From sequence record ON000910.1: a stretch of DNA of 64,000 nucleotides. One strand, given 5' to 3'. The translations under genes and the position numbers were made by a program. The number at the start of each line of letters is the position of its first letter. Within the stretch, counting starts at the first letter, position 1. Shown here one piece after another: positions 1 to 64,000 of the stretch. The notes beneath the pieces are model-generated. The model did no database searches and was not told where the DNA came from. It worked only from the letters and a program-made list of their open reading frames with translations.

Positions 1-1
1 G

Positions 2-973
2 CTTGCGGGTTATGGTATTTACAAGTTATTTGAAGAAGAAATCGACCGAATCTTCGTTGCATTGAAGAGTATTTTCAGTGACCCCGAAAAACGGGAAATG
101 TTGTTTAATATAGTGTCGAACTGGTTTAGCGATATGGTTCGAGGTATCGGAGAATGGTTCGGTATTGTCAGTGAAAATATTCAAGAAGCAGTACCAGAAG
201 GTGCAGTTGATGGAATTGTATCTGGCTTCAATGCAGTGACATCTTTCGTTAAGAAAGCTTTCCGAATGTACGTTAATGCAATTAACAAAATCATAGCTGG
301 TTGGTTATCAATTCCTGATTCGTTTAGATTGCTTATGTTAGCAATAGATGACTTGATGTTAAACGTTAAATCATTCGTAGTTGATGCATTAGATGCATTA
401 CCAGACTGGATGCGTTCAGAAGGCATGGACAAGTTCATAGCCGATGCTGACATTGAAGGTAAAAGAGCGAAACTAGATGCTGACAAAGCTGAAGTTCGTG
501 AAAGACTCAATGCGCGTTATCAAACAGACTATCTAGGCAAAGCTGGGGATATGATCGTTGATGGGGCTAAGAATACAGCACAAGCGGTTATAGACGGTGC
601 TAAGAACGCTGCTGATGCTATCAAAGACCCTGCTAAGAATTTAGCAACGTCTGCCGAATCTCTTGACAAGTTCTTGCAAGCTGAAGTTGAGAAGAAGCAA
701 ATAGCAGAAGACGCAATTGTAGCGGCTGAACGTCAACGTATGATCAATGAGGGGATCATTAAGCCAATGCAAGAAGTTAAGCGTTCAATCATCTTAGAAG
801 CTGTCGCAGCGCGAGAAGCAGCATTCCGAGCAGCACAGCAAACGAAAGAGGTTGGAACTAACTTCGTGAACAATGCGGTCAATTCAGTTCAGAATACAAC
901 GAACTTCAATAGACCGTTAAGCGTAAACAGTGAAGCGAAAGTGCCTTCACCAAATAGAAGAACGGTGAATTAA
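2..973 (+). CDS. C-terminal part of a long helical/coiled-coil protein, possibly tail tape-measure/baseplate hub (gp29-like); runs off the window edge
   Basis: Frame open from base 2 (LAGYGIYKLFEEE...); Ala/Lys/Glu-rich helical sequence with AKN repeats; stop overlaps gp3 start. Confidence 0.45.
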   Translation, partial: LAGYGIYKLFEEEIDRIFVALKSIFSDPEKREMLFNIVSNWFSDMVRGIGEWFGIVSENIQEAVPEGAVDGIVSGFNAVTSFVKKAFRMYVNAINKIIAGWLSIPDSFRLLMLAIDDLMLNVKSFVVDALDALPDWMRSEGMDKFIADADIEGKRAKLDADKAEVRERLNARYQTDYLGKAGDMIVDGAKNTAQAVIDGAKNAADAIKDPAKNLATSAESLDKFLQAEVEKKQIAEDAIVAAERQRMINEGIIKPMQEVKRSIILEAVAAREAAFRAAQQTKEVGTNFVNNAVNSVQNTTNFNRPLSVNSEAKVPSPNRRTVN

Positions 974-1509
974 TGAAAAACTTAACGATGAAGAATAATT
1001 TCCGAATCGACATTCCTGATAATAACGCAACTCAAGCGTTTCAGTGGCAGATACAAACTGCCACTATCCCGGGTGTTACGATGGAAATTGCAAGCATTAC
1101 TCGTGGTCCGAAGTATGCCAAACTAGCAAATAACCATGTTGCAGGTTCTGGTACATCATATGACGATCTTTCGATCCAATTCCTAGTCGATGAAGAAATG
1201 CGTACGTATGCAGAGCTGTATAGATGGTTGATCACAATGAACAACCCAACAGGTGCTAGTACAAGTGACGGGATTGTTCCAGTTACTATGCTTCTACATG
1301 TTCTAGACAACAACAAAGATAAAATTGTAGCAACATATCGTTTTGTCAATGCATTCCCAAAGTCACTCAGTGCTGTAGAATGGAACTATACTGAATCTGG
1401 TGATGTTGAAGTCGTAACTTGTGATGTCGAATTTGAATACTCATATTTTGAAATGATTCATAAAGTCGATGGCAAAGAAGAAGTCATAACACCCTATATG
1501 GGTTCATAG
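973..1509 (+). CDS. 3: Tail tube terminator / tail completion protein gp3
   Basis: Resembles T4 gp3 (NF.I.IP...F..Q...IPG, FLVDEE...Y..L..W, LHVLDNNK..IV, F.Y.YF); T4 synteny 3-1-57A-57B-tRNAs. Confidence 0.85.
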   Translation: MKNLTMKNNFRIDIPDNNATQAFQWQIQTATIPGVTMEIASITRGPKYAKLANNHVAGSGTSYDDLSIQFLVDEEMRTYAELYRWLITMNNPTGASTSDGIVPVTMLLHVLDNNKDKIVATYRFVNAFPKSLSAVEWNYTESGDVEVVTCDVEFEYSYFEMIHKVDGKEEVITPYMGS

Positions 1510-1518
1510 AAAGCAATT

Positions 1519-1540
1519 AAGCCCCTTACGGGGCTTTTTT
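1519..1540 (+). terminator. Rho-independent terminator
   Basis: AAGCCCC-TTAC-GGGGCTT followed by T-run. Confidence 0.85.
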
Positions 1541-1581
1541 TGTATCTGAATCTAGAGCGAAGCGGCAGAATTTGGTGTGAG

Positions 1582-1654
1582 GCCCAAAAATTGGGCATCA
1601 TCTTAGTAGTATTAGTAGTTTTAGTGAAGTTAGAGGTATTAGTAATATTAGAGA
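1582..1654 (+). repeat. Hairpin plus 6x9-nt TTAG array, copy 1 (copy 2 at 54549-54621, - strand)
   Basis: GCCCA-AAAAT-TGGGC, then TCTTAGTAG TATTAGTAG TTTTAGTGA AGTTAGAGG TATTAGTAA TATTAGAGA; 51/55 identity with the reverse complement of 54549-54603. Confidence 0.85.
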
Positions 1655-1739
1655 ATAGGCACCTTGTCGCATTGTTTAGAAACCACCAGATCTGTCGTAT
1701 AATCGTGAGACGAAACACACTATTAATAGGTAACTCATT

Positions 1740-2384
1740 ATGATTATAGGAATCAATGGACAAAAGCGTTCAGGGAAAGATACCCTTGCTGCTGCCATTA
1801 AAAAATCTCATAGTGATAGCACTTACATTTACAAATTTGCCGACCCGATTAAAGAAGGGTTGTTCATTGGGTTAAAAGAATATGGCTATGATTATGAAGA
1901 CATAGACGGTCAAACAGATTGTGACCGCGAAGTTCCAGTATTTACGTTAGACGAAGCAATTGAACTTGTATTAAAGTGCTGTGACTACGCAAACGTAGAT
2001 GCTGATTATGATTACGTATACTTTACTCTACTTCCACACACTGGTCTTTTTAGTATTCGAGATCTCTTACAAATGACAGGTACTGATGTTGCACGTTCTC
2101 TTAACGATCAGCATTGGATCAATTATGCACGTGATAAATACAATCAGTTAGTGTTTAACAACCCCGACTTGCTCTTTATAATTACTGATGTTCGTTTTGA
2201 AAACGAAATGAATTTAGTATATGAGCTTGGTGGCACGATGTTACAAGTTAACCGAGAAGGTTCTCTGGCATCTAATCACATTAGCGATACCGAATTGGGT
2301 TTTATTGAAGACGCTATTCAAATAGACAATAACGGTTCTCTTGAAGAACTGTATGAACAAATTGATAATTTAAATTTAAGGTGA
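1740..2384 (+). CDS. 1: Deoxynucleoside monophosphate kinase gp1
   Basis: IIGINGQKRSGKDT P-loop, FADPIK, R.LLQ..GTD, ITDVRFENE motifs; synteny. Confidence 0.92.
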   Translation: MIIGINGQKRSGKDTLAAAIKKSHSDSTYIYKFADPIKEGLFIGLKEYGYDYEDIDGQTDCDREVPVFTLDEAIELVLKCCDYANVDADYDYVYFTLLPHTGLFSIRDLLQMTGTDVARSLNDQHWINYARDKYNQLVFNNPDLLFIITDVRFENEMNLVYELGGTMLQVNREGSLASNHISDTELGFIEDAIQIDNNGSLEELYEQIDNLNLR

Positions 2385-2388
2385 AAAC

Positions 2389-2655
2389 ATGTCACAACAA
2401 ACTGCTGAACAAGTAATCGAACAGAAAGACGCACAAATCAAAGATCTTAAAGTGCGTACCTTTGACCTACAAGAGACTCTTCAAGAAGAGCGCAATTCTT
2501 TTGGTCAGTTCGTGGGTGTACTAGCTCAACTACTCGATTTCGATCAGACGCAAGCAAGTTCTCTACAGAACTACGTTGACGAAATCGCAATTCTAACCGG
2601 TAAAGCTGAACGTCCTGCTGAAGGCGACGGCGAACAAGAAAAAGACGCTGAATAA
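2389..2655 (+). CDS. 57A: Tail fibre assembly chaperone gp57A
   Basis: Small acidic coiled-coil protein between gene 1 and 57B, as in T4. Confidence 0.7.
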   Translation: MSQQTAEQVIEQKDAQIKDLKVRTFDLQETLQEERNSFGQFVGVLAQLLDFDQTQASSLQNYVDEIAILTGKAERPAEGDGEQEKDAE

Positions 2656-3110
2656 TGAAACTATCTAAGTTCCTTGAAAGTCAGGGAACTTACGTTGGTA
2701 TCAGATTAGACGAGGCGAGTAAGCAAGAGTTAGTTCGATTGCAGAAAACGCTTCGTCTAAAAAATCCGTTAGAACCAGATAAATTTCACGTGACTGTGCT
2801 TTATAGTCGTAAGCAAATTGATGTACCTGTTGTCGATACCACTTTCGTTGCTACTGTTGAACATATCGACTGTTGGAAAACGCAAGACGGCAAATATGCA
2901 GTTGTTGCTAAGATGGTATGTCCAGAACTTGTAGAACGTCACGATGATCTTATCTCTATCGGTGGTACTCACGACTACCCTGACTATACCCCTCACGTTA
3001 CGTTGTCTTATGACGACGCGATCACACCTATGTCCGTCAACGCTGAAGTTCGGCTTGTTGATGAATATCTTGAACCACTTGATTTAAATTGGGTTGATAG
3101 TAATGACTGA
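2655..3110 (+). CDS. acb1: 2H phosphoesterase gp57B / anti-CBASS nuclease Acb1
   Basis: Two HxT motifs (FHVTVLYSR, PHVTLSY), W.TQDG, G.THDY.DYTPH and EY.EPL.L.W as in T4 57B. Confidence 0.88.
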   Translation: MKLSKFLESQGTYVGIRLDEASKQELVRLQKTLRLKNPLEPDKFHVTVLYSRKQIDVPVVDTTFVATVEHIDCWKTQDGKYAVVAKMVCPELVERHDDLISIGGTHDYPDYTPHVTLSYDDAITPMSVNAEVRLVDEYLEPLDLNWVDSND

Positions 3111-3357
3111 TTTATCTACTGAAGCAGTATTAAAGAAGTACAATGAAGCTCCCGAAACTCTAACTACTGAAGAGAACGTTGTATTATTGACGTATATCAT
3201 CGGTATGCAGACCGATCAGATTGCTTTACTTAAAGAGAACAACAAACTTTACGATAAAGCTATCACTGAGCTTCAGCAAGCTGTATCTCAGCTTCAAATC
3301 AAGCACGCTGCGCTTGAACGAGGTGAGACAGAAAGCGGTATCATTCTTTCAGTATAA
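3103..3357 (+). CDS. Hypothetical coiled-coil protein
   Basis: ORF overlapping the 57B stop. Confidence 0.65.
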   Translation: MTDLSTEAVLKKYNEAPETLTTEENVVLLTYIIGMQTDQIALLKENNKLYDKAITELQQAVSQLQIKHAALERGETESGIILSV

Positions 3358-3365
3358 AAACTCTC

Positions 3366-3402
3366 AAAAAGTTGTTGACTTATTCTGAAAAGCATGTAGA
3401 AT
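3366..3402 (+). promoter_or_regulatory. Early (sigma70-like) promoter
   Basis: A-tract, TTGACT (3375), TG-TAGAAT (3397). Confidence 0.7.
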
Positions 3403-3458
3403 GTATTTCATCGAGTCGAGAGACAGAACACAAACTTTCAACTCGATGAAATATTTGA

Positions 3459-3495
3459 AAAAAGTTGTTGACTTACACTGAAATGATGTTAAGAT
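3459..3495 (+). promoter_or_regulatory. Early promoter driving the ncRNA/tRNA cluster
   Basis: AAAAAAGTTGTTGACT (same upstream block as 3366) ... TAAGAT; start site expected near 3502. Confidence 0.65.
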
Positions 3496-3503
3496 TAACA
3501 CAG

Positions 3504-3612
3504 TTGATTAAGCGAGCTAAGTTCATCGTTCTCGCCTCTTATTGAAGATGAACAATATTGATTAAGCAGACTAAACTCATCGTTTCTGCCTCTTCTCTGA
3601 AGATGAGTAATA
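3504..3612 (+). ncRNA. Two tandem 54/55-nt H-type pseudoknot repeats
   Basis: Unit 1: S1 GCGAG/CTCGC, S2 GTTCATC/GATGAAC. Unit 2: S1 GCAGA/TCTGC, S2 ACTCATC/GATGAGT. Compensatory changes with conserved linkers. Confidence 0.75.
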
Positions 3613-3760
3613 TTTTAAATGTGCGTTAGCCGCAATGAATACATGGAGCCAGTATACGTTCTGGCGTGCAGGGATACTCTTAGCGGACGAATTCTCAATC
3701 AAAAAACTAGCTGAGTTAAAATTCGCTCAGTCGGCGTGCAAGTAGCGCACATTTAAAATA
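3613..3760 (+). ncRNA. ~145-nt structured RNA with long terminal stem and a variant GCAA motif
   Basis: TATTTTAAATGTGCG / CGCACATTTAAAATA terminal stem; internal hairpins GCCAG/CTGGC and CTGAG/CTCAG; GTGCGT-TA-GCCGCAA ... GCGCAC. Confidence 0.6.
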
Positions 3761-3776
3761 TCGAGAGTACATTGGT

Positions 3777-3899
3777 CGAGTGTTGGTGTAGTGGCAGCAC
3801 ACGTAGCATACTGTAATCAGGCATGATTATATTCAGCAACCAATTTACGCATATCATAGGGAGATCGTGGGAACGGTTCGATTCCGTTACACTCGACCA
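3777..3899 (+). ncRNA. tRNA chimera 1: Pro-like scaffold (C1-G72, loop ATAGGGA) with 49-nt insert in the anticodon stem
   Basis: Acceptor CGAGTGT/ACACTCG-ACCA, D arm, T arm AACGG-TTCGATT-CCGTT; insert 3804-3852 contains GTAATC-AG..GATTAT-AT-TCAGCAA. Confidence 0.8.
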
Positions 3900-3932
3900 A
3901 TGTACTCTCACTTATCAAGCGAGGTGAACAAT

Positions 3933-4082
3933 TTGATTGTATATCTTCTCGCACTAGTATTCATCGTCCTCTTTGCCTTGGACATTGAAGAAGAAAAGGT
4001 GCGCATTCATACTTTTGCGCTAATCATATGCGAACGGGTCATTCATCCCGTAAATAAAGCGCACGATTTCAGGTTGTGTTGA
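3933..4082 (+). CDS. Small putative membrane peptide (TTG start)
   Basis: GAGGTG SD 6 nt upstream; hydrophobic N-terminus IVYLLALVFIVLFAL. Confidence 0.4.
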   Translation: MIVYLLALVFIVLFALDIEEEKVRIHTFALIICERVIHPVNKAHDFRLC

Positions 4083-4156
4083 TTAGCTAAGGCAAAATAA
4101 ACTAGAGAATTTTTGGTGCTTGTGATTAACCACAAGCACTCTCAAGAACATATTGA

Positions 4157-4281
4157 GCAGGGTTGGTGTAGTGGCTAGCACACGTAGCATAAACGCAAGC
4201 TGTTAAGTTTGTATTCTGCAATCAATTTAGCATATCATTTCCAAGATCGTGACGCAGGTTCGAATCCTGCACCCTGCTCAA
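4157..4281 (+). ncRNA. tRNA chimera 2: Gly-like scaffold (G1-C72, U73, TTCCAA loop, 3' CAA) with 49-nt insert
   Basis: GCAGGGT/ACCCTGC, T arm GCAGG-TTCGAAT-CCTGC; insert 4185-4233 contains GCAAGC-TG-TTA-A-GTTTGT-AT-TCTGCAA. Confidence 0.8.
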
Positions 4282-4289
4282 TATGTTTT

Positions 4290-4396
4290 TACTACTTTGC
4301 CAACGAGAAAAATAATTTTCGCGGGGTGTTGGTTAAAAGGTTCGAATCCTTGGTTAGGTAGCGTTTCGACGCCCTGACAAGCGAAACAAAGTAGTA
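4290..4396 (+). ncRNA. Multibranch RNA with a T-loop hairpin
   Basis: TACTACTTTG/CAAAGTAGTA closing stem; AAGG-TTCGAAT-CCTT; CCAAC/GTTGG and GTTAGG/CCTGAC stems. Confidence 0.55.
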
Positions 4397-4403
4397 ATAT
4401 AAT

Positions 4404-4521
4404 GGTGAAGTTAGTTCAGTAGGTTAGAACGCCGGCCAAAAAAAACGAAGTCTGATAAGATTTCATTCTGCATTCACATGCACGCCGGAGGTCGCAGGTT
4501 CGAGTCCTGCACTTCACCTTC
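4404..4521 (+). ncRNA. tRNA chimera 3: Asp-like scaffold with insert in the anticodon loop, no encoded CCA
   Basis: GTTC-AGTAGGTTA-GAAC D arm, CCGGC/GCCGG stem, T arm GCAGG-TTCGAGT-CCTGC; insert contains GAAGTC-TG-ATA-A-GATTTC-AT-TCTGCAT. Confidence 0.78.
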
Positions 4522-4528
4522 AAATTCT

Positions 4529-4653
4529 GGAGAGTTAGCTCAGTCTGGTAGAGCAAAAGAATGTTAAAGAATACTGACAAGCATTCATGCTGCAAACCTT
4601 AATAACTAGGTAAATCTTTTTGTCACGTGGTTCAAATCCCGTACTCTCCACCA
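4529..4653 (+). ncRNA. tRNA chimera 4: scaffold with AAAGA/TCTTT anticodon stem enclosing a 54-nt expanded loop
   Basis: GGAGAGT/ACTCTCC-ACCA, GCTC/GAGC D arm, TTCAAAT T loop; insert contains GAATAC-TG-ACA-A-GCATTC-AT-GCTGCAA. Confidence 0.78.
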
Positions 4654-4667
4654 ATTTTCGAGGGTTT

Positions 4668-5036
4668 ATGAATAAGTTTAATGACATTAATGACGAACTT
4701 GATTGTATATTGCATCGTTGTGAGATTGTAAAGCGCAATCTTCGAAAATATTGTACATTTGCTGTTGAAATGCAGTATAGACTTATGATAAACTTCATTG
4801 GCATGGGTTGCTATCAACAAGTTCTGCCGATATTAGACAATCTAAATTATCACCCTGATACAAGTCAGTTTGATAATATTGAGATTATGCAAACTATAAA
4901 AGAATTGATGAAATGTGCAGATAAGCTCGATGAGCTACATCAACAAGACGCTTTTCATCAAATTAAATCGACTGCTCGTATTACAGAAGAAGCAAACATC
5001 TTCGCTGCGAAAGTTGGTCGATTTCTGGAGAAATGA
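4668..5036 (+). CDS. Hypothetical protein
   Basis: GAGG SD before ATG 4668; the longer track start lies inside a tRNA-like RNA. Confidence 0.65.
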   Translation: MNKFNDINDELDCILHRCEIVKRNLRKYCTFAVEMQYRLMINFIGMGCYQQVLPILDNLNYHPDTSQFDNIEIMQTIKELMKCADKLDELHQQDAFHQIKSTARITEEANIFAAKVGRFLEK

Positions 5037-5037
5037 T

Positions 5038-5115
5038 GGCCCTATAGCTCAACACGGTTAGAGCAACCGACTCATAATCGGTAGGTTACAGGTTCGAGTC
5101 CTGTTGGGGTCACCA
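5038..5115 (+). tRNA. tRNA-CAT (elongator Met or Ile2)
   Basis: Full cloverleaf, loop CTCATAA, ACCA end. Confidence 0.9.
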
Positions 5116-5194
5116 AAAATAAATTGAAAAAGTTGTTGACAGACGTTTCATCAACGTGTAGTATACACATTATCAACTACACGAGGAAAACATT

Positions 5195-5425
5195 ATGTCA
5201 CATAAATTGCTAGTTATCACATCAATGCACGGTTGCTACGTCGATTACGATTTCAGAACTGAAATGTTTGACAGATACATGTGTGATGTTGTGATTCCGA
5301 ACGACTCTGTTGTTTTGTACTCGGGTACAGTTTCAATAGATGAAATTCAAGCAGTTGCGAACGAATGTTACGCTGACATCAAGATTGAAGAAGTCAGTGA
5401 TGATGTTTTTGACAGCTATCTTTAA
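5195..5425 (+). CDS. Hypothetical early protein
   Basis: Upstream TTGACA...TAGTAT promoter and GAGG SD. Confidence 0.7.
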   Translation: MSHKLLVITSMHGCYVDYDFRTEMFDRYMCDVVIPNDSVVLYSGTVSIDEIQAVANECYADIKIEEVSDDVFDSYL

Positions 5426-5429
5426 AAAT

Positions 5430-5669
5430 GCCGCTAACTGGCGTACAATACACAGTGTATTCCCAACATTAGTGCAGACGTAGGCTCGCAACCTACGTTG
5501 GTACCGAATCACTGGGACCGAGTAGAAAGTGCATGTGAGATGTCGAAGTCTTGTATGTAGAAATAACGCTCGGCTGCTCTGAAATGCTGATTAGCTCTTA
5601 CTTCGAAACTCTAATTGGGTGGAAGAGGTGTTGTGTTTGACGTGTGTTCGATTCACACGAGCGGCGCCA
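5430..5669 (+). ncRNA. 240-nt tRNA-like RNA with tmRNA-type architecture
   Basis: GCCGCT/AGCGGC-GCCA acceptor, CGTGTG-TTCGATT-CACACG T arm, AACTGG D-like loop, ACAATAC/GTGTTGT helix enclosing ~175 nt. Confidence 0.65.
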
Positions 5670-5682
5670 AGAGGAAATTATA

Positions 5683-6207
5683 ATGAAACCATTGAAGTTC
5701 GTTGAAGCGTTCTCTAAAGAAGAACGTGCTGCTATGACGATTGAAGAACGTAGCAGACTTCGTAAAATATATAACGAACGCTATCAAGAGTATGTTGATA
5801 AGTACATCAATGTATTCACTCGAAAAGACTTTCGAAGAGAGCGTTGCTGGGTTATTCTTGCACGATGTAAAAAGACTGGTGAAATCATCGGTCGAATTGA
5901 AAATAGTTTTAGTATGGGATGGTCTAAAGAACGTGTTCGTGTTATTCGACCGTATCTAAACGGTAATTTCACGGGCGATGATCGCTTCTCTAAAGCTGAG
6001 TACAACAAAGCGTGTGCTGAGTACATAACTCATCATGAGAAACAAGTAAAGTCTCTCAGAGAAGCTTACAAAGACACTCACGACGTTTTCTTATCTCGTG
6101 TGGGTAGTAAGAACTGTCCTGTTTCTATTGATTGGGATACGTATTACAATAAAAAAGACAAACGAAACTTTGAATATCGAAATTTGAAGTTCAAAACGAA
6201 ATCATAA
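5683..6207 (+). CDS. Hypothetical basic protein
   Basis: GAGG SD, ATG 5683; the track start lies within the T arm of the ncRNA. Confidence 0.7.
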   Translation: MKPLKFVEAFSKEERAAMTIEERSRLRKIYNERYQEYVDKYINVFTRKDFRRERCWVILARCKKTGEIIGRIENSFSMGWSKERVRVIRPYLNGNFTGDDRFSKAEYNKACAEYITHHEKQVKSLREAYKDTHDVFLSRVGSKNCPVSIDWDTYYNKKDKRNFEYRNLKFKTKS

Positions 6208-6238
6208 ATACTTTCTTTTAGAGTTTAGAGGAAGAAGT

Positions 6239-6535
6239 ATGAAAACGTTTGGTGAATTCCTAATTGAATTTGGTGGCGGCGGATTTCAATCTGGCGCTGC
6301 TGATGACAGTAGATTTTTAGAAGAACTTGTTCGCAGGTTGCAGAAGAAGCAAGTTCAAATTAGTAAGAAAACTGATTCTGTGAATTGGGGTCATGGTAAA
6401 ATCACGGTTAGAGATGGGAAAGTTCGTTATATTACGAAATATGATGGCCCGCGTGATTTCAAAGAGTTTAGTAGTACACGTGAATTCATGGATGCGTTCA
6501 TGAAAGGTGACTACACTCAATTGCAAGACAAATAA
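6239..6535 (+). CDS. Putative internal head protein
   Basis: N-terminus MKTFGEFLIE resembles the T4 capsid-targeting sequence; late promoter CATAAATA at 6203. Confidence 0.6.
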   Translation: MKTFGEFLIEFGGGGFQSGAADDSRFLEELVRRLQKKQVQISKKTDSVNWGHGKITVRDGKVRYITKYDGPRDFKEFSSTREFMDAFMKGDYTQLQDK

Positions 6536-6540
6536 TTTAT

Positions 6541-6656
6541 AGTCGGGTAGCTCAGTGGTAGAGCACGAAGAATGATACTGACAAGTATCGCTCCAGCACT
6601 CCTTCAATTGCCTGTTAAGCACGTGGTCGCTGGTTCGAATCCAGCCCCGACTACCA
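6541..6656 (+). ncRNA. tRNA chimera 5: Asn(GTT) scaffold with 41-nt insert in the anticodon stem
   Basis: Removing 6568-6608 gives CGTGC-CTGTTAA-GCACG and a 75-nt cloverleaf with ACCA; insert contains TGATAC-TG-ACA-A-GTATCG-CT-CCAGCAC. Confidence 0.82.
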
Positions 6657-6682
6657 TTTTTGATAAACTAGTGAGGTATAAC

Positions 6683-6919
6683 ATGAGCGGAACATTTAAT
6701 ATCAACAAAACGTTACTGACTCCGAAACAATTGCGCAATCTAACAGATGAGCGTCTAAATGAATATCGCAAGTCGTTTCGTAAGCCTCTTGGTTTTTTGA
6801 AGCATCTGAACGATACAAACGAATTGACTTCAGATCAACACAAGAAATTCGTTGAGCTTAATAAGCACTATAACGACGAAATCCTTGTTGAAATGAACAA
6901 GCGAAAACACTTAGGTTAA
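6683..6919 (+). CDS. Hypothetical protein
   Basis: GAGG SD before ATG 6683. Confidence 0.65.
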   Translation: MSGTFNINKTLLTPKQLRNLTDERLNEYRKSFRKPLGFLKHLNDTNELTSDQHKKFVELNKHYNDEILVEMNKRKHLG

Positions 6920-7187
6920 TAAAATCGCAGAAAGTTGAAATTTTTTTCAATTTTCTGCGAAAATATCGCAAATCGTCAGATTTAGTGTTATAAGTACTAT
7001 AAAGAAACAAAACAAATTTTAATTTTTATTTCAAGAGAGCATTCAATGACGCATTCGTTTACACATTCATCTGAGACATTACGCAGCGATTTTCTGCGCT
7101 CAGAATTCGTGTATCTAGCGAATCCGATTGCGAACCAGAAGTGGGATACCCTCTTGTAGTCCGATAGTATAACATAGAAGTATACTT

Positions 7188-7212
7188 GAGGACGCAAATA
7201 GCGTCCTTTTTT
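7188..7212 (+). terminator. Rho-independent terminator
   Basis: GGACGC-AAATA-GCGTCC followed by T7. Confidence 0.8.
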
Positions 7213-7290
7213 TATGGGCGCAATAAAAGTCAAAAATTTTGTTTAACGTACTTTGATTACAGAGTATGATAAACAAAGTTAAAGAACAAA

Positions 7291-7364
7291 CGGGACGTGG
7301 CGTAAAGGTAGCGTTCATGCTTTGGGAGCATGTGGTAAGAGTTCGAGTCTCTTCGTCCCGACCA
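7291..7364 (+). tRNA. tRNA-Pro(TGG)
   Basis: Cloverleaf, loop TTTGGGA, ACCA. Confidence 0.9.
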
Positions 7365-7373
7365 ATTTAAAAT

Positions 7374-7450
7374 CCGTGACTAGCTCAATCTGGTAGAGTA
7401 CTCCGTTTGGGGCGGAGAAGTTAAGCGTTCGAATCGCTTGTCACGGACCA
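7374..7450 (+). tRNA. tRNA-Pro(TGG)
   Basis: Cloverleaf, loop TTTGGGG, ACCA. Confidence 0.9.
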
Positions 7451-7458
7451 GTTTTAAT

Positions 7459-7534
7459 GCCCGATTAGCTCAATTGGAAGAGCAGCGTCCTACGAAGGCG
7501 AAGGTTACAAGTTCGAATCTTGTATTGGGTGCCA
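7459..7534 (+). tRNA. tRNA-Arg(ACG)
   Basis: Cloverleaf, loop CTACGAA, GCCA. Confidence 0.9.
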
Positions 7535-7740
7535 GTTAGTGTTGTTTGATTGAAGCTCGTTTTCGCACATTCCCGAAACTGCTTCTACGATTTGATACGC
7601 TTAGGACCGTATCTCGTTAAGTACTGTCGAGATGATAGAATTTAGCGAACTTTTTCATAAATTAGTGTTTATGATGTCTTGAGCGAGTGTTAATATTAAC
7701 ACATAGAAAATGAAAACGTTAAGTTCTTCAAAATAAATTC

Positions 7741-7868
7741 AAAAAGATGTTTACAATGACGAAAACATCATGTACAATAGAGAAAAGCGAAATATCATTC
7801 AAAGCTGAATGAAAAGTTTTTCAAAAAAAGATGTTTACAACGATATAAACATCATGTACAATAGAGAA
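7741..7868 (+). promoter_or_regulatory. Two tandem near-identical T4-type early promoters
   Basis: AAAAAGATGTTTACAA-N-AAACATCATGTACAATAGAGAA at ~7741 and ~7826 (GTTTAC -35, TACAAT -10). Confidence 0.8.
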
Positions 7869-7872
7869 GAAC

Positions 7873-8091
7873 ATGAATGACATAATTAAAGATGTGTCAA
7901 AGTTGACACTGAAAGAAAACGAACGTGTAGTGTTTAGAGTTGATGTCGGTGATTTACCAGCATCGAAAGCTAATCAGTATATACAAAATTTAGTCGATTT
8001 ATTGAAAGAAGCGGGAATTACTAACTCAATTGTTATTCCGTCATCAATAGAAATTTCCGTAATCGATGAAAACGAATTAATGCGCAAGTAG
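7873..8091 (+). CDS. Small protein resembling a segment of T4-type portal (VDVGDLPASKANQY)
   Basis: ORF behind tandem early promoters; similarity to recalled portal motif FYIDVGNLP..KA.QY. Confidence 0.55.
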   Translation: MNDIIKDVSKLTLKENERVVFRVDVGDLPASKANQYIQNLVDLLKEAGITNSIVIPSSIEISVIDENELMRK

Positions 8092-8159
8092 CCCAATCTG
8101 GCAGAGGCACTGGTCTTAGAAACCAGAAGTTAAGAGTTCGAATCTCTTCTTGCGTACCA
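8082..8159 (+). tRNA. tRNA-Leu(TAG), short variable loop
   Basis: Loop CTTAGAA, 5-nt variable region, ACCA. Confidence 0.85.
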
Positions 8160-8160
8160 T

Positions 8161-8235
8161 GCACCCTTAGCTTATCAGGAAAAGCGGCGGATTGAAGTCC
8201 CGCAGTGCTCGGTTCGATTCCGAGGGGGTGCACCA
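8161..8235 (+). tRNA. tRNA-Phe(GAA)
   Basis: Cloverleaf, loop TTGAAGT, one anticodon-stem mismatch, ACCA. Confidence 0.8.
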
Positions 8236-8323
8236 TATTATAGCTTGTTTGTAAGAGTTAAATCAAGCAAGGGATTTTAGTTTTGAGTTATTTAGCAAAC
8301 GCTCTTAACGTGAAAATCAAATT

Positions 8324-8398
8324 GGGTCGTTAGTATAACGGTAGTACATCTGGCTTTTAACCAGAAGGGTGAGAGTTCGAATCTCTTGCGACCCACCA
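8324..8398 (+). tRNA. tRNA-Lys(TTT)
   Basis: Loop CTTTTAA, ACCA. Confidence 0.9.
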
Positions 8399-8409
8399 GT
8401 TTTTATAAT

Positions 8410-8486
8410 GCGTCGGTAGCTCATCATGGAAGAGCAGGGAGCTTTTAACTCTCAGGTGTCTGGTTCGAGTCCAGAGCGGCGTACCA
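8410..8486 (+). tRNA. tRNA-Lys(TTT)
   Basis: Loop CTTTTAA, ACCA; G7-G66 mismatch. Confidence 0.85.
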
Positions 8487-8549
8487 AATTAGATACATTG
8501 TGTATCGCTTTGCAAGTTAGATAGCTTGCAAATCAATATACAATTTAAT

Positions 8550-8624
8550 TCTCCCGTGGACTAACGGTAGGTCATCACCCTTTCAAGGTGAAGTGCGCGA
8601 GTTCGAATCTCGTCGGGAGAACCA
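8550..8624 (+). tRNA. tRNA-Glu(TTC)
   Basis: Loop CTTTCAA, ACCA. Confidence 0.88.
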
Positions 8625-8630
8625 TATTCT

Positions 8631-8716
8631 GGAGCGTACGTCTCAAGGTGAGACAGGGGACTGTAAATCCCTGACCCTTAACGGGTAGAGAGGTTCGATT
8701 CCTCTACGCTCCACCA
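8631..8716 (+). tRNA. tRNA-Tyr(GTA)
   Basis: Loop CTGTAAA, long variable arm, ACCA. Confidence 0.9.
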
Positions 8717-8721
8717 GTTTT

Positions 8722-8809
8722 AGCTTGCATACTGCAATTTAACTTAATCTATTGATCGCTCGGCGGGCATTGCTCAGACAGCGATAAACAGACCAAAGAA
8801 CGCAAGCTG
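8722..8809 (+). ncRNA. Stand-alone GCAA-motif RNA
   Basis: A-GCTTGC-AT-ACTGCAA ... GCAAGC-TG. Confidence 0.7.
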
Positions 8810-8818
8810 TTGAATAAT

Positions 8819-8895
8819 TGCGGAGTAGAGCAGCGGTCAGCTCGCCAGTTTCATAAGCTGGAGGTCAGTGGTTCGAATCCACTCTCACGCATCCA
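8819..8895 (+). tRNA. tRNA-Met(CAT), initiator-like D arm, irregular acceptor stem
   Basis: GAGC/GCTC D stem, loop TTCATAA, extra A in 3' acceptor strand, TCCA; lacks the GGG/CCC pairs of fMet. Confidence 0.7.
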
Positions 8896-8902
8896 AACAA
8901 AT

Positions 8903-9001
8903 GGAAGGCTTAGCCGAAAGATTCTGGGTAGCGGCAACGGTCTTGAAAACCGTCGGTCACCGGGAGGTGATGTTAGGGTTCGAATCCCTAGTCTTCCGCC
9001 A
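8903..9001 (+). tRNA. tRNA-Ser(TGA)
   Basis: Loop CTTGAAA, long variable arm, GCCA; enlarged D loop. Confidence 0.88.
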
Positions 9002-9064
9002 ATTAGTTAACCGGGAAGTTTAGTCACTTAACCGATTAACAGTGCGCTGAAATGCGCACACTTT

Positions 9065-9138
9065 AGTCCCTTAGCTCAACGGTAGAGCGTGCGACCGATA
9101 ATCGCTTGGTAAGAGTTCGATTCTCTTAGGGACTACCA
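9065..9138 (+). tRNA. tRNA-Ile(GAT)
   Basis: Loop CCGATAA (C33), ACCA. Confidence 0.85.
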
Positions 9139-9144
9139 AATTTT

Positions 9145-9218
9145 AGGGGCATGATGTAAAGGCAGCATGACGGATTCCAAACCCGTTCGTTAGAGTTCGA
9201 ATCTCTATGCCCCTGCCA
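9145..9218 (+). tRNA. tRNA-Trp(CCA)
   Basis: Loop TTCCAAA, GCCA. Confidence 0.88.
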
Positions 9219-9223
9219 GTTTA

Positions 9224-9282
9224 AGTAATCTTACAGCAAACAATACAAAACTTTTATTTGGAAAAAGCAAAAAGGATTACTG
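9224..9282 (+). ncRNA. Minimal GCAA-motif RNA
   Basis: A-GTAATC-TT-ACAGCAA ... GATTAC-TG with an A-rich loop. Confidence 0.7.
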
Positions 9283-9292
9283 TTTAAATTTA

Positions 9293-9368
9293 GGATCGCT
9301 AACTCAATGGTTAGAGTGCTCGCCTGTTAAGCGAGGAGTTCCGAGTTCGAGTCTCGGGCGGTCCGCCA
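9293..9368 (+). tRNA. tRNA-Asn(GTT)
   Basis: Loop CTGTTAA, GCCA. Confidence 0.92.
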
Positions 9369-9438
9369 AATTCGGAGAGTCACTACCGTTAAGTGTGAAC
9401 TTGAAAAAAACAAAGCAACTACTTTAAGTTGTCTTTGG

Positions 9439-9514
9439 GGAGCCGAGGTGTAAAAGGTTGCATGTCTCCCTGTCACGGAGAAGGTAGCGGGTTCGAAACC
9501 CGTCGGTTCCGCCA
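9439..9514 (+). tRNA. tRNA-Asp(GTC)
   Basis: Loop CTGTCAC, GCCA. Confidence 0.9.
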
Positions 9515-9533
9515 AAGATAATTTAAGAACAAT

Positions 9534-9607
9534 TGGGGATTGGTGTAAAGGCAGCATAACGTACTTTGAATGCGTTGGTATCAGTTCGAATCTGTTATCC
9601 CCAGCCA
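9534..9607 (+). tRNA. tRNA-Gln(TTG)
   Basis: Loop CTTTGAA, T1-A72, GCCA. Confidence 0.9.
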
Positions 9608-9615
9608 AATACCAT

Positions 9616-9732
9616 AGAGTGTTTTCAGCAAACAATTTACTAATATTCTTCTGATGAAAAGAAAAGTTCGGGGTTCGATTCCTCTTCAGTGTCGGTATCA
9701 CTGGTCTGGACGACGCTAGTAATAACACTCAG
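9616..9732 (+). ncRNA. GCAA-motif RNA enclosing a T-loop module (YrlA-like layout)
   Basis: A-GAGTGT-TT-TCAGCAA ... ACACTC-AG; internal GGGG-TTCGATT-CCTC and CAGTG/CACTG hairpins. Confidence 0.72.
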
Positions 9733-9736
9733 TTAC

Positions 9737-9811
9737 GCTCCTGAAGCATTGATGGCGATGCAGCGGTCTTGTAAACCGCAGAATTCGGTTCGATTCCGAA
9801 CGGGAGCACCA
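9737..9811 (+). tRNA. tRNA-Thr(TGT)
   Basis: Loop CTTGTAA, ACCA. Confidence 0.9.
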
Positions 9812-9836
9812 TATTGATTAGAGAGTGTTATCATGA

Positions 9837-9844
9837 TATAAATA
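9837..9844 (+). promoter_or_regulatory. T4-type late promoter
   Basis: TATAAATA upstream of 9875. Confidence 0.8.
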
Positions 9845-9874
9845 TTCATGTAACTACATTTTAGAGGTAATAAC

Positions 9875-10150
9875 ATGTCTATTAAAACATTTTCTGAATA
9901 TCTTAACGAAGCAAAGCATCGTGGGTCTGGCGTAGACACTCATGACGGGAAGATTCCGTATGTATACGCTGACAGTAAAGACGCTGCTGCATTTGCTGAT
10001 TTCGTATCGTCAATAGGTATGAAGCTTGATTCGAACGGTGAATTGAAGCTTTCTACACGAGATAAAGTACGAAAGTTCTTCTCAGAGCTTGATCAAGAAG
10101 CAACTAATTTCATGCTTCATGGCAACTTTGATATTATTGAATATATGTAA
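9875..10150 (+). CDS. Putative internal head protein
   Basis: MSIKTFSEYLNE capsid-targeting-like N-terminus; late promoter; GAGG SD. Confidence 0.62.
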   Translation: MSIKTFSEYLNEAKHRGSGVDTHDGKIPYVYADSKDAAAFADFVSSIGMKLDSNGELKLSTRDKVRKFFSELDQEATNFMLHGNFDIIEYM

Positions 10151-10165
10151 AAATTGGTGATTGTA

Positions 10166-10375
10166 ATGGTATATATTTCTGTATGGTGTGAATATGACAT
10201 TGGTGGGGATTTCGGTGGCAACAATAACGAAGATGTTTTTTCCGTTAGTGAAGAATTATCTAATGAAGAAGTTGAAGCAAAAGTTGCTGAATATATTTCT
10301 GACATTGTTGGTGAGCCGATTGAAGAACTTGAAGGTTTATACGGTTGGGAATATATTTCAATCACACAGTTGTAA
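10166..10375 (+). CDS. Hypothetical acidic protein
   Basis: ORF with GGTGA SD. Confidence 0.6.
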   Translation: MVYISVWCEYDIGGDFGGNNNEDVFSVSEELSNEEVEAKVAEYISDIVGEPIEELEGLYGWEYISITQL

Positions 10376-10382
10376 AAAATAT

Positions 10383-10457
10383 GGGCCGTTAGCTTAATTG
10401 GGAAAGCGCCTCACTTGCAATGAGGAAGATAGGGTTCGACTCCCTGCGTGTCCACCA
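10383..10457 (+). tRNA. tRNA-Ala(TGC), irregular acceptor stem
   Basis: Loop CTTGCAA, G3-U70, ACCA. Confidence 0.8.
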
Positions 10458-10531
10458 AATTTCGAACACATGAGCGTAGACTCTCTTTACTACCATCGTC
10501 TACACTAGCTCATGGTTCGAAACTTTTCAAT

Positions 10532-10607
10532 GCGCTGTTAGCTCAATTGGAAGAGCACGTCCCTTCTAAGGATGGGGTTATGAGTTCGAATCTCATACGG
10601 CGTGCCA
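10532..10607 (+). tRNA. tRNA-Arg(TCT)
   Basis: Loop CTTCTAA, GCCA. Confidence 0.92.
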
Positions 10608-10670
10608 TATTAAGCTCTTATCATGTGACGAATGATACTTTGCTTCGGCATATCACGAGCATGGTGAGAG

Positions 10671-10787
10671 AGACAATATACAGCAAACAATTGAAATTAC
10701 TTAAAAGAAGTGATGATCTTAACCTGGGCTGATTTTAACCTGAGCTTGCTTGGGCGCAGCTTGAAAGGAAAGATTCTCTCTGTCTAG
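10671..10787 (+). ncRNA. GCAA-motif RNA
   Basis: A-GACAAT-AT-ACAGCAAACAATT ... TGTC-TAG (4 of 6 bp). Confidence 0.6.
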
Positions 10788-10789
10788 AA

Positions 10790-11127
10790 ATAGTCAGATA
10801 GGCGCGTCGCTGAAACAGACGATATTTGCTTATTGAGAATCAATAAGCTAGTCAACTCCGATTTATGCAAAAGACGAAAAAACACTTCGGTATTGTCTGT
10901 ACTTAATTCGTCGGAAACGACACTGTAGCCGAAAGGCAAGTTTACTAACTTAGTTGTTAGTCGTGATACAGGAAGTATCATGTGGCATTATTATGAACGT
11001 TTCTAGTCATCGTCATGTAAAACAATCAAAACTAAGCAGAGGTAACAGTACCCACTATGTGGTTCCTCACTCAGACCATGAATATATGGTGTCAGCCAGT
11101 GTGCGATTAAATGAGTAATTACTGCAA
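10790..11127 (+). ncRNA. Candidate ~340-nt structured RNA with GAAA tetraloops, ending in a permuted GCAA motif
   Basis: GTCG-GAAA-CGAC, GCC-GAAA-GGC, GCTTATTG/CAATAAGC, TGATAC/GTATCA; TCACTC-AG ... GAGTAA-TT-ACTGCAA. Confidence 0.5.
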
Positions 11128-11129
11128 TT

Positions 11130-11205
11130 GGTGACGTAGCTCAAGTGGCAGAGCCACGCTTTCATACGGCGTAAGATCCGATTTCGAGTATCGGTGTCAC
11201 CTCCA
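11130..11205 (+). tRNA. tRNA-Met(CAT)
   Basis: Loop TTCATAC, TCCA end. Confidence 0.82.
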
Positions 11206-11230
11206 AATTCAAACAAAGAGGTTAAGAAGC

Positions 11231-11388
11231 ATGACTACTTTACACTAAGCAAGGGCAACATACGCGATAAGATTCGCTGTGTTGAAAATCGTCTCGCAGA
11301 AGAGACCAACCCGTTCTTTATAAGAACACTTACTGTAGAGCTTACGAATCTACGTGCAATACGTGATTTGTTCGACGCTTCAGATTAA
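11231..11388 (+). pseudogene. Frameshifted small ORF
   Basis: SD AGAGG and ATG ACT ACT TTA CAC TAA; inserting one T joins it to the open frame TLSKGNIRDK...DASD*. Confidence 0.45.
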
Positions 11389-11392
11389 CAAT

Positions 11393-11466
11393 GCGGGTAT
11401 GATGTAATGGTAGCATGACGTCCTTCCAAGTCGTTCGTCTCGGTTCGAGTCCGTGTACCCGCTCCA
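11393..11466 (+). tRNA. tRNA-Gly(TCC)
   Basis: Loop CTTCCAA, U73, TCCA. Confidence 0.9.
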
Positions 11467-11472
11467 AATTTT

Positions 11473-11546
11473 GGTCCCTTAGTATAATGGCAGTACGTCT
11501 CTTTTACACAGAGAAAGAAGTGGCTCGATTCCACTAGGGACTACCA
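11473..11546 (+). tRNA. tRNA-Val(TAC)
   Basis: Loop TTTACAC, T loop CTCGATT (C54), ACCA. Confidence 0.85.
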
Positions 11547-11569
11547 TTCTTTATGATGAGAAATAAATT

Positions 11570-11809
11570 ATGACGCCTGCATTACTTGAAACTCATGAAT
11601 ACGTAAACCACAACCAAATCGAAAAGCTACAGCAAATGGACAGACTTATGTTTGATTGTTGGCGTGCTGGGTATAAACGTGGCAAGATTTTAGAGCTTGC
11701 ATTGTCGATTGAGTCTTCAACAACCGAAGCAGACATCGAAATTTATTTCAAAAATATGTTTACAAGAGAACTATCGGCTGATAGTATCTACTTAAAGAAA
11801 ACTGTATGA
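11570..11809 (+). CDS. Hypothetical protein
   Basis: ORF between tRNAs with GAG SD. Confidence 0.6.
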   Translation: MTPALLETHEYVNHNQIEKLQQMDRLMFDCWRAGYKRGKILELALSIESSTTEADIEIYFKNMFTRELSADSIYLKKTV

Positions 11810-11961
11810 CGGAGTAGTGCTCCGACCGAATGACACACGCAAATGAGTCCGGTTGACAAACGTTATATGTCCCAAAGTATTGCAGGTAGCGACGGCGGTG
11901 TTGCTAGTAGATTTATCTATTTCTCCAAGACATAATGCAAGCTTTTAAAGTGTACTTTGGT

Positions 11962-12038
11962 GTGGCAGTGGGTGAAGTGGAAATACCCCCGGGTTGTGAT
12001 TCCGGAAGATGCGGGTTCGATCCCCGTCTGTCACCCCA
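11962..12038 (+). tRNA. tRNA-His(GTG)
   Basis: Loop TTGTGAT, C73, CCA; encoded -1 base is T, not G. Confidence 0.85.
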
Positions 12039-12050
12039 AAGTACATTTAT

Positions 12051-12124
12051 GCTCGAATCGTATAATGGCAGTATGACGGATTGCAAATCCGCAGGTCAGG
12101 GTTCGATTCCCTGTTCGAGCTCCA
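12051..12124 (+). tRNA. tRNA-Cys(GCA)
   Basis: Loop TTGCAAA, U73, TCCA. Confidence 0.9.
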
Positions 12125-12332
12125 GAAAAGACGATGCACAAGTTGGATGTGCAAAGGGGTCGGTTATGGTTCAACGCTTTATGCGTATAGGGTTAATCGC
12201 CTAGAACTGAGCATGTTTGAGTTGCTACTCACGAATGTAGTGATGAGTGCGTAAGAAGCCCGTAGCTAGTATAATGAGTTGATAACTCGGCAGCCTAGCA
12301 GTGTCGCCAACATCGACATAACGACACATAAT

Positions 12333-12409
12333 GCGCACGTGGTCCAATTGGCAGAGGCATGAGGCTTAAAATCTCAGGGATGGCGGTTCGAATCCGCCCG
12401 TGCGTACCA
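12333..12409 (+). tRNA. tRNA-Leu(TAA), short variable loop
   Basis: Loop CTTAAAA, 5-nt variable region, ACCA. Confidence 0.85.
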
Positions 12410-12524
12410 AATTCTAGCATAAGCCGCATTCTAACGAAGCTAGACTACCGCCGTTGAAAAACGGTCTCAGCCGAGCGAAAGCTGACAGGCGTTAGGGATT
12501 AAAGAGTTGCGGCAGCTTATTCAA

Positions 12525-12601
12525 GCCCAACTAGTCCAATTGGCAGAGGCGCTAGTTTCAAACACTAGATGATCCGAGTTCGAATCTCGGGTTGGGCACC
12601 A
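12525..12601 (+). tRNA. tRNA-Leu(CAA), short variable loop
   Basis: Loop TTCAAAC, 5-nt variable region, ACCA. Confidence 0.85.
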
Positions 12602-12697
12602 AATTCACTTAGCAACGCGAATCGAAAGAGAGTGGATAGACCTGCTAAGAGTCCCGCTAGGTCTTTAAATTATCTAAAGTGGATCTGCGAAGCGCGT

Positions 12698-12732
12698 GGC
12701 ACACGTCAGCAATAAGAGCAAATATGTGTCTG
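12698..12732 (+). ncRNA. Minimal GCAA-motif hairpin
   Basis: GGCACA-CG-TCAGCAA ... TGTGTC-TG. Confidence 0.6.
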
Positions 12733-12769
12733 AGCATGAGAGCAGCATGCCACTAATTGATGAGACGTT

Positions 12770-12858
12770 GGAAGCATGGTCTAAAGGTATGACAGCACCC
12801 TGCTAAGGTGTCGGACGTTAATAGCGTTCTCTGGGTTCGACTCCCAGTGCTTCCGCCA
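12770..12858 (+). tRNA. tRNA-Ser(GCT)
   Basis: Loop CTGCTAA, long variable arm, GCCA. Confidence 0.9.
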
Positions 12859-12863
12859 AATTC

Positions 12864-13122
12864 GCAATAAGACATTGTACAGCAATCATTACAAATCAAA
12901 GCAAACTTTAATAGTAATGAGGCGCACTAGCTGCTTTCTCAGTGATGACGTGAGCCTGTCGCATTCTCGTGGTAGGAAATGACCATTAAGACGGTGTTCG
13001 TACTGTCAAACGAAATAGGACTCATGCCGAATCATGGGTATTTTTCCGATGAGAAACATCGTTATAGTCAATTGAGATTTAAGGAAAGACGATAAAACAC
13101 TTCTTGAATGTCTGTGTATTGC
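12864..13122 (+). ncRNA. ~255-nt GCAA-motif RNA, last in the cluster
   Basis: GCAATA-A-GACATT-GT-ACAGCAA ... AATGTC-TG-TG-TATTGC; internal CATTAC/GTAATG, GACGGTG-TTCG-TACTGTC, CGATG/CATCG. Confidence 0.72.
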
Positions 13123-13123
13123 A

Positions 13124-13190
13124 CAAAAAAACCTGCCGTGAGCAGGTTTTTTTGTTTCTTCAAAATAAAAAGAGCCTTTCGGCTCTTTTA
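13124..13190. terminator. Two convergent terminators ending the tRNA operon and the - strand gene
   Basis: AAAAAAACCTGC-CGTGA-GCAGGTTTTTTT and AAAAAGAGCC-TTTC-GGCTCTTTT. Confidence 0.85.
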
Positions 13191-14903
13191 TCGACTAAGC
13201 ATAAACTCAACCGCAGGGGCTAAGATTGTATTGCCTGAGCTTGTTGTATAAGGCCCAAACGTATCAACTGAAAAATCATCACCATTTAAATTACGCAATC
13301 TAATGCGATAGTAACGACTTGAGTTCATATTCAGAATCGTATCAATTAGAAACATCGAACGATCAGTTTGAAGGTCATCCATTCTGAACGCTGAGGTTTC
13401 TTGAGTAAATGCTGATGCTGTTGTTGTATCAGTAGCCGCAGATTCAACCCACGCTATAATTTCAGGATCTGAACCTCCACCTGAACGGTCTATACTAACT
13501 CTTAGATTTATATGCATCGGTTTATCTTCGAGCGGTCTGAAGTTGTCGGATGTCGATGAATACTCAAACAATGCCCCTGTTTCATTTGTTGCTGAAAGTG
13601 GGATTGTACCTTCAGAACCAGTTGCATTCAATGTAAGAACGTTAGTATCAGTGTTACTTGATTTTTGGAATATGATATCTTTGTCAGATATGTACCCTGC
13701 GTCATTACTCAATTCAGAAATATTATCGCCTGCTACTAACGCGTTCGTTTCCAATGCAGTCACGCGAGTGTCCACTGCGTCTAATTCTGGTTGAATTACT
13801 ACTGACTCATCTACGAAACTTCGTATTGTCGGTTTGTTCCATGGAACTGATGTACTTGCGTTACCCCAAACTACAACATCTACATTCGGATTTCTCAATT
13901 CGACTTCTAGTACGTCCTGTGCTCTTATGTCAAACGGTGGTTCTATTAGAACATCAAATTCACCCGGCGTGACATTTATAATCTTAGTTTGGTAATATTC
14001 TATTGAATTTTTATATACGATTACATCAACTTCCCCATATGCGTTGACGAAATCAACCACGACTGAGTATAGCGTGCGATTGTTTGGCATCTGGGCGAGT
14101 TCCCAACGTGGATTTGACAGTTGTGCCGACTTGTCAGAATATTCAGCGACTACTTCTGCGGAACGAACTCTAACTATACCAGTATTTCCTTCATCGTAAG
14201 TTTGCCATAATGGATGAAAGCTTATATTGTCAATTATATTTGTGACTGCGATGTTTTGACCTGATGATGATATCTTGTGTGCATTTGCAAGATATAAGTC
14301 ACCGCTTCCCGACTGTACAGCCGCTAACGAGAATTTGTTTGGGTCATATGCTACTGGGTCGGTTGCGCCGCGCCAATAGTATGAGCTTGCACGACCTGCG
14401 AACTCTTGTACGAATACAGGTAGCCCATTTTTCAATAGCGACTTATTCCCTGAAGTAGAAAAGAACGAGTCTCTTTCTGCAATTGACGCAAATGGTGGTA
14501 TAGAACCTTCGCCTGATGGGCCAACTGGGCCCGGTATTCCCTCGACAATTCTCTGCGAAATCCACTGCGTTCCTGTGTATGTTTGTCTTTCTGCTACTGT
14601 ACCCCCGAGCGAAACGTCTTCATATACGAGGTCAATTGATGATGTAGGGTTATTGACGTAGTAAGCAACCCATGATGGGTTTGATGACGCATGAGCGTCT
14701 CTTAGAGCTATTGCTGCGTCTCTGTCTCCTGTACCTGCGTCAAATGAATTTGGAGTAATCCCAAGTGGGAATGGGGTTAATGAATCCTCTGGGATTATTT
14801 CCCATTCTTCATCCTTTCGCCCGTATAATAATCCGTTTACAGGGGCTTCTTCGATATATTGTGGTAGTGATTGCCCACCGCCGGGTAAATTAATCGAACT
14901 CAT
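13188..14903 (-). CDS. Putative virion fibre/whisker protein
   Basis: N-terminal foldon-like EAPVNGLLYGRKDEEW, short collagen-like GIPGPVGPSG, beta-rich body. Confidence 0.6.
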   Translation of the reverse strand: MSSINLPGGGQSLPQYIEEAPVNGLLYGRKDEEWEIIPEDSLTPFPLGITPNSFDAGTGDRDAAIALRDAHASSNPSWVAYYVNNPTSSIDLVYEDVSLGGTVAERQTYTGTQWISQRIVEGIPGPVGPSGEGSIPPFASIAERDSFFSTSGNKSLLKNGLPVFVQEFAGRASSYYWRGATDPVAYDPNKFSLAAVQSGSGDLYLANAHKISSSGQNIAVTNIIDNISFHPLWQTYDEGNTGIVRVRSAEVVAEYSDKSAQLSNPRWELAQMPNNRTLYSVVVDFVNAYGEVDVIVYKNSIEYYQTKIINVTPGEFDVLIEPPFDIRAQDVLEVELRNPNVDVVVWGNASTSVPWNKPTIRSFVDESVVIQPELDAVDTRVTALETNALVAGDNISELSNDAGYISDKDIIFQKSSNTDTNVLTLNATGSEGTIPLSATNETGALFEYSSTSDNFRPLEDKPMHINLRVSIDRSGGGSDPEIIAWVESAATDTTTASAFTQETSAFRMDDLQTDRSMFLIDTILNMNSSRYYRIRLRNLNGDDFSVDTFGPYTTSSGNTILAPAVEFMLSR

Positions 14904-14912
14904 GATATTTCC

Positions 14913-15251
14913 TTAATATACTAATGTGCAACCAGAAATTGAACTGAACCAAATTCTAGTGCTAGTGTTGAATAGATTGCCTTGCGCCTCATAGTGCCCG
15001 TTGTTGGCAACTAATATGAAATCTTCAGGAAACAACGGCAACGGGTCTTCTGGGTCTTCTGGTCTTGTTTTTTCATACCATCTCCCGCCAAACGCAATTT
15101 GAACGTCACCGTATGTCGCGAGTACTGAAAAATAGTTCCCGTCTCGTTGTTGTGGGTGAGTCATGTCTAGATCTGCATAATACTGACCTGCTGGTATATA
15201 AATGCTTCTTCGACTTCGCTTCTCAGGGAGGTTAACTTTAGTGAAAGCCAT
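14913..15251 (-). CDS. Hypothetical protein, co-transcribed with the fibre gene
   Basis: GAGG SD; probable late promoter AATAAATA upstream. Confidence 0.65.
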   Translation of the reverse strand: MAFTKVNLPEKRSRRSIYIPAGQYYADLDMTHPQQRDGNYFSVLATYGDVQIAFGGRWYEKTRPEDPEDPLPLFPEDFILVANNGHYEAQGNLFNTSTRIWFSSISGCTLVY

Positions 15252-15319
15252 GTTACACCTCTTTTATGTTTACTTCTGTTATTTATTATCATAGAGTGAA
15301 CGTATGACATAGGAGCAAT

Positions 15320-15700
15320 GTGATGTACAAAAACAGAAAACGAGTTTCAATTTACAAGATGAAACGTGTCGCACAAAAGCCTGATGCTGATGTATTCTTT
15401 CAAATGAGTCAGTATGAGCATTTGAACAATAACAGCGTTAAAATTACGAATAAGCTAACAGCCTTCGTGATTCATGGTCTATTTCTTTACAGAACCGTCG
15501 TAGACCGTTCTCAAGCCGATGACCCTCATACTATGTGTGAAAGACTTGAATTCGTCTCACAAGACGCTCTATCGCGTTATATGAGCATGGGTAATAGACG
15601 ACGTAAGCGATTCAGTTTAGATGATGTTCTTTACGGAAATGACCAATGTGCATTCGATAAAGAAATCGGGTTGACTATAGCTTACTCTAGGTTATTCTAA
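15320..15700 (+). CDS. Hypothetical protein
   Basis: AGGAG SD. Confidence 0.65.
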   Translation: MMYKNRKRVSIYKMKRVAQKPDADVFFQMSQYEHLNNNSVKITNKLTAFVIHGLFLYRTVVDRSQADDPHTMCERLEFVSQDALSRYMSMGNRRRKRFSLDDVLYGNDQCAFDKEIGLTIAYSRLF

Positions 15701-15732
15701 ATACAGTTGAACTCAAACAATTGGAGATAGCC

Positions 15733-15939
15733 ATGAGTGATAAAACATTCGACAAGTTCATGTCTGAACTACAAGAACAGCAACCTGAAGACAAAAAGAA
15801 AAAGAAGCGTTCTGTTAAAGATCGTGTGAAGTCAGGTGCTAAGAAAGCAGGTAAAGCTGCTAAAACTGGTGCTAAAGTAGCCGCTGGTGCTGCTGCGGTA
15901 GGTCTTGCAACACAAGTAACGAAGAAATCTAACGAATAA
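15733..15939 (+). CDS. Small Lys/Ala-rich basic protein
   Basis: GGAG SD; KKKKKR and AKKAGKAAK tracts. Confidence 0.65.
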   Translation: MSDKTFDKFMSELQEQQPEDKKKKKRSVKDRVKSGAKKAGKAAKTGAKVAAGAAAVGLATQVTKKSNE

Positions 15940-16172
15940 TGAAGAACATTCATCAAAAGACTCATGCTCGTGAAGGGCGTGGTTCTGGCAATGGGTATAA
16001 TGAAAATTGGCGCAATGCACCTCTTTGGAAGAACATTGGTCCCAATGCTGAAAAGATTAAAAAGGAAGCAGAAACTGAAGACGCAGAGAAAGACGAAGAG
16101 GTTAAGAAACCAAGCCTCGATGAGTTATCGCAGCGTGAGCGTATGCGCCGTTTACAAAGCATAGCGCATTAA
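15939..16172 (+). CDS. Hypothetical charged protein
   Basis: Start overlaps upstream stop (TAATG). Confidence 0.6.
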   Translation: MKNIHQKTHAREGRGSGNGYNENWRNAPLWKNIGPNAEKIKKEAETEDAEKDEEVKKPSLDELSQRERMRRLQSIAH

Positions 16173-16196
16173 TCTGAATTGGCGTAACTTCTCAGT

Positions 16197-16241
16197 GGGA
16201 GATATGTGGTCAAGGCAATAGGTTCGATTCCTGTGTCTCCC
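16197..16241 (+). pseudogene. tRNA remnant / minihelix (acceptor stem and T arm only)
   Basis: GGGAGAT/GTCTCCC plus ATAGG-TTCGATT-CCTGT, 14-nt linker, no CCA. Confidence 0.5.
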
Positions 16242-16270
16242 GTATTCTATTAACTAAGAGGTGAGCAATC

Positions 16271-16483
16271 ATGGAAATACTTTCTGAAGAAACACTAAAA
16301 AGCATGGAATTGTCTGAAGTTTGCAAAGTACGCAAAACGCTTAATAAATTTATTGCACGTCTGCGCAAAGATTTTCGAGACTTTCAATGTAACCGAGTTG
16401 ATGAGAAATATTATAAAGAACATCTTATGTACTCCACGATTGTAGATCGAATGATCGAAAAAAAGTTACGCCATTCACACTAA
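16271..16483 (+). CDS. Hypothetical protein
   Basis: GAGGTG SD. Confidence 0.65.
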   Translation: MEILSEETLKSMELSEVCKVRKTLNKFIARLRKDFRDFQCNRVDEKYYKEHLMYSTIVDRMIEKKLRHSH

Positions 16484-16485
16484 CA

Positions 16486-16512
16486 AAAAAGCCCCTTAAT
16501 TGGGGCTTTTAT
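16486..16512. terminator. Bidirectional terminator
   Basis: AAAAAAGCCCC-TTAATT-GGGGCTTTT between convergent genes. Confidence 0.85.
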
Positions 16513-16514
16513 TT

Positions 16515-16886
16515 TTATAGCTTATGTTGAATCATTAGCTCATGTAAACCTTCAACTGCAAAATCATTCAGCCTATCTAGCTCGACATCTAACTTGTCCA
16601 TTGCCATTCTTAGTTCATCACTAATACCTTTCTTATAGCGTAGCTTATTGATCAGCCTCTTCGCGTCTAACACGTTCATCTTGATGTGTTCGTAATTATA
16701 TCGCACTGCTTCATATCGATATTTGTTTTGCTTGGCTTTCTGTTCGATATGCAACAATTTAGTGTGCATCTTGGCTAGTTTCTTAATGCTGCGCGAGTCA
16801 GCCCCTGCTTTGTATCTAGACCATTGTCTTTCAAACCAACCTTCGTTTAGGTACTCTTCAAAAGATTTTATTTTTTCGTCATTCAT
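16515..16886 (-). CDS. Putative internal head protein
   Basis: KIKSFEEYLNE capsid-targeting-like N-terminus; GATAAATA late-promoter variant upstream. Confidence 0.55.
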   Translation of the reverse strand: MNDEKIKSFEEYLNEGWFERQWSRYKAGADSRSIKKLAKMHTKLLHIEQKAKQNKYRYEAVRYNYEHIKMNVLDAKRLINKLRYKKGISDELRMAMDKLDVELDRLNDFAVEGLHELMIQHKL

Positions 16887-16951
16887 GTGTTGACTTCCTG
16901 TTGTTAAACCTGTATCATGTATTTATCGGAAATAACTAACGAGAATTTACT

Positions 16952-17299
16952 ATGTTTGTAATGATTGATGATATGCGTGATATCGATAATTTCACTGCGC
17001 CTGAAATTTCCGCAGATCAGAAGCTTGTTTTGCGTACGTATGAAGACGGTATGAAATTCGTCAAACATACGAATCTTACAGATATTACTTTATTCATGGA
17101 CAATGATCTAGGCGGTGCTCTTGGTCATGAGGGATATGATATTCTCTCTCATGCAATTGATCATCGTAACTTCCCACGCACAGTTGTTCTAGTAACGAGT
17201 AACCCTGTTGCTCACTCTAAGATGACTATGATGTTGATGAACACACTTCAATATAAACGTGTGGGTTCTATCTTTATGAGGCAAGATACATGCACTTAA
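16952..17299 (+). CDS. Cyclic-phosphate-processing receiver-like (cREC) domain protein
   Basis: IDD.R, LF.DNDLG, GYDIL, V.SNPV motifs of the stand-alone phage receiver family. Confidence 0.65.
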   Translation: MFVMIDDMRDIDNFTAPEISADQKLVLRTYEDGMKFVKHTNLTDITLFMDNDLGGALGHEGYDILSHAIDHRNFPRTVVLVTSNPVAHSKMTMMLMNTLQYKRVGSIFMRQDTCT

Positions 17300-17655
17300 A
17301 CGTAATTTCTGCTGCTGCAAATGCAATTAGAGTCACTTTACCAAATGGCGAAGAGAGGGATATTGTTGTTGCAGATAGCTGCCATTTTGGTCGAAACATG
17401 CAAGGCGTGTTTAAGCTATTGAAAGAACTTGGCTGTACATATGAACATCGAAGCGAACTTGGTGATCGTGGGCAGGGATTCATCAATTATTGTGGTGAAT
17501 ACTTCAATCGCGCTGATGCTTATGAACTCGCGAAAGAAAGCGGTCAACCATTCAATGATGGGTACACGCTACCAGATATTGACGGTGATGGTCGTCTGCG
17601 TCTCGATAGTTCATGCATTCGACATTTTTCAAAACCAATTAAGGAATATCTATGA
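17290..17655 (+). CDS. Conserved phage hypothetical protein
   Basis: HF..N..., QGF....G.YF.R..AY.LA..SGQ pattern. Confidence 0.65.
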   Translation: MHLNVISAAANAIRVTLPNGEERDIVVADSCHFGRNMQGVFKLLKELGCTYEHRSELGDRGQGFINYCGEYFNRADAYELAKESGQPFNDGYTLPDIDGDGRLRLDSSCIRHFSKPIKEYL

Positions 17656-17987
17656 GCAATCTATATGATATTTTAACTCAACGAGTCAAGCAGAATCGTT
17701 CAAAACGCGAAGAATTGTTCGTCGTTGAAATGCGTAAATCAATTGAGCGTAAGATCGGTGGTGTTTCGGGATTTCAGTTCCCGATTACGATTCAAGTTAA
17801 TCTTGAACGAAATGAATGTTGTGATGAAATGATGACTCTCATCAAGAGTGTCATGCGACGTGAGGGATTTCACAATTTCGATGCACAGTTCGGTCATTAT
17901 TCTGGCGACCCTCGTGATGTGAGAGACTATTCATATTCTTTTGTGAAATTGACAATTCGAGAAAATAAACAAGCGGGGTTTCAATGA
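17652..17987 (+). CDS. Hypothetical protein
   Basis: ATGA-coupled ORF. Confidence 0.65.
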   Translation: MSNLYDILTQRVKQNRSKREELFVVEMRKSIERKIGGVSGFQFPITIQVNLERNECCDEMMTLIKSVMRREGFHNFDAQFGHYSGDPRDVRDYSYSFVKLTIRENKQAGFQ

Positions 17988-18298
17988 TGCTTAGTCATGA
18001 CGAACTTTCAAAACAAATTAATCAACGAGAGCAAATAGCTCGTAAAGTTCTTAGCGAACATTATAATGGCGAGTGTGAAAAAGAATTCACACATGCAGTT
18101 GAAAACGGGGCTTTTTTCCCGATTAAAATCAAAGTACCAATTCACATTAGTGATTGTGATAAGAAAGGTTCTGGTTTCATTCGTGCATTCTTTGAACAGT
18201 ACGGCTACCGAAATTTACGCACTTGCTATGAATCTGGTGGTTATGTATCTGTTGAGATATACAAAAATGGTACGAATATCAGTCGTAATTATCGATAA
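17984..18298 (+). CDS. Hypothetical protein
   Basis: ATGA-coupled ORF. Confidence 0.65.
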   Translation: MMLSHDELSKQINQREQIARKVLSEHYNGECEKEFTHAVENGAFFPIKIKVPIHISDCDKKGSGFIRAFFEQYGYRNLRTCYESGGYVSVEIYKNGTNISRNYR

Positions 18299-18301
18299 TT
18301 G

Positions 18302-18394
18302 AAAAAAAGTGTTTACACGCATTAAAATTCGCGTATAATCACTTCATCAAAGACATTTTACAGCAATTAATTATGAGGAAATGAACAATGTCAG
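18302..18394 (+). promoter_or_regulatory. Early promoter plus GCAA-motif leader enclosing SD and AUG of the Ro60-like gene
   Basis: GTTTAC (18311)-17 bp-TATAAT (18334); A-GACATT-TT-ACAGCAA-TTAATT-ATGAGGAAATGAAC-AATGTC-AG, with ATG 18388 inside the 3' strand. Confidence 0.8.
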
Positions 18395-19824
18395 TATTTA
18401 TGAACGCAATGCAAACAAACGATTCACGCACAGCAAACGGTGCAGTTACTCACAGCACTTCAGGTAACGAGTGTCTAAACTTGTTCTTCGGTATTGCTGC
18501 TATGCGTGGCAACGATCAGTCTAAAACACTGTTCGGTCGTGCGTTTGCAGAAAACCCAGAACTAGCGACACGCATTCTTTTGTGGTCTCGTGATGTTCGC
18601 GGTGGTGCGGGTGAACGTGGTACTTTCCGTACTCTATTCACTAAACTTTGTAATGAACAGCCTGACGTAGCTCGTGCTGTAATGTCGAAAATTCCAGAAC
18701 TAGGTCGTTACGATGACTTAATTTCTGCTTTCGGTACACGTCTTGAACAAGATGCGATCACAATGTGGTCGAACGCAATTGTCAATGACAAGAATGGTCT
18801 TGCTGCGAAGTGGTTCCCACGTGAAAACAGCAAAAACGGTCATGTGTTCAAGCGCACAATCAAGTCTCTTGGCGTGACTGCGAAGCAGTGGCGTAAGATT
18901 CTGTCGCTTCTGTCTGACACTGTTGAGCAGAAGATGTGTGCGCAAAAATGGGATGCAATCGACTTCGGTAAGTTGCCTTCTGTAGCGTCTGCTCGTTATC
19001 AACAAGCATTCGGTCGTAACGCTTCAGCTCGTTACACAAGCTACATCGAGTCACTTCAAAAAGGTGAAGCGAAGATCAACGCTGGCGCATTGTTCCCATA
19101 CGATGTCGTTAAGAGCGTTAGTCACGGTAATGCGTCTGTAGCGAACGAGCAATGGAAAGCTCTGCCAAACTACATGGAAGGTTCTGATGAGCGCATCATC
19201 CCTGTTGTTGACGTGTCTGGCTCTATGAGCACGCCAATCAACGCAGGTACTGATCATTCAGGTGTGACTTGTAAGCAAGTTGCAATGTCTCTGGGTGTAT
19301 ATGTTGCTGAACGCAACGAAGGCATCTTCAAAGATCAATTCATTTCGTTCTCAAGCGACCCGCACTTCCACCAGTTGCGCGGTAGCTCATTGAAAGAGCG
19401 TCTTGATAACATGAATCGTTCAGGCGAAGACATGAGTACGAACATCGGTAAGTGCTTTGATGTTCTGCTAGAGCGTGCGAAGCGTGCAAATCTTTCACAA
19501 GAAGATATGCCAACCAAGTTGCTTATCATGAGTGACATGGAATTCGATCAAGCAAACACTGGTGGTGGTTGGTACGGTCGCGGTGAACCTGCGAACTTCG
19601 ATGCAATCAAAGCCAAGTACGCACGTGCTGGTTATGAAATGCCACAACTGGTCTTCTGGAACATTCGTGGTCGTCTTGGCAACGTTCCGGTTAAAGCTGG
19701 TGAAGCGGGTACTGCACTGGTATCTGGTTGTAGCCCATCTATCTTGACTTCACTGTTGGGTGGTGAGCTTGAGCCAATCAAGATCATGATGAAAACTGTA
19801 GGCGTCGAACGCTACAGCTTTTAA
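18388..19824 (+). CDS. DUF2828 family TROVE/Ro60-like protein with C-terminal vWA (MIDAS) domain
   Basis: T.NGA..HSTSG, RDVRGG.GER..FR, AAKW.PRE, KINAGALFPYD, PVVDVSGSM, SDMEFD, P.LVFWN motifs. Confidence 0.85.
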   Translation: MSVFMNAMQTNDSRTANGAVTHSTSGNECLNLFFGIAAMRGNDQSKTLFGRAFAENPELATRILLWSRDVRGGAGERGTFRTLFTKLCNEQPDVARAVMSKIPELGRYDDLISAFGTRLEQDAITMWSNAIVNDKNGLAAKWFPRENSKNGHVFKRTIKSLGVTAKQWRKILSLLSDTVEQKMCAQKWDAIDFGKLPSVASARYQQAFGRNASARYTSYIESLQKGEAKINAGALFPYDVVKSVSHGNASVANEQWKALPNYMEGSDERIIPVVDVSGSMSTPINAGTDHSGVTCKQVAMSLGVYVAERNEGIFKDQFISFSSDPHFHQLRGSSLKERLDNMNRSGEDMSTNIGKCFDVLLERAKRANLSQEDMPTKLLIMSDMEFDQANTGGGWYGRGEPANFDAIKAKYARAGYEMPQLVFWNIRGRLGNVPVKAGEAGTALVSGCSPSILTSLLGGELEPIKIMMKTVGVERYSF

Positions 19825-19873
19825 ATAAGTGATAAGGGCGGCATTGTGCTGCCCTTTTTTGTAAGAGGTGAAA

Positions 19874-20398
19874 ATGTTCGATTGGGAAGCGATAGAAACA
19901 GCTATCAATAACAGTCATCCAAATAGCACAATATACGTTGGGTGTGATAGTAAGCGTAAAAGTGACATGATTAGTTACGCGACTGTGATCATAATTCATC
20001 TTGAAGGTAGTAAAGGTGCTCAAGTGTTTAAAGCAGTTGAGACTGAACCTGCATACTTATCATGTAAAGATGGTATCAGAAGTCGATTGATGAATGAAGT
20101 ATACAAAGCGGGTGAAACTGCACTAATGGTTAAGCCAATGTGCGGTACTAGAGGCTTTGAAGTTCACGTTGACATCAACCCTGACCCCACACACAAATCT
20201 CACGTTGCCTATAACGAAGCTAAAGGTACTATATTGGGATATGTTGGTCAAGAGCCCGTGTTCAAACCTGATGCGTTTGCTGCGTCTTGTGCTGCTGATT
20301 ACGACGCAGTTCGAAGGGCAGATAAAATCGCTAAACGAAAAGAACTTAGACGAGCTAAACGAAAAGCAAAGAAACAAAAAACAAAAGGGCGCAAATAG
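19874..20398 (+). CDS. YkuK/DUF458 RNase H-like protein
   Basis: IYVGCDS, YATVIIIH, RLMNEV, EVHVDIN, KPDAFAASCAAD motifs; basic C-terminal tail. Confidence 0.75.
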   Translation: MFDWEAIETAINNSHPNSTIYVGCDSKRKSDMISYATVIIIHLEGSKGAQVFKAVETEPAYLSCKDGIRSRLMNEVYKAGETALMVKPMCGTRGFEVHVDINPDPTHKSHVAYNEAKGTILGYVGQEPVFKPDAFAASCAADYDAVRRADKIAKRKELRRAKRKAKKQKTKGRK

Positions 20399-20465
20399 CG
20401 CCCTTTTTTACGGCTATACTAAATACTGTCATATATTCTAATTTCACATACATGGAATAACGCTA

Positions 20466-22004
20466 ATGGCAGAATTAAGATCAACTACCGCAATCGGCGG
20501 TAAACTAGTTTGGCACGGAGGTAATTTACGATTTGACCCACAAGGTGAAACTGTTCTTTACAACGGCTACAAAATTTATACAGAACATGACAAGCCAGAC
20601 CCGCATACCGATTTAACCGAATCTGTTGTTAAGCGTGCTGGTGATTCAATGTCGGGTGAATTGAAAGTTAATGCACTCGGCGAAGTAATGAGATTTGATG
20701 GTGGTTACTCGGATGGTCAAGGTGACAATCTTGGGGGCGCTGACGCATGGATTTATATAGGTAATAATGCATATGCGTGGAATTTGAAATATCGTGGTAC
20801 TTCATCTGGCAATGACGGCAACGAATTCATGATTGAATCTGATCAATCAGGTAGATACTGGTCGTTTGATCATCTCGGTAATATGGAATATTACGATGGT
20901 TCAACTCATCGAACTATGCTGCATACCGGGAATCAGTCTTTACTTGACGGTCGATTTATAAATGCGTCTGGTGATTCAATGACGGGTGTTTTCAATACGT
21001 TGACTGCGCCAGAGACTAACGAAGGGTCTAGACAACTTCGTTTCCCTTCATCTAGACCGTGGAACTTTCAGACTCGCGGTATCGGTGCTGGGGCGGTGTT
21101 ATATCTTTCAAGTGAAAGTACCGACAAAGCATTCAAAATCGAAGATAGTAGTCAGATAACTGCATTGACAGTTGGTGTTGGTGCAAATTCATATGTGGAC
21201 GCTGAACGTGAATTGAGGGAACGAGGTAATCGAGTATTCAGCCCAAATAACAGAAACATCACTGACTCGGTTAGCACAACAAGCTCGACTGTATATGCAT
21301 CTGCGACTGCCGCTAAGACAGCAAATGATAACGCGAATACTCGTGTTCTTAAATCAGGTGATACGATGTCTGGGCATTTATTGTTTGATGTGGGATTTGG
21401 TATTCGTCGAACAAGCGAGTACTTCTTAGATTTCAATAGTACTGATATTCACATGTCATCTATCGGTGACATTACAATTGAAGCTGACTCAAACGACAAT
21501 GAAACGACTCGTCATTTGAACTTGATTGCTGGGTTAAACTCGTTGACTATTGATGGTGGTGCTCAGAACAGTGCAAGTGCATTAAAGTTCAATTCTAATA
21601 CTGTACTACACACTGGAAACTACACGACAAATCTAGACGGTCGGTACGTAAACGCCGCTGGCGACTCGATGACTGGTAACCTGACGATGAATGAAAATCT
21701 CATTTACGGTTCATCTACAAGTCGCTATCTGAAGTTAAGTAGTGACACTGAACTTGTTACTCCTGCAAGCGTGTTTATTTCAGCGGATACCGACTCTAGT
21801 AGCACTGTAGAAGCGGTTAATTTAGAAGCGGGTGTTAACATATTAAAAATCAAGTCAAACGCTGCTGCGACGCATACAGACAATATAACGTATAACGGTA
21901 GCGTAGTTCAGCACGATGGTCGAAGTGAAATGAAATTCGACGACGGTGCAGCGTCGATTGTGTATAACTCAACGAGTGAATCAATCGACTTTATTTTCTC
22001 ATAA
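20466..22004 (+). CDS. 36: Long tail fibre subunit with gp36-like N-terminus
   Basis: MAELRSTTAIGG..WHGGN..FDP.G...Y..YKIYTEHDKP matches the T4 gp36 N-terminus; V..AGDSMTG repeats. Confidence 0.7.
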   Translation: MAELRSTTAIGGKLVWHGGNLRFDPQGETVLYNGYKIYTEHDKPDPHTDLTESVVKRAGDSMSGELKVNALGEVMRFDGGYSDGQGDNLGGADAWIYIGNNAYAWNLKYRGTSSGNDGNEFMIESDQSGRYWSFDHLGNMEYYDGSTHRTMLHTGNQSLLDGRFINASGDSMTGVFNTLTAPETNEGSRQLRFPSSRPWNFQTRGIGAGAVLYLSSESTDKAFKIEDSSQITALTVGVGANSYVDAERELRERGNRVFSPNNRNITDSVSTTSSTVYASATAAKTANDNANTRVLKSGDTMSGHLLFDVGFGIRRTSEYFLDFNSTDIHMSSIGDITIEADSNDNETTRHLNLIAGLNSLTIDGGAQNSASALKFNSNTVLHTGNYTTNLDGRYVNAAGDSMTGNLTMNENLIYGSSTSRYLKLSSDTELVTPASVFISADTDSSSTVEAVNLEAGVNILKIKSNAAATHTDNITYNGSVVQHDGRSEMKFDDGAASIVYNSTSESIDFIFS

Positions 22005-22015
22005 GGTGAATTTAT

Positions 22016-25000
22016 ATGTCATTAATTGCATGGTACCCTTTACATAAAGATCTTAAAGACTGGAGTGGCAATGAAAACCACTTGAGTGTTTATAACGATA
22101 GCGGTGCAATCGTAGATAGTCAAGGTAAATTGGGTATGTGTCAAGAGCGCACAGTTTACAATACTACTGACCATTTACGAAGTGAGCGCAAAGTTAATCT
22201 AAACAAAGATTTCACGTTGGCAGCGTGGATCAGACCAATGGGGAATTATCATCTTTCAACTGCGAATGGTATAGTTACTCTGCATAGTCACTCAGATGAT
22301 ACAGGACCGGGGTTGACGCTTAAATGTGATAGTGTCACTTCTGCTTTGTTGAGTTGTAATACAGGTAATGGTACGTCACGAACATATCACACGTACTACG
22401 GCACAACCAATATGCACTTGAAATGGCATCACTGTGTTATGAGATATGCTGATGGCGTCGTGACCCTATGGGTTGACGGTGTAATAGAGAGAACTTTCTC
22501 GTATGACATGGCATATCAAGAAGACTATATCGCACTGTTTGCATGGTCTACTACGTATCTTGGTGCATCCAACTATCGCCCAACGTGTAAATTGAATGAT
22601 GTGCGCGTGTATGATCATGCGCTTTCAACTGCCGAAATCAAAGAACTTGCTCGCGGTCTTCAGGTGCATTATACATTTGACGATCTAGAACCGGGATTTG
22701 AAAACCGTATTGTGAATAGCTCATTGTTGGGTGCAGTTCCGTTTGACCCGTTAGTGCATACAAACATCGGCTGGGATCCCGACTTACATGAAGACGCGCT
22801 AATCGTACCGGGTTGGTCTAGTGGTTGGAACGGTGGCTCAGACCCCGACAATAATCGTATTCATGCACACTTTAAAGAGTTTCAAGGTGAAACTGTCGGG
22901 TATGCGAATAACATTGATGGTGGTTGGCTTGGGTTGACACACACGACCCTTAATAATGAATTACTAGACCCTGGTTTAGAAACTGACCCAAATGGTTCGC
23001 CTAATGATCGTCGTATCGGTCGTAAGATGATTTTATCACTTGACGTTTATACTGAAGACGTTGGTAGTGGCATTCCGTATTGGGATATCGGGTTATATAG
23101 ACCTGTGATCGGCGGCAATCGTTCGTTTGCGAAGCGTATGTACGTAAGACCAACTCGCTCTAAGGCATGGGAACGAATTCAAGTTGAATTTGAAATCGAC
23201 GCTCAGTGGGATTGGGATTCATCTTCAAGTGCGACGATTTACTTTTACGGGCATTATGGACCAACGGGACCGAAATACTTCAAGAATGTTCAGCTTGAAT
23301 TGATGACTGATCGTGCAAATGATTACAAGGTATCAAATACTACGGGTCGTTTCATCAACCCCGCTCAGTATGTTCTACACGACGCATCTGGGTTGAATCA
23401 CGACGCAGAGTATATCAATCACCCCGATGTTGAAGCTAGGGATTACACTTCAGTTTCTTATTCTCATATGTCGATTAATAACACGAAACAGCCATCTGTA
23501 TATTATCTTTTCAGCGAACGAGATATAAAACCATCTCCCGTAGGTCACACCGTATACTGGTCTCCCGGTAGTGACGCAATATGGTATAGTTCTAATGGTT
23601 ATGAGCGAACTCAAGGAACACCTTGTGCGTGGGTTGTTGACGGCTACGTGCCACCTGAGGATAGTTTTACGTGGATGGCGTGGATCAATAAACGCAATCA
23701 ACGCGCACGAGATTCAGTTCTAGTATCGTGTGGTGATAGTTGGGATACACCAAGTGGGTTTGAAATCGGCTATGGATGGGGAGATTCAAACTACGCTGGT
23801 ATTGCAGGTGAGCGTGTTTCGTCGGGTGGCTATGACGGATTGCCAGGTACTCTTAATGAATGGAGACATTGTGCTGTAGTATTCGATGGTGAAACTGGTA
23901 TTACAAAATGGTATGTTAATGGGGTTGTGACTAAAACTCATAGTGGAAGCCCGCGTGATATTGGTTTAGGTGTTGGGTATCTTAAAGTTCTCAATACTGG
24001 TGCGTTTAGAGATTCTATTAGTGAAGGGTTCTACGGTGGCGTTGCTGATTATAAGATTTATGCGAAAGCACTTGAACAATCTGAGATTGAAGAGTTAATG
24101 AACATCAAAACAAGCATCGACAATAAAGGTCAGCTTAATAGTTCGCGTTTAGTCGAGGGTTGGGATGATTCTGCTGAAACTGAGATTCAAATTCGTTCGA
24201 GTTCTGAAGCATTTGATGACGGTACAGCCACGTTCATTGATGGTGTTAAACAAGGAGCCATGTTATCAAGACGCGGGTTAAATTTCTGTATCTTTGATCA
24301 TGGTATGAATCTGCGTGGGTTTGGTAACCTCGACACTTATGCTGGTACTGTTGTATCTCAGTATTATGAATTTGACAGTGAGGTTTATGTATCAAACGGT
24401 GATGATGTAACAGACGCACAGGACGCGCATAATTGGGTCAAACACGCCATTGATAAAATGGAAGATGGGTGGTTATTGAGTATTGCACGATGTGATGCTT
24501 CGACGGCGCAAGACGGTACGCTAGATGAGTACTTCAAAACGTACTTCAGTGCAGATTATGCACCAAGTGAAATCATTACACGTGGTACATGGTCATTGAT
24601 TGCTTTCAAGAATGGTCAGAAACTACTCGAAGAAAAGGAAGGTCGTCGATATAACGAACAAGGTGAACGTATTAATTATACTCGCACGTCGTTTTTGCGT
24701 GGTAGCTTCAATACTCCAAATGTCAATAAAGATGGTACAACGTATGCAGGTGTGTTTGATGAAGTCGGTAATACCGATTCACTGTATGCATATCTTGATT
24801 TTACTGATGTTGAGCCGTTTACAGACAAATCGATGTCAAGAACTTCAATCACTCAATTCAATAACCCGTTGATTGATAAAGGTGGGTTATACACTGACGG
24901 TACATTAGCTGCCAATGGTGGTGTACTGATTGATAATTCACTAGATGTTACTTTTAGTGATGCAGATTGGGATACGAGTGAGTTTACGATGACTGTTCTG

Positions 25001-25474
25001 TGTACTGCACTATCTGAGACTCAAGATACCGAAGCGTTAATCATGGCGAGTAGAGGTTTTCATACTGGTATCGTTGCAAATAACGGTCGATATGACGCTC
25101 GTATTTCAGTATCTGAGACATCTGGTGATCGGTGGTATACTCTTGCAGGTATCCCGCATACAGTGAACGAGATAACTGCTATATCGCTCGTTAAAAAAGC
25201 GAAACTGTTTAGATTGTATGTGAATGGTTCATTACTAGATACTGCGACACTAGATGACGATTTCATAGAATTTAAATCTGATCATGACATTACATTTGGG
25301 TATAACTCATCAACGAGTGAAGATTTTCGCTTTAATGGTGTGACTCATAAAGGTAAATTGCACACAAAGGCATTAAGTGATATTGAAATTGAGCGCGAAC
25401 ACAAGCTGTTGCTTGAGTCTGCGAGTTTCAATAAAAATGGTGCAGTGTCTGTCGTGTCACTTAGTGAGTCATAA
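22016..25474 (+). CDS. Tail-fibre-associated protein with several LamG/ConA-like lectin domains
   Basis: LIAWYPL, W.H....Y, LNDVRVYDHALS..EI, ADYKIYAKAL...EI repeats. Confidence 0.75.
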   Translation: MSLIAWYPLHKDLKDWSGNENHLSVYNDSGAIVDSQGKLGMCQERTVYNTTDHLRSERKVNLNKDFTLAAWIRPMGNYHLSTANGIVTLHSHSDDTGPGLTLKCDSVTSALLSCNTGNGTSRTYHTYYGTTNMHLKWHHCVMRYADGVVTLWVDGVIERTFSYDMAYQEDYIALFAWSTTYLGASNYRPTCKLNDVRVYDHALSTAEIKELARGLQVHYTFDDLEPGFENRIVNSSLLGAVPFDPLVHTNIGWDPDLHEDALIVPGWSSGWNGGSDPDNNRIHAHFKEFQGETVGYANNIDGGWLGLTHTTLNNELLDPGLETDPNGSPNDRRIGRKMILSLDVYTEDVGSGIPYWDIGLYRPVIGGNRSFAKRMYVRPTRSKAWERIQVEFEIDAQWDWDSSSSATIYFYGHYGPTGPKYFKNVQLELMTDRANDYKVSNTTGRFINPAQYVLHDASGLNHDAEYINHPDVEARDYTSVSYSHMSINNTKQPSVYYLFSERDIKPSPVGHTVYWSPGSDAIWYSSNGYERTQGTPCAWVVDGYVPPEDSFTWMAWINKRNQRARDSVLVSCGDSWDTPSGFEIGYGWGDSNYAGIAGERVSSGGYDGLPGTLNEWRHCAVVFDGETGITKWYVNGVVTKTHSGSPRDIGLGVGYLKVLNTGAFRDSISEGFYGGVADYKIYAKALEQSEIEELMNIKTSIDNKGQLNSSRLVEGWDDSAETEIQIRSSSEAFDDGTATFIDGVKQGAMLSRRGLNFCIFDHGMNLRGFGNLDTYAGTVVSQYYEFDSEVYVSNGDDVTDAQDAHNWVKHAIDKMEDGWLLSIARCDASTAQDGTLDEYFKTYFSADYAPSEIITRGTWSLIAFKNGQKLLEEKEGRRYNEQGERINYTRTSFLRGSFNTPNVNKDGTTYAGVFDEVGNTDSLYAYLDFTDVEPFTDKSMSRTSITQFNNPLIDKGGLYTDGTLAANGGVLIDNSLDVTFSDADWDTSEFTMTVLCTALSETQDTEALIMASRGFHTGIVANNGRYDARISVSETSGDRWYTLAGIPHTVNEITAISLVKKAKLFRLYVNGSLLDTATLDDDFIEFKSDHDITFGYNSSTSEDFRFNGVTHKGKLHTKALSDIEIEREHKLLLESASFNKNGAVSVVSLSES

Positions 25475-25504
25475 ATATTATAAAACAACTAATAGGAATA
25501 TGAA

Positions 25505-27235
25505 ATGGCAAAATTAGGTCCTACTAACATTTTCGGTGCGTTGAACGTATCGTCAATGGCACACGTCGGGAGTCTAGTTGTTGATACTGAGCTTTTTGCA
25601 CAAAACACGCAAAAGGTGTTTCATGATGCCTATCACCCAAATGCAGATAAATGGACTACCGCTCGTACGTTGAATTTAAGCGGCGACGCGAGTGGTAGCG
25701 TCTCATGGGATGGTAGCTCAGATGTTACATTAAACGTCACAGTAGCAGACGACTCACATACTCACGAAACTCAATATATTAGTAAAACACAACCGTATAA
25801 CGATAATATTCTAAGTGGGTCAATTGGCGGCTCAGATGGCAAACCGTTACTACAAGTTAATGGGGCTTCTGCGTATCTAGGCTCGACTGGGCGTGCAGGG
25901 TTACAATTAGCAACAAGCACCAACCCTGAGTGGATTGGTGGTGGGGGTGCATATAAACTTTTTAATGATGCATATCACCCAAATGCTGATAAATGGACTA
26001 ATGCACGAACATTGACATTGAGTGGGGATTTGAGTGGATCAGTTTCAATTGATGGTAGTTCTAACGTAACGTTATCAGCTTCAGTTGCCAACGACTCACA
26101 TACCCACGATGGTAGATATTATACTGAATCTGAAGCAGACTCTAGATTTGCAAATGTATCAGGCGATACGTTCACTGGCGACGTTTATATAAACGCTGCA
26201 TTGATGATGAGGGTAGGTACAACTCCTGCTATACAGCGAGCTGATGCTAGAGCCGATGATACCAATTACTCTAGATTGCATTGGTATGGTCGAACTGACA
26301 CGGGGGCGACTAGTAACTTTCGACATGCTTGGTATGATGGGTCTGATTACATTAATGTCAGTGCATCGTCTAGTAGCGTGAACTTTGACAGAGTTAGCGG
26401 AACTGCGATCATGCGTCTGCAAGGGAATCGCGTATTTGCAGATAACTATCACCCAAATGCAGACCGTTGGACTACATCTCGTACGCTGTCGTTGAATGGC
26501 GATGCAAGCGGCTCAGTTTCAATTAACGGTAGTTCGAACGTGACTTTAACCGTTACTGTTGCTAACGATTCTCATACTCACGACGGTCGTTATTACACAG
26601 AATCAGAATCGAATTCGAGATACGTGTATAAATCTGGCGATACGATGACAGGCGAATTGAAACTAAAGGCGGGTTCGCACGCAGGCGCGTCGATCAAAGC
26701 ACTGGACGGCGGAGTTAACGGCACGAACTTGATTATATCGTCGGGTGGTAACACCGTAATTGCATCGGGTGAGACGACCGCTGCAAATGCTGTATCGTCG
26801 GGAAATACAAGCGAAGATCTTCATGTTGGTTCCGATGGTACGATATACATGTACACTAATGCTCAATCATGGGGTAGTCGCAAAACGTTCACATTATCTA
26901 CGGGTGGTAATTTCACTGCGCCGGGAAATATCACTGCGTATTCTGATATAAGAATCAAAACTGATATTAAGCGCATTGTTAACCCTCTTGAAAAGATTGA
27001 CATGCTGAATGGTTATACGTATGAGCGTACTGATATTGACGGCCCTCGTCAAACTGGGGTAATTGCTCAAGAAGTTATTGAAGTTCTACCAGAAGCAGTT
27101 GTTGAGCAAAACAACATGTATTCTGTTTCATACGGAAACATGGTTGGGTTGTTGATTGAAGGTATTAAAGAAGAGAAAAGAAAACGCGAAGCTCTTGAAA
27201 AACGACTTGAAAAACTAGAAAAACTACTTAATTAA
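25505..27235 (+). CDS. Distal tail fibre with C-terminal S74 intramolecular chaperone
   Basis: YHPNADKWT..RTL repeats; YSDIRIKTDI...GVIAQEV..VLPEAV...YGNMVGLLIEGIKE. Confidence 0.82.
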   Translation: MAKLGPTNIFGALNVSSMAHVGSLVVDTELFAQNTQKVFHDAYHPNADKWTTARTLNLSGDASGSVSWDGSSDVTLNVTVADDSHTHETQYISKTQPYNDNILSGSIGGSDGKPLLQVNGASAYLGSTGRAGLQLATSTNPEWIGGGGAYKLFNDAYHPNADKWTNARTLTLSGDLSGSVSIDGSSNVTLSASVANDSHTHDGRYYTESEADSRFANVSGDTFTGDVYINAALMMRVGTTPAIQRADARADDTNYSRLHWYGRTDTGATSNFRHAWYDGSDYINVSASSSSVNFDRVSGTAIMRLQGNRVFADNYHPNADRWTTSRTLSLNGDASGSVSINGSSNVTLTVTVANDSHTHDGRYYTESESNSRYVYKSGDTMTGELKLKAGSHAGASIKALDGGVNGTNLIISSGGNTVIASGETTAANAVSSGNTSEDLHVGSDGTIYMYTNAQSWGSRKTFTLSTGGNFTAPGNITAYSDIRIKTDIKRIVNPLEKIDMLNGYTYERTDIDGPRQTGVIAQEVIEVLPEAVVEQNNMYSVSYGNMVGLLIEGIKEEKRKREALEKRLEKLEKLLN

Positions 27236-27260
27236 AAGGGCTCCTACGGGAGCTTTTTTT
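27236..27260 (+). terminator. Rho-independent terminator
   Basis: GCTCC-TACG-GGAGC followed by T-run. Confidence 0.75.
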
Positions 27261-27305
27261 ATACATGATAAATAAATGATAAAACGTACTCAATGAGAGA
27301 ATAAC

Positions 27306-30300
27306 ATGGCAGAACTAAGATCAACTACCGCAATTGGTGGTAACATAGTTTGGCACGGAGGGAATCTTCGCTTTGACCCGCAAGGCGAGACAATTCGCTA
27401 CCAAGGCCACAAAATTTATACAGAACATGATACACCACTACCAGGCGAATTAGGTAACGGTGGGACGACTTCTGCATTCACGAAAGCTGAATCTGATGCT
27501 CGTTTTGCTCCAATTGCTGCTGGCGGCTACGTGAAGAAAACTGGCGATACAATGTCAGGTAAATTGACGAACACGGCAAACGAAATTGAGATCAACGGAG
27601 CGTCGCCACGTCTGTTGTTGCGCGACAACGACAACTCAAAAAACTGGTACATTATGAACTCGACTGATAGTTTCAGTATTCGAGAAAATGATGTAGTCAC
27701 TACTCGCTTCAGAATTGATGCTACTGCTGCCGACTTTTCTGTTGATAGTATTGATATCAACATGAAAACAGCATTGCGTGGGTTTGATGATTGGTTGAGA
27801 ATCAATGATCAGAATGAGTTTGCGTCTGGGGTTTATTACGGAAGCTCTCTATTACGTACAGATGGAACGTTGCATATCGGCAATGCTGGTTCTACAATGA
27901 GTGTCAACTCTTCTGCATTTACATATAAAGGGAATAATGTATTCAACGATGCTTACCACCCAAATGCAGACAAATGGACATCTGCACGCACTCTTACAAC
28001 GACTCTAACGGGCGATGTAAGCGGTTCTGCGTCTATGACTATTGATGGGTCGGCTAACGCGACTGTGACTGTTACAGCGACTGTAGCGAACGATTCACAC
28101 ACGCATGACGGTAGATACTACACTGAAGCAGAATCCGATGCACGATTTGCAAATGTTACAGGCGATACATTCACTGGAAACGTTGCGATCAGCAAAGCAG
28201 GTGCGCGTTTAAGCTTTAACGAGACTCTATATGCAACCGAAAACTCAGGTATTAACTGGATTACAGGTGCGAATCAGAATCTTGAATTGATTCATGAAAT
28301 TAGTGACGTTGATATCAATACTGATGGTGGTAACGGTCAAGCGTTGATCATTCGTGATAATGGTTCAACGGCATCGGTGGCGGGTCTTGAAGTACAAGGT
28401 GAAATTTTCGCGAAAGTTAATCAGCGTGTGTTTCACGACGCATATCACCCAAATGCAGACAAACTAACAACAGCACGAACAATATCATTGAGTGGTGATT
28501 TAAGCGGATCTGTGTCGTTTGACGGTAGCTCAAACGTTACGTTGAACGCATCAATTCCGAGTATCGATAATTACCCTACGTTTGCTGAGGTTGGACTGCG
28601 TTCAAGTGACTCGGACTTTATAGCAACGGGTAGAACTGTTGCTGGTGTTGACACATCGGTTGACTGGGATACATTAACTACGGCGGGATTTTACAATAAA
28701 CTTTCACAAGGTACAAATAGACCAAGCGGGTTTACTGGCTACTGGTATGTTCAGAACATGTCTTACGGTACGACAGGTAATACTACTCAAGTTGCGTATT
28801 CGTATGGGTTGTTGGGTAATGTTGGTACTATCGCGATGCGTACTCGATACAGCGGTCAGTGGGAAGACTGGGTTCATATGTATCACACAGATTACCACCC
28901 ATATGCAGACAAATGGACAACTGCACGTTCATTATCTCTTGGTAATGAATTGAGTGGTTCGGTGTCTATTGATGGTAGTTCGAATGTTACTCTAAACGCA
29001 TCGGTTGACCATATCGACAACGTATTGAACATCAATCGCGTTGGCGAATCTAACCCGTCTATTCAGTTGAACAATGATACAGGGGAAACTCGTGGTAACA
29101 TTTACTGGAATCGCGTTGATGGATCGTTACAATTCAGACTAAACGGATCTGATGGAACTACGGCTGAAAACATCATGTCAATGTACTCAGATCGTACAGT
29201 GTTTACAGATGCTATTCATACAAGTACATTGTTGAATGATGCAAACACTGAACAAGGATTGTTAATGTTCAGTGGCGGTACTACTCGCTTGGGTGGTAGT
29301 GGTGCAAGTGCTATGTATTTCTGTCCGCTTGGTGTTAATTCAAACGCGTCGAGTGATTTTGCAGCATCGCTCAACACGTCTGGTGTAATGTCATTGAATG
29401 CATCATCATCGACGCCGCTTTCTGTACATCGAGTTGAAGAGTCTTCAGTCCCGAACGTTAATATTCGATTCCAAGGAAAGAGTATTGACGGAAATGCACT
29501 AGGTGAAGCGTGGTATGCAGGTTCGTTCACTAACGGAGCAGGGTTTGGTATTGGTACAAATGCAGACTTATCCACAGCATCGAATCGATTGTTCGAAGTT
29601 GGTAGCGCGGGAGCAGTTGTTCGCAGAGAAGGTTCTGGTGCAACGAGTCTGACAGTTGAAGGTACTGACCCGTTCTTGGTGTTTGACCAAACAGATATTG
29701 GTAAATATGGTTACATTGGGATGGACGGCTCGGGTGCTGATTCGCTTTATGTTCGTACCCCGGACGATTCTACAAGACGCAGTATTTACCATGAATCGAA
29801 TAAACCAACTGCGAATGATGTAGTCAATAACGTAATCAGCCTAGCTGGTTTAGATGCTACTAAGTTCTATCCAGTCGTATTTGATGCAAACAATACTGCT
29901 GGTTATACGTGTGAATTCACATTGTCTGTTGGTTCAGGACAAGGCAGCTCACCATATAACAACAACACTTTAACTGGTGTTGCTCGTGGCGGCGGTTGGT
30001 CAGACCACAATGCATATTATGACTTGATTATGCAGAAATATGTTGATTCAGAAACAAACATACATTCAATATGGGAAGGTACTCAGGGATTCACGGGTGT
30101 TGTTATCTACGTTCGTGGTGGTCAAAGTATAGATCTGCGTAGTAACTCTCGCGCTCAAGTGTATACGTCAGATTACTCTTTCGGTGGTTCGGTTTTCCCT
30201 GCGGGGATTTCAAATCCATTGGGTGCTGCAACTAATGCTACTATGTTTGCGTACTTCTCACAGTCTGGTAGATATACATCAAGTTCAGCGACTCGTTACA

Positions 30301-31505
30301 AGCTGAATACAGGGGAGATGAATTTAGCGTCTGGTTCAAATCACGGTTTGTTTAAAATTGAAACTGATGCGAACTACGATTCTATAATTCGAATGTCAGA
30401 AGATAATGCAGCTCATGGTGGGTTTATTCACTATCTAGGGGCTACGACCAATGAATTTAAAATTGGTACACGTCAGAGTGATGTAGATACTACTGCACTG
30501 ACAATCCCTCGTGGTACTTCTAACGTTTTTGTTGGTGGTAATTTGTATGCTAACGGTGGTACAGTTCAGTTAGCATCGAAAATTAACTTGACTTATGATT
30601 CGACTAGAGTGTTAACTGTTTACAACGGTAATAATAGTAAATCTGCATGGATCGGTTGTCGTAATTCGTCATATGCTCACATGGAGACTAATGCAACTAA
30701 TGGGTTCTATTCATACAGTAAATTCAACTTCGCCTCGGATGTTGATGTATTATTAAACAAAAACATTCTATTGGGTGGGAAGCGAGCTTTCAGAAACAAT
30801 GAAGGCGCGTGGTTGAGATTGAACCCATATGCTGATTTCAGCTCTGGGATTTATTGTGGTAGTTCATTGCTACGTACAGATGGTCAAATCACTTCAGGTT
30901 CGTGGTCTGGCTCGAATAAATCAGCTAGAGTTGCGTCAAACTTTTATGACTCAACGTGGGCGGGTAACGGAACTGCTGCATTTAGTGTAAACAACCCAGA
31001 TACCGTGGGTGCTCACTGGGCATTTGCTTCTTTCTACAACGGTAGTAACATTCGTTCGGGTATTCAGATTCTATCGAACTCTGATGGTCGTATGCGATTC
31101 TATACTAACCGTCGTGCGAATTACGTTGAAGTGAGTAGTGGTAGCTTGACTGCTCAGGGTAACGTTACAGCTTACTCAGATGCACGTTTGAAAGAGAATG
31201 TCAAGGTTATTGACAATGCACTCAATAAAGTAGGTGAATTAAGCGGGTATACATATGATAAGCGCAAATCATTAGACTCAGATGAGTTTACTCGTGAAAC
31301 TGGTGTAATCGCGCAAGAAGTGCAAAAAGTGCTGCCAGAAGCTGTGATGGAAAGTGACGAAGATCATATTCTATCAGTGGCGTATGGTAACATGAACGGT
31401 CTTTTGATTGAAGCTATTAAGGAGCTCAATGAGAAAGTCGATTCACTTCAGAACGAAGTACAAGAACTCAAACGCCCATGGTGGAAGAAGTTGCTTCGTT
31501 TATAA
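27306..31505 (+). CDS. 37: Long distal tail fibre (gp36-like N-terminus, gp37-like body, S74 chaperone)
   Basis: Same N-terminal domain as 20466; fibre repeats; YSDARLKENV...GVIAQEVQKVLPEAV. Confidence 0.8.
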   Translation: MAELRSTTAIGGNIVWHGGNLRFDPQGETIRYQGHKIYTEHDTPLPGELGNGGTTSAFTKAESDARFAPIAAGGYVKKTGDTMSGKLTNTANEIEINGASPRLLLRDNDNSKNWYIMNSTDSFSIRENDVVTTRFRIDATAADFSVDSIDINMKTALRGFDDWLRINDQNEFASGVYYGSSLLRTDGTLHIGNAGSTMSVNSSAFTYKGNNVFNDAYHPNADKWTSARTLTTTLTGDVSGSASMTIDGSANATVTVTATVANDSHTHDGRYYTEAESDARFANVTGDTFTGNVAISKAGARLSFNETLYATENSGINWITGANQNLELIHEISDVDINTDGGNGQALIIRDNGSTASVAGLEVQGEIFAKVNQRVFHDAYHPNADKLTTARTISLSGDLSGSVSFDGSSNVTLNASIPSIDNYPTFAEVGLRSSDSDFIATGRTVAGVDTSVDWDTLTTAGFYNKLSQGTNRPSGFTGYWYVQNMSYGTTGNTTQVAYSYGLLGNVGTIAMRTRYSGQWEDWVHMYHTDYHPYADKWTTARSLSLGNELSGSVSIDGSSNVTLNASVDHIDNVLNINRVGESNPSIQLNNDTGETRGNIYWNRVDGSLQFRLNGSDGTTAENIMSMYSDRTVFTDAIHTSTLLNDANTEQGLLMFSGGTTRLGGSGASAMYFCPLGVNSNASSDFAASLNTSGVMSLNASSSTPLSVHRVEESSVPNVNIRFQGKSIDGNALGEAWYAGSFTNGAGFGIGTNADLSTASNRLFEVGSAGAVVRREGSGATSLTVEGTDPFLVFDQTDIGKYGYIGMDGSGADSLYVRTPDDSTRRSIYHESNKPTANDVVNNVISLAGLDATKFYPVVFDANNTAGYTCEFTLSVGSGQGSSPYNNNTLTGVARGGGWSDHNAYYDLIMQKYVDSETNIHSIWEGTQGFTGVVIYVRGGQSIDLRSNSRAQVYTSDYSFGGSVFPAGISNPLGAATNATMFAYFSQSGRYTSSSATRYKLNTGEMNLASGSNHGLFKIETDANYDSIIRMSEDNAAHGGFIHYLGATTNEFKIGTRQSDVDTTALTIPRGTSNVFVGGNLYANGGTVQLASKINLTYDSTRVLTVYNGNNSKSAWIGCRNSSYAHMETNATNGFYSYSKFNFASDVDVLLNKNILLGGKRAFRNNEGAWLRLNPYADFSSGIYCGSSLLRTDGQITSGSWSGSNKSARVASNFYDSTWAGNGTAAFSVNNPDTVGAHWAFASFYNGSNIRSGIQILSNSDGRMRFYTNRRANYVEVSSGSLTAQGNVTAYSDARLKENVKVIDNALNKVGELSGYTYDKRKSLDSDEFTRETGVIAQEVQKVLPEAVMESDEDHILSVAYGNMNGLLIEAIKELNEKVDSLQNEVQELKRPWWKKLLRL

Positions 31506-31508
31506 ATA
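31501..31508 (+). promoter_or_regulatory. Late promoter
   Basis: TATAAATA. Confidence 0.75.
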
Positions 31509-31554
31509 CACCTGACAGTCAGAGAATAAGACAACCAACATAGGAACCAATACT

Positions 31555-32130
31555 ATGAGCAAGATAGCACAAGTTTTATTAGCTATTATCGGTACTATTC
31601 TTATCCCTCTGGCTATCACCTCAATGAGCGTGGCGACAAACTATGGCGGAATGCAGGAAGCATTACAAGTTGTACAAGAGCAAGGAAAAACCGCTGTAGC
31701 TCAAAACGCGATGATCATGCAAGAAATAACTGACATCAAACTAACAAACGCGACACAAGCGCAACAGTTGATTAGCTTAGAAGGGTCACAAGCCCTTTTG
31801 GTTAAGAAGCAAGATGAAGTGCTTGTGAACTATGGTAGGCTTGAGAGCGAAGTAAGAGCATTGAGGAATACGTCTGAATTGGGCGACAAAAATCTAGTGA
31901 ATTCAGTTAATAGTTTAAAAAACTCACAAACTGATATTCTATCTAAGATAGATAGTACCCATTCACGATATTCTAAAATTGAGACTGATTTAGCCAGAGT
32001 CGAGACATTAATAAACATTGATTCGTCTGACCGCTTTACTGGTAAAGACGGTGATATGCTTAACAATCGTATTGATAATCTTGAAACTAAAGTTGACGAG
32101 ATTGACAAACGAACTAAGAAAGTACAGTGA
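31555..32130 (+). CDS. Membrane-anchored coiled-coil protein at the holin (t) position
   Basis: N-terminal TM segment; sits between tail fibres and asiA as T4 t does; no clear sequence match recalled. Confidence 0.5.
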   Translation: MSKIAQVLLAIIGTILIPLAITSMSVATNYGGMQEALQVVQEQGKTAVAQNAMIMQEITDIKLTNATQAQQLISLEGSQALLVKKQDEVLVNYGRLESEVRALRNTSELGDKNLVNSVNSLKNSQTDILSKIDSTHSRYSKIETDLARVETLINIDSSDRFTGKDGDMLNNRIDNLETKVDEIDKRTKKVQ

Positions 32131-32132
32131 CC

Positions 32133-32162
32133 AAAAAAAGGAGAGCATTTGCTCTCCTTTCG
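32133..32162. terminator. Bidirectional terminator
   Basis: AAAAAAAGGAGAGC-ATTT-GCTCTCCTTT. Confidence 0.8.
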
Positions 32163-32163
32163 T

Positions 32164-32460
32164 TTATTCGTCGTGGACGACCCAATCTTCAGCTAAAATG
32201 TCTGCTTGAGATGCTACCCACCCTGGTTGCCATTTCTGTTCAGCCGTAAACATTGCGATATACGGTTGACTATCTAACGGTGTATCTTCACCGATATGTT
32301 TAGCAGTGCGATCATTGACTTTTCGCATTGTATCTTGAGTATTAAACGGCGGTAAGTAAAGTGCTGGCATTAACACAATAAACATACCTTGACCATTCCA
32401 ACCTTCGCGAGAAATCTTGCGACCTGCTTTTAAAGAAATTAGTGCATTTCCGAAATCCAT
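32164..32460 (-). CDS. tad2: DUF2829 / Tad2-like signalling-molecule sponge
   Basis: MDFG.AL..LK.G.KI.R.GWNG.GMF ... W.ASQ.DILAEDW. Confidence 0.8.
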   Translation of the reverse strand: MDFGNALISLKAGRKISREGWNGQGMFIVLMPALYLPPFNTQDTMRKVNDRTAKHIGEDTPLDSQPYIAMFTAEQKWQPGWVASQADILAEDWVVHDE

Positions 32461-32469
32461 ATTTTTACC

Positions 32470-32769
32470 TTATACGTAGATACTTTCTAAAATTGATTCA
32501 CCTTGAGGGATATTCCCCCATGAAAATGTTTCGCGAACTTCGCGTTTAGTACCGTGCGGTAATCGAGCAAACATCTGTCTGAATGACATCTGTGTGAATT
32601 CTTTACCAGTTGTAGTTCTAAACCCAGCTTCGTTACACATTTCTACAAAGAGTTTTTGATTTGTGACGCACTCATCAAATCCCATCTTGACTAACAGTGA
32701 TGCATATGCTGCAATGTCAAGAGCTAGTTGTGTTGTGCTTTTGTAAGTTGTTGTTGATACTTCATTCAT
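32470..32769 (-). CDS. asiA: Anti-sigma70 factor AsiA
   Basis: ASLLVKMG.DE.V.NQ..FVEMCNE.G....GKEFTQMSFR aligns with T4 AsiA; synteny next to t. Confidence 0.8.
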   Translation of the reverse strand: MNEVSTTTYKSTTQLALDIAAYASLLVKMGFDECVTNQKLFVEMCNEAGFRTTTGKEFTQMSFRQMFARLPHGTKREVRETFSWGNIPQGESILESIYV

Positions 32770-32774
32770 AATAA

Positions 32775-33506
32775 TTAAAACTCTTCTTCGTCTAGCGACA
32801 TTAATACTTTGTCTAAATCAGATACATCTGGAATAACACATTTTTTATGAACTTCTTCGAGTTCATTTTCGTCATTCCAATCGTCTTCATCATTATAGTC
32901 TAAACACTCAATAACGTCAACCGTTTTCTTCCCGATCTGAGCAGGACAGTTGATGTTTTGAGTTTTGTCATAGGCATCTACTACATACCGTAACTTACCG
33001 ATTGCAAATGCGTACAGCTTGGGTTTTTGATTCTCGTCGAGAACTAGCATTGCACATGCTCTATCGGCTGAACGTCGAACATTAGAAAGACGCAAACCGC
33101 ACGTGTAAAACGTCGGTAATTTATCACGTGTATCTCCGTTCGGGTACTTTACTTTGATTTTGTTCTGTCGCAATATTGATTTAAACCAATCTTCTTGCTG
33201 TTGATAATAATGATGATGCTCGTATCTTGCTGATTTGATACGTTTCATGCCGTTATTGGCTCTGTTTGATTCAGTGAAATTAGCATATAGATTCATTGAG
33301 TTTAAAAAGATGAGTGATTCAGCGTCCATTAATGTTATCTCTGCACGAAACCCGTCTAATTTCGACCCTTTGATTCTATTGTCGTACAATGTGTTTGTTA
33401 CACAGCGTACGTGATAGTGATCAAGTTTGCTAGTGTCGATCACTTCGAACTCATACCCCGCATTCCTAACGTTCTTCGTAGGAATGATGATTTCTGTTCT
33501 TTCCAT
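32775..33506 (-). CDS. Hypothetical protein
   Basis: GGGG SD before ATG 33506; acidic C-terminus. Confidence 0.65.
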   Translation of the reverse strand: MERTEIIIPTKNVRNAGYEFEVIDTSKLDHYHVRCVTNTLYDNRIKGSKLDGFRAEITLMDAESLIFLNSMNLYANFTESNRANNGMKRIKSARYEHHHYYQQQEDWFKSILRQNKIKVKYPNGDTRDKLPTFYTCGLRLSNVRRSADRACAMLVLDENQKPKLYAFAIGKLRYVVDAYDKTQNINCPAQIGKKTVDVIECLDYNDEDDWNDENELEEVHKKCVIPDVSDLDKVLMSLDEEEF

Positions 33507-33666
33507 TAATCGCCCCGATGTGCTGAAACGCACTCTTGTTGAGATAATTTGTAGATAGTGTGTGGAAAATTTTCGTAACTGACATATCACGAAATTCGGG
33601 CAACTGTTGTAACTGCTCTGCGATTTGAATTGAACATCGAACTTTCAATTGTTGATTTTCTTTCAT
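33466..33666 (-). CDS. Small hypothetical protein (possibly DNA-binding)
   Basis: GGAGGTG SD before ATG 33666. Confidence 0.5.
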   Translation of the reverse strand: MKENQQLKVRCSIQIAEQLQQLPEFRDMSVTKIFHTLSTNYLNKSAFQHIGAINGKNRNHHSYEER

Positions 33667-33739
33667 CGTCACCTCCGTCTAACTATTTTATGTCAAAACC
33701 TCTTAGTTCTAAACAAAAAAAGCGCCCGTAGGCGCTTTG

Positions 33740-34048
33740 TTAATTGAGTTTCGATGTAATCTGAACTCTATGTCGGTCTTTCTTCATATCATAGTCAGGC
33801 GAGTTGCGGTCATGAATGATAGAACCTAAAGCAGTTGTGTAATGCTTTGAGGTCTTAGTGACTAATGAATACACGCCACCAGGTACTGTTGCGTCATCAT
33901 AGATCTTGATGTTCACAATCTCACCTTCTTCGAGCTGAAGACTTTCGGTTATTTCTTTAGTCTCAAGTTCATACCACTGCTTGACTAGAATGTTGAAGTT
34001 ACCGACATCGATTATTTTAACCGTTTGATTGTCGATAAGTTTTGCCAT
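33740..34048 (-). CDS. Hypothetical protein
   Basis: Coupled to phoH; followed by terminator AAAGCGCC/GGCGCTTT. Confidence 0.65.
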   Translation of the reverse strand: MAKLIDNQTVKIIDVGNFNILVKQWYELETKEITESLQLEEGEIVNIKIYDDATVPGGVYSLVTKTSKHYTTALGSIIHDRNSPDYDMKKDRHRVQITSKLN

Positions 34049-34752
34049 TACTGAGCCTTGTCGATAATATCTAGTGCCATTTTACAAGCGCCAGAACGTA
34101 CTACGTCTTTATTAGTAAATTCGATGATTTCAATGCCTGAACGTTGTTGGTTACGAATTTCATTAACCATCCACGCTAGACCACTGAGTTCTTTCTGACC
34201 GGTGCGATAAATCATCTTGTGATCGTCTTGTTTCAAGTCGCCACAGAAAATCATTTTCGTATTCTCACCGATACGAGTCATAATAGTCTGAATTTCAGTC
34301 TTTGTTAAGTTCTGAGCTTCATCAACGATGATAAAACAATTGTCAAATGTCTTCCCGCGCACGAATTGAATCGGCTCTGCGTGAATGCGTTTACCCCAAT
34401 CACACTTGAACTTATCATCACCTAGGCGGTCTTTCAAAGGCTGTGTTACTGTTTGAATCCATGGTTCCATTTTTTCTTCGAGTGTACCCGGGAGGTAACC
34501 AAGTTCTTCACCGCATGAGAGTGTCGGTTTCAAGATAACGAATTGAGCGTATTCGAATGCTGAATACATGTCTGCGCCTAATGTAGTAGCAAGCCATGTC
34601 TTACCGGTACCCGCAGACCCAATCGCAAATACAAACGCACCCGAACCGTCTTCACCGACTTCTTCCCAAATCGCATCTGCATATTGCTCTTGATTGAAAG
34701 ATTTCAGTGTAACACGTTCTTGAATGCGCTCTTCTTTTTTCTTTTTGCCCAT
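34048..34752 (-). CDS. phoH: PhoH-like ATPase
   Basis: GSAGTGKT, LGYLPG.L.EKM.PW, RGKTFDN...VDEAQN, RIGEN.K..FCGD..Q. Confidence 0.92.
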   Translation of the reverse strand: MGKKKKEERIQERVTLKSFNQEQYADAIWEEVGEDGSGAFVFAIGSAGTGKTWLATTLGADMYSAFEYAQFVILKPTLSCGEELGYLPGTLEEKMEPWIQTVTQPLKDRLGDDKFKCDWGKRIHAEPIQFVRGKTFDNCFIIVDEAQNLTKTEIQTIMTRIGENTKMIFCGDLKQDDHKMIYRTGQKELSGLAWMVNEIRNQQRSGIEIIEFTNKDVVRSGACKMALDIIDKAQ

Positions 34753-34814
34753 GTAGTAGACCTTTTGTTGTGTGTTGACAATTTTATAGTAACTTCAATA
34801 ACCTAGATGTTAAA

Positions 34815-35300
34815 CTAAAGTTGACGGCGAATGACTTCGCTGTGACTAATCACACCTTCTTTCGGTGACCAACAATATACATCTGTGCCGTTTCGAACGT
34901 CGATGTGAACCCACGTCATCGCATTACCACTCTTCAACGGCCCACATTCAATGAATTTCACGTATGGGAATTCATCTGGGTTCTCTAAGATGTATTTACG
35001 CACTTCATGAGCAGCAATATCTCTGAATTTACAATCAGCCGCACGACCGTATTTGTGCTGAGAACGACTAGCAAGATATTTTTGAGCAGAACCATAGAAG
35101 TTCTCGTCTCTCATACCGCTGTCATCAAACGAACCGCCCCAACTCCAATCGTTTATGGTGCAGGGACCGAATCGTTCTCTGAGAGCGTCTAGCGTGCGTA
35201 ATAGACGGTCATCAAAAAGTGTCCAACATTTTTCACCCCAATTTCTATACATTTGAGGTGTCACGAGTTCTTGAATTTTAAAGTGTTTACATTTATACAT
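34815..35300 (-). CDS. Peptidase M15 family peptidoglycan hydrolase (probable endolysin)
   Basis: LD.LRE.FG, SQH.YGRAAD, WVHID zinc ligands. Confidence 0.82.
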   Translation of the reverse strand: MYKCKHFKIQELVTPQMYRNWGEKCWTLFDDRLLRTLDALRERFGPCTINDWSWGGSFDDSGMRDENFYGSAQKYLASRSQHKYGRAADCKFRDIAAHEVRKYILENPDEFPYVKFIECGPLKSGNAMTWVHIDVRNGTDVYCWSPKEGVISHSEVIRRQL

Positions 35301-35341
35301 GATTCAGTCCTAAAAAAGGGAGCGTTATTGCTCCCTAGTAT

Positions 35342-36451
35342 TTAGTAGTCGTCATCGTCGTCTTCGAATTCATCTGCGAGGTCATCCCACAGTTCTTCAA
35401 AGTGAGCAATGAATTTCTCTGGCTTGTACTGGTCCCAGTAATCGAACGAACGATGGTTTACCGTTTCAGTGCGCATTTCTGCCATATCAAATTCGCCGTC
35501 CATTTCCCAATACATTTCTGGCATTGATTCTTCAATTACGTCACCGTCAGCGTAGATGAAATTGAAATGACTTGCAGGAATTCGACCTTTGTACCCGAAT
35601 ACACCTATGCGAGTACTCAACCCACCCAGACGTTTGCCGAATCGACTTTCAATATCATCTTTGTGATACTTCGTCCCGTCTCCGCGTTGATGTGGTAATT
35701 GATAGAATATGTCAGCATAACCGAGTTCGCTTGCTTCTTCTGAATTTGCACCTAGTACATCAATTACAACGTCATAATCAGACACAAGCTTGCTTTCGTC
35801 TGGTATACGAATCTCGATTATCACAGGGAACGAGTTGTTTCGGTTCGCTGAGTGTGTCGCATGAAACATTGCTTTATCAAGTTCAGTCGTAATGAATACT
35901 TTATCAGCATGTTCAATATTATCAAATTGAGTTTCGCCTGGGTTCGGCTTCAGACCAAACTTCAACATTGATTCGATGTATGCTGTCGATGTGCCATGAT
36001 AAAACGTCTTTTGTGACAGTTTCTTGTTGAATTCATATCGATCTGTTTCGAAATCGTGCTCAACTTCATCGTAATCAGGGTTAAATGATTGCGTGCGACG
36101 AGTTACACCGTTTAGATTAAGTGCTTTGATCGTCTTACGAAGCGTGTCAGACGTTACAGACGGTCGGTAAGCAGAATCCCCGAACATATCTAGTCTGCCG
36201 TTCTCAATCGTCGCGTATACCGCTTGTGCGCCTTCTCTATACCAATCGTCTAGATCGTATTCTTCCTCGAAGTCAGTTCCCAACTCGCGATTGATGAATG
36301 GCACTAGACGTTCAAACTCTCTATCGTTATTCCATACCCAAATATTCTTACCGTTAGCAAGTACTTTTGAGCCGTTTCGTGGTCGCCCGCCGCGAATAAA
36401 AACCTCAGTGACTAACTGAAGTTCTTCCATAAAAGATTTTAGATTTTTCAT
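35342..36451 (-). CDS. Putative virion-packaged ADP-ribosyltransferase-fold (Tpt1/KptA-like) protein
   Basis: FYHGTS....ESMLKFGLKP...VFIT...A motif; MKNLKSFMEE N-terminus; CATAAATA late promoter at 36472-36479 (-). Confidence 0.6.
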   Translation of the reverse strand: MKNLKSFMEELQLVTEVFIRGGRPRNGSKVLANGKNIWVWNNDREFERLVPFINRELGTDFEEEYDLDDWYREGAQAVYATIENGRLDMFGDSAYRPSVTSDTLRKTIKALNLNGVTRRTQSFNPDYDEVEHDFETDRYEFNKKLSQKTFYHGTSTAYIESMLKFGLKPNPGETQFDNIEHADKVFITTELDKAMFHATHSANRNNSFPVIIEIRIPDESKLVSDYDVVIDVLGANSEEASELGYADIFYQLPHQRGDGTKYHKDDIESRFGKRLGGLSTRIGVFGYKGRIPASHFNFIYADGDVIEESMPEMYWEMDGEFDMAEMRTETVNHRSFDYWDQYKPEKFIAHFEELWDDLADEFEDDDDDY

Positions 36452-36528
36452 ACAATACCTCATTTTACTTGTATTTATGTCAGACACAAAAAAGCCCCAA
36501 TTAAGGGGCTTTATGAAACTGTCATCGT

Positions 36529-36801
36529 TTACGAGGTGAATTCTTCAACTCGCTTCGCAACTCGTTCGGCGCGTTCTTTAGACTGTGCATGTACGTTGTT
36601 CTGTGCTGCAAGCTCTTGTGCGCGGCGCTCAACTTCTTCACGGGCACGACGCTCTTCCGCTTCGTTTGCTTCAATCTGTTCTTGATCGAACTGAGCACGT
36701 GCGCGAAGCTCATTTGCTTTTTGATTCATGTCGTCAAGAATGTCTTCAGTTGGACGTGGAGTATTTGTAAAGATTGCTACTAGTTTTTGAAAGAATGTCA
36801 T
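36529..36801 (-). CDS. Coiled-coil hypothetical protein
   Basis: Glu/Arg/Ala-rich helix. Confidence 0.65.
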   Translation of the reverse strand: MTFFQKLVAIFTNTPRPTEDILDDMNQKANELRARAQFDQEQIEANEAEERRAREEVERRAQELAAQNNVHAQSKERAERVAKRVEEFTS

Positions 36802-36808
36802 GTTTTTC

Positions 36809-37078
36809 TCACTTCTGTTGTAGGCGTTTATAGCCTTTGATAATGTATTCACGATATTTGTATTCGAGCGTGTTTGACCACAAGTCGATACCGTTATTTT
36901 GAATCTGTTCAGTCACAACAACGACGCGATTTGGGTCGCATTGTAGACCATCATTTAACAGCACTTTGTACTGCGTAAAACCCGTGACTATGCATGGCTC
37001 GACGCACAATCGTTCTTTTGAAAGACGAAACACAATATCTTTCATTTCAATAACGTTGCCGAGCACATCTTTATGCAT
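36809..37078 (-). CDS. Hypothetical protein
   Basis: ATG overlapping the upstream stop. Confidence 0.55.
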   Translation of the reverse strand: MHKDVLGNVIEMKDIVFRLSKERLCVEPCIVTGFTQYKVLLNDGLQCDPNRVVVVTEQIQNNGIDLWSNTLEYKYREYIIKGYKRLQQK

Positions 37079-37370
37079 CTTTAAAGTCATCCCAAGTTGG
37101 TCGAGGTAGTTGCTCAGTACCGAAATTCGGTCCACTGAACATGTACTTACACCACGCATCAAAGATTTCATTACGACGTTCATTGCAAATTCTAGATTTC
37201 AATATTCGCAAATTCTTTCGTCCCTGTTCCCACTTCGAGTGAGAATCACTGAATTCATGATACCAATCGAACCCTTCACAATCATGAAAGAATTGATGAT
37301 CGTCGGACTCGGGTATGAACTTGGGCTTTTGGGGTGGCATGGGTATACCAGCTAAAACATTATTCATCAT
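37071..37370 (-). CDS. Hypothetical protein
   Basis: Coupled ORF. Confidence 0.6.
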   Translation of the reverse strand: MMNNVLAGIPMPPQKPKFIPESDDHQFFHDCEGFDWYHEFSDSHSKWEQGRKNLRILKSRICNERRNEIFDAWCKYMFSGPNFGTEQLPRPTWDDFKDA

Positions 37371-37515
37371 AGGCTTTCCCTTTATGTTTCATCTTGCGCT
37401 TAGTCAAACGTTTCGATTTTTTCTTTCGATCTTCTTCAACAGAAGCGTGATTGAAAGTGTTCATGTGCTTCGCAACAAAGTTTTGAGGTTTGTTGTTCTC
37501 TTTATTTTTAGACAT
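37360..37515 (-). CDS. Small basic protein, 51 aa (missed by the ORF track)
   Basis: MSKNKENNKPQNFVAKHMNTFN...DRKKKSKR...KHKGK; GGAG SD. Confidence 0.65.
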   Translation of the reverse strand: MSKNKENNKPQNFVAKHMNTFNHASVEEDRKKKSKRLTKRKMKHKGKAYDE

Positions 37516-37580
37516 TAGATTCTCCATTTTATATGTCGATTCGCAATTAATTATACACGAATCGACATTTTTATCAACTA

Positions 37581-37835
37581 CTATTTAGCTGTTTTCGTCT
37601 TTTTGTAGTTCTTATACAGTGCGGTACCACTGATGTAAATCCAGAATAGCTCAATCATGAAGCTACCTAGGTTGAAGTTGATTAGTAAACTAATCGTAAG
37701 TAGTATAGCACCCGACATATTAGTCCACAAGTACTTATTATCAGTAGGCTTATATTTCTCACTCGTCACCATCCAGAATGCCAGACAGATTAGAATCATA
37801 CCGATAGTACCAACTACGTGACCAAAAAGAATCAT
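37581..37835 (-). CDS. Small three-TM membrane protein (CBU_0592-like)
   Basis: G.IG..LI..AF ... Y...N..GAILL.ISL...FNL.SF.IE.FW. Confidence 0.65.
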   Translation of the reverse strand: MILFGHVVGTIGMILICLAFWMVTSEKYKPTDNKYLWTNMSGAILLTISLLINFNLGSFMIELFWIYISGTALYKNYKKTKTAK

Positions 37836-37873
37836 ATTATTTTCTCACTTTAAAAGGGGAATAAAAAGGGCAC

Positions 37874-38758
37874 TTATGTGCCCACCGCGTTACCCCAAAT
37901 CCATACGTGTACACGAACAGAAACGTTGTAACCACGCTCCAATGCTTTCCCTGCAATTGAAGCCATATAACCATCTTGCTCTTGCTCTTCTTGAGTAGCA
38001 CCACATGGCATGATATACACTGGAACATTGTGTAAGTTGTTTTCTACTTTATACAACGCAATTGTTGTATCAAGCTCGTCCCAACACGCTTCCTTGTCTA
38101 CGACAACTGGTTTCAACCAAACGTCTGCGATGCGTGCATATTTGTTAACAACTTTAGGCTTAATTGCTTTCTCTGCAACTTCACCTGTTACGTTGAATAA
38201 CTTAAACGATACACTGAAGCTCAACTGTGGTTTCTCAGAACGAGCTTTCCATTGAATCAATGCCCAACGTTCTGAAAATTCGGGCTTGAGATCTCGCGTA
38301 CCGTTTGTTTCAATCGTGATATGTTTTGGGTAATTGTCGATTTCGATGAAGTAATTCATCATTTCGATGATCTGTGATTGGTTCATCATAGGCTCACCGC
38401 CCGTAATTACCCAATGAATTTCTCCCCATTCTCGATTAGGCAGTTTGTCAAGCATTGCTTCGCAAACGTCTGGTACTTCAGACTTAGAAGCAAGATGAGC
38501 ATACTTTTTAGCCCACGTGTATGAAGAGTCACAACCACGAGTCCATACAGGTAGATCTTCAACTGAAGTCACGTTGTTTGCTTTCGGGTCGTAATCTTTG
38601 AAATCTAAAACCCATGTGTCTTTGTTCGTCGGGTCTTCTTGACCGAAGCCGTGACATTCTAAATTACAACCCCAGAAGCGAAAGAATAAACTAGCTTGAC
38701 CAGTGTATTTGCCTTCACCTTGAACGCTGTAAAACATTTCTGTCCATCGTACCTGCAT
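37874..38758 (-). CDS. queE: QueE-like radical SAM 7-carboxy-7-deazaguanine synthase
   Basis: E.FYSVQGEG.Y.G..S.F.RF.GCNL.C, CDS, ITGGEPM, IETNGT, S.R.H..IWG. Confidence 0.85.
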   Translation of the reverse strand: MQVRWTEMFYSVQGEGKYTGQASLFFRFWGCNLECHGFGQEDPTNKDTWVLDFKDYDPKANNVTSVEDLPVWTRGCDSSYTWAKKYAHLASKSEVPDVCEAMLDKLPNREWGEIHWVITGGEPMMNQSQIIEMMNYFIEIDNYPKHITIETNGTRDLKPEFSERWALIQWKARSEKPQLSFSVSFKLFNVTGEVAEKAIKPKVVNKYARIADVWLKPVVVDKEACWDELDTTIALYKVENNLHNVPVYIMPCGATQEEQEQDGYMASIAGKALERGYNVSVRVHVWIWGNAVGT

Positions 38759-38766
38759 ATATTACC

Positions 38767-39009
38767 TTACTCTGTTGGGTTCCAGACGTACAAAGGCGTT
38801 TTCTTATTGCCTTTGAATTCATTGTAACCGTGAGGGATTTCACCAACACGTTTCGCTTGTCTGGCTTGTGATTTTGATTTGTATAGACCAAGATGACAAA
38901 CTAAGTCAGTAAGTGTGAAAGTGCTAGGCACTCTCACAACTTCTTCGTCCGCAAATAATGTCGCTTGGTCGTTCGGCTGAATGTTGCCGTTTTCGACTAT
39001 AATGTTCAT
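38767..39009 (-). CDS. Small protein with S4-like motif
   Basis: LTDLVCHLGLYKSKSQARQA..VG. Confidence 0.55.
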   Translation of the reverse strand: MNIIVENGNIQPNDQATLFADEEVVRVPSTFTLTDLVCHLGLYKSKSQARQAKRVGEIPHGYNEFKGNKKTPLYVWNPTE

Positions 39010-40295
39010 TATATTGCCTTTAAGTCTTTGATAAACTCTTTATGTGGAGTTGTTTTCTTCCAATATAAGAGTTCTTTTTGTGCTGCTGCTGCATCTTTTT
39101 CAAGACGTGCAATCTCGTCGTCGGTCATTTTATCAACCGACATATTTAGAAGATCGTTGACATGATCTTTAAATGCGTCTTCTGCTTTAAGCTCTGCTGC
39201 TACTTCAGCACGCTTCTTACCGAATAGAACAATTTTACCAGACACAACACGCTTGATGAACTCAACTTTAGCAATCGCTAGTGATGAACGCTTCTCTGTG
39301 CGCTCTGAAGAGTCTTTAATTCGTTTAGGTAAGAATGATAGACGAAAGTCAACGAACCACTTCACAAGTTCTCGTGCGTCGTCAAAATGACGAATCTGAT
39401 AATTCTCGTCGATGACGTTGATGTTCTGTGTAAATGTGCTTTGCAGTTTCAGAGTTTTGATTACGAAGTCTTCGGTCATTTTTGCACCGCGCTTGAATCG
39501 AACACGAAACTGAAATGTTTCACCTGTTTCATCAACGTAGCTACTGATTTTACCTTGTTCTACGAGCTTGTCAAGTTCTTTGATATATTTCGTGTGGTCG
39601 AAACCAGTCGGGATTTCAGTAACAACTACCGTCAAACCGCTAACTTCAAAGTTGCCGATCTGAGCGTATTTGTTGTGTTCGAGTTTAACGATCTTGCCGT
39701 GAAATTCAGGGAACTTCAGAACGGGTTCGCTAATCTCTTTACCCGAAAGATATTCAACAACTGCTTTCTTAACCCATTCTGGGTCATGCGGTAGAATGTT
39801 ACACGCAAAACCAGTTGCAATACCCTCAATACCATTCAGTAGAACCATCGGGACAACAGGCACATAGAACTGAGGTGGTACATGCTCAACGTCTTTATGT
39901 TCAGGTGATAGATGAATATCTTTGAAATATTTGTCAAAGTTTTCATGTAACTTTGCATAAACGTAACGAGCAGACGCAGACACTTTAACCATGCGAGAAC
40001 CAAAGTTACCGCGACCTTGAACAATCGGTACGTTGTTTGTCCACTCTGCTGCCATACGCGCTAGAGCGTCTTGTGCTGCTGTCTCGCCGTGATTGTAACC
40101 AATCTTTGACACTGAGCTTCCCAACGCTGCGACCTTGTCAAAAGACGTACTAGCGTCTTTGATGACGTTATACAATACAAAACGATGCACTGGCTTGAGA
40201 CCATCAATCCCATTAGCCAGTGCTCGATTCTCGATTGTATACATTGCGTATTCTAACGCTTCATCATTTGTAATACTTGATAATGTACGTTGCAT
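39009..40295 (-). CDS. 52: DNA topoisomerase II medium subunit gp52
   Basis: DGLKPVHR, YNHGE, GNFGSR..K.SASARY, NG.EGIATGFA. Confidence 0.93.
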   Translation of the reverse strand: MQRTLSSITNDEALEYAMYTIENRALANGIDGLKPVHRFVLYNVIKDASTSFDKVAALGSSVSKIGYNHGETAAQDALARMAAEWTNNVPIVQGRGNFGSRMVKVSASARYVYAKLHENFDKYFKDIHLSPEHKDVEHVPPQFYVPVVPMVLLNGIEGIATGFACNILPHDPEWVKKAVVEYLSGKEISEPVLKFPEFHGKIVKLEHNKYAQIGNFEVSGLTVVVTEIPTGFDHTKYIKELDKLVEQGKISSYVDETGETFQFRVRFKRGAKMTEDFVIKTLKLQSTFTQNINVIDENYQIRHFDDARELVKWFVDFRLSFLPKRIKDSSERTEKRSSLAIAKVEFIKRVVSGKIVLFGKKRAEVAAELKAEDAFKDHVNDLLNMSVDKMTDDEIARLEKDAAAAQKELLYWKKTTPHKEFIKDLKAI

Positions 40296-40340
40296 TTTTC
40301 CCTCGTATGAAAAACGGGGCTTTACAGCCCCTCAAAGAGT

Positions 40341-41345
40341 TTATTTACGCTTCTTAGATAGCATAGTCATCTTAGCAAGCATTTCCCATTTAGTCGGTGA
40401 TGTTAGCATCATATCTGCGATGTGTAAACATGTGCGAAGCGACAGAGCACGTAGTTCAAGCATGTGTTTCTCAATCCAAGCTATCATGTCAGCGATTTGT
40501 GATGCGTTTAGACCTAGATCTTCTAGCATTGTAGTTGCTGCTACAACTTGCTTGATGCGAACCATGATTTCTTCTTTTGTATGTACACCTAAGTCAAGGT
40601 AGATGCTACGCGAAATCAGTGCGCTGAAGTGCGGTGAAAGTTTAGTATTCGCTTCAAGTTCACGGTCAAAGTCTTTGTTTGAGATAAAGATTACTGTACC
40701 TTCAAACAAGAATTCTTGTTCGATGCCTTGCTCTTCTAAGTAAGAACTTGCTTTCGCCCATGAAACCCAACGCTCTTCACCAGTGTCTAGTGCTGCTTTT
40801 AGAACGTTCATTTGATCTTCATCTTTGAAAACGTCTACGTCATCTAGAAGAAGAACTGAATCAGGGTGACGGCATTCCCATAGTTTTGTGAACAGACCGA
40901 TACCAGAACATGTACCTGCAACTTTCTTGAATGTGATATCACCGCGTTCTTGAGCTTGATTTAACTCGCGTTCAAGCGTGAACGTCTTACCCACACCCGC
41001 TGCACCTGAGATAAGTAGCGATTTAACGTGACCCGCGATTGCACCGACAGTAAAGATGTCCATCGCTTCGAACGCTTCAGTGATACGCTCTGCAATTTGT
41101 TCTTCAGTTTCAGCTTCAACGACTGGTGCAAGTGCAGGTACTGCTGTTTGTGATGCGTCAGCTTCGTCTACGTACTGTACGTCTTCTTTGTTTACGCGAA
41201 TAGTACGTACTGCACCATCAAGCATAATCTTCATACGACCGTTTTTCTCACCGGCATCTGAACTATTCCAAACTCGTTCGATAAGAGTGTAAGTGCCGTT
41301 GATTTCAGTTTTACGAAAAAGACCGTTTGTGATGATAGCTTGCAT
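40341..41345 (-). CDS. nrdC.10: NrdC.10-like AAA ATPase
   Basis: SLLISGAAGVGKT, SGIGLF, LDDVDVF, LKAALDTGE.R.V.W..ASSYLEE as in T4 NrdC.10. Confidence 0.85.
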   Translation of the reverse strand: MQAIITNGLFRKTEINGTYTLIERVWNSSDAGEKNGRMKIMLDGAVRTIRVNKEDVQYVDEADASQTAVPALAPVVEAETEEQIAERITEAFEAMDIFTVGAIAGHVKSLLISGAAGVGKTFTLERELNQAQERGDITFKKVAGTCSGIGLFTKLWECRHPDSVLLLDDVDVFKDEDQMNVLKAALDTGEERWVSWAKASSYLEEQGIEQEFLFEGTVIFISNKDFDRELEANTKLSPHFSALISRSIYLDLGVHTKEEIMVRIKQVVAATTMLEDLGLNASQIADMIAWIEKHMLELRALSLRTCLHIADMMLTSPTKWEMLAKMTMLSKKRK

Positions 41346-41445
41346 ATAATGTTCTCTCTTTTAGTTAGTTGCGTTGTTCTCTTCAACACCGTCTATATTA
41401 ATGATTTTTGAGACCAACGCAACCACTTTTTGCATTTTTTTAAAT

Positions 41446-41631
41446 TTATTTCCAATCAGTGTCATTACCGACGCGAATTAAACTTTGGCGCTTGTTGCAA
41501 TGTGTACACACTCGCTTGCTACCTTTCTTGTATTCCCATGTATGCCAACCAAACATACAAAAGATTTTCTTCAGCCATGGGTTTTGCAGTACAAAAAATA
41601 GAACTGCTGCCAGAAATATAATCATGTTCAT
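41446..41631 (-). CDS. Small Zn-ribbon protein (C..FGWH.W...C..C)
   Basis: KIFCMFGWHTWE...CTHC. Confidence 0.6.
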   Translation of the reverse strand: MNMIIFLAAVLFFVLQNPWLKKIFCMFGWHTWEYKKGSKRVCTHCNKRQSLIRVGNDTDWK

Positions 41632-42203
41632 TAGTATAGACCTCTCATTAATTGTGGTTTGCAAGCTTTTAACTTGCGCATTGTGTTGATTATCTTACTT
41701 GCATACTTCTCAGCACGAGGTTCCCAACGTTTACCTTTGTAGAAACCACCGTTATAGCTCGCATACACTTCACGCCAATTGTGATGACCTCGAATCTTTT
41801 TCCAATATTCAAGCTCTTCTATTGCAAGCTGCACTGATACAGTACGATCAGTAAGCAATATCGTTTTCACGTCTTCAGGGTTATTGAGGTCATACGGACC
41901 GAAATCTCGACCTGCTTTCTCCCATCGCTTCAAGCGCGTTGTTGCTGTTTTGATGTTGTTTTGCATCAAACCATAGTCTTTCGTTCTATGGTTTATCATC
42001 TGCTCACCCGCACTTGATTCGACAATTGCGATTGCTGCTAGAGACCAGCTCAAATCATTAAACCAACCATTCACAAACACTGCACGTACATTATGCCATT
42101 GCTTTTCAGACAATTCTTGACCGTTAAATTTCACGTGACACTGATTGCTTGCAGTTGCATTAAATGCACACACTGCTAAAAGCAGCGTAAATAACTTCTT
42201 CAT
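41631..42203 (-). CDS. Secreted lytic transglycosylase (SLT), T4 vs.1-like
   Basis: Signal peptide MKKLF...ATA; AIAIVESSAG, DYGLMQ.N, ASYNGG. Confidence 0.78.
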   Translation of the reverse strand: MKKLFTLLLAVCAFNATASNQCHVKFNGQELSEKQWHNVRAVFVNGWFNDLSWSLAAIAIVESSAGEQMINHRTKDYGLMQNNIKTATTRLKRWEKAGRDFGPYDLNNPEDVKTILLTDRTVSVQLAIEELEYWKKIRGHHNWREVYASYNGGFYKGKRWEPRAEKYASKIINTMRKLKACKPQLMRGLY

Positions 42204-42237
42204 ATTTGATCTCTTTGTCGATTTAGCACACGAATGA

Positions 42238-42270
42238 TACAAAAAAGGGCTGACATCTGTCAACCCTTTT
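42238..42270 (-). promoter_or_regulatory. Combined terminator/early promoter cassette, identical to 61680-61712
   Basis: - strand AAAAGGGTTGACAGATGTCAGCCCTTTTTTGTA: TTGACA inside a hairpin followed by T6 and a -10 element. Confidence 0.7.
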
Positions 42271-42276
42271 CTTTAA

Positions 42277-42576
42277 TTATTTTGCACGCGCTTCCCATCG
42301 CGCTTCTTCAAGTGCATGAATTTTTGCCTTGAAGTCATCAAACCCACCAACATGAACACCATCAAAGAACACTTGTGGTAGAGTCTTTAACTCTTGACCA
42401 AGTTCGTGCATTCGCCTTTCAAGTTCTTCACGGTTATGTTTATGTGCGTCTGTAACCTTTTCTTTTGCAAGCGGAATGAAATCGAAAATCAAACCACGTG
42501 TTTCAGCTAGTCGTTTTGCTTTCAAGCAAGGAACGCAGCGAAAATCGCTTTCGTCCCAACCAAATATTTCTAACAA
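42277..42576 (-). CDS. nrdC: Glutaredoxin/thioredoxin NrdC
   Basis: CVPC, TLPQVFFDG.HVGGFDD. Confidence 0.88.
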   Translation of the reverse strand: MLEIFGWDESDFRCVPCLKAKRLAETRGLIFDFIPLAKEKVTDAHKHNREELERRMHELGQELKTLPQVFFDGVHVGGFDDFKAKIHALEEARWEARAK

Positions 42577-42577
42577 T

Positions 42578-43702
42578 TTACACCTCTAACGTTTTCAGGA
42601 ATTCAGCGCGTACAGTTGAATCAATCTGACCAACAAGATACGAACTCAGTTCAGCTTCTTGTGCTGCTACTTGTACTGAATCACTATTTAGCCATTTGCG
42701 AATCCACGGTAATGGGTGCTTACGGCGAGGGTATGGGCTGTTTAAACCAACTGAACGCATACGACTGTCAGCAAGATATTCAACGTATTCACATAGAATC
42801 TGAGCATTTAGACCAGGAACTGTGCCTTTAGAGAACAAAGAATGTGCCCATTCTTTCTCTTGCTCAACAACTTGCATGAAGATTTTTTCAGCTTCAGGTT
42901 GAAGACGACGAGCAATCTCAAGCATTTCAGGGTCATCTTTACCTGCATGCCAGATGTTGAGTAATGCTTGTGTACCTTTCAAGTGAAGTTGTTCATCACG
43001 AGCAATGAGTTTCATCACTTTCGCGTTGCCTTCCATGATACCTTGCTCTGCAAAGTTGAAAGTACATGCGAATGATACATAGAAACGAATTGCTTCAAGT
43101 GCGTTTACTGCGTGCATACACAGATATAGTGCTTCTTTTACTGCGGTTTCTTGAATACTCAAGATGTACGAAGTACAATTCATTGCTTTGAGCTGTTGCA
43201 ATTTCTGTGTTTCAGCGATGAGTTTATCATAATGCTCTGTAACTGCACTAGCACGAGCCATGATAGATTCGTCGAGAACAATCTCGTCAAACACCGCGCT
43301 TGGGTTTGCATACAAGTTACGCATAATATGCGTGTAAGAGCGACTATGAATCGTTTCACTGAAATCCCATGTCGTTACCCAGTTTTCAAAAGCATTGTCG
43401 CTACAGATAGGCAAGAACGCGATATTGGGCGCACGACCTTGAACTGAGTCAAGCAGAGATTGGTATTTTAGATTTTGAGTGAAGACAAACTTCCAATGCT
43501 CAGGCATACGGTCAAAATCTTGTGAATCACGAGTCAAGTCAACTTCTTCTGGTCGCCAAAAGAAACTAAGTTGTTTTTCAGTGAGTTGATCGAATACTGC
43601 ATGTTTTACAGTTTCGAAACGAGAAATATTCGGGTCATCGCCCAAGAAAAGAGGTTGCTCAAGATGAGCAACCTGGTTTTTATTAAAAATCGTTTTAGAC
43701 AT
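42578..43702 (-). CDS. nrdB: Class Ia ribonucleotide reductase beta subunit
   Basis: FFWRPEEV, LDSVQGR, ETIHSRSY, EAIRFYVSF, RDEQLH. Confidence 0.95.
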   Translation of the reverse strand: MSKTIFNKNQVAHLEQPLFLGDDPNISRFETVKHAVFDQLTEKQLSFFWRPEEVDLTRDSQDFDRMPEHWKFVFTQNLKYQSLLDSVQGRAPNIAFLPICSDNAFENWVTTWDFSETIHSRSYTHIMRNLYANPSAVFDEIVLDESIMARASAVTEHYDKLIAETQKLQQLKAMNCTSYILSIQETAVKEALYLCMHAVNALEAIRFYVSFACTFNFAEQGIMEGNAKVMKLIARDEQLHLKGTQALLNIWHAGKDDPEMLEIARRLQPEAEKIFMQVVEQEKEWAHSLFSKGTVPGLNAQILCEYVEYLADSRMRSVGLNSPYPRRKHPLPWIRKWLNSDSVQVAAQEAELSSYLVGQIDSTVRAEFLKTLEV

Positions 43703-43711
43703 TATCTACCT

Positions 43712-45940
43712 TTAAACTTTACAACCATCACAGTCTTCATCGCCTTCGTTGCCGTCAGCACCGTCGCGAGTGTTAGAATAATAAAGCGTTTTGATACCGT
43801 AGTGGCTACAGAACGCAAGCTCTTCGAAGATTCGTTCCATTGCGATCTTACCGTTAGCAACTTGGGACGGGTCGTAGTATTCATTCGCTGAAATACTCTG
43901 GTCTACAAACTTCTGCATGATTGCTACAAGAGTCAAATAACCGAAGTTGTCTTTACCACATGCTTTCCATGCTAGACCGTATTCATCTTTCAGTAAATCA
44001 ACTTCAGGCACAACTTGGTTGAATACACCGTCTTTTGATTGCTTAGTCGAGACTAGAGCACGTGGCGGTTCAATCCCGTTTGTGCTGTTGCTAATCTGAG
44101 AACTACTTTCACAAGGCATGAAAGCTGAAGTGGTGTCATTTCGCATACCGTAACGAATTACGTCAGCGCGAAGTGCTTCCCAATCTAAATTATAATTCGG
44201 CTTGACAAGCTTATCAACATTTTTATTGTACCAGTCAATCGGTAATTTACCTTGAGCCCAACGAGTCTTACGATGCCACTTGTTTGGCCCTCGTTCTTTC
44301 GCTAACATCATCGATGCTTGAATGTTGTAGTAAGACATTGCTTCCATCCACTCATGCACGAGATACTTAGCAGAATCATCGTAACCAACAAAGTTCTTCG
44401 CTAAGAAATAAGCAAAGTTAGTTATACCAACACCTAGAGCACGACGATATTTCGCCTTTTCCGCTGCTTTCACAGGGTAATCTTGGTAATCTAGTAGATT
44501 ATCAAGCGCACGAATGATGATCGGTGCAAGATGAGCAAACTCACTAGGCGATTCGATAGCACCTAAGTTGTATGCAGCAAGCGTACACAGTGCAATCTCT
44601 TCATCTGCTGAACCTAACGGGTACGTAGGAAGAGCGATTTCCATACACAAGTTTGATTGCTTGATTGCTTCGATGTACGGTGATTGAGCATTCAAGTTAT
44701 CAACAAAGATCGGGTAGATACGACCAGTGCCGTTACGCTCTTGACCAAACATACTGAATAGCTCAGTTGCTTTGATGCGCTTTTTACGCACATTCGGGTC
44801 AGCTTCAAGTTCTAGGTAAAGTTTTTCGAATTGCTCTGGGTTTGTGTGATATTCACCATATAGAGCACCATGACGTTCGTCAGGACTGAATAGCGTGATG
44901 TAATCGTTATTCACAAGACGCTCAAGCATCAATCGACTGATTGATACACTGTAGTCAAGATGACGAATACGGTTTTCTTCAACACCTTTGTTGTTCTTCA
45001 GAACTAACAGTTTTTCAACTTCTAAGTGCCAAATCGGGTAAGTTAGAGTCGCAGCACCACCACGTACACCACCTTGAGAACACGATTTAACCGCAGTTTG
45101 AAAGTGTTTCCAGAATGGAATTACACCAGTGTGACGAATCTCACCTGAACGAACGACTGCCCCTTCAGCACGAATCGCACCGCCATTAACACCGATACCT
45201 GCACGCTTACTAATGTAACTTACAATTGATTTAGCCACTTCATTGATTGAATGCAAAGAGTCGCCTGATTCAATCTTAACACACGAACTAAACTGGCGTG
45301 TCGGGGTACGAACGCCAGCCATAATCGGTGTCGGTAATGAAAGTTTGTGAGTCGAAACTGCATTGTAGAAGTCAACGACGTGCTTAATGCGGTCATATTT
45401 CTCTTCTTGATGAAGACACATTGCAATGAGCATGTAAGCATACTGAGGTGTTTCATAGATTGCGCCAGTACCGCGGTTTTTACATAGGTACTTTTCTTTC
45501 AACTGCATTACGCCAGCGTATGCAAATTCAAAGTCGCGCTCGTGTTTCACTTGCGATTCTAGATATTCAAGTTCATCATCTGACCATTTCTGAAGAATCT
45601 CAGAGTCGTAAACTTCAATCGCAGTGTTTCGTTCGATTAATTGTTTGAATGGGATAGGGTCGAACTGACCATATACATCTTTGCGAAGACCATACATAGC
45701 AAGACGAGCCGCGACATATTGATAGTCTGGCTCGTCTACTGAAATGCTATCGGCAGCGATCTTAATCGCTGCCTTTTGAATGTCTTTGCTCGTCATACCG
45801 TCGCTAAGTTGAGCTATAACGCGGTCAAGTAACTGATGCGGATTTATTTTAGTGTTTTCACATGCATCGGCTAAAACACGCATCAATTTACTTTCTTCAA
45901 ATTCTTCTGTAATGCCAGAAGACTTCACTACAAGCATCAA
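43712..45940 (-). CDS. nrdA: Class Ia ribonucleotide reductase alpha subunit
   Basis: ATP cone, PTPIMAG.RTP.RQFSSC, SNLCMEI, MPCESSSQ, KTLYY; no intron. Confidence 0.95.
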   Translation of the reverse strand: MMLVVKSSGITEEFEESKLMRVLADACENTKINPHQLLDRVIAQLSDGMTSKDIQKAAIKIAADSISVDEPDYQYVAARLAMYGLRKDVYGQFDPIPFKQLIERNTAIEVYDSEILQKWSDDELEYLESQVKHERDFEFAYAGVMQLKEKYLCKNRGTGAIYETPQYAYMLIAMCLHQEEKYDRIKHVVDFYNAVSTHKLSLPTPIMAGVRTPTRQFSSCVKIESGDSLHSINEVAKSIVSYISKRAGIGVNGGAIRAEGAVVRSGEIRHTGVIPFWKHFQTAVKSCSQGGVRGGAATLTYPIWHLEVEKLLVLKNNKGVEENRIRHLDYSVSISRLMLERLVNNDYITLFSPDERHGALYGEYHTNPEQFEKLYLELEADPNVRKKRIKATELFSMFGQERNGTGRIYPIFVDNLNAQSPYIEAIKQSNLCMEIALPTYPLGSADEEIALCTLAAYNLGAIESPSEFAHLAPIIIRALDNLLDYQDYPVKAAEKAKYRRALGVGITNFAYFLAKNFVGYDDSAKYLVHEWMEAMSYYNIQASMMLAKERGPNKWHRKTRWAQGKLPIDWYNKNVDKLVKPNYNLDWEALRADVIRYGMRNDTTSAFMPCESSSQISNSTNGIEPPRALVSTKQSKDGVFNQVVPEVDLLKDEYGLAWKACGKDNFGYLTLVAIMQKFVDQSISANEYYDPSQVANGKIAMERIFEELAFCSHYGIKTLYYSNTRDGADGNEGDEDCDGCKV

Positions 45941-45969
45941 AATTCCCTCGTTTGTTAATTGTTTTCTAT

Positions 45970-46446
45970 TTATTGATCTGAATCAACCTCACTTTCAGCT
46001 TGTTCAAGATCTTCAGATGATTTCACTCGAATCTTATAGGCTTCGATGATTCGTTGACGGTATTTGCTGTTACGTTCTTTATAACACGTTCTCAAGTTTA
46101 CATAAACTTTACCTGTCTGAGCTTTATTGATTGTAATGCCAACCATGTACGGTGAATCAGGCTTATTACCGTATACGTTGATATGCTTCGGTCTTTCGCT
46201 TGCAGGCATGTTAGCAATTTTTAAGATTTCATCTTGGTGATTTTTAATCAATCGACCTACGATAATTTCAAACACACGTGCAGGGAAAGAGTGATCCATG
46301 ATTCGGTCAATCACATGATAGTCCATCGTGACGTAAATACCTTTGTCTACTGCACCATGTCGATGAGCAACTTTGTTGATGTATTCACGACCTTCACGTA
46401 GAACTTTGTAACGATTCGTACCGTTAAAAACTGATTCATATGGCAT
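45970..46446 (-). CDS. Hypothetical protein
   Basis: GGAG SD. Confidence 0.65.
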   Translation of the reverse strand: MPYESVFNGTNRYKVLREGREYINKVAHRHGAVDKGIYVTMDYHVIDRIMDHSFPARVFEIIVGRLIKNHQDEILKIANMPASERPKHINVYGNKPDSPYMVGITINKAQTGKVYVNLRTCYKERNSKYRQRIIEAYKIRVKSSEDLEQAESEVDSDQ

Positions 46447-46449
46447 AAT

Positions 46450-46653
46450 TTAATCTCCAATTTTCTTTAAAAGAAATTTTAATAGTTTACGAGCACCTGC
46501 TGATGTTTCAGTGTGCTTCTCTAAAGTATAGATAGTCTCGTCATCGAGCGTGTTGAGATAATCGCATATTTTAATCTGCTGTTCAACACTTAATTTAACA
46601 AAGGGAAGTTCTTCAACACGCAAGCGCACTAAGTCTTGTGAAAGTAGACGCAT
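46450..46653 (-). CDS. Hypothetical protein
   Basis: AAGG SD. Confidence 0.6.
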   Translation of the reverse strand: MRLLSQDLVRLRVEELPFVKLSVEQQIKICDYLNTLDDETIYTLEKHTETSAGARKLLKFLLKKIGD

Positions 46654-46721
46654 TGTTTAATACCTTTCTTACTTGCGATAAAATATATTTTACACAATAA
46701 CACACTGAGAGTCAACATTTT

Positions 46722-46955
46722 ATGAAAGCAAATTTCAATATTCTCGCAATTGATAAATGGGAACAAGTTGTTGTCATTGATTGGGGTGATGATTGCGTGT
46801 ATAAGCACGTACTACCGCGTGAAATAGTCGAACACGAATTACCACTTGAGTCAGTTATTCATATTCTTGAAGACTTACGACCTCAAGCACCTGAAATCAA
46901 ATCATTAAAATCACTGAATGCTTTAATGCAAAAGAACGAAAAGGGGAGCGATTAG
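46722..46955 (+). CDS. Hypothetical protein, counter-oriented
   Basis: Only + strand ORF that fits a - strand gap; ends at a bidirectional terminator. Confidence 0.55.
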   Translation: MKANFNILAIDKWEQVVVIDWGDDCVYKHVLPREIVEHELPLESVIHILEDLRPQAPEIKSLKSLNALMQKNEKGSD

Positions 46956-46964
46956 CTCCCTTTT

Positions 46965-47471
46965 TTATTCATACGTTACTTCAAATTCAAATTCAAAACC
47001 GCTTGGCATATGGTCTGGTTCGATTTCATATACATCTTCATCTTCAGATTCAAAATCAATGATTACCAGCTTTCGATCTGACGCATACAGAACTTGCACA
47101 TCAACGTATTCATCATTAACCCATGCTTTGATAAATTCACCTGATTGAAAGGGAACTTTAACTCGCGTGTTTTTAGTAGTTTCGTATTCGAACGTAAGCG
47201 TGTTTTTATCAACAATGCACTCACGACCACCCCACTCAGTTAGATAATGTGAGACTTCTGCTCCTGTAGTAGTAAGACCGTCAACTACAGACAATGCATG
47301 ACCTGTATCTGTCGAGACAAACGTGGCTGAATTTAAAGATGAGTCGCTATGGACTTTAATCATATTTTCGTCTACACGACCTGATTCAAAAACGATTGAA
47401 ACTTTATCATTTACACGTAGTGGGCGAGTTTTAGTGACTACTTTCTTTTCGTTAGTAAATTTGTAAAACAT
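46965..47471 (-). CDS. Hypothetical early protein
   Basis: GGAG SD before ATG 47471; early promoter upstream. Confidence 0.65.
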   Translation of the reverse strand: MFYKFTNEKKVVTKTRPLRVNDKVSIVFESGRVDENMIKVHSDSSLNSATFVSTDTGHALSVVDGLTTTGAEVSHYLTEWGGRECIVDKNTLTFEYETTKNTRVKVPFQSGEFIKAWVNDEYVDVQVLYASDRKLVIIDFESEDEDVYEIEPDHMPSGFEFEFEVTYE

Positions 47472-47601
47472 AATATAATCTCCAAATATTAAAAATGTAA
47501 TCTCGTTTCGATGTAGTAATAATAGGGTTTTATTGATTGTCATGCAACCACTAAAAACGAAAAAAGCCCCTTAATTGGGGCTTTTTGTGATTCAAGTCAC
47601 A

Positions 47602-48321
47602 TTATTTGTTGATTTCAACTTCTAACTTGAGCATTTCACACTGTAGAACTAGACCTTTGACTTCATCATAATGCTTGGTTGTTAGTGGTTCACCAGCATC
47701 GACTACGCTCATTAGTTTCACCTTAGCTCGATTACAGTCTTTAACTGAACCACGTAGGTCACGAACAAGCTCAGGTGATAGAAGCACATCGTCATTAATC
47801 ACTACAGACTCTTCAATTACTTTTTCAGCTTTGATTTCTTTCTTGCTGAATTCTTGTTCTTCGATTACGACGCGATCTTTGATTTCTTCGGCTTCTTCTT
47901 TCGCAAGTTTGATTTGCATTGCAATTCGAGCGCGGTCAGATTTATTACATTGCTCAACCAACGGGATGCCGTACTTCAGTTTCCATTGATTGCTCAACGT
48001 GTAGTCTCGTTCGAGCATACCATGCTCACGTTCTGCTGCAATTACAGAGTCAATGACATCACAGAACGGTACTTCAGCATCTGAACGAGGCGTTGGATCT
48101 TGACCGAAATGTACTCGATTCTTAACGATTTCAACGTACACGTTATCATAACGACTTAGAAAACTCGGCGCAGCAAACACGTTCAGCATGTCTTTTTCAG
48201 TTTGAGATAGCACGGGTTTTGCCGCGTCTAAACGATCTGTTGATGCAGTGTCAATAGTGTCAGTACAACCAGTCATTACCACTGATGCTGCTAGTGCTGC
48301 GATTGCGATTAGTTTTTTCAT
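47602..48321 (-). CDS. Lipoprotein, paralog of 53848-54549
   Basis: Lipobox VMTGC; shared PFCDVI, SNQW...YGI.L.EQCN and DCNRAK.KL motifs. Confidence 0.75.
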   Translation of the reverse strand: MKKLIAIAALAASVVMTGCTDTIDTASTDRLDAAKPVLSQTEKDMLNVFAAPSFLSRYDNVYVEIVKNRVHFGQDPTPRSDAEVPFCDVIDSVIAAEREHGMLERDYTLSNQWKLKYGIPLVEQCNKSDRARIAMQIKLAKEEAEEIKDRVVIEEQEFSKKEIKAEKVIEESVVINDDVLLSPELVRDLRGSVKDCNRAKVKLMSVVDAGEPLTTKHYDEVKGLVLQCEMLKLEVEINK

Positions 48322-48332
48322 GATGTTCTCTC

Positions 48333-48593
48333 TTATTTGTCAAATTTGATGTAGAAGTATTGTGTGTTATTGTTCCCTGTTGGTACGCAAGTCAAGTACG
48401 GTTGCATGCCTTCGGGGCACTGAGCAAAAAATTCAGGATTAAGACGTTGAATAACGTACCAGAATTCACTGCGTTTTTCTTCCCACTCTGCTAATGCTTT
48501 CTTTCTGAATTTCATTGGCTTTTGGTGAAGCACTACATATGCGCGGCGATGTAGCCAATGATTTTTAATGTGAAGAGTTAATTCATCTTTCAT
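48333..48593 (-). CDS. Hypothetical protein
   Basis: GAGA SD; early promoter upstream. Confidence 0.6.
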   Translation of the reverse strand: MKDELTLHIKNHWLHRRAYVVLHQKPMKFRKKALAEWEEKRSEFWYVIQRLNPEFFAQCPEGMQPYLTCVPTGNNNTQYFYIKFDK

Positions 48594-48657
48594 GATATTG
48601 TTCTCTCGTTAGTTGTTGAGTGACATATTACAGCCACTCAACATTGTTGTCAACTAT

Positions 48658-49887
48658 TTAGTTGAAATTAATTACTTGACCGTCGTCTACATCACGTAGC
48701 ACATCGTATTCTTCGATGAATTGAGCCATTTTACAGTTCTTATCACCGACTGTGAAACTGCTTTGTTCATTCATATATTCAACGGCAGCAAGATAATCTT
48801 GATATTCTTGGTCATCTTCGTCATACCATTCGCTGAACTTCTCGTGCAGGTCTTCGCGGCGTAGAGTCAGGCGAGTTGTACGCTCGACTTTGAGTTGAAC
48901 TGATTCTTCAAAATACCAATCTGGTTGTAGATCTTCGATGATGTCTGCCATTTTACGAAGACGTTCAGCGTCTGCACACATGTCGTGACATTGACCAGAA
49001 GTCATAGCAGGCATAAATTCAAGGTTATTCACCAAGAAGAAGCGAGACGTCCATTTACCACCGATATATGCTTCAGCAATCTTTTGACCGAAATCGTTTT
49101 CTTTCATGTCAACAATCGGGTGAGTTTCAGTCAACCATTCCGAGCGTTCGAACTGCGTATCAAATTTAACCATGTCAACTTGCAGTTCGATTAAACTATC
49201 AATGATTTCTTTCTTCTCTTCTTCTGTTTTCGTATCGTCTTTTTCAAGTTCAATACGCGCACGTTCGATTTGAAGTCTACCACGATCTGAAATCATTTCA
49301 AGATCAGATGTAGATTTTGAATATTTCGCTACAAATTCGTCAACTTCTTCTGTAAACGTGTATGTCTTCGCGTCTTCACCCCATCCCGTAGTATACGTAC
49401 CATCGAGAATCATCTGCTGATAAATCTCTTCGTGAATTGCCATTTTCGCAATCAGACTAACGCCATGACACGTTTTCACACGCAACGCACCGCTATGTTC
49501 CATGTCTTGAAGCTGATTCATATCTTCGATTTCATCAATTTCCATGTAATCGTGATATTCGTTGTAGTCGTCAAGCGACTTCCCTTCTGGAACGCGATTC
49601 GGCATATAAATGTTGTTAATCGCCTTGAGCGTCAACGATTCCATATCAGCGTCTTCGAATTCGTAATTGTTGTAATCAGCATACTTAGCTAGAAGCGGGT
49701 AACCAATGACTTTAAACGTATCCCACGGGTAACACTTACTTCCCATTAGAACATTGCTGTAGAGCGATTTCGAGCGCAAGTTGTAATGTTGATCAAACGT
49801 GTCCATGACTAAGAAGAACACACGCGCTTTCTGACCTTCTAGAATAGGTGTACGTGAGATTGCGCAAGTTGTGTTGAATGAACCCAT
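48658..49887 (-). CDS. Conserved phage hypothetical protein (MGSFNTTCAISRTPI...)
   Basis: GGAG SD before ATG 49887. Confidence 0.7.
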   Translation of the reverse strand: MGSFNTTCAISRTPILEGQKARVFFLVMDTFDQHYNLRSKSLYSNVLMGSKCYPWDTFKVIGYPLLAKYADYNNYEFEDADMESLTLKAINNIYMPNRVPEGKSLDDYNEYHDYMEIDEIEDMNQLQDMEHSGALRVKTCHGVSLIAKMAIHEEIYQQMILDGTYTTGWGEDAKTYTFTEEVDEFVAKYSKSTSDLEMISDRGRLQIERARIELEKDDTKTEEEKKEIIDSLIELQVDMVKFDTQFERSEWLTETHPIVDMKENDFGQKIAEAYIGGKWTSRFFLVNNLEFMPAMTSGQCHDMCADAERLRKMADIIEDLQPDWYFEESVQLKVERTTRLTLRREDLHEKFSEWYDEDDQEYQDYLAAVEYMNEQSSFTVGDKNCKMAQFIEEYDVLRDVDDGQVINFN

Positions 49888-49939
49888 TATTTTGTCTCCA
49901 TTTGAGCGATTTGAAGTTGGTGTAAGTATTCTAATTGAA

Positions 49940-50266
49940 TTAAGCGAAGTGTGCAAGCACCTTTTTACCAAATTCGTTAGATTCTTCAAGAGAAGCAGCA
50001 CCTGCACTCATTGTTAAGAATTGATCTGTCATTGTTTGCATAAGAATAATGCGGTCGAAATCAGCAACTGTCGCTTCAGCGATAATAGCTGGCTTACCAG
50101 TCACGATAGTTGAAATTAGATTGAATCGACGAGCGACATCTGAACCTTCCATAGCATAAGAACCGTTGCGAAACTTATACTGACCTTGGCTAGTTTCACG
50201 CTCGAAGTTGAACCCTTCAACAACTTTAGTTTTTTGAGCTTTAGTCATGTTAGTGGTTAGTTGCAT
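49940..50266 (-). CDS. Hypothetical early protein
   Basis: GAGAG SD; early promoter upstream. Confidence 0.65.
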   Translation of the reverse strand: MQLTTNMTKAQKTKVVEGFNFERETSQGQYKFRNGSYAMEGSDVARRFNLISTIVTGKPAIIAEATVADFDRIILMQTMTDQFLTMSAGAASLEESNEFGKKVLAHFA

Positions 50267-50373
50267 AATATTCTCTCTTTGTTTTCGTATCTCGTTTCGA
50301 TGTAGATATAATACAAAAAAAGGGTTGCCGAAGCAACCCTAAATTTACGATTTATAGTGATCTATGTCACGTT

Positions 50374-51867
50374 TTACGCTGTTTTAATCTTCTTGGCGAT
50401 TTTCCATTCACCTTCATTGATAAAATCAGCTTGCACGTCAGACAGTTTACGAGCTTCTTCAAGTGAGAAGTCAGCAACTGTTACACCGTTTTCGAAGATT
50501 GTCTGCATCACGCTCTGAGCATGTACGCGATTGTCGTAATCTTCAGAAGAGAACGTCACGTAACCACGCGCTGCTGGGTTTGGATTTTCTGCATCAACTG
50601 CAATTAGATCCAAGAAACCTGCTTTCGATGCTTTTGTTGGGTCAGTCTTCGGCATCTTGAACACGCTAACGTATTCGCCGTTGATGATTGCCGCTGACAT
50701 TTTCATTGCAAATCGTTGCGTATCGCGGTCAAGTTGCTGAAGCAAACCACCACCCATACCAAATGCAATGTTTTCTGCCGACCAGCCTTTACTTTCCATG
50801 TAAGACAAGATTCGACGAATTTCTTCGATGTTCACGCCGTCGCCTTGAATGATACGGAAACTTGGGTGTAGAACTTTGTAACCCTTGCTGTTGACTGTAT
50901 AGCCAACGTTCTTACCAAGAATCTCAAGACCTTTCATTACGACATCTACAGGTACACCAGAGTCAGGACGAGCAACAAAAGTACCACCTTTGCTGATGAT
51001 TAACTCTTTGAAACGACCAGTCGAGATACGATTCATTGCTGCTTCGTAGTCGTAGCTGTCCATTACACAAGCGTATAGAGCCGCGCCCCATTGCTCGATA
51101 GAGTTCAGGAATGCTTGGTCTTCACCAACTTCTTTGTAGATTGTAGTTGTTGAGTGTTCACGAGCAGGGATTGAGAATCCCGCAATGAAGTCTTCAACAT
51201 CTTCAGCGTAAAGCTCTTCAACTGCAACAAGTGCTTCTACAGTGTCAGTTCCCAAGAAGTTTTTCAAGTGTGCAGAGCCGCCGATAGCTGCTGATTCGCC
51301 ACTTGATACACCACGCGAACCGAAATCGTGAAGCTTGAACGGCTCTTGCTCTGCAATACGTTCATCATCAACCGTTTTCTTCATGAACTCACGGATGATT
51401 TTCTTCACTTCGAATGAGATTGTTGCTACAGTTGTCGGGTACCAAATCGCACGTAAGATAAACGTTTCAAGATAGCCAGGTAGCCAACCGAAACGTGGAT
51501 CCGTGTTCTCAATCGTCAAGATAGGGTGTTTAATTGGTACTACAGTACCTTCTTTTACCGCACGAATCTTAATTGGCAGATTGCCTTTTAGTTCGTTAAC
51601 GATGATTTCCCAACCCTTGTCATTGAAGACTTCAGAACCGAAGTGCTTTTTGAACAGACGTTTCGCACGCTTGACATCATTCATCGAAACACCTTTTTCG
51701 AGAATACGACACATGTATGCCATACCATCGATCATAATTTTGTCGAACTTGCCGCCCCGGCTTTCAACGTAATATTGACTGTACTCTAAACCGCGAGGGA
51801 ATTGAGACCAGTGTGAGACTTTGTAGCTGTCAGTTGCGATTGCGATATTTTGATTAAGATTAAGCAT
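50374..51867 (-). CDS. nadV: Nicotinamide phosphoribosyltransferase
   Basis: TDSYKVSH, HDFGSRG, PAREHS, DSYD, RPDSG, QGDG, FGMGGGLLQ. Confidence 0.93.
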   Translation of the reverse strand: MLNLNQNIAIATDSYKVSHWSQFPRGLEYSQYYVESRGGKFDKIMIDGMAYMCRILEKGVSMNDVKRAKRLFKKHFGSEVFNDKGWEIIVNELKGNLPIKIRAVKEGTVVPIKHPILTIENTDPRFGWLPGYLETFILRAIWYPTTVATISFEVKKIIREFMKKTVDDERIAEQEPFKLHDFGSRGVSSGESAAIGGSAHLKNFLGTDTVEALVAVEELYAEDVEDFIAGFSIPAREHSTTTIYKEVGEDQAFLNSIEQWGAALYACVMDSYDYEAAMNRISTGRFKELIISKGGTFVARPDSGVPVDVVMKGLEILGKNVGYTVNSKGYKVLHPSFRIIQGDGVNIEEIRRILSYMESKGWSAENIAFGMGGGLLQQLDRDTQRFAMKMSAAIINGEYVSVFKMPKTDPTKASKAGFLDLIAVDAENPNPAARGYVTFSSEDYDNRVHAQSVMQTIFENGVTVADFSLEEARKLSDVQADFINEGEWKIAKKIKTA

Positions 51868-51927
51868 TGTATGGCTCCCATTTTATGCTGTTAAAAGTTT
51901 TCTCGATTATTCGAGATGTGATTGTCA

Positions 51928-52431
51928 TTAAAAACGAGCTTTGAATGACATAGTAACGACTGGAACCCAGATATCAGAACCCATCAACAACCCAAGCTCT
52001 GCACCTAAGTTATCAGTAGCCCAATAAGTAACTGATGGCTGAATCGCAGGTAGAATACCGAGATCATAAACTTCAGTATAACCAGTCGCTAGACCAAGAA
52101 ATAAATCATAGTCAATTTCTTTACTTGGTGTGTATGTGAAGTGATAACCTGCAACAAAACTACGCTCATAGAAGCTGTTTTCTAAAGTCATAACTTCCCA
52201 ATTTTTATATCTAACACCAATTGCATTGTTTGTTTCATTGTACTCTTTAAAAACAGACGTTTTACATTTATCTGCTAAATCAGGACAATATCCGTCACCT
52301 GAAAGATGATAAGACCATCCGCCTAATCGAACCTGAACATCGTCAAGGAACGTAGTCTGTTCGTTAGTAGATACATTTGCGCTTGCAACGCTAGATAAAA
52401 GCAATAGTGATAGTGCAGTAAGTTTTTTCAT
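51928..52431 (-). CDS. Outer-membrane beta-barrel, PagP-like family
   Basis: Signal peptide; GGWSYH, YNETN..IG, NSFY..S, G.ATGY; C-terminal F (SFKARF). Confidence 0.65.
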   Translation of the reverse strand: MKKLTALSLLLLSSVASANVSTNEQTTFLDDVQVRLGGWSYHLSGDGYCPDLADKCKTSVFKEYNETNNAIGVRYKNWEVMTLENSFYERSFVAGYHFTYTPSKEIDYDLFLGLATGYTEVYDLGILPAIQPSVTYWATDNLGAELGLLMGSDIWVPVVTMSFKARF

Positions 52432-52495
52432 AATGTCTTCCTCTTATTGAATGAATACATTATATTATTCTTTTTCTCACATTGCAAGCTTTTTT

Positions 52496-53029
52496 TTAAT
52501 AATATTCGATGTTAATTTTAGCTGAAGACCCCACCGCAGTCGATAAGAAACTCTTCCATTGCGATTCATTACCAGATGTCAACTCGTAAAAACGCTTTGA
52601 AGGCGAGCGATGGCTGAATATAAACACAGTACCACTTTCAGTTGTAACTCGCAGTGTTGATTGCGTCAAATCAGAAGACAATGCAATGAACGATTCAGTT
52701 GATATTTGGTCTTCGCTGTATGCTATGTCAGTTACACTTCTACCACCAATAGTAGTAGGACTCAACGAACCTGCGTTTTCGAAGTTAGTACTATTTTTCG
52801 CATAACCCCAATCAGAAGAACGAGGTTCACCAAAACGATACAACAACCCTCGAACTATAGTATGCGAGAATGCAGATTTACCTCTAAGATCTCCCAATGA
52901 TATAGACCCACTTGGTCTCTCTGCTAGATCACGAACATCTGCATCACCTAGCGATATAGACCCGCTAGGTCTGTCCAACTCGATTCGAACATCATTAAGT
53001 GATATTGGACCAGTTGATGGTAATCCCAT
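52496..53029 (-). CDS. Late virion protein with tail-tip/adhesin-type N-terminus
   Basis: MGLPSTGPISL.D...PSGSISLGD repeats...RGKS; TATAAATA at 53057-53064 (-). Confidence 0.6.
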   Translation of the reverse strand: MGLPSTGPISLNDVRIELDRPSGSISLGDADVRDLAERPSGSISLGDLRGKSAFSHTIVRGLLYRFGEPRSSDWGYAKNSTNFENAGSLSPTTIGGRSVTDIAYSEDQISTESFIALSSDLTQSTLRVTTESGTVFIFSHRSPSKRFYELTSGNESQWKSFLSTAVGSSAKINIEYY

Positions 53030-53069
53030 TATGTTATTCCTTTCATGTTAAAATCGTATTTATACATGA

Positions 53070-53840
53070 TTAACCGTTTTCACGAATGTATTTTACAAGC
53101 TTGGCGTAGTCTTGTGGTTTAAACATTCTAGGGAATTGGTGTGACAACACTTCAGCTTCTTTGTACTGTTCTGCCGTTACAATCTGTGATTTTGCAATTC
53201 TCTGAGGATGCTTGTTACTAGACAACGCATAACAGTAATCATCATCGAACGGATCATCACCTATAATATAATACTTTTCGTCCATGTAATAAACATGTTC
53301 TACGTCAGAAATTTGCTGACTTGTTTCAATGGCTGATTCTAGTTCAGCTTCGACAAGTGCTTCTTCAAGCTCAAGATCGGTAATGCCATGATGAGTGTTG
53401 TTAATAGGTTCAGTTCGACCTTCTTCAAACCCCTCAGACGGTGAAAATACATCAATGGCTTGTAACTCGCACAATGCTTTATCTACGTCTGTTGCGTCAA
53501 TGTACTGAGCGTTTAAAGACTGTAAATCAGGTCGCCATGACTTACACGAATCAAGTTCACCTAGATAGTGTGATTGACATCGACCAACTTCACCACTTTC
53601 AGTTTTATATTCGACTGGTAGATTGCTAATTGACGGTTGATTGAATGCATAGTCACGCCAGTGAAATTCACGAATAACCCATGACGGTAGTACTGAGTTC
53701 TTCAAGATATTTTCGTTCATAACTTCAGGACATTGACGCCATTCACGAACTGAACTTTCATCATTCGCTGAATTTGCCACTCGGTCGAATGGGTGCATTT
53801 TGATCTTTAGATCTTCAATTGCGATATTCGTTCTTAACAT
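53070..53840 (-). CDS. Hypothetical protein
   Basis: 256-aa ORF. Confidence 0.65.
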   Translation of the reverse strand: MLRTNIAIEDLKIKMHPFDRVANSANDESSVREWRQCPEVMNENILKNSVLPSWVIREFHWRDYAFNQPSISNLPVEYKTESGEVGRCQSHYLGELDSCKSWRPDLQSLNAQYIDATDVDKALCELQAIDVFSPSEGFEEGRTEPINNTHHGITDLELEEALVEAELESAIETSQQISDVEHVYYMDEKYYIIGDDPFDDDYCYALSSNKHPQRIAKSQIVTAEQYKEAEVLSHQFPRMFKPQDYAKLVKYIRENG

Positions 53841-53847
53841 GTTTTTC

Positions 53848-54549
53848 TCACTTATTCAATTCAACTTCAAGTTTATGCATTTTGCATTCGATTATCAACT
53901 TACGCGCTTCAGACCCGTCAGCTTGTGTTAATGGTTTACCTGCTTGTGTTAGCTCAAGTAACTTTGTTTTAGCTCGATTGCAGTCGCGTGCAGATTCAAT
54001 GAGATAGTCATACTCATGCGGGTCTAACAGCTCGATTGTCGCGTCTTGAACATCATCCATATTGTTGATATTACCAGACAATGCGTTTTGTTCACGCTGA
54101 TTTAACTCAGCTTGCATTTCAAGTTTTTCAACGCGCTGTGCTTTCTCTTCTAGAGATTCAGGAGCATCGTAATTACATTGCTCACTCAAACTAATACCAT
54201 ACTGCGTTCGCCACTGGTTACTCATCGTGCGTTCGTATGTACTGCGAATGTCGTCTTCGGCTTCGACAAGTGATGCAATCACATCACAGAAAGGGATTTC
54301 ATCGTCTGAACGTCGCACTGCATTAGATCCATATTTGTTACGAGTGGCAAGAGCAGTCCATAATGGGTTATACAGATAGTTACTAGCGTCAGCATCTGCC
54401 AACCAGTAGTTGATCATTTCACGCTCTTTTTTATTCACAACTGCATTTACAGTTGTGAATTTTTTACCAGTCTTGGTTTCAAGTTGTGGTCTTTCACCAC
54501 AACCTGCCAGTACTGCGACTGTGACAGCCACGAGAATTGATTTCTTCAC
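53848..54549 (-). CDS. Lipoprotein, paralog of 47602-48321 (GTG start)
   Basis: Lipobox LAGC; shared cysteine motifs. Confidence 0.75.
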   Translation of the reverse strand: MKKSILVAVTVAVLAGCGERPQLETKTGKKFTTVNAVVNKKEREMINYWLADADASNYLYNPLWTALATRNKYGSNAVRRSDDEIPFCDVIASLVEAEDDIRSTYERTMSNQWRTQYGISLSEQCNYDAPESLEEKAQRVEKLEMQAELNQREQNALSGNINNMDDVQDATIELLDPHEYDYLIESARDCNRAKTKLLELTQAGKPLTQADGSEARKLIIECKMHKLEVELNK

Positions 54550-54621
54550 TCTAATACTCCTAATATCTCTAACTTCACTAAAACCACTAATACTACTAAG
54601 ATGAGACGGAATTTTTCCGCC
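54549..54621 (-). repeat. Hairpin plus 6x9-nt TTAG array, copy 2
   Basis: - strand GGCGGA-AAAAT-TCCGTC, then CATCTTAGTAGTATTAGTGGTTTTAGTGAAGTTAGAGATATTAGGAGTATTAGAG. Confidence 0.85.
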
Positions 54622-55049
54622 TAATCGGTTTCTGTCGCTTCGCTCTTCTCGATTAGATTGCCTTCTAAGTCAACCTCACCATAGATAAAGTCGTTTTTGA
54701 ATGTTTCCCAATCATAGAATGCTTCGTGATGTTCGCACAAATCAAACCCTTCATAGCTATTCAGCTTGCGAGTACTAATAGAGCTTCGTATCAATTCAAG
54801 GCTGCTGTTCTTTAAAATCTTACCAATCAAATTCTCGTTGTACTCTGAGATCTCTCGACCATAATCGTACTCATCGAATACAACTCGAACCTGTCGTCTG
54901 TCATGCTTGTTCACTAGAACAACTGCACGACACTTGATAACCCCGCTATGACACCATGCACTAGACACATCGAATGATTTCTGTTCTGTGTATGCTGCTA
55001 CTTTCCATTCAGGGTCTGGGAATATTTTTTTGAAAAGTTTCTTTAACAT
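54621..55049 (-). CDS. Hypothetical protein
   Basis: GAGG SD. Confidence 0.65.
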   Translation of the reverse strand: MLKKLFKKIFPDPEWKVAAYTEQKSFDVSSAWCHSGVIKCRAVVLVNKHDRRQVRVVFDEYDYGREISEYNENLIGKILKNSSLELIRSSISTRKLNSYEGFDLCEHHEAFYDWETFKNDFIYGEVDLEGNLIEKSEATETD

Positions 55050-55058
55050 GTTGACCTC

Positions 55059-55307
55059 TTATAGAACGATGCGAGTGTGACGACCATCAAACTCAACTTG
55101 CAAACCTGCATGGCGAAGAAGAGATTCTAAGTCTGCTAGATTTGGGACAGTGTACTTGCCAGAATCACGTAAGTATGTTGCGTAATCTGAAATGAAGTTA
55201 TCGCTACCTGCTTTCATTGCGTACTCAAGAACGAAGTTGGTGAACTCGTCTGCTGCTTTCTCGTTTTCGTCCCACCACATTAGAAGTTTGCGAAGATTGA
55301 TTTTCAT
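55059..55307 (-). CDS. Hypothetical protein
   Basis: GAGAG SD; early promoter upstream. Confidence 0.65.
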   Translation of the reverse strand: MKINLRKLLMWWDENEKAADEFTNFVLEYAMKAGSDNFISDYATYLRDSGKYTVPNLADLESLLRHAGLQVEFDGRHTRIVL

Positions 55308-55390
55308 AATGTTCTCTCTTTTTGTTTAACTCGTTAGCTGATGTGACTATAATAATAAAAGTGGCTGCATAGCGCAACCACTTTTTTCAA

Positions 55391-55720
55391 TTAATTTAAA
55401 ATAACGTACATCGTTACCAAACTAGCTGCATGTAAGAACTGGTCAAAGCCAATGACTTGGAAGAACTTACGAGTTTCACCTTTCGCCCAAAGTGAGCTTG
55501 TCATTCTCGAAGTCGCATAGTCAACGACCATGTGCAACATACCAGTTAATATTGCAAACACGATACCGAATGGCAAGAAGCAGATTGCATACGTGATACA
55601 GTGTCTTGCTAATGGCCACATGTTTTTGCTTTTGTTTAACGCTTGATGTTCTGTCTGTACGAAGAAATCAGCAATGAAATGCACTGCGAACAGTGCAAGT
55701 AAAGTTGTTAATGAGATCAT
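55391..55720 (-). CDS. DUF3307-like membrane protein
   Basis: HFIADF..Q....A..K...L..H...Y, H..VDY, GFDQFLH. Confidence 0.75.
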   Translation of the reverse strand: MISLTTLLALFAVHFIADFFVQTEHQALNKSKNMWPLARHCITYAICFLPFGIVFAILTGMLHMVVDYATSRMTSSLWAKGETRKFFQVIGFDQFLHAASLVTMYVILN

Positions 55721-56187
55721 TCAATCACCTTTAGAGGCTCGAATCGTACCGAGTCTTCCTTAGTTGCCCATGCTTGGTAAACTCGTTTCTTTGAGTTCTC
55801 TGTTTCGATGCGATTTTTGATGGCTGATTCAGCTAAAGCGCGTGCACCTGATTCTGTTTCATCACACCAACCACTTGCTTCCCAGTGATCGAAGATAATA
55901 CCTTCGTTGAGTTCTTGAGTGTACCAGTAGTAACCATTACCTAATTCACCACAATCGCGACCGTAGTCTTTGTTGTATTCGTATACAACGCGGTATTTTA
56001 ATAGCGGCTTTTCAGCTAACGGGTCTGACTGAATCACTTTAGTACCGACTACACCTAGTGCAACTGCGATTAAAAGTGATACAAGCGGCTTTGCTTTTAC
56101 AAATTCATTTACTTTTTCTAACATTGTTTTACTCTCTTGTTTGGGTTCGGATTTATTAACTGGTAGACCGTTTTCGTAAATAATCAT
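55717..56187 (-). CDS. Hypothetical membrane-anchored protein
   Basis: One TM segment; ATGA coupling. Confidence 0.62.
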   Translation of the reverse strand: MIIYENGLPVNKSEPKQESKTMLEKVNEFVKAKPLVSLLIAVALGVVGTKVIQSDPLAEKPLLKYRVVYEYNKDYGRDCGELGNGYYWYTQELNEGIIFDHWEASGWCDETESGARALAESAIKNRIETENSKKRVYQAWATKEDSVRFEPLKVIE

Positions 56188-56648
56188 AGGTTTAACTTTG
56201 AGTAGTTGATGATTACCATCGCCGTGTGAATGTATGATTGTGCAAGTTGACCGTTTTCTTCAGAGTAGTTGTAAGTAAACGCATAACCTTCAGTGTACGG
56301 GTGCTTTGTAATACCAGTAACTTTGACAATATCTTCGCCGCCTTTAAACGGCTTGCCTGATTTCTTCGCTACATATTTCCCGATTGCATATAACGGATCG
56401 TTGATTTCGCATATCGTCTTGTCAATTTGTTTTTCAACACGACTGACCTCAGCTAGGATTTTGTCGTTCAATTCGTCGCGTTTCTGCCACATGAATTGAA
56501 TGTTTTCTGGAAGCGCAGACATCACACGCTGTCCACGATAAGATAAATCATCGTTTAACGCATCTTGAAAGCGAATTTCAGTATCGAATAAGCCGACTGC
56601 GGCTCTTACACGCATAGCTTGTCGTGTCATTTCATCTTGTGATTTCAT
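56184..56648 (-). CDS. Hypothetical protein
   Basis: Coupled ORF, GGAG SD. Confidence 0.62.
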   Translation of the reverse strand: MKSQDEMTRQAMRVRAAVGLFDTEIRFQDALNDDLSYRGQRVMSALPENIQFMWQKRDELNDKILAEVSRVEKQIDKTICEINDPLYAIGKYVAKKSGKPFKGGEDIVKVTGITKHPYTEGYAFTYNYSEENGQLAQSYIHTAMVIINYSKLNL

Positions 56649-57106
56649 TTCCAAAACTCCCACCATTTCTTGTCTTTTTTCTTAGTTTCACCGAGAACTA
56701 CTACACCGATACCGCGATCACGCTCTTTTTGTGAACGAAGTGAATCTTCTTCAGAACGAAGTGATTCTTCTTCAGGTTCGCGAGGCAAAAATCGACGTTC
56801 AATCTCTTCTTGCGCTTGTGTTTTTTTCGTTTTCATGCCGATTACAAACGCATCACGTAATTGTCGTGCTTGCGATTCAGTAAATACAATCTGCGAAGAA
56901 CGACCTGCCCAGATACGTTTCATATCACTGCGCCACAATTCGATACCGTTATCGAATTCGACCGTGTGCGTTGAAACTGAAAAACGTTCATGTTCTTCTT
57001 TCATTATACGACACATTTCATCAACTGAGTCTTGCATTTTGTGACGCTCAGGGTCTTTTGGCTTCGAGCGACCTTCAAGCTCGTAATCAGACCAACCTTT
57101 AGTCAT
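56645..57106 (-). CDS. Hypothetical protein ending KKWWEFWK
   Basis: Coupled ORF. Confidence 0.62.
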   Translation of the reverse strand: MTKGWSDYELEGRSKPKDPERHKMQDSVDEMCRIMKEEHERFSVSTHTVEFDNGIELWRSDMKRIWAGRSSQIVFTESQARQLRDAFVIGMKTKKTQAQEEIERRFLPREPEEESLRSEEDSLRSQKERDRGIGVVVLGETKKKDKKWWEFWK

Positions 57107-57446
57107 TTTTAACCTCTATTTTAATTTCGTGAAGATAATTACCTGGTGAACGATTATCTTTTGAACCGTAACCGAGACGAACGTGCAATACATTTTCAGA
57201 TGACTCAATCACAATGTGACGATTGAACTGGCGCATGTAAGAACCACTGCTTCGATCTAAAATCGACTGTTCGACGACTGCGACAATATGTTCTAGATCG
57301 TCGTGCTCGTATTCGGGTAATTTTTCACCGTTTTTCTGAACGCCAGTTAGTAAGTACTTGCCTTCTTTAAGACATTCAGTTCTATTCCAGAATGTATCGT
57401 CTGTAATGTCGCCTACAGTAAGGCGACTAACGTCTTTTTTAATCAT
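57099..57446 (-). CDS. Hypothetical protein
   Basis: Coupled ORF. Confidence 0.62.
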   Translation of the reverse strand: MIKKDVSRLTVGDITDDTFWNRTECLKEGKYLLTGVQKNGEKLPEYEHDDLEHIVAVVEQSILDRSSGSYMRQFNRHIVIESSENVLHVRLGYGSKDNRSPGNYLHEIKIEVKND

Positions 57447-57449
57447 AAT

Positions 57450-57779
57450 CTACTTCTTAAAAATTTGAAATGATGCATGTGCATAACGACACCACGGCTT
57501 GTTGTACTCGGCAACATAGTCATTTGGAAGCATGTTGTTAAACTCGCGTAGAATCTTCTGTATCGTCTTCTCAGGGACAGAAAGACGTATCCCGACGAAT
57601 CGTACGCTCTTACCCGAAATGTTGCTACGATGCGTTGACGTGCGTTTCTCGCGGTAAAGCTTGCCATAACCAACGTTGTTACTACGCAGTACTTCTTTGA
57701 ACAGCTTAGTCACTAAATCATTTGATGATACAGAAGCGTGACCGAAGTGAATATCGCTTGTCATAGTAATTTTTGTCAT
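57450..57779 (-). CDS. Hypothetical protein beginning with a metallophosphoesterase-like TSDIHFGH motif
   Basis: GAGA SD; early promoter upstream. Confidence 0.6.
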   Translation of the reverse strand: MTKITMTSDIHFGHASVSSNDLVTKLFKEVLRSNNVGYGKLYREKRTSTHRSNISGKSVRFVGIRLSVPEKTIQKILREFNNMLPNDYVAEYNKPWCRYAHASFQIFKK

Positions 57780-57901
57780 AATTTTCTCTTTCTGTGTTTC
57801 GTTTCGATAGACACATAATAGGTAAATTCTAAACACTCGTCAAGAACTTTTTTGATTAATTTTCTTCAGACCTAAAAAAAGCCCCGAACAAGGGGCTGTT
57901 A

Positions 57902-58252
57902 TTAGCGCCAGTCTTTGAAAGACTCGTATGGTGTTTTCTCTATGGTAAAGACAGTTTTACCGTAAATGCGGTTGATTTTGTCTACAGACCAACCTTTCAA
58001 GAACTTTTGAACATACTCACGCGGGATGATTTGGTCAATCATCAAGTATCGAGTATGAGAGTTGTAATTTGATTTTGTATCGTCGAGCATGTCTAGCTCG
58101 TAATCTCGATTACCGAATTGGTCTTCTTTTAATAGCAAGCGACACTTCACTTGTGGTTTGCGATCTGTTACTGTCCACAGATCTATGTTTTCAGAACGAC
58201 CTACGACTTTCCAGTGCTTCTTCGAAAAGAATTGTGTTATCAAATTAATCAT
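57902..58252 (-). CDS. Hypothetical protein
   Basis: Coupled ORF followed by a terminator. Confidence 0.62.
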   Translation of the reverse strand: MINLITQFFSKKHWKVVGRSENIDLWTVTDRKPQVKCRLLLKEDQFGNRDYELDMLDDTKSNYNSHTRYLMIDQIIPREYVQKFLKGWSVDKINRIYGKTVFTIEKTPYESFKDWR

Positions 58253-58484
58253 AAGTCCCTACTACCTTTCTAAACTTTCGCGCTTTTATGCGTTCTTTTT
58301 GCTCTTCTAGTTGCAAGAACTCAACAAGTGCTTCGACATTATCTCTCTCAACGACATAACTACCGCCGTAACCATTCGGTTTAGTTACGGTTGTCCAGAA
58401 TGGCCAATACCAAACCTTTTCTTGAATTTGATATACTTTTTTACCGTAGCCATTTTCTAGTTCAATAAATCTGATTTTCATCAT
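58245..58484 (-). CDS. Hypothetical protein
   Basis: GGAG SD. Confidence 0.6.
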   Translation of the reverse strand: MMKIRFIELENGYGKKVYQIQEKVWYWPFWTTVTKPNGYGGSYVVERDNVEALVEFLQLEEQKERIKARKFRKVVGTYD

Positions 58485-59014
58485 GACTCCAACCATTTTA
58501 GCGTGCGTTCTAAACGCTTCGGGTTAAACCAATTGTTGATAAAGTCTTTGCAATTGCTCTGACCGCGTTTCTTCACGCCACAGAAACGATGTTGGTAAGT
58601 TTTCTTGATGACTTTCTCACCACACCCAGGGCATTCAAACTCATCACCAATTGACATTTCATCGGCAATCATGTAACGAGTCTTTGCAAGTTTCTTACGT
58701 TGCGCGTCTGACATACCAACATCTACCATTAGATGATTCTGATACACTTTGTGTCTCGCTACGTCAGGGTAGTTATCAAATGTGATTTTTAGATAACGCT
58801 CTGATGGCTGTGTCATCTTTTGCAACAACTCGCGTTTGATTCTGAACATATCGAACATGTCATCGACGGGATGAAGAGAAATAAACTCTTCATCTTCGTC
58901 TAGTTCTGAAACGTTACGGGGTGTAACGTCACGTTGCATGAGAGTTTTCACTAGATCTTCAAGCTTGGATACTCGCCTTTTCAACGCGATGATTTCTGCT
59001 CTATGACTATTCAT
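58481..59014 (-). CDS. Hypothetical protein with C-terminal Zn finger
   Basis: CPGC...HRFC...CKD. Confidence 0.65.
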   Translation of the reverse strand: MNSHRAEIIALKRRVSKLEDLVKTLMQRDVTPRNVSELDEDEEFISLHPVDDMFDMFRIKRELLQKMTQPSERYLKITFDNYPDVARHKVYQNHLMVDVGMSDAQRKKLAKTRYMIADEMSIGDEFECPGCGEKVIKKTYQHRFCGVKKRGQSNCKDFINNWFNPKRLERTLKWLES

Positions 59015-59497
59015 TTACTCACCAAATGTAATTGCTTTGTTTTGTGTCGGTGATGCGAAACGAATCAAGTGGCTGAACTTCAGTAAGATTTCCTCTTGAC
59101 TAAAGTAATACCCGCCAATGAAACAGCCGTTTTCATGATCTGGTCGCAGTGAAACGCTCATCAATGGCCCGCCTGCAAGTTCCATGCACTTTTGTAAACC
59201 CGCAGCGGTATCCCAAAGATTACCTTTGAATTCTTCATAGTGATAACCTTTGTTCTTGAATACAGTACCACCTTTCATTCGTAGCTTGAATGTGCGACCT
59301 GCAAACCCACCTTGCTCACCAATTGTAAAGTGACGCCAAACACCATCTGTGTTGCTGATTAGAAAGCGACCGTGCCGTTCATACACTGCTTCGGCTGGAA
59401 GACGGTCGACGATTAGATTGAAACATCCCTGTGCGATTGATGAACCGCACATCATACCAGTTGTTAAATTGTTAATGTGAATTGCATATACTTTCAT
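59015..59497 (-). CDS. Conserved phage hypothetical protein
   Basis: GFAGRTF...GGTV....F.GNLWD pattern. Confidence 0.65.
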   Translation of the reverse strand: MKVYAIHINNLTTGMMCGSSIAQGCFNLIVDRLPAEAVYERHGRFLISNTDGVWRHFTIGEQGGFAGRTFKLRMKGGTVFKNKGYHYEEFKGNLWDTAAGLQKCMELAGGPLMSVSLRPDHENGCFIGGYYFSQEEILLKFSHLIRFASPTQNKAITFGE

Positions 59498-60321
59498 TAC
59501 GCACCTACAATGTGTTTTAAGTCACGAGCAATTTTCTCGTATCTTTCTGCCATGATTTCGTTCGTTACGCTTTCGCGCATTGATACTAGCGTATCACTTC
59601 GCAATGCTTGCGCTTCTTTCTCAAGCTTCTCGATGTACATGCGAATGTTATTAACCAAACCGTCTGCGACATCGTGATTCCATGCCATGCGCTTGTTGCT
59701 GAAACGTTTATCTTCGGTTACTTCTCGAATGAACTCAAAAGGCGCGACGAATGTATCTGCATCTTCTTCGTTATTGAATTCAGCCTCGATGATGTAAAAC
59801 GGACGATTTGTGAATCGATCAGCGTCATAATGCACATCGTCAACATCGCCTGACCAACGAACTTTTTTAATTAAACCAGTTGGTGTCACTTCAGTTGTAT
59901 TGTGATTGAGCTTGTCATCTTTCTCAATCGCATCAACGATCAAATCTGTATAACCAGACTCTAGTGGAATGTTGATTTCACGCTTTGAAATTCCGTCACC
60001 GTGAGGTAACTTGATAGTGAATTCAAGACTTTCAGATGAATCTTCATGCACAGTTCGACGCATACGAGCACCGAGCTTACGTAGATTCACGCCAGTTAAG
60101 TCAGGGCAATCTTTCGGTGCTTTGATTAGATAACCGCGATGTGCTTTCACTCGACTGTTGATGTAAAACGAACCATCAATAAAAGCGATTTCATTTTTCT
60201 TGAAATAACGTTGATATATGTTCATCCCCGTTGTGTCGCTGTCACGATAGCTCAGCCAGTTTACAAATTCGCGATATTGTTCGCCAGTAACTAGCCATTT
60301 ACGTTCGATTTCAATTTCCAT
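59497..60321 (-). CDS. CYTH-domain (triphosphate tunnel) protein
   Basis: EIERKWLV, FTIK, RE.N, KKVR, IIEAEF. Confidence 0.8.
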   Translation of the reverse strand: MEIEIERKWLVTGEQYREFVNWLSYRDSDTTGMNIYQRYFKKNEIAFIDGSFYINSRVKAHRGYLIKAPKDCPDLTGVNLRKLGARMRRTVHEDSSESLEFTIKLPHGDGISKREINIPLESGYTDLIVDAIEKDDKLNHNTTEVTPTGLIKKVRWSGDVDDVHYDADRFTNRPFYIIEAEFNNEEDADTFVAPFEFIREVTEDKRFSNKRMAWNHDVADGLVNNIRMYIEKLEKEAQALRSDTLVSMRESVTNEIMAERYEKIARDLKHIVGA

Positions 60322-60608
60322 TAGTCTGCCGCTCGTGTAATAAAGTTGTCGTTTTCATCAAGTCCGTGATGTACACGGTAGTGCTCATCAACTAATTGCT
60401 TAACAGTCGTTGCGTTTAACCCGCGTGAAGCTTCGATAAGTTTAATATCGTGCTCGATTGATGTAATCTGTACTGCAATGTCAGAAATGATTTTCTGAAC
60501 AACTGCAATTTCACCACCTTGTTTGTGAGGCAATGCTACAACCCACCCGAATTGTTTTTTCTTCAGAGATTCGAGCTTTTCATTTAGTAATTCTAACGTG
60601 TACTGCAT
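60321..60608 (-). CDS. Hypothetical protein
   Basis: TAATG coupling. Confidence 0.62.
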   Translation of the reverse strand: MQYTLELLNEKLESLKKKQFGWVVALPHKQGGEIAVVQKIISDIAVQITSIEHDIKLIEASRGLNATTVKQLVDEHYRVHHGLDENDNFITRAAD

Positions 60609-60865
60609 TAGATAGTCTCCACTGTTTTGTCTATCTTACCACATTTCACGCACGTCATAATGATAATACGCTTGCGTGACGTGAGTTCTTGCATGTGATA
60701 TGAGTTACGAGGTGTTGGGACTTTGCCTGTCATTTCGCCGTATACTTCACCACTTGATTTCGTTGTTTCGTCTTTGACGATCATCCAGTCATGCTTGCAG
60801 TCTTTTTTGCAAGTCAGATATATGGCAATACAAGCACATACTCCCGAGAAAATAAGCCATTCCAT
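60608..60865 (-). CDS. Membrane-anchored small Zn-ribbon protein
   Basis: TM segment, CKHDW ... CVKCGK. Confidence 0.62.
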   Translation of the reverse strand: MEWLIFSGVCACIAIYLTCKKDCKHDWMIVKDETTKSSGEVYGEMTGKVPTPRNSYHMQELTSRKRIIIMTCVKCGKIDKTVETI

Positions 60866-60867
60866 GA

Positions 60868-61320
60868 TTAACCCCACTTACGGTCAAATGTCACTGTGTT
60901 GATGATGTAGTATTGACTAGCACTGCACCACTCGATTGTGTAACGCTGCTCGTGCGTGCATAGACGATCTTCATTCCATCTTTCAGCACAATTGTTGATA
61001 AGTTCTTCAACGTCAGCGATTGTACGTTCGCTTGCACGCTCTGAGAAAAGCACATCAAATGAATCTTCTGTAATGATAACAATTGTGTAGCTGTTTTTAT
61101 GAAAGTTGATTGTCGCATCTAGCGGTTCGAGTACATTAAAGTGATCACATAGCGGTATGCTAGGGTGAACTGCATCAAAAACAAATTGATTGTACTTCGC
61201 AGCAAACAAACGAATGCCAGTGCCTTCGACGTTAGAGATCATTTCTTCCCAAATGCGAAGACCTGTTTCTCGCTCAACATCTTGGAAAGACCAAAGTACA
61301 GGTGATAATGAGTAAATCAT
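60868..61320 (-). CDS. Hypothetical protein
   Basis: AGGAG SD before ATG 61320. Confidence 0.62.
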   Translation of the reverse strand: MIYSLSPVLWSFQDVERETGLRIWEEMISNVEGTGIRLFAAKYNQFVFDAVHPSIPLCDHFNVLEPLDATINFHKNSYTIVIITEDSFDVLFSERASERTIADVEELINNCAERWNEDRLCTHEQRYTIEWCSASQYYIINTVTFDRKWG

Positions 61321-61330
61321 AATGCGCTCC

Positions 61331-61639
61331 TTATAATGCGATACCGTGAACAGATTCTGTGTCGTTTTCTTCGTAGATTTCAAAAAGCATTTCTGACATT
61401 GATTCGTTGAAGATAAGACCGATTTCATCGACGTGATCGAAGTCACTTGCTTGAACTGCTTTTGCTAATGCAAGAACATCTTCGCGTGACAACTCAAGAT
61501 GGTACAACAACTCAAGTTCATACACAGTAGAGTCGAGAACTGTCTTTGTTTTAACAAAGTTCATGATTGGAGCACTTAGTGCTGAATCAAGTACGCAGAA
61601 GATAGCTAGTTGTTCTTTGTTTGTAGATAGTGTAATCAT
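61331..61639 (-). CDS. Hypothetical early protein
   Basis: GAGA SD; promoter cassette upstream. Confidence 0.62.
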   Translation of the reverse strand: MITLSTNKEQLAIFCVLDSALSAPIMNFVKTKTVLDSTVYELELLYHLELSREDVLALAKAVQASDFDHVDEIGLIFNESMSEMLFEIYEENDTESVHGIAL

Positions 61640-61701
61640 AATGTTCTCTTTAGTCGTTGTCGTTTCGATGTAGCTATAATACAAAAAAGGGCTGACATCT
61701 G

Positions 61702-61881
61702 TCAACCCTTTTCGAAAAGTTTTTTGATTTTGTCTATAAGTGACGGAGGCACGATAACTGGCTTTTCTTCTTCAGTGTAGCCAATAAATGGTCTGCGTGC
61801 TAAACTGTAGCAGTCATTGCACAGAATCATACCAACACCATCACTGTACCCGTCAGGGTGTCCGCAGATTTCACACTTCAT
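61702..61881 (-). CDS. 59-aa CxxC...CxxC protein (missed by the ORF track)
   Basis: MKCEICGH...LCNDC; ATGA overlap with the upstream gene. Confidence 0.55.
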   Translation of the reverse strand: MKCEICGHPDGYSDGVGMILCNDCYSLARRPFIGYTEEEKPVIVPPSLIDKIKKLFEKG

Positions 61882-62156
61882 AGAACAACCCCGACATCTT
61901 TCAAGAAAACTTTATTACCTTTGTATTCGAAGTATTTTCCGCGCTTACGATCTTCATGAATCGGTTTAAAGCGAACAATACCAATACGACCTGTATCGTT
62001 GTTTCGTAATGCATACGCGATGCGTTTTACATTACGTGAAATCTCAGCAATCACTAATTGCTTGTTACCGAGATTCACTTTTGTATAAGCAAACGGTACG
62101 TGAAACCATTGATAGCTCATTTCATTTCCCGATGCATTAAAGAACGTAGTTTTCAT
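61878..62156 (-). CDS. Hypothetical protein
   Basis: GAGG SD. Confidence 0.62.
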   Translation of the reverse strand: MKTTFFNASGNEMSYQWFHVPFAYTKVNLGNKQLVIAEISRNVKRIAYALRNNDTGRIGIVRFKPIHEDRKRGKYFEYKGNKVFLKDVGVVL

Positions 62157-62516
62157 CTATACCTCTGATAGCGTCTGTGCGTCGATTTGAGACATTTTAA
62201 GATTAACGGGACCGCATACAAAGCCTTTGTCTATTCCGCCCCATATACCCACGCTACGCTCGTTAGAATCACACATGCAGAACATATATGCTTTACCTTC
62301 GATTAATTTCGGAGGCGGCTTGCGAATTGTACCGAATACGCCATGAACTTCTTCGACTGTATGATAGGCAAAATCGAAATTAGGAACCATCTGTACGATT
62401 CTAGATTCTCGAAATCCCCAATTGGGTTCAGTCTCAGTGACTTTATAATACGCGCCGATTTGATATTCGTTACCAGAAGCGTCTTTGATTATTTCTTCGG
62501 GTTGATAATTTGACAT
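62157..62516 (-). CDS. Hypothetical protein
   Basis: Coupled ORF. Confidence 0.62.
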   Translation of the reverse strand: MSNYQPEEIIKDASGNEYQIGAYYKVTETEPNWGFRESRIVQMVPNFDFAYHTVEEVHGVFGTIRKPPPKLIEGKAYMFCMCDSNERSVGIWGGIDKGFVCGPVNLKMSQIDAQTLSEV

Positions 62517-62518
62517 GA

Positions 62519-62893
62519 TTAATCTTCACAATTTTCAAGTTCAATTCGAAGCTCGTTTGTTAGAACGACATCTTCCCAATTTGTTTCAGGACAACATACA
62601 AACCATTTACCGTCTTTAAACATGTAGTTGTATTCTTGCTCGGGGATGTTGTCGATGTAAATCGTAAGGTCTTCACCACGATCACGAGCGTAGAAAACGC
62701 TATCTTCGATTGTACCACTAAGTGAGCTACATTCACCTTGATCGATAAGTGCATTGATTTCGTTTTCTGTACGGTAGAACTGAAGTAGATTGTCAGCTAC
62801 ACCACCACCCCATAAACCACCATCCCAGTGACAGTAGATTGAACGAACTTGACCGTTTTCTTGTGTAATGCTAATGCTTGAATTTGTGCTCAT
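62519..62893 (-). CDS. Conserved phage hypothetical protein (MST.S.I...SIYCHWDG)
   Basis: Common phage motif; start at 62893. Confidence 0.68.
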   Translation of the reverse strand: MSTNSSISITQENGQVRSIYCHWDGGLWGGGVADNLLQFYRTENEINALIDQGECSSLSGTIEDSVFYARDRGEDLTIYIDNIPEQEYNYMFKDGKWFVCCPETNWEDVVLTNELRIELENCED

Positions 62894-63255
62894 TAAATTG
62901 CTTCCCATGTTGTGATTGTTACTTCGCGTGCTGGTTCCCATTCATACTGTTCTAAGCATTCTTGAACTGAGTACCAATAAGGGTCGATTGCGTCTGATAA
63001 GATCCAATAACCGACTAGCTCTGGGTCAATATCTCGCTCTTCGCATGAATCTTGACTTAACCAAGATGTTTTGAATTTAGTATACGTGCCTTGTCGTATC
63101 TCTATGACATACTTCGCTTGTGGCACGCCCTTTCTATCTGCAAGATTGACAGTATCAATATGCGAGTAGTTGTGCTCGACTTGATCAAGCTGCTCTTCAG
63201 TGAATACCATAAGTACCTCAATAAACCAAGGAGCTGAAACAGTGTCGTCAGACAC
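62893..63255 (-). CDS. Hypothetical protein
   Basis: GGAG SD, GTG start. Confidence 0.58.
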   Translation of the reverse strand: MSDDTVSAPWFIEVLMVFTEEQLDQVEHNYSHIDTVNLADRKGVPQAKYVIEIRQGTYTKFKTSWLSQDSCEERDIDPELVGYWILSDAIDPYWYSVQECLEQYEWEPAREVTITTWEAI

Positions 63256-63284
63256 TCAGCTCCGCAGGAACGCCGATTTTTGTA

Positions 63285-63986
63285 CTATTTTTGTACAAAA
63301 TATTCAATCTTGCCGTCTACTTCTTGTGGGATTGCTTTCTCAACAACGCCACTGAAGTTAAATTGCTCAAGCGAGATTGCCGCTTGCTGATCGTCGCTAG
63401 TACCGAATTCATTCACCGGTTTCACGTCAACCTTGATGATGTCTTCGCCAGCTACCGGCTCATTTTCAGGGATTGTGTAGAAAACACCACCCGTGTGATA
63501 CAGAAGCTTCCACTTACCCCAGCCGTCCTCGGTAAACGTCTGAACACGGAAGATAGCGTCGCGCCTTGGCATCTGAATAGTGTAGCGAGTGTCGCACTCA
63601 GGGCAATGACGTACCGAACGACCTCTGAAGTCTTGCGAACGCACACTAAGCAATCTGTGGTCTTCAGTATGACATAGACATTTATCGTCTGGTGTTTGGT
63701 AGTGGTAGCGCATAATCTCAACTGAAGTCGCAATACCGCAGAAGTATGGCGCGTGAATTGCTTCTTTCGGCACACGCTCGTCAATAACGTAGGCATAAAC
63801 GTAGTTCTGTTGCATATTGTCTCTAAACAACAGCACTTCGATTTGCCCGTCAGGCAAGTAATCGTTAGCTACTAGATGTTTAAGATTCTCTGCCCATAAG
63901 TTGACAAAGTAATAACCTTGTGAGTTGCTACAGTAATTTCCGTGTGCGAACGGGAATGAACCTGATACACCACAAAGAGACGACAT
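63285..63986 (-). CDS. Hypothetical Cys-rich protein
   Basis: 233-aa ORF with several Cys/His pairs. Confidence 0.62.
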   Translation of the reverse strand: MSSLCGVSGSFPFAHGNYCSNSQGYYFVNLWAENLKHLVANDYLPDGQIEVLLFRDNMQQNYVYAYVIDERVPKEAIHAPYFCGIATSVEIMRYHYQTPDDKCLCHTEDHRLLSVRSQDFRGRSVRHCPECDTRYTIQMPRRDAIFRVQTFTEDGWGKWKLLYHTGGVFYTIPENEPVAGEDIIKVDVKPVNEFGTSDDQQAAISLEQFNFSGVVEKAIPQEVDGKIEYFVQK

Positions 63987-64000
63987 CCCGATTCTTGCGT

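Follow-up and report, generated by a model that had tools for sequence, protein, structure and literature searches.

What is the function of a hairpin followed by six evenly spaced TTAG repeats that recurs between the genes of a phage genome? The window analysed here, 64,000 nt of record ON000910.1, belongs to Vibrio phage XZ1, a KVP40-like T4-type phage, and holds two copies of this element, called c2 and c5 below. A first-pass annotation of the window had proposed replication origins of the iteron type, comparable to T4 oriE, or sites for a single-strand-binding protein. Textbooks cite T4-type phages as the example of replication origins without a common sequence. The element is genuine and strongly conserved, and has apparently not been described before. 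Judging from its sequence, it is most likely a candidate docking site for a multi-subunit protein, either on RNA or on single-stranded DNA, where replication would start. The reading that we place first, with a probability of roughly 0.35, is that of a cis-acting, strand-specific protein-assembly site, which would work as DNA at six dispersed, origin-like sites of replication initiation.

Anatomy of the element

The whole element measures ~100 nt and comprises a GCGAAGC box, a spacer, a hairpin of 6-9 bp, the linker TCATC and six TTAGWRRWW units (Table 1). The 51/55 identity reported between 1599-1653 (+) and the reverse complement of 54549-54603 was reproduced, together with a strict 9-nt periodicity (TTAG at 6/6 registers in both arrays) and a strand nearly free of C, which is absent from the arrays of c2 and c5. 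About 3e-9 such arrays would be expected in the window by chance. Across copies, TTAG is 99% invariant, the WRRWW spacer is position-specific, C makes up 1.3% of array bases and the linker between hairpin and array is unchanged in 27/27 aligned copies. The hairpins first described at 1582-1596 (GCCCA/AAAAT/TGGGC) and 54606-54620 on the minus strand (GCGGA/AAAAT/TCCGT) are present, but the stem is better drawn as 6 bp closed by an AAA loop and can be extended to 9 bp. A double compensatory change, from CGG/CCG to CCC/GGG, leaves the pairing intact, and wobble pairs (G-U/G-T) are restricted to the sense strand; the RNAalifold structure consists of the hairpin, with the array unpaired. The similarity of c2 and c5 also reaches further upstream, to a GAGCGAAGCG box, which four or five of the six copies in each genome possess. 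Its variants are GCGCAGC and GCGTCAGC, which like GCGAAGC retain the form of a G(N)nA-loop DNA mini-hairpin, a structure reportedly found to be stable by Hirao et al.

Table 1. Features at the two copies of the element within the window.
Feature	Position	Strand	Basis
Gene 3, tail completion / sheath stabilizer; upstream of c2	973..1509	+	ORF list; annotation of identical ValKK3, KVP40 orthologues
Intrinsic terminator of gene 3, directly 5' of c2	1519..1543	+	terminator scan; kept in KVP40, nt-1, D483
c2 upstream box GAGCGAAGCG, GCGAAGC within	1555..1564	+	sequence comparison
c2 hairpin, core stem GCCCAA / TTGGGC, AAA loop; GA..TC flanks may extend pairing	1579..1599	+	
c2 linker TCATC, hairpin to array	1598..1602	+	invariant among 27 aligned copies
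c2 array, six 9-nt TTAGWRRWW units, C-free	1603..1656	+	
Early-type promoter of gene 1, TTTAGA, 17-nt spacer, TATAAT	1675..1703	+	promoter scan, 10/12 match
Gene 1, dNMP kinase; downstream of c2	1740..2384	+	ORF list; annotation of orthologues
Lipoprotein gene, lipobox signal peptide, start codon inside array; downstream of c5	53848..54549	-	LPAM_1; phrog_8733
c5 array, six 9-nt TTAG units, C-free	54546..54599	-	
c5 hairpin, GCGGAA / TTCCGT, AAA loop, outer pair G-T(U)	54603..54623	-	
c5 upstream box GAGCGAAGCG, within 3' end of upstream ORF	54636..54645	-	
phrog_13605 gene, upstream of c5	54621..55049	-	ORF + family match

As had been annotated, both copies lie between genes and point the same way as the genes on either side. 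At c2, the array lies in the lowest 0.02 percentile of duplex stability genome-wide, and the early-type promoter of gene 1, which is kept in relatives, follows it at 19 nt. At c5, the last codons of the phrog_13605 ORF enter the box region, and the hairpin directly adjoins its TAG stop. The predicted AGGAG Shine-Dalgarno sequence (SD) of the lipoprotein gene was confirmed at 54557-54561, in repeat 5 of the array, and the GTG start codon (54547-54549) falls within repeat 6. An SD and start codon occupy repeats 4-6 of c5 in XZ1, KVP40 and nt-1, despite a different downstream gene in nt-1, where the lipoprotein gene is missing and the array is joined straight to the next gene. Copy c5 has no promoter nearby, is internal to an operon and acts as a ribosome-binding site, a setting that sits awkwardly with an origin.

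Six conserved sites and their transcriptional setting

The complete XZ1 genome contains exactly six full copies, including the two in the window. KVP40 and nt-1, the latter of a different genus, likewise have six complete copies each, in the same intergenic locations: gene 35/uvsY (c1), gene 3/gene 1 (c2), upstream of nrdH, near dam (c4), the lipoprotein locus (c5) and gene 12/wac. True copies score 67-79 bits by nhmmer, against <=6 bits for everything else, and the same search returned no partial or decayed copies in these three genomes. More widely, about 50 KVP40-like phage records carry about six copies per genome, and one phage, 1.081.O, has a tandem duplication of the complete element. 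Conservation at orthologous sites clearly spans two genera, contrary to an outcome that the first-pass annotation had named as refuting it; it equals or exceeds that of the flanking genes, is stronger than that of adjacent non-coding DNA and survives replacement of a flank.

The six sites are separated by gaps of 26-56 kb, which are more even than random placement by minimum gap and CV (P = 0.003-0.008, calculated post hoc on data already seen); this spacing counts as one observation and not three, because XZ1, KVP40 and nt-1 are syntenic. Even spacing would be expected of a genome-scale DNA function, but not of an mRNA signal. The arrays lie within the 0.01-0.74 percentile of the least stable 54-bp windows and supply 4 of the 15 loci with the lowest stability in XZ1 and KVP40, where other AT-rich loci equal them in instability. 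In all three phages 6/6 copies are co-directional with transcription; co-orientation with genes, like the G-T wobble of the stem, fits RNA as well as DNA or better. Four of the six copies directly follow a canonical intrinsic terminator, the exceptions being c4 and c5, which come after a stop codon without one, and in 5/6 an early-type promoter follows at 0-30 nt, the distances from array to -35 box (0, 0, 8, 19 and 27 nt) showing no helical phasing. With a terminator before most copies and an early promoter after nearly all, the elements appear to stand outside the main transcripts, and a promoter scan found none able to start an RNA at the element.

A possible replication start site or RNA operator

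If the element works as DNA, it would do so within the gap between transcription units that it occupies, usually shielded by a terminator upstream and followed by an early promoter firing away from it. Negative supercoils behind the early-transcribing polymerase would melt the TTAG array; the melted sense strand could then fold into the GC-rich hairpin, possibly along with the GCGAAGC mini-hairpin, and present its TTAG registers, six of them at 9-nt intervals, to a single-strand-specific protein that is oligomeric or binds cooperatively; this might be an initiator, a helicase loader or a helicase. The adjacent early transcript would be usable as a primer, as at T4 oriF and oriA. Genuine though indirect support for this comes from the even spacing, the low duplex stability, the placement between terminator and early promoter, and the neighbourhood of uvsY and dam. 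Copy c1 lies <100 bp from the start of uvsY, at which T4 oriF is annotated, and c4 one ORF upstream of dam, T4 oriA being just downstream of that gene; c1 and c4 each point along the early transcript, and the other four copies have no T4 counterpart. In T4, an origin fires the same way as the nearby early transcript runs (PMC3016281), which would account for the co-orientation of 6/6 copies. What counts against the origin reading is that T4 origins share no sequence motif and require no initiator protein (PMC3016281); one defined by a motif would be a novelty among T4-type phages. It would provide a testable handle on where and how the 250-kb genomes of the KVP40 branch begin replication.

Nearly as likely is an operator that acts in transcripts, where an RNA-binding protein, oligomeric or spreading cooperatively, would be nucleated by the hairpin and bound by the unstructured, C-poor (UUAGWRRWW)x6 tract. 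Suitable models would be TRAP or HutP on UAG repeats, the T4 gp32 operator, or a Rho-like six-site ring with a footprint of about 55 nt, and the effect might be on translation (at c5), on decay, or on read-through at operon boundaries. The uniform orientation in three genomes, the sense-only G-U wobble with compensatory stem changes, the predicted fold with its unpaired array and few C residues, and the start signals that c5 keeps in its last repeats all agree with this, as does the position of c4 and c5 after a stop codon with no terminator between. Yet 4/6 copies stand behind strong intrinsic terminators and before the next promoter, so that RNA would carry them by read-through only, and the scan gave no promoter positioned for RNA to begin at the element. 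That the copies number six in each genome and are evenly spaced lacks a rationale in RNA, the ribosome-binding-site overlap is confined to one copy, neither c2 nor c5 had a match near gathering score in Rfam 15, no alternative terminator/antiterminator fold was found at the element, and no candidate binding protein was found. An RNA function would mean that operon boundaries carry a previously unseen multi-site RNA-protein switch.

Outside phages, a 20-nt core of the element, identical and invariant, occurs as one copy in the transcribed 3' UTR of a DUF4293 gene adjoining rho in at least 105 Flavobacteriaceae genomes, which points to RNA; a scan of those loci revealed no DnaA-box cluster. It is conceivable, though we consider it doubtful, that hairpin, TCATC and (TTAGWRRWW)n together make up a new code by which a widespread factor, perhaps a ring with six sites, recognizes single-stranded nucleic acid, with six copies of the module per KVP40-like genome and one in Flavobacteriaceae. 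Phage origins, or clamp or helicase loading sites, could then be specified by a motif, for which T4-type phages offer no known precedent.

Whether it works as DNA or RNA, the element should be read by a protein that recognizes TTAG every 9 nt on one strand. Being short, sharply defined and conserved in about 50 phages, it is easily tested, and these sequenced carriers are also of interest for phage therapy in aquaculture.

Further explanations and likenesses to known systems

Two further explanations were considered. A small phage regulator, for example a ribbon-helix-helix protein, might bind the six TTAG boxes cooperatively as duplex and activate, repress or insulate the early promoter. The omega repressor binds 7-bp heptads and ParG 4-bp boxes at an 8-bp period, and the 4-bp core with its constrained WRRWW spacer resembles such short-period arrays; moreover, 5/6 arrays end 0-30 nt before an early-type promoter in fixed orientation. 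We nevertheless regard it as unlikely, given that the distance to the -35 box is variable and unphased, c5 is promoterless, the genes downstream of the six copies do not make up a coherent regulon, and the compensatory changes of the hairpin, the asymmetry of wobble and the even spacing are all left unexplained. Very unlikely, in our estimate, is a recombination or shuffling repeat, PeSL-like or selfish, that is kept by cassette exchange through dispersed homology, or by spread, with no site-specific biochemistry. PeSL-mediated shuffling has been reported for nt-1 and KVP40 (PMC4122927); homology between nt-1 and KVP40/XZ1 stops exactly at the element at c4 and c5, the nt-1 array of c5 is fused to the next gene in place of the lipoprotein gene, 1.081.O carries its tandem duplication, and variants are common to copies within one genome, which suggests gene conversion. 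Against this stand exactly six full-length, undecayed copies at the same sites across genera, the near-invariance of TTAG with a position-specific spacer, conservation above that of neighbouring non-coding DNA, and the lack of terminal repeats, target duplications or an associated transposase. Nor do the fixed orthologous sites and the lack of partial copies and terminal repeats fit a MITE- or REP-like selfish repeat.

PeSL cassettes occupy intergenic terminator-promoter junctions in the same phages and are linked to gene-cassette indels, as here. They consist of a terminator stem-loop, an early promoter and an SD, and their description makes no mention of the hairpin-TTAG element (PMC4122927), which is an additional 100-nt module between stem-loop and promoter; it falls outside the PeSL definition, and identity with PeSL is ruled out.

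The closest parallels for an origin are T4 oriF, oriG and oriA, which are dispersed over a T4-type genome roughly every 35-40 kb, flank early or middle transcription units on the 5' side, are oriented with the local transcript and have an A+T-rich unwinding element; c1 and c4 adjoin the marker genes of oriF and oriA. Unlike the putative origins here, T4 R-loop origins consist of a promoter and a downstream unwinding element, as at oriF, without repeats, hairpin or common motif; that layout is rejected for the element, whose conserved array is upstream of the promoter in 5/6 copies, c5 having none. Iteron origins (lambda, plasmids, SPP1) and T4 oriE share with it even direct repeats beside an easily melted region. 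Of the earlier proposals, strand-specific single-strand binding is favoured by the periodic TTAG, the few C residues, the sense-only wobble and the compensatory stem, whereas the oriE comparison did not hold and a classical iteron origin fits poorly: classical iterons are helix-phased, duplex-bound sites of ~17-22 bp, in contrast to 9-nt units with a strand-asymmetric, invariant 4-nt core, and oriE repeats have a 24-bp period inside the coding sequence of gene 5. No Rep-like gene is annotated beside any copy, and no Rep-like family occurs among the scanned proteins flanking c3-c5.

The DnaA-trio system of bacterial oriC likewise places a strand-specific, short-period motif on single-stranded DNA beside a GC-rich element, and each unit's first triplet TAG and second triplet W-R-R are, we assume, near the trio consensus; the trio period is 3, however, against 9 here. 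By-eye comparison with the DnaA-box consensus gave no conserved match 3' of three phage arrays, and we know of no use of DnaA by T4-type phages.

On the RNA side, TRAP and HutP resemble the element in several UAG-containing repeats on unstructured RNA read by a ring or cooperative protein, and the T4 gene 32 operator, like c5, has a structured nucleation part and then about 55 nt without structure up to the ribosome-binding site. These systems differ in periods of 5-7 nt, in controlling one or a few leaders rather than six dispersed sites mostly behind terminators, and in their binding proteins, no homologue of which was found for the element. A TRAP/HutP-type operator is rejected, with 6 nt after each UAG (period 9) against UAG/GAG triplets with spacers of 2-4 nt, and a ribosome-binding site overlapped at c5 only. 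Reading of the repeats as a micro-ORF or read-through extension is also rejected, since TTA is never exchanged for a synonymous Leu codon, the remaining codon positions switch between K, I, E and F, and orthologues disagree in their frame with respect to the upstream stop.

We know of no N-like protein in the KVP40-like group. The hairpin presumably resembles lambda nut/boxB all the same, having a GC-rich stem of 5-6 bp and an A-rich loop, then ATCA..., on the sense strand between genes; it differs in its AAA or AAAAT loop (GNRA-like GAAAA in boxB), in the lack of a boxA and in lying after terminators, where nut lies before them.

Organisation and distribution of the element

Six copies of a compact repeat element occur in the complete genome of Vibrio phage XZ1 (ON000910.1), a 249.5-kb KVP40-like T4-type phage (Schizotequatrovirus). 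The flanks of the window copies match this genome at 100% identity, the window corresponding to positions 62001-126000 of the record; the genome was pieced together from the window and five further stretches. The consensus order is a GCGAAGC box, a spacer, a hairpin, an invariant TCATC and six units of the form T-T-A-G-W-R-R-W-W. Two of these copies had been described in the first-pass annotation; on re-alignment its two stretches are indeed 51/55 identical, both arrays carry TTAG in all six 9-nt registers with 0 C, and the hairpins, opposite genome orientation and intergenic placement that it reported were all recovered. The chance expectation for arrays of this kind in the window is approximately 3e-9. 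Homology between the two copies extends upstream of those stretches as far as a box, GAGCGAAGCG, which precedes the hairpin by about 13-15 nt. GCGAAGC occurs 12 times on both strands of the 64-kb window, compared with about 5 occurrences expected from base composition; no more than two of these 12 are part of an element copy.

Further copies, which the annotation had suggested seeking, were counted in complete XZ1, KVP40 and nt-1, the last from another genus (Mylasvirus). Each genome has six, at identical intergenic sites, and the 18 copies score 67-79 bits in a profile search; partial or decayed copies were absent from the three genomes, all other profile matches reaching 6 bits at most. In relatives, blastn located the element in about 50 records of KVP40-like phages, at 4-6 sites in each genome and with no match beyond this group, and scans of IMG/VR and metagenomes added a few marine contigs and nothing more. 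Among XZ1, KVP40 and nt-1, the element is at least as conserved as the adjacent genes, and c4 and c5 are kept although one flank of each is non-homologous in nt-1. The accessible literature on the KVP40 group does not mention it, and an earlier mention may exist in the 2003 KVP40 genome paper.

Location of element copies and related features (L numbers are retrieved sequence records, with coordinates inside each)
Feature	Setting	Coordinates
c1	gene 35 to uvsY	
c2 (window copy 1)	gene 3 to gene 1	window, array 1603-1656 (+)
c3	SprT-like gene to nrdH	
c4	one ORF upstream of dam methyltransferase, about 2.5 kb before rIIA	
c5 (window copy 2)	KVP40.0251 to lipoprotein	window, array 54546-54599 (-)
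c6	gene 12 to wac	
c5 of nt-1	array joined to phrog_13539	L155:1255-2094, against window 53070-54599
Tandem pair, Vibrio phage 1.081.O	gene 3 / gene 1 spacer	L141:213-521
c2 of phage K566	altered repeats 3 and 4	L144:441-494
Broken hairpin	metagenome contig	L151:4588-4613
Contig ends and read-depth bump	c2	window 1504-1670
T4 gene 5 repeats	near oriE annotation	L161:5903-6070
Flavobacteriaceae site	Gaetbulibacter, plus 104 others (L163-L281)	L162:6440-6530
DUF2828 + DUF7788 protein	near tRNA region	window 18388-19824 (+)

The core of the hairpin reads CGGAA-AAA-TTCCG or CCCAA-AAA-TTGGG, with possible extension to 9 bp. Two pairs of the stem have undergone a double compensatory change and the outer pair varies between G-U and G-C; stem cells pair in 86% of cases, compared with 35-55% after sliding of the partner columns. 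The compensatory variant probably had a single origin and spread via gene conversion, so that the changes lend modest support to a single strand that would be folded. Within the array TTAG is 99% conserved, 97% of units have a purine at position 6, and C makes up 1.3% of bases as against 23% for G. RNAalifold, applied to 27 copies, predicts a 6-bp hairpin as the only pairing and leaves the array unpaired; as DNA, too, the array is predicted to be unstructured. A long RNA hairpin formed by UUAG-UUAG wobble pairing was rejected, since such folds have low stability (-6 to -15 kcal/mol), differ in register between copies and are absent from the RNAalifold consensus. The palindrome GCCCAAAAATTGGGC fits the Fis consensus; a Fis site nevertheless seems unlikely, promoter distances being unphased and the compensatory changes left unexplained by Fis.

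A few copies depart from this plan. In 1.081.O the element is duplicated in tandem from box through array, the copies lying 164 nt apart and the first carrying a seventh TTAG unit. In K566 neighbouring repeats 3 and 4 read TTCGAGATA in place of TTAG..., creating two TCGA palindromes, probably by unit-to-unit conversion. The metagenome contig has the sole copy with a broken hairpin (GGCTCA...TTCCGC), seemingly a hybrid between both forms of the stem. In public sequencing data, a search for runs of this phage gave none of RNA and none with DNA reads. Four DNA runs from related phages are represented by low-depth assembly contigs that stop at the element, their loose ends running on into the flanks of c4 and c6; the read-depth bump there is a repeat artefact.

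Transcriptional and genomic setting

All six copies are co-directional with both neighbouring genes. Copies c1, c2, c3 and c6 start 5-35 nt 3' of a canonical intrinsic terminator, and an early-type promoter follows 0-30 nt downstream of every copy except c5, consisting of GTTTAR, a 17-nt spacer and a TATAAT-like hexamer at c1, c2, c3 and c6, and of TTGACA, 17 nt and TACTAT at c4. A promoter scan found none within the element or directly 5' of it. The PeSL cassette of T4-like phages is defined as a terminator stem-loop, early promoter and Shine-Dalgarno (SD) sequence; the element is an additional module between stem-loop and promoter, and is not a PeSL. Nor does the element match any Rfam family. 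A coding or read-through peptide (LVVLVV frame) was dismissed, as nucleotides rather than amino acids are conserved and the frame is inconsistent relative to the upstream stop.

The exceptional copy, c5, directly follows a stop codon, and in XZ1, KVP40 and nt-1 its repeats 4-6 contain the SD and the start codon that serve the next gene. The AGGAG previously noted here does fall inside the array, as does the GTG start of the lipoprotein gene. The lipoprotein gene is absent from nt-1, where the array runs directly into the following gene, phrog_13539, whose ATG falls in repeat 5; this places a cassette indel junction exactly at the array.

The strict T4 late-promoter octamer TATAAATA is scarce, with 13-16 occurrences per genome on both strands of XZ1, KVP40 and nt-1. 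Copies c6 (wac) and c3 (before gene 24) are each followed by one of them, at a distance of 120-330 nt. An association with late promoters was rejected, the octamer lying within 330 nt downstream at c3 and c6 only.

On the genome scale, the six sites are separated by gaps of 26-56 kb. Minimum gap and coefficient of variation beat random placement (P = 0.003-0.008), in a test that was post hoc and used syntenic genomes, and therefore counts as one observation. The predicted duplex stability of the arrays falls in the 0.01-0.74 percentile of all 54-bp XZ1 windows, an extreme of instability, and 3-4 arrays per genome are among the 15 least stable loci.

Possible action as DNA or as RNA

Our tentative reading, to which we give a probability of roughly 0.35, is that the element acts at the DNA level in a genome-scale role such as replication initiation. 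It is favoured by the terminator-element-promoter layout, by the even spacing and constant number of six, by the low duplex stability and by parallels with the origins of T4, whose annotation places oriF at the uvsY start and oriA a short way downstream of dam; c1 and c4 lie in the corresponding neighbourhoods. Both of these T4 origins fire in the same direction as the local early transcript (PMC3016281; T4 annotation). T4 has approximately five origins in 169 kb, compared with six elements in about 245 kb in the present phages. Transcription-driven negative supercoiling would melt the TTAG array, the melted sense strand might fold its hairpin or hairpins, and six TTAG registers could then be presented to an oligomeric single-strand binder.

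Action as RNA is nearly as likely; in its favour are the G-U asymmetry, the co-orientation of copies with genes, the C-poor unstructured tract and the service of c5 as a ribosome-binding site. Rough likelihood bookkeeping leaves DNA and RNA about even, the DNA reading standing slightly ahead because the positions of four of the six copies should see little transcription. Two further explanations fit worse than either: a duplex operator array, which we consider improbable, and a passive recombination repeat, which is less probable still.

Comparison of the T4 uvsY leader with the element gave no similarity. The likeness to T4 oriE drawn in the first-pass annotation proves superficial: the oriE 'iterons' are six repeats that recur every 24 bp within coding DNA of gene 5. 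These repeats presumably encode the C-terminal beta-helix repeats of the protein, and the oriE repetition may thus be a by-product of them. For nt-1 DNA, about 348 7-deazaguanines are reported in every million nucleotides, which amounts to about 170 per genome (PMC6884629); a connection with the element would be numerically possible, has no support and is pure speculation.

A matching core in Flavobacteriaceae

Bacterial genomes were scanned with the invariant core, TCATC and the first one and a half units. At least 120 loci matched, 105 of which represent a single orthologous site in Flavobacteriaceae, and the remaining 15 are scattered coding segments. The site is an invariant stretch of 22-24 nt containing the exact 20-nt phage core (TCATC + TTAGTAGTA + TTAGTG). 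It follows the stop codon and precedes the terminator of a gene that encodes a DUF4293 membrane protein and is divergent from the adjacent rho; codons directly 5' vary synonymously while the motif is invariant. By a rough estimate, the probability of matching an ultra-conserved non-coding site of this kind by chance is about one in a hundred. If the phage element and this motif share a factor, the RNA reading gains weight. An oriC was rejected here, a DnaA-box cluster being absent, and the motif strand has no Rfam match; a sub-threshold Flavo-1 RNA match lies just beyond the motif, in convergent orientation.

The window also encodes a protein of 478 aa that combines DUF2828 with DUF7788, domains that are probably TROVE/Ro60-like. 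No connection between it and the element was found; the counterparts in KVP40 and nt-1 carry the annotation 'RNA-binding protein'.

Follow-up and report, generated by a model that had tools for sequence, protein, structure and literature searches.

A tandem pair of covarying pseudoknots at the head of the tRNA region of KVP40-like Vibrio phages, a candidate phage small RNA

What role could be played by two similar pseudoknot units that stand at the predicted start of an early phage transcript and are followed by no toxin gene? This question is raised by a 64,000-nt stretch of sequence record ON000910.1 (hereafter the window), in which the original prediction placed tandem H-type pseudoknots at 3504-3612 and proposed that they act as an RNA decoy against host defence, mimicking an antitoxin. 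The window is KVP40-like Vibrio phage DNA, as blastn with a 1-kb query showed that positions 3300-4300 were 100% identical to Vibrio phage XZ1, 87-99% identical to about 30 KVP40-like phages (Straboviridae; Schizotequatrovirus, Mylasvirus) and approximately 79% identical to a further group of phages from oyster and seawater. The genes 5′ of the units encode a dNMP kinase, a small ORF, gp57B and an 87-aa ORF, among which gp57B has the following match:

2655-3110, plus strand: gp57B, Acb1 (Pfam PF23474, E = 6.8e-46)

By this match gp57B is a clear Acb1, an anti-CBASS 2H-phosphodiesterase, and acb1 lies directly 5′ of the locus of pseudoknots, non-coding RNAs and tRNAs; its orthologues are labelled "RNA ligase" or hypothetical in the records of several relatives. 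On the 3′ side of the units follows a tRNA cluster at 4405-12858 (26 ARAGORN and 29 Rfam tRNA calls, all on the plus strand), and about 9 kb downstream of the units are largely untranslated.

The tandem units, their promoters and their fold

The promoters and units were located as follows:

3375-3402, plus strand: promoter P1, TTGACT-16-TAGAAT, hexamers conserved in 13 phages
3468-3495, plus strand: promoter P2, TTGACT-16-TAAGAT with an extended TG, sigma-70/T4-early-like, predicted +1 at about 3501-3503
3504-3557, plus strand: unit 1, 54 nt, stem S1 3512-3516/3531-3535, stem S2 3521-3527/3547-3553, 74.3 bits with covariance model R1
3558-3612, plus strand: unit 2, 55 nt, stem S1 3566-3570/3585-3589, stem S2 3575-3581/3602-3608, 81.3 bits with covariance model R1

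Tandem Repeats Finder detected the repeat at 3504-3614 with a period of 54, 2.0 copies, 83% matches and a score of 148, and the shared core pattern occurred exactly twice in the window, while none was expected from 100 shuffles. These results confirmed that two tandem units of 54 and 55 nt occupy 3504-3612. The −10 box of P2 ends 8 nt before unit 1, and unit 1 starts 2-3 nt after the predicted +1, in keeping with the claimed distance of about 2 nt from the start of an early transcript, the start itself being a prediction. Both P1 and P2 were conserved in all relatives aligned, and both are preceded by an A-rich box, AAAGTTGTTGAC, for which 6 matches at ≤1 mismatch were found vs. 0.7 expected; an exact copy lies at 5129 inside the tRNA region, where it belongs to a third promoter at 5129-5164. 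The strand of the fold is also the strand of the promoters, of all tRNAs, and of the tRNA-Asn next to a marine copy of the unit described below. A terminator scan of 3000-5200 detected one terminator-like site only, at 3042-3054 upstream of the units, and none after them.

Both units are composed, from 5′ to 3′, of a tail UUGAUUAA, S1a (5 nt), loop L1 (CUAA), S2a (7 nt), a GUU junction, S1b, a long loop, S2b and a short 3′ tail, which is AAUA in unit 1. The long loop is pyrimidine-rich, 11-12 nt in length and of the form CCUCUU-N2-3-UGAA, and across the alignment L1 is CUAA or CUAG (4-5 nt) and the junction is GUU (3 nt). The stem order S1a-S2a-S1b-S2b, with 5 bp in S1 and 7 bp in S2, is that of an H-type pseudoknot, and its spans are feasible, that is, a 4-nt L1 across the 7-bp S2 and an 11-12-nt long loop across the 5-bp S1. 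As isolated stems, S1 was calculated at −4.9 and −4.3 kcal/mol and S2 at −7.7 and −7.9 kcal/mol for units 1 and 2, respectively, and the best nested folds (MFE) at −9.6 and −9.4 kcal/mol. The nested MFE of 3500-3620 was no better than that of shuffles (z = −0.61); this value is uninformative and was left out of the evidence, because the nested-only predictor cannot form pseudoknots.

The orthologous region from 12 relatives was then aligned with the window (13 phages), the single units were aligned as A1, and the marine copy was added in A2, which comprises 18 distinct unit sequences from the 13 phages and one marine element. In A2, all 214 of 214 pair cells were standard pairs, and 7 of 12 pairs had double compensatory changes. 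The covariation score was 0.554 vs. 0.234 in shuffles, with 0 of 500 shuffles reaching 0.554, and pairing was only 24-56% in a slid control in which the 3′ partners were shifted by 1-3 columns. The original prediction had read the stems of the two units, GCGAG/CTCGC vs. GCAGA/TCTGC and GTTCATC/GATGAAC vs. ACTCATC/GATGAGT, as compensatory; they were recovered as such at the places predicted, and the orthologues added independent changes, so that at least 10 separate compensatory events were counted among paralogues, orthologues and the marine copy. In detail, the last S1 pair of unit 1 is changed from G-C to A-U in nt-1, CZ01, F86 and D48x; the first S1 pair of unit 2 is changed from G-C to A-U in KVP40-type phages, with a G-U intermediate in phage 1.081.O; two S2 pairs of unit 2 are changed in F86/D48x; and the marine copy has new pairs in both S1 and S2. 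The stem order and the fully paired cells confirmed the H-type pseudoknots.

Invariant columns cluster in the loops, the junction and the 5′ tail, and also in the inner S2 pairs, the inner three to four of which, next to the GUU junction, are invariant in A2. The mean pairwise identity was 0.90-0.93 in the units vs. 0.60-0.74 in the adjacent promoter spacers. Judged from these alignments, the units are under purifying selection, and covarying stems together with invariant loops and conservation above the spacers are the signature of a functional RNA with specific loop contacts. The region thus almost certainly encodes a structured functional RNA. Small ORFs are annotated over it in some records, as would be expected of a coding region; however, they vary in strand, frame and length between genome records (KVP40.0320 and, as different ORFs, those of F86 and D48x lie on the minus strand, while QD01 has four tiny ones on the plus strand), and those of the relatives are broken in the window, and coding was rejected on these grounds. 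A recent DNA duplication without function and a double-stranded DNA binding site were likewise rejected, by compensatory changes that keep two crossing helices and by conservation above the flanks, and these three explanations are, taken together, exceedingly improbable.

Distribution of the unit and the RNAs around it

The unit region was detected in 50 Vibrio phage records by blastn. Phage 1.081.O carries a single unit behind the same promoter, with an S1 of the unit 2 type and an S2 of the unit 1 type; since a single crossover between units 1 and 2 cannot yield this mix, 1.081.O more likely represents the unduplicated state. When the covariance model R1 was run over the window and 57 loci, exactly two copies were found in the window and no further copies. 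In IMG/VR, the first pattern returned 33 stretches, of which the true ones were KVP40 and VH7D only, and a stem-independent loop pattern led to the same two; a locus search anchored on Acb1 gave close relatives only. Further, scans of 185,579 species-representative genomes and of the JGI metagenomes, one each, produced one further true homologue, in three records: PBMB01000011.1, a 75-kb contig binned as a Chloroflexota MAG, and the marine metagenome contigs CEVA01033652.1 and CEUY01000564.1. The known range is therefore about 50 KVP40-like records and one marine element.

The marine element carries a single unit, which ends 9 nt upstream of a tRNA-Asn. This unit is preceded by a promoter-plus-small-RNA module in duplicate and by some 130 nt of a further RNA, and it falls among the first ~200 nt of the predicted transcript, immediately ahead of the first tRNA. 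The element has no protein in common with the window, and its ORFs gave no PHROG, Pfam, PADLOC or PDB match except DUF4942. The element is AT-rich, it contains duplicated promoter-plus-small-RNA modules, and its DUF4942 protein has distant relatives in Helicobacter prophages. Because single copies occur in 1.081.O and in the marine element, in the latter between a small RNA and tRNA-Asn, the motif is not tied to the 5′ end or to a downstream ORF, and the tandem array is a derived state rather than a defining feature. As far as this distribution indicates, the motif is a mobile module of tRNA/ncRNA arrays, in which a single copy next to a tRNA probably came first and the tandem state is derived.

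Structured RNAs flank the units within 0-10 nt, and further structured elements continue into the tRNA cluster:

3404-3453, plus strand: 50-nt hairpin at the +1 of the P1 transcript, 16 pairs, 205 of 208 cells paired
3613-3758, plus strand: ~146-nt structured RNA with a 13-bp closing stem, abutting unit 2; 37 consensus pairs, 18 of them doubly compensatory (13 phages)
3763-3909 and ~4127-4290, plus strand: two RNAs with D-arm-like and T-arm-like elements inside a 20-bp or 16-bp closing stem
4291-4392, plus strand: ~100-nt RNA with an 11-bp closing stem and a T-arm hairpin; also in marine CEUY01000564.1, ~9870-9965, minus strand
4405-4518, 4529-4650 and 6541-6653, plus strand: long tRNA genes, 50-56 bits with Rfam tRNA

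The base of the stem of the P1 hairpin, UUCAUC/GAUGAA, resembles S2 of unit 1, and this likeness, together with the upstream box common to P1 and P2, suggests an old duplication of a promoter-plus-RNA module. The RNA at 3613-3758, which is part of the same predicted precursor as the units, had no Rfam match, and by analogy it may be the counterpart of RNAC and RNAD, the stable small non-tRNA RNAs of the T4 tRNA region, whose function is unknown. The units are likewise small non-tRNA RNAs predicted to be co-transcribed with the tRNA cluster of a T4-type phage, although RNAC and RNAD, to which they are likened by description only, have not been reported as tandem pseudoknots.

The RNAs at 3763-3909 and ~4127-4290 received no tRNA call from ARAGORN or Rfam, and with a tRNA-like domain carried on a long stem they recall the Y-RNA-like (YrlA) architecture; a 71-aa ORF annotated in KVP40 overlaps the former and is probably spurious. 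The RNA at 4291-4392 shares 30 identical nt of its T-arm-like hairpin with the marine element, in which the closing stem differs by compensation, so that two unrelated elements have both this RNA and the pseudoknot unit; a T-arm pattern scan of viral contigs gave no match. The tRNAs at 4405-4518 and 4529-4650 contain a 46-49-nt insertion in the anticodon loop, and their KVP40 orthologues are annotated as tRNA-Pseudo-5 and tRNA-Pseudo-4; the tRNA at 6541-6653 has a similar extra length. Judged by eye, the insertions include a small hairpin with a loop like an anticodon loop (CUGAUAA, CUGACAA), and they are far too short for group I introns.

Comparison with type III antitoxins and other known RNAs

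In type III systems, the antitoxin (ToxI, CptI, TenpI or antiQ) is encoded as tandem pseudoknot repeats close to a promoter, a terminator and the toxin gene come next, and the toxin cuts the repeat RNA at A-rich sites. Behind the operon promoter, such arrays hold some 1.9-5.6 direct repeats, each 31-62 nt long; tenpI arrays have 1.9-3.0 copies of 39-57 nt that often differ from one another, and tenpIN systems are known from Vibrionales and Alteromonadales. In tenpI and cptI, L1 is 1 nt, and a long A-rich loop packs on S1. Phage phiTE evades ToxIN through an expansion of pseudo-ToxI repeats, which are like ToxI at most positions. The background on which the original prediction drew, that is, the promoter-proximal pseudoknot repeats and the phiTE escape, agrees with this literature.

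Similar to a tenpI-type antitoxin, the window has two non-identical tandem repeats, of a length within the tenpI range, right behind a promoter, and each repeat folds into an H-type pseudoknot between single-stranded tails. However, the phage unit also occurs as a single copy, which is likely its ancestral state, and the array is embedded in a tRNA/ncRNA array, with no terminator between the repeats and a toxin gene in the scan of 3000-5200. No ToxN-, CptN- or TenpN-type toxin was recognised by Pfam, PADLOC or PDB sequence among the ORFs at 3867-6919 of the ~250-kb genome, and for these ORFs the claim that no toxin gene follows holds; an AF2 model of the ORF at 4668-5033 was all-helical and of low confidence, too poor for a fold search. 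The loop architecture also differs, as the phage units have an L1 of 4 nt (4-5 nt across the alignment) and a 3-nt junction in place of the 1-nt L1 of tenpI/cptI, and a pyrimidine-rich in place of an A-rich long loop.

A relation in sequence to antitoxins was not found either. The units had no match in Rfam 15 at the gathering score over the whole window, at E ≤ 10 on 3300-4200, or at E ≤ 1 on 3760-4700; the comparison with antitoxin RNA models suggested along with the original prediction thus gave no match at E ≤ 10, a result whose weight depends on the antitoxin families that Rfam contains. The pattern scan of 185,579 species-representative bacterial genomes and of metagenomes revealed no host counterpart, which is a weak negative because 21 exact bases were required and each species was represented by one genome, and blastn against PLSDB plasmids and 5,426 E. 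coli genomes found no similar sequence. Compared with pseudo-ToxI of phiTE, the units are likewise a phage-encoded, non-coding, repeated pseudoknot RNA, predicted to be early as pseudo-ToxI is expressed during infection; in contrast, pseudo-ToxI matches host ToxI at most positions and is recognised thereby.

In the proposal under examination, the units would mimic a host antitoxin of the tenpI, toxI or cptI type and sequester a type III endoribonuclease released during infection. The array behind its promoter, the occurrence of tenpIN in Vibrionales and Alteromonadales, the phiTE precedent of an RNA mimic, the predicted early timing and the adjacent anti-defence gene acb1 are all in its favour. 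However, in addition to the loop layout, the missing Rfam match and the missing bacterial repeat, the linkers contain no A-run of the kind published for cleavage sites, a single copy next to a tRNA is probably the older arrangement, and loops that do not vary between divergent phages and hosts are easier to reconcile with a conserved partner than with a defence toxin that evolves fast. Every available test left the decoy claim without support and the resemblance a formal one, and a mimic of this kind appears quite unlikely. Slightly better odds, though still doubtful, may be given to the broader idea that KVP40-like phages carry a fixed, naturally maintained RNA decoy, a pseudoknot module that moves with tRNA-like RNAs among marine mobile elements and neutralises a host RNA-binding defence protein, whether a tenpN-like toxin or a tRNA-directed nuclease. 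If true, the decoy would be the first wild-type, lineage-wide anti-defence RNA of its kind, and the phage tRNA region would be a combined RNA counter-defence locus next to acb1.

Other known RNA classes were compared as well. HDV-like/theta, pistol, twister and hatchet ribozymes were rejected as there was no Rfam match, and in an HDV-like fold the 3-nt GUU between S2a and S1b would leave no room for the P3 hairpin that such ribozymes have between P2 5′ and P1 3′. A tRNA or tmRNA identity was rejected, since ARAGORN and Rfam called tRNAs only from 4405 onward and no tmRNA; a CsrA sponge was rejected because the units contain no GGA, and a conserved palindrome at the junction because it is not conserved in KVP40. 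The mRNA leader of T4/T2 gene 32 has an H-type pseudoknot near its 5′ end that is a protein-binding site for translational autoregulation, and, like the units, it belongs to a T4-type phage and is followed by an AU-rich, UUAA-containing single strand; in contrast to the units, it occurs only once, in the gene 32 leader, whereas no ORF lies downstream of the units.

Possible roles of the units

The original prediction had offered two alternatives, a ligand-binding RNA and a 5′ nuclease-blocking structure. A ligand-sensing aptamer, that is, a tandem riboswitch, would account for covarying stems with invariant loops, the tandem arrangement and the position in a 5′ leader. However, no Rfam riboswitch model matched at E ≤ 10, and neither a terminator, nor a sequestered ribosome-binding site, nor an ORF was found after the units that could serve as an expression platform, whether for preQ1, SAM-II/V, fluoride, guanidine-III or NAD+-II riboswitches; further, the marine unit directly precedes a tRNA. 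A riboswitch is thus very unlikely. A structure that blocks a 5′ nuclease is also unlikely, given a single-stranded 5′ tail, the internal position of the marine unit, and a P1 hairpin that already fits such a role.

A serious rival is a role in cis, in which the units would be a leader of the tRNA/ncRNA precursor that acts on co-transcriptional folding, nuclease processing, transcript stability or the resistance of RNA polymerase to Rho along a long untranslated operon. Precedents for the last are the put and EAR RNAs, processive-antitermination RNAs that are promoter-proximal at the head of a long transcript. As with put of HK022, the units are promoter-proximal structured RNA, and their paralogous copies differ by compensatory changes; put, however, is made of stem-loop pairs and not of H-type pseudoknots, and no terminators that would have to be read through are evident downstream of the units. 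The units are promoter-proximal in all vibriophages, the marine unit is near the start of its predicted transcript and before the first tRNA, and the ~9 kb downstream are largely untranslated, all of which would suit a leader. Nevertheless, a conserved single-stranded 5′ tail of 8-10 nt would not shield a 5′ end, for which the P1 hairpin already fits; the other promoters in the cluster (4374-4403 and 5136-5164) lack such a unit; and a cis signal would not need two diverged copies. On balance, a cis role is somewhat unlikely, although of the alternatives it has to be taken most seriously.

The reading that we favour tentatively, with a probability of about 0.45, is that the units are copies of a previously undescribed ~55-nt phage small RNA, which would act in trans on a protein through its invariant loops after release from an early precursor. 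Action in trans is favoured because the loops are invariant in unrelated contexts, the flanks are tight RNAs and AU-rich linkers, and two diverged copies have stayed intact; the early-type promoters and the tRNAs on the same strand as the units, and the position of acb1 directly upstream, were also counted for it. Against it, neither a terminator nor another 3′-end signal that would define a discrete small RNA was found, and the range of the unit is narrow, while the 5′-proximal position in the vibriophages fits a cis role equally well.

Such a small RNA could arise as follows. Strong early promoters of the host type would start transcription as soon as infection begins, and the units would come first in a long non-coding precursor that runs into the other structured RNAs and the tRNA cluster. 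Host tRNA-processing nucleases may cut at the flanking structured RNAs and the AU-rich single-stranded linkers, which would yield an RNA of about 110 nt with both units from P2, or of about 210 nt from P1 with the 5′ hairpin in addition. The released RNA would bind a protein in trans, as a decoy or sponge, through the invariant loops and the 5′ tail, and duplication of the unit may double the dose or suit a dimeric partner.

No curated family in Rfam 15 matched the units, and no description of them was found in the literature searched. T4-type phages are among the best-studied viruses, yet a 2010 review stated that T4 had so far yielded no characterised riboswitch or trans-acting small RNA; here, such a phage group carries a compact RNA whose fold is defined and backed by covariation and whose loops do not vary. 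Its predicted synthesis falls among the earliest of infection, it neighbours a known anti-defence gene where the tRNA cluster begins, and it is common to an otherwise unrelated marine element. The unit is thus a concrete candidate for a regulatory or counter-defence RNA of phages, and at 54 nt it is small enough for structural work. Further, the genomes of KVP40-like phages appear to hold a whole set of unannotated structured RNAs, which are recorded as hypothetical proteins or not at all.

What the first reader, a model, noticed from the sequence alone, without database searches (positions are those of the whole stretch)
3620..19824. Candidate undescribed RNP system: Ro60/TROVE-like protein plus ~14 copies of one covarying RNA motif
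Seen in sequence: one motif recurs as A-[6-bp X]-NN-NC(A/T)GCAA ... [X']-(T/A)G. X varies freely while pairing is kept. Standard form: 8723 GCTTGC/GCAAGC, 9225 GTAATC/GATTAC, 9617 GAGTGT/ACACTC, 10672 GACA/TGTC, 12698 GGCACA/TGTGTC, 12871 GACATT/AATGTC, 18352 GACATT/AATGTC, and a variant at 3621. Circularly permuted form (X'-WG-loop-A-X-NN-core): five tRNA chimeras and 11067-11127. The only copy I found outside the tRNA cluster sits on the ribosome-binding site of the DUF2828 gene. Established: Ro60/Rsr TROVE-vWA proteins bind Y RNA stems, and bacterial YrlA RNAs mimic tRNA. The canonical Ro-binding sequence (GNCGAA bulged helix) differs from this motif. Inference: the DUF2828 protein binds this motif and tethers many cargo RNAs (tRNA mimics, larger structured RNAs), possibly for tRNA protection/repair or as decoys against host anticodon nucleases.
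Basis: partly seen in the sequence, partly recalled or inferred. Interest (0 to 1): 0.95.

Follow-up and report, generated by a model that had tools for sequence, protein, structure and literature searches.

The report
Phage Ro60-like protein's partner RNAs
A Vibrio phage, and hundreds of other phages, encode a Ro60-like protein next to small RNAs that share one conserved "handle" and carry copies of tRNA parts, and the handle has the same layout as the Class I RNAs thought unique to social amoebae.

Summary
The window is a KVP40-like Vibrio phage (XZ1/ValKK3). It has 6 strict standard copies of the motif (0.06 expected) and 4 strict circularly permuted copies (0.003 expected), plus a fifth with one mismatch. 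All are on one strand, in the tRNA cluster or on the leader of the DUF2828 gene.

The DUF2828/DUF7788 protein folds like Ro60. Across 80 distant DUF2828 loci, strict handles lie 84:1 on the gene's strand, usually 15-400 nt after the stop codon. A reverse search from the motif recovers DUF2828 genes (23/55 stem-paired hits versus 0/61 unpaired).

The same pairing holds in Felixounavirus EC6, Staphylococcus 6ec, Listeria P100, Campylobacter F207 and mycobacteriophage Miley16. T4's tRNA cluster, which has no such gene in the stretch examined, has no handle.

The variable "cargo" copies tRNA parts: anticodon stem-loops, T-arms, YrlA-like permuted tRNAs, or whole tRNA bodies with the handle replacing the anticodon loop.

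The only Rfam family resembling the handle is Dictyostelium Class I RNA, below its threshold.

Physical binding, autoregulation and a counter-defence role are inferred, not shown. I rate this a new variant of the Ro60-Y RNA kind, of high interest.

The parts
3762..3914 (+). tRNA-like chimera 1. It has a long (about 21 bp) terminal stem and D- and T-arms. A permuted handle hairpin plus core at 3813-3839 (GUAAUC-AGGCAU-GAUUAU-AUU-CAGCAA) replaces the anticodon loop.
   Evidence: Sequence; fold; strict permuted-pattern hit.
4140..4284 (+). tRNA-like chimera 2. It has a long terminal stem. The permuted handle is at 4195-4221 (GCAAGC-UGUUAA-GUUUGU-AUU-CUGCAA).
4405..4518 (+). tRNA-like chimera 3. 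The permuted handle is at 4447-4473 (GAAGUC-UGAUAA-GAUUUC-AUU-CUGCAU), inside a 5-bp anticodon-stem equivalent.
   Evidence: Rfam tRNA hit of 56.1 bits with a large insert, not called by ARAGORN.
4529..4653 (+). tRNA-like chimera 4, ending in an encoded CCA. The permuted handle is at 4569-4595 (GAAUAC-UGACAA-GCAUUC-AUG-CUGCAA) with one C-A mismatch.
   Evidence: Rfam tRNA hit of 50.1 bits with an insert; sequence and fold.
6541..6656 (+). tRNA-like chimera 5, ending in an encoded CCA. The permuted handle is at 6573-6599 (GAUAC-UGACAA-GUAUC-GCU-CCAGCA).
   Evidence: Rfam tRNA hit of 49.8 bits with an insert.
8722..8809 (+). Standard handle RNA, 88 nt: A-GCUUGC-AUA-CUGCAA ... GCAAGC-UG. It lies between tRNA-Tyr and a tRNA-like gene.
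   Evidence: covariance model R1 gives 21.1 bits, E 0.013.
9224..9282 (+). Standard handle RNA, 59 nt: AAG-UAAUC-UUACAGCAA ... GAUUAC-UGU. It lies between tRNA-Trp and tRNA-Asn. It is the copy most like the Dictyostelium Class I consensus.
   Evidence: Rfam RF01414 gives 31.8 bits (gathering score 41.5), E 0.0074 over 10 kb and 7.5e-5 locally; R1 gives 49 bits, but its VH7D ortholog is in the seed.
9616..9732 (+). Standard handle RNA, 117 nt: A-GAGUGU-UUU-CAGCAA ... ACACUC-AG. The cargo holds a T-arm mimic at 9670-9684 (GGGGUUCGAUUCCUC). It lies between tRNA-Gln and tRNA-Thr.
10671..10899 (+). Standard handle RNA, 229 nt: A-GACAAU-AUA-CAGCAA ... AUUGUC-UG, with a large structured cargo.
   Evidence: same stems in VH7D and D480.
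12697..12732 (+). Possible minimal handle, 36 nt: U-GGCACA-CGU-CAGCAA ... UGUGUC-UG. It has one G-U pair and is a weak copy.
   Evidence: not recovered by the strict scan, by R1, or in D480.
12870..13114 (+). Standard handle RNA, 245 nt: AAG-ACAUU-GUA-CAGCAA ... AAUGUC-UGU. It is the last gene of the tRNA operon, and a terminator-like hairpin with a T-run follows at about 13125-13155.
   Evidence: ortholog in D480.
18312..18339 (+). Sigma-70-type promoter TTTACA-16-TATAAT. It would start the DUF2828 mRNA a few bases before the handle.
   Evidence: 11 of 12 consensus matches; the transcription start is inferred.
18351..18394 (+). Leader handle on the DUF2828 mRNA: A-GACAUU-UUA-CAGCAA-[loop holding the Shine-Dalgarno GAGGA at 18375-18379]-AAUGUC-AG. 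The start codon (18388-18390) lies in the 3' strand of the stem. It is a candidate autoregulatory operator.
   Evidence: R1 gives 19 bits, E 0.04; equivalent leader copies occur in seven other lineages.
18388..19824 (+). Gene for the 478-aa DUF2828 + DUF7788 (vWA with a DxSGS motif) protein. It is Ro60-like by fold and is the proposed handle-binding protein.
   Evidence: Pfam E 3e-29 and 2e-46; PHROG 850 'RNA-binding protein'; AlphaFold2 model with pLDDT 78; top four Foldseek PDB hits are Ro60/Rsr, E 5e-6 to 7e-5, TM about 0.5.
19834..19856 (+). Intrinsic-terminator-like hairpin directly after the DUF2828 stop codon. It makes the gene a single-gene unit in this phage.
   Evidence: the same arrangement is seen in L203-L205.
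3620..3752 (+). It is a long-stemmed structured RNA with core AGCCGCAA. I do not count it as a family member.
   Evidence: The core deviates; no R1 hit; fold only.
11067..11127 (+). Possible permuted copy with a long loop (CUCACUC-AG ... A-UGAGUA-AU-UACUGCAA) just before tRNA-Met. Uncertain.
   Evidence: Sequence and fold; not recovered by any strict pattern.

Best explanation
The region encodes a phage ribonucleoprotein of the Ro60-Y RNA type with a different RNA recognition element.

The 478-aa DUF2828/DUF7788 protein is a Ro60-like helical-repeat plus vWA protein. I propose that it binds a conserved 'handle'. The handle is a 7-8 bp helix whose outer end is fixed: 5'-(A)AG pairs with CUG(U)-3', giving G-C, then A-U, then an A/G apposition. 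The inner five pairs vary freely. The single-stranded core UUACAGCAA follows directly 3' of the 5' strand.

The handle is modular. In the standard form it closes an RNA whose interior is variable cargo. In the permuted form the two ends are joined by two nucleotides (C-UG-NN-AAG), and the hairpin plus core sits where the anticodon loop of a tRNA-like body would be. The cargo copies tRNA parts: anticodon stem-loops, T-arms, YrlA-like permuted tRNA domains, or whole tRNA bodies.

The RNAs are made from the tRNA operon, or in other phages co-transcribed just after the protein gene. I infer that processing of the flanking tRNAs releases them.

In this phage one more handle forms the 5' leader of the protein's own mRNA, with the Shine-Dalgarno sequence in its loop and the AUG in its stem. 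Excess free protein would therefore shut off its own translation, and free handle RNAs would relieve that.

Most likely role: the particle displays tRNA look-alikes during infection to absorb or misdirect host factors that sense or cut tRNAs, that is, counter-defence.

My estimates for each step:
- The RNA family is real: about 0.97.
- It is the protein's partner: about 0.8.
- The leader handle is an autoregulatory operator: about 0.55.
- The tRNA mimics serve counter-defence as decoys: about 0.4.

The overall confidence given (0.72) refers to the central claim, a DUF2828-handle RNA particle carrying tRNA-mimic cargo.
For: Shown:
- Copy number in the window is far above chance and strand-specific.
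- The stem covaries massively: 111 double-change cells against 28.7 in shuffles on 47 non-redundant RNAs. Pairing itself was a selection criterion.
- An unbiased test supports the stem. Of 116 IMG/VR matches to a pattern that leaves the inner 4 bp free, 55 are fully paired, against roughly 2% by chance.
- Linkage from gene to RNA: across 80 DUF2828 loci at 46-54% identity (one at 98%), strict handles lie 84 on the gene strand and 1 opposite. They occur in 47 loci, with the nearest mostly 15-400 nt after the stop. The covariance model adds 17 more loci where the end pair is U-A instead of A-U.
- Linkage from RNA to gene: 23 of 55 paired pattern hits have a DUF2828 homolog (down to 23% identity) in the short fetched locus, against 0 of 61 unpaired hits.
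- The link does not depend on tRNA genes. Sixteen loci have a handle but no tRNA gene in the fetched stretch (up to 10 kb each side). T4's tRNA cluster, with no DUF2828 gene annotated in the 25-kb stretch examined, has no hit above 15.5 bits.
- The same pairing occurs in cultured phages of distant hosts: Felixounavirus EC6, Staphylococcus 6ec, Listeria P100, Campylobacter F207 and mycobacteriophage Miley16.
- The protein fold matches Ro60: the four best full-length PDB matches are Ro60/Rsr.
- Cargo mimicry: 28 of 130 short RNAs have an anticodon-like hairpin (shuffles 2.4). 20 of 66 long RNAs have a T-arm (shuffles 0.08), and only 1 of 66 is a real tRNA. T-arm, closed acceptor and D-arm orders as in YrlA also occur.
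- Permuted handles occur 7 to 0 on the sense strand, in the window, L042 and L060.
- Leader handles abut or cover the Shine-Dalgarno sequence or AUG in the window/VH7D, 1.081.O, D479 (with compensatory stem changes), L037, L048, L050 and L068.

From the literature: Bas63 gp130 is a Ro60-like protein directly upstream of that phage's tRNA genes, and it counters the Ppl defence system (PMC11482910). Ro60 genes sit next to their Y RNAs, and YrlA carries a tRNA-like module (PMC4201824).
Against: - No binding, expression or RNA-end data exist for any of these RNAs. Everything about the protein-RNA contact comes from synteny and analogy.
- The Pfam TROVE model does not match the protein, and PDB sequence search finds no Ro60. 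The Ro60 link is at fold level only, with TM about 0.5.
- The handle lacks the canonical Ro-binding GNCGAA helix.
- About 16 of 80 DUF2828 loci show no handle. Many are short or end at the gene, but some may truly lack it.
- 32 of 55 paired handles had no DUF2828 gene in the short slice fetched.
- Leader copies are absent in most lineages (5 of 76 loci), lost in L205 and disrupted in D480. Autoregulation is therefore at best lineage-specific.
- Anticodon-loop mimicry holds for about a fifth of the short RNAs, not all.
- That Bas63 gp130 is an ortholog is inferred from genus and synteny. I did not check it by sequence.
Confidence: 0.72

Rival explanations
1. The particle is the same, but its job is the classic Ro60 one. 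The RNAs gate or tether the protein to an exoribonuclease or to RNA repair or tRNA-modifying enzymes, for quality control or repair of phage and host tRNAs. They are not decoys.
For: Ro60-Y RNA tethers PNPase, and YrlA is recognised by tRNA enzymes (PMC4201824). ROT/TROVE proteins in jumbo phages are discussed with RNA repair systems (PMC7824862). The gene sits beside tRNA clusters, and beside tmRNA in L029 and L045. An RNaseH_like (PF04308) gene follows it in three Vibrio phage lineages.
Against: No RNA ligase, kinase-phosphatase or PNPase gene is seen next to the gene in the loci examined. Minimal 60-nt RNAs carrying only an anticodon stem-loop look more like bait than like a tether. The one phenotype reported for a Ro60-like phage protein in this position is counter-defence.
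Confidence: 0.3
2. The handle is a processing or stability module of phage tRNA operons that is read by host factors such as RNase P, RNase E or exonuclease barriers. Its closeness to DUF2828 genes only reflects both being kept near tRNA clusters.
For: In the window most copies lie between tRNAs, with spacers of 4-12 nt. Terminal stems would protect RNA ends.
Against: Sixteen loci have a handle directly after the gene and no tRNA gene in the fetched stretch (up to 10 kb each side). Staphylococcus 6ec has three tandem handles after the gene and a single tRNA 1.5 kb away. T4's tRNA operon has none. The conserved AAG/CUG ends are kept even when joined into a loop in the permuted form, so they are not merely cleavage sites. 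Handles also sit on the gene's own ribosome-binding site.
Confidence: 0.07
3. The element acts at the DNA level, as a recombination or cassette boundary site (integron attC-like) or a homing-endonuclease target that shuffles tRNA-sized cassettes.
For: It has conserved ends, covarying inverted repeats and a centre of variable length. Homing endonuclease genes are common in these regions.
Against: The conserved 9-nt core has no complementary partner, unlike attC cores. The strand bias is strict and follows transcription (84:1). The contents are tRNA-like folds. Copies lie in a 5' leader over the Shine-Dalgarno sequence and AUG. The layout matches abundantly expressed Dictyostelium RNAs.
Confidence: 0.03
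4. The copies are a chance motif, or recent local duplications with no function.
For: The 12871 and 18352 copies share the same stem (GACAUU) and could be recent duplicates.
Against: Expected counts are 0.06 and 0.003 against 6 and 4 observed. Dozens of different stems each have a perfect complement. The motif is conserved next to homologs at only 23-35% protein identity.
Confidence: 0.01

Closest known systems
Ro60/Rsr with Y RNAs, especially bacterial and phage YrlA (Rfam RF02553)
   Same: The protein is a helical-repeat plus vWA protein whose best structural matches are Ro60. The RNA genes are adjacent and co-oriented. The RNAs are modular: a terminal stem carrying the conserved protein-side element, plus a variable module that mimics tRNA. 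Some copies have the YrlA order of T-arm, closed acceptor and D-arm.
   Different: The protein matches Pfam DUF2828/DUF7788, not TROVE. The conserved RNA element is single-stranded UUACAGCAA next to a 7-8 bp stem with fixed AAG/CUG ends, not the GNCGAA(N)G helix. The YrlA model scores only 19-38 bits against a gathering score of 69. There are many RNAs per genome, some with only an anticodon stem-loop as cargo, plus a permuted form inserted into tRNA bodies.
Dictyostelid Class I RNAs (Rfam RF01414; Kjellin et al. 2021, PMC7919456)
   Same: Shared features are an (A)AG start, a 6-bp terminal stem that covaries freely, the motif (C)CUUACAGCAA directly 3' of the 5' strand, an A-rich stretch before the 3' strand, a CUG(U) end and a length of about 60 nt. 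RF01414 is the only Rfam family (other than tRNA-type models matching the cargo or chimera bodies) that these RNAs match, repeatedly, at 22-32 bits.
   Different: All phage scores fall below the gathering score of 41.5. The spacing between stem and CAGCAA is one nucleotide shorter. The phage RNAs have no DUSE promoter. The phage family also includes long cargos and permuted forms. The known Dictyostelium binder is the RRM protein Rnp1A. I could not show a DUF2828 gene in Dictyostelium. Homology versus convergence is open.
Bas63 (Felixounavirus) gp130, a Ro60-like protein that counters the Ppl defence system (PhageMaP preprint, PMC11482910)
   Same: It is a Ro60-like protein encoded directly upstream of the phage's tRNA cluster. 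Felixounavirus homologs are about 46% identical to the window protein, and EC6 has at least three handle RNAs just after the gene.
   Different: The authors guessed that some annotated tRNAs are Y RNAs, but they did not define a handle or identify the RNAs. That gp130 is the ortholog is my inference from genus and synteny.
Autogenous translational operators (T4 gp32 and RegA, MS2 coat protein hairpin, ribosomal protein operators that mimic rRNA sites)
   Same: A copy of the protein's RNA ligand sits on its own ribosome-binding site or start codon, so surplus protein would block initiation.
   Different: Nothing has been tested. This is a 'works like' comparison only, and it applies to a minority of lineages.
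T4 stable RNAs species 1 and 2 (rnaC, rnaD) in the tRNA operon
   Same: They are small stable non-tRNA RNAs embedded in a T4-type tRNA operon, and their function has long been unknown (annotation).
   Different: They show no handle in sequence or by the model, and no DUF2828 gene is annotated in the T4 stretch examined.

Membership tests
Ro60/TROVE-Y RNA ribonucleoprotein | The protein has the TROVE helical-repeat ring plus a vWA/MIDAS domain. | tested here: inconclusive
   Fold level: the top four full-length Foldseek PDB hits are Ro60/Rsr (E 5e-6 to 7e-5, TM 0.49-0.53). The DxSGS motif of the vWA domain is invariant. Sequence level: Pfam gives DUF2828 + DUF7788 and no TROVE hit, and phmmer against the PDB finds no Ro60. 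Some eukaryotic homologs are named 'TROVE domain-containing' by UniRef.
Ro60/TROVE-Y RNA ribonucleoprotein | The partner RNA gene(s) are encoded adjacent to the protein gene. | tested here: met
Ro60/TROVE-Y RNA ribonucleoprotein | The RNA carries the conserved Ro-binding helix (GNCGAAN0-1G on the 5' strand, or a bulged helix). | tested here: not met
   The conserved element is AAG-stem-UUACAGCAA...CUG. The YrlA model gives no gathering-level hit in the window or in 7 loci.
Ro60/TROVE-Y RNA ribonucleoprotein | At least one RNA has a tRNA-like module. | tested here: met
   T-arms occur in 20 of 66 long RNAs. The T-arm, closed acceptor and D-arm order occurs in L193, L029 and Miley16. The window, L042 and L060 have tRNA-body chimeras.
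Ro60/TROVE-Y RNA ribonucleoprotein | The protein physically binds the RNA. | not testable with these tools
   Needs EMSA, RIP or a structure.
Dictyostelid Class I RNA (RF01414) | A short terminal stem joins the 5' and 3' ends, with structure conserved but sequence not. | tested here: met
Dictyostelid Class I RNA (RF01414) | The conserved 11-nt motif CCUUACAGCAA lies next to the 5' stem strand. | tested here: met
   The consensus UUACAGCAA (9-10 of 11 nt) is in the same place, with the spacer one nucleotide shorter.
Dictyostelid Class I RNA (RF01414) | Conserved ends: AAG at the start and CUGU at the finish. | tested here: met
   A, G and C, U, G are invariant in 47 non-redundant RNAs. The published ends are in PMC7919456.
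Dictyostelid Class I RNA (RF01414) | The RNA reaches Rfam's gathering score of 41.5 bits. | tested here: not met
   Best scores are 31.8, 30.8, 27.9 and 22.4 bits.
Dictyostelid Class I RNA (RF01414) | A DUSE promoter about 60 nt upstream, in a dictyostelid nuclear gene. | tested here: not met
   These are phage genes with sigma-70-type promoters or operon contexts.
Autogenous translational operator | The protein's RNA ligand overlaps its own Shine-Dalgarno sequence or start codon, and the protein represses its own translation. | tested here: inconclusive
   The overlap is shown in 8 lineages. Repression cannot be tested here.

The most novel reading that the evidence does not exclude
The phage handle RNAs and the Dictyostelium Class I RNAs are homologous ligands of one ancient protein family, DUF2828, a sister of TROVE. 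Under this reading, eukaryotic DUF2828 proteins (found here in plants, fungi, Naegleria, mites and a chlorarachniophyte) also have unrecognised Y-like RNA partners. In phages the particle would be a programmable display platform whose interchangeable tRNA-part cargos neutralise different tRNA-directed immune nucleases or sensors.
Probability: 0.3. Interest if true: 0.95.

Novelty: new variant of a known kind. Interest (0 to 1): 0.88.

Why it matters
It gives a concrete, testable RNA partner to a protein family found in at least 711 cultured phage genomes and thousands of metagenomic ones. These include workhorse phages such as Felix O1-like viruses, Listeria P100, and Staphylococcus, Campylobacter and mycobacterial phages.

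It could explain how the Ro60-like gp130 of Bas63 counters a defence system.

It accounts for many unannotated gaps and 'pseudo-tRNA' calls in phage tRNA clusters.

It shows a second, independent solution to the Ro60-Y RNA design, in which a small fixed handle carries swappable tRNA look-alikes.

[quoted passage not shown] It also suggests where to look for the unknown reader of their conserved motif.

Tried and rejected
- Rfam at gathering thresholds on the window and 7 loci found only tRNA, tmRNA and one group I intron. The family is therefore not in Rfam 15 as such.
- Sequence search of the PDB found no Ro60. Only the fold search did.
- I looked for a Dictyostelium DUF2828 gene in two ways. 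A length-padded query to exclude phage-sized proteins reached plants, fungi, Amorphochlora and 'Nk52', but no dictyostelid. A eukaryotic profile against 1.84 billion representatives, then a composition filter and a name look-up, gave Naegleria, mites and Papaver, again no dictyostelid. Only the top 120-150 hits are visible, so this is inconclusive.
- Avesson et al. 2011, which lists the four Class I-binding proteins, is not held.
- The Arabidopsis candidate 'ath_can_1' in Kjellin's supplement has a perfect handle. However, about one such match is expected by chance in that genome by my estimate, so I do not count it.
I re-assigned the 3' partner of the 10672 copy.
- The D480 leader keeps only CUUACAGCAAUG, without a stem, after a homing-endonuclease insertion. 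L205 has no leader handle.
- A literature search for the motif string in a phage context found nothing. A search for 'DUF2828' returned only papers on plants and a tardigrade genome.

Full report
**What the window is.** The 9.9 kb around the finding is 100% identical to Vibrio phage XZ1 and 99.7% to ValKK3. These are KVP40-like T4-type myoviruses of about 250 kb. ARAGORN finds 26 tRNA genes between 5038 and 12858, all on the + strand. Rfam's tRNA model adds five more hits. Three carry large inserts (4405-4518, 4529-4650, 6541-6653) and two are odd (8820-8891, 10383-10454).

**The observation.** [N5' C]-WG. A strict scan requires a leading A, G as the first stem base, six Watson-Crick pairs and a trailing WG. 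It gives six copies on the + strand (8722-8809, 9224-9282, 9616-9732, 10671-10899, 12870-13114, 18351-18394) and none on the - strand. 300 dinucleotide-preserving shuffles give a mean of 0.063.
This pairing is kept in VH7D and D480.
- 12697-12732 is a weaker copy.
- The 3621 'variant' has a different core, and I do not count it.

**The circularly permuted form is also real.** In five tRNA-like bodies the anticodon loop is replaced by a hairpin reading X'-C-UG-NN-AAG-X, followed by NNN-CWGCA. An example is GAAGUC-UGAUAA-GAUUUC-AUU-CUGCAU at 4447. Four copies fit a strict pattern, against 0.003 expected. The fifth, at 4569, has one mismatch.

The conserved end nucleotides (AAG and CUG) survive even when joined by two bases. 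This argues that they belong to a recognised structure and are not just cleavage signals. The same chimeras occur in two other phage contigs, L042 and L060, and there are none on the opposite strands (7:0).

A covariance model scan of all 64 kb finds nothing convincing outside the tRNA region and the DUF2828 leader.

**The protein.** ORF 18388-19824 matches Pfam DUF7788 (E 2e-46) and DUF2828 (E 3e-29), and PHROG 850 'RNA-binding protein'.
- It has more than 7,000 homolog clusters in the protein collection.
- tblastn finds it in 711 cultured phage genomes of very different hosts. Some mycobacteriophage records already call it 'Ro-like RNA binding protein'.
- An AlphaFold2 model (pLDDT 78) has Ro60 proteins as its four best full-length PDB matches: Thermus phage phiLo Ro60, human Ro60 and Deinococcus Rsr (E 5e-6 to 7e-5, TM about 0.5). 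Everything below them matches only the vWA domain.
- Sequence methods do not see TROVE.

'Ro60-like' is therefore supported at fold level. Membership of the TROVE family by sequence is not shown.

*Forward, from gene to RNA.* In 80 IMG/VR loci holding homologs (one 98% identical, the rest 46-54%), strict handles lie 84 on the gene strand and 1 on the other, in 47 loci. The nearest copy is typically 15-400 nt after the stop codon. A covariance model built from 47 non-redundant 54-64 nt copies finds the RNA right after the gene in 17 further loci. In those loci the end pair has switched from A-U to U-A.

*Reverse, from RNA to gene.* The pattern AAGGNNNNTTACAGCAA-N20-50-CCTG leaves the four inner stem positions free. 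It hit 116 IMG/VR stretches.
- 55 have all four inner pairs formed, against roughly 2% by chance.
- 23 of those 55 have a DUF2828 homolog (down to 23% identity) in the few kb fetched.
- None of the 61 unpaired chance hits has one.

*The link does not depend on tRNA genes.* Sixteen loci have the handle but no tRNA gene in the fetched stretch (up to 10 kb each side). T4's tRNA operon, with no DUF2828 gene annotated in the 25-kb stretch examined, has no model hit above 15.5 bits.

*Cultured phages of distant hosts show the same pairing*:
- Felixounavirus EC6 has three copies after the gene.
- Staphylococcus phage 6ec has three tandem copies after the gene.
- Listeria P100 and Campylobacter F207 each have two copies just before the gene.
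- Mycobacteriophage Miley16 has three copies after the gene, with U-G...C-AG ends.

**Anatomy of the RNA family.** I collected 196 distinct RNAs. Their modal length is 55-65 nt.
- *Invariant positions:* A and G at the start, C-G-C-A-A in the core, and C-U-G at the end.
- *Covarying positions:* the five inner pairs take up to five pair types each, with 111 double-change cells against 28.7 in shuffles. Pairing was part of how these copies were found, so the unbiased evidence for the stem is the reverse search above.
- *Core:* it is predicted to be mostly unpaired.

**The cargo.** It is not random.
- 28 of 130 short RNAs carry a hairpin of at least 4 bp with a 7-nt loop of anticodon-loop form (YU-NNN-R-N). 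Shuffles give 2.4.
- The loops are exact anticodon loops of the A37 class: CUUUUAA (Lys, the most common), CUUGAAA, CUGUUAA, CUGAUAA, CUGCAAA and CUCAUAA.
- 20 of 66 longer RNAs carry a T-arm (GUUCGAWUC with a stem), against 0.08 in shuffles. ARAGORN calls only one of the 66 a tRNA.
- Several have the order T-arm, closed acceptor-like stem-loop, D-arm. This is the arrangement described for YrlA (PMC4201824). Rfam's YrlA model scores two L029 stretches, one of them overlapping a handle RNA, at 35-38 bits, below its threshold of 69.
- In the window, 9616-9732 carries a T-arm mimic, and the five chimeras present whole tRNA bodies. Two of them (4529-4653, 6541-6656) end in an encoded CCA.

**The Dictyostelium connection.** At relaxed thresholds, the only Rfam family that these RNAs match (other than tRNA-type models matching the cargo or chimera bodies) is RF01414, Dicty_Class_I_RNA. 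Scores are 31.8 bits for 9225-9282, 30.8 and 27.9 bits in L029, and 22.4 bits twice in Staphylococcus 6ec. The gathering score is 41.5.

The published description of Class I RNAs matches point for point (PMC7919456; sequences):
- an AAG start;
- a 6-bp terminal stem kept by compensatory changes;
- the 11-nt motif CCUUACAGCAA next to the 5' strand;
- a CUGU end;
- a length of about 60 nt.

The differences are one nucleotide of spacing, promoters, and the phage family's long and permuted members. [quoted passage not shown]

DUF2828 homologs exist in plants, fungi, Naegleria, mites and a chlorarachniophyte. I could not show one in Dictyostelium. The searches see only the top hits, so this stays open, and homology versus convergence is undecided.

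**The leader copy.**
- A strong promoter (TTTACA-16-TATAAT, 18312-18339) would start the DUF2828 mRNA a few bases before the handle at 18351-18394.
- The Shine-Dalgarno sequence (18375-18379) is in the loop, and the AUG (18388-18390) is in the 3' strand of the stem.
- A terminator follows the stop codon.
- Equivalent leader handles that abut or cover the Shine-Dalgarno sequence or AUG occur in Vibrio phage 1.081.O, in D479 (a different stem, GAAAUU/GAUUUC, that is compensatory), and in L037, L048, L050 and L068.
- They are missing in most other lineages, where the RNA follows the gene instead. The leader is disrupted in D480 by a homing-endonuclease insertion.

The natural reading is autogenous translational control that matches protein to RNA. 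This is inference.

**How it most likely works.**

*Shown:* an RNA family with a fixed handle and tRNA-like cargo, tightly and specifically linked to a Ro60-fold protein gene across phages of Proteobacteria, Campylobacterota, Firmicutes and Actinobacteria.

*Inferred:*
- The protein binds the handle.
- tRNA processing releases the RNAs.
- The leader handle gives feedback control.
- The particle presents tRNA look-alikes to host factors.

For the last step I favour counter-defence for two reasons. First, in the Felixounavirus Bas63 a Ro60-like protein placed directly upstream of the tRNA genes (gp130) was found to counter the Ppl defence system (PMC11482910). That gp130 is the ortholog is my inference from genus and synteny. 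Second, bare anticodon stem-loops look like bait. A classic Ro-type role in RNA quality control or repair is the main rival.

**Novelty.** The protein's Ro-like nature is already in annotations. Ro60-Y RNA particles with tRNA mimicry are a known kind. The following appear undescribed in Rfam 15 and in the searchable literature:
- the RNA partner and its handle;
- the permuted insertion of the handle into tRNA bodies;
- the anticodon-loop cargos;
- the leader copies;
- the match to Class I RNAs.

I therefore file this as a new variant of a known kind, with high interest.

Noticed in passing
window 19868-20398; L203 4483-5001; L205 4747-5289: A small RNaseH_like (PF04308) gene sits directly downstream of the DUF2828 gene in three Vibrio-phage-type lineages whose DUF2828 proteins are 100%, 75% and 60% identical. 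It is a possible functional partner (a nuclease?).
   Followed up: partly
window 8820-8891 and 10383-10454: Two tRNA-like genes are found by Rfam (55 and 45 bits) but not by ARAGORN. The second has an Ala-like anticodon loop (CUUGCAA) and a poorly paired acceptor stem. They are probably pseudo-tRNAs or further mimics.
   Followed up: no
window 3360-3620: Promoter-bearing sequences (AAAAAGTTGTTGAC...), some in tandem repeats, lie upstream of the first structured RNA. Similar promoter boxes recur at about 5120 (AAAAAGTTGTTGAC), 7740 and 7820 (AAAAAGATGTTTACA).
   Followed up: no
L029 8605-9054; L045 15748-16165: Phage contigs with DUF2828 and handle RNAs also encode a tmRNA (75 and 88 bits) in the same RNA gene cluster.
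   Followed up: no
L028 19404-19595: A group I intron (58.6 bits) lies within the tRNA cluster of a DUF2828-bearing phage contig.
   Followed up: no
L202 (Vibrio phage D480) 11368-11958: A homing endonuclease gene is inserted on the opposite strand immediately upstream of the DUF2828 gene. It replaces the leader handle, and only CUUACAGCAAUG remains, fused to the start codon.
   Followed up: partly
Kjellin et al. 2021 supplement (PMC7919456, file 56): Their rejected Arabidopsis candidate ath_can_1 (UGUUUUC-AUUACAGCAA ... GAAAAC-UG) has a perfect handle, and plants do have DUF2828 genes. By my estimate about one such match is expected by chance in that genome, so it is only a lead.
   Followed up: partly
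L199 (mycobacteriophage Miley16) 8472-8729: Three unannotated handle RNAs follow the 'Ro-like RNA binding protein' gene. The middle one (8533-8655) carries an Asn-type anticodon loop, a T-arm, a closed acceptor stem and a D-arm, that is, a whole permuted tRNA.
   Followed up: yes
window 18424-18440: ACAGCAAAC recurs inside the DUF2828 coding sequence, where it encodes the conserved T-A-N-G residues. It is probably a coincidence of codons, because most homologs have TENG.
   Followed up: partly
window 13188-14903 (- strand): A 571-aa ORF with no Pfam match (PHROG 20050, unknown function) lies between the tRNA operon terminator and the DUF2828 region.
   Followed up: no
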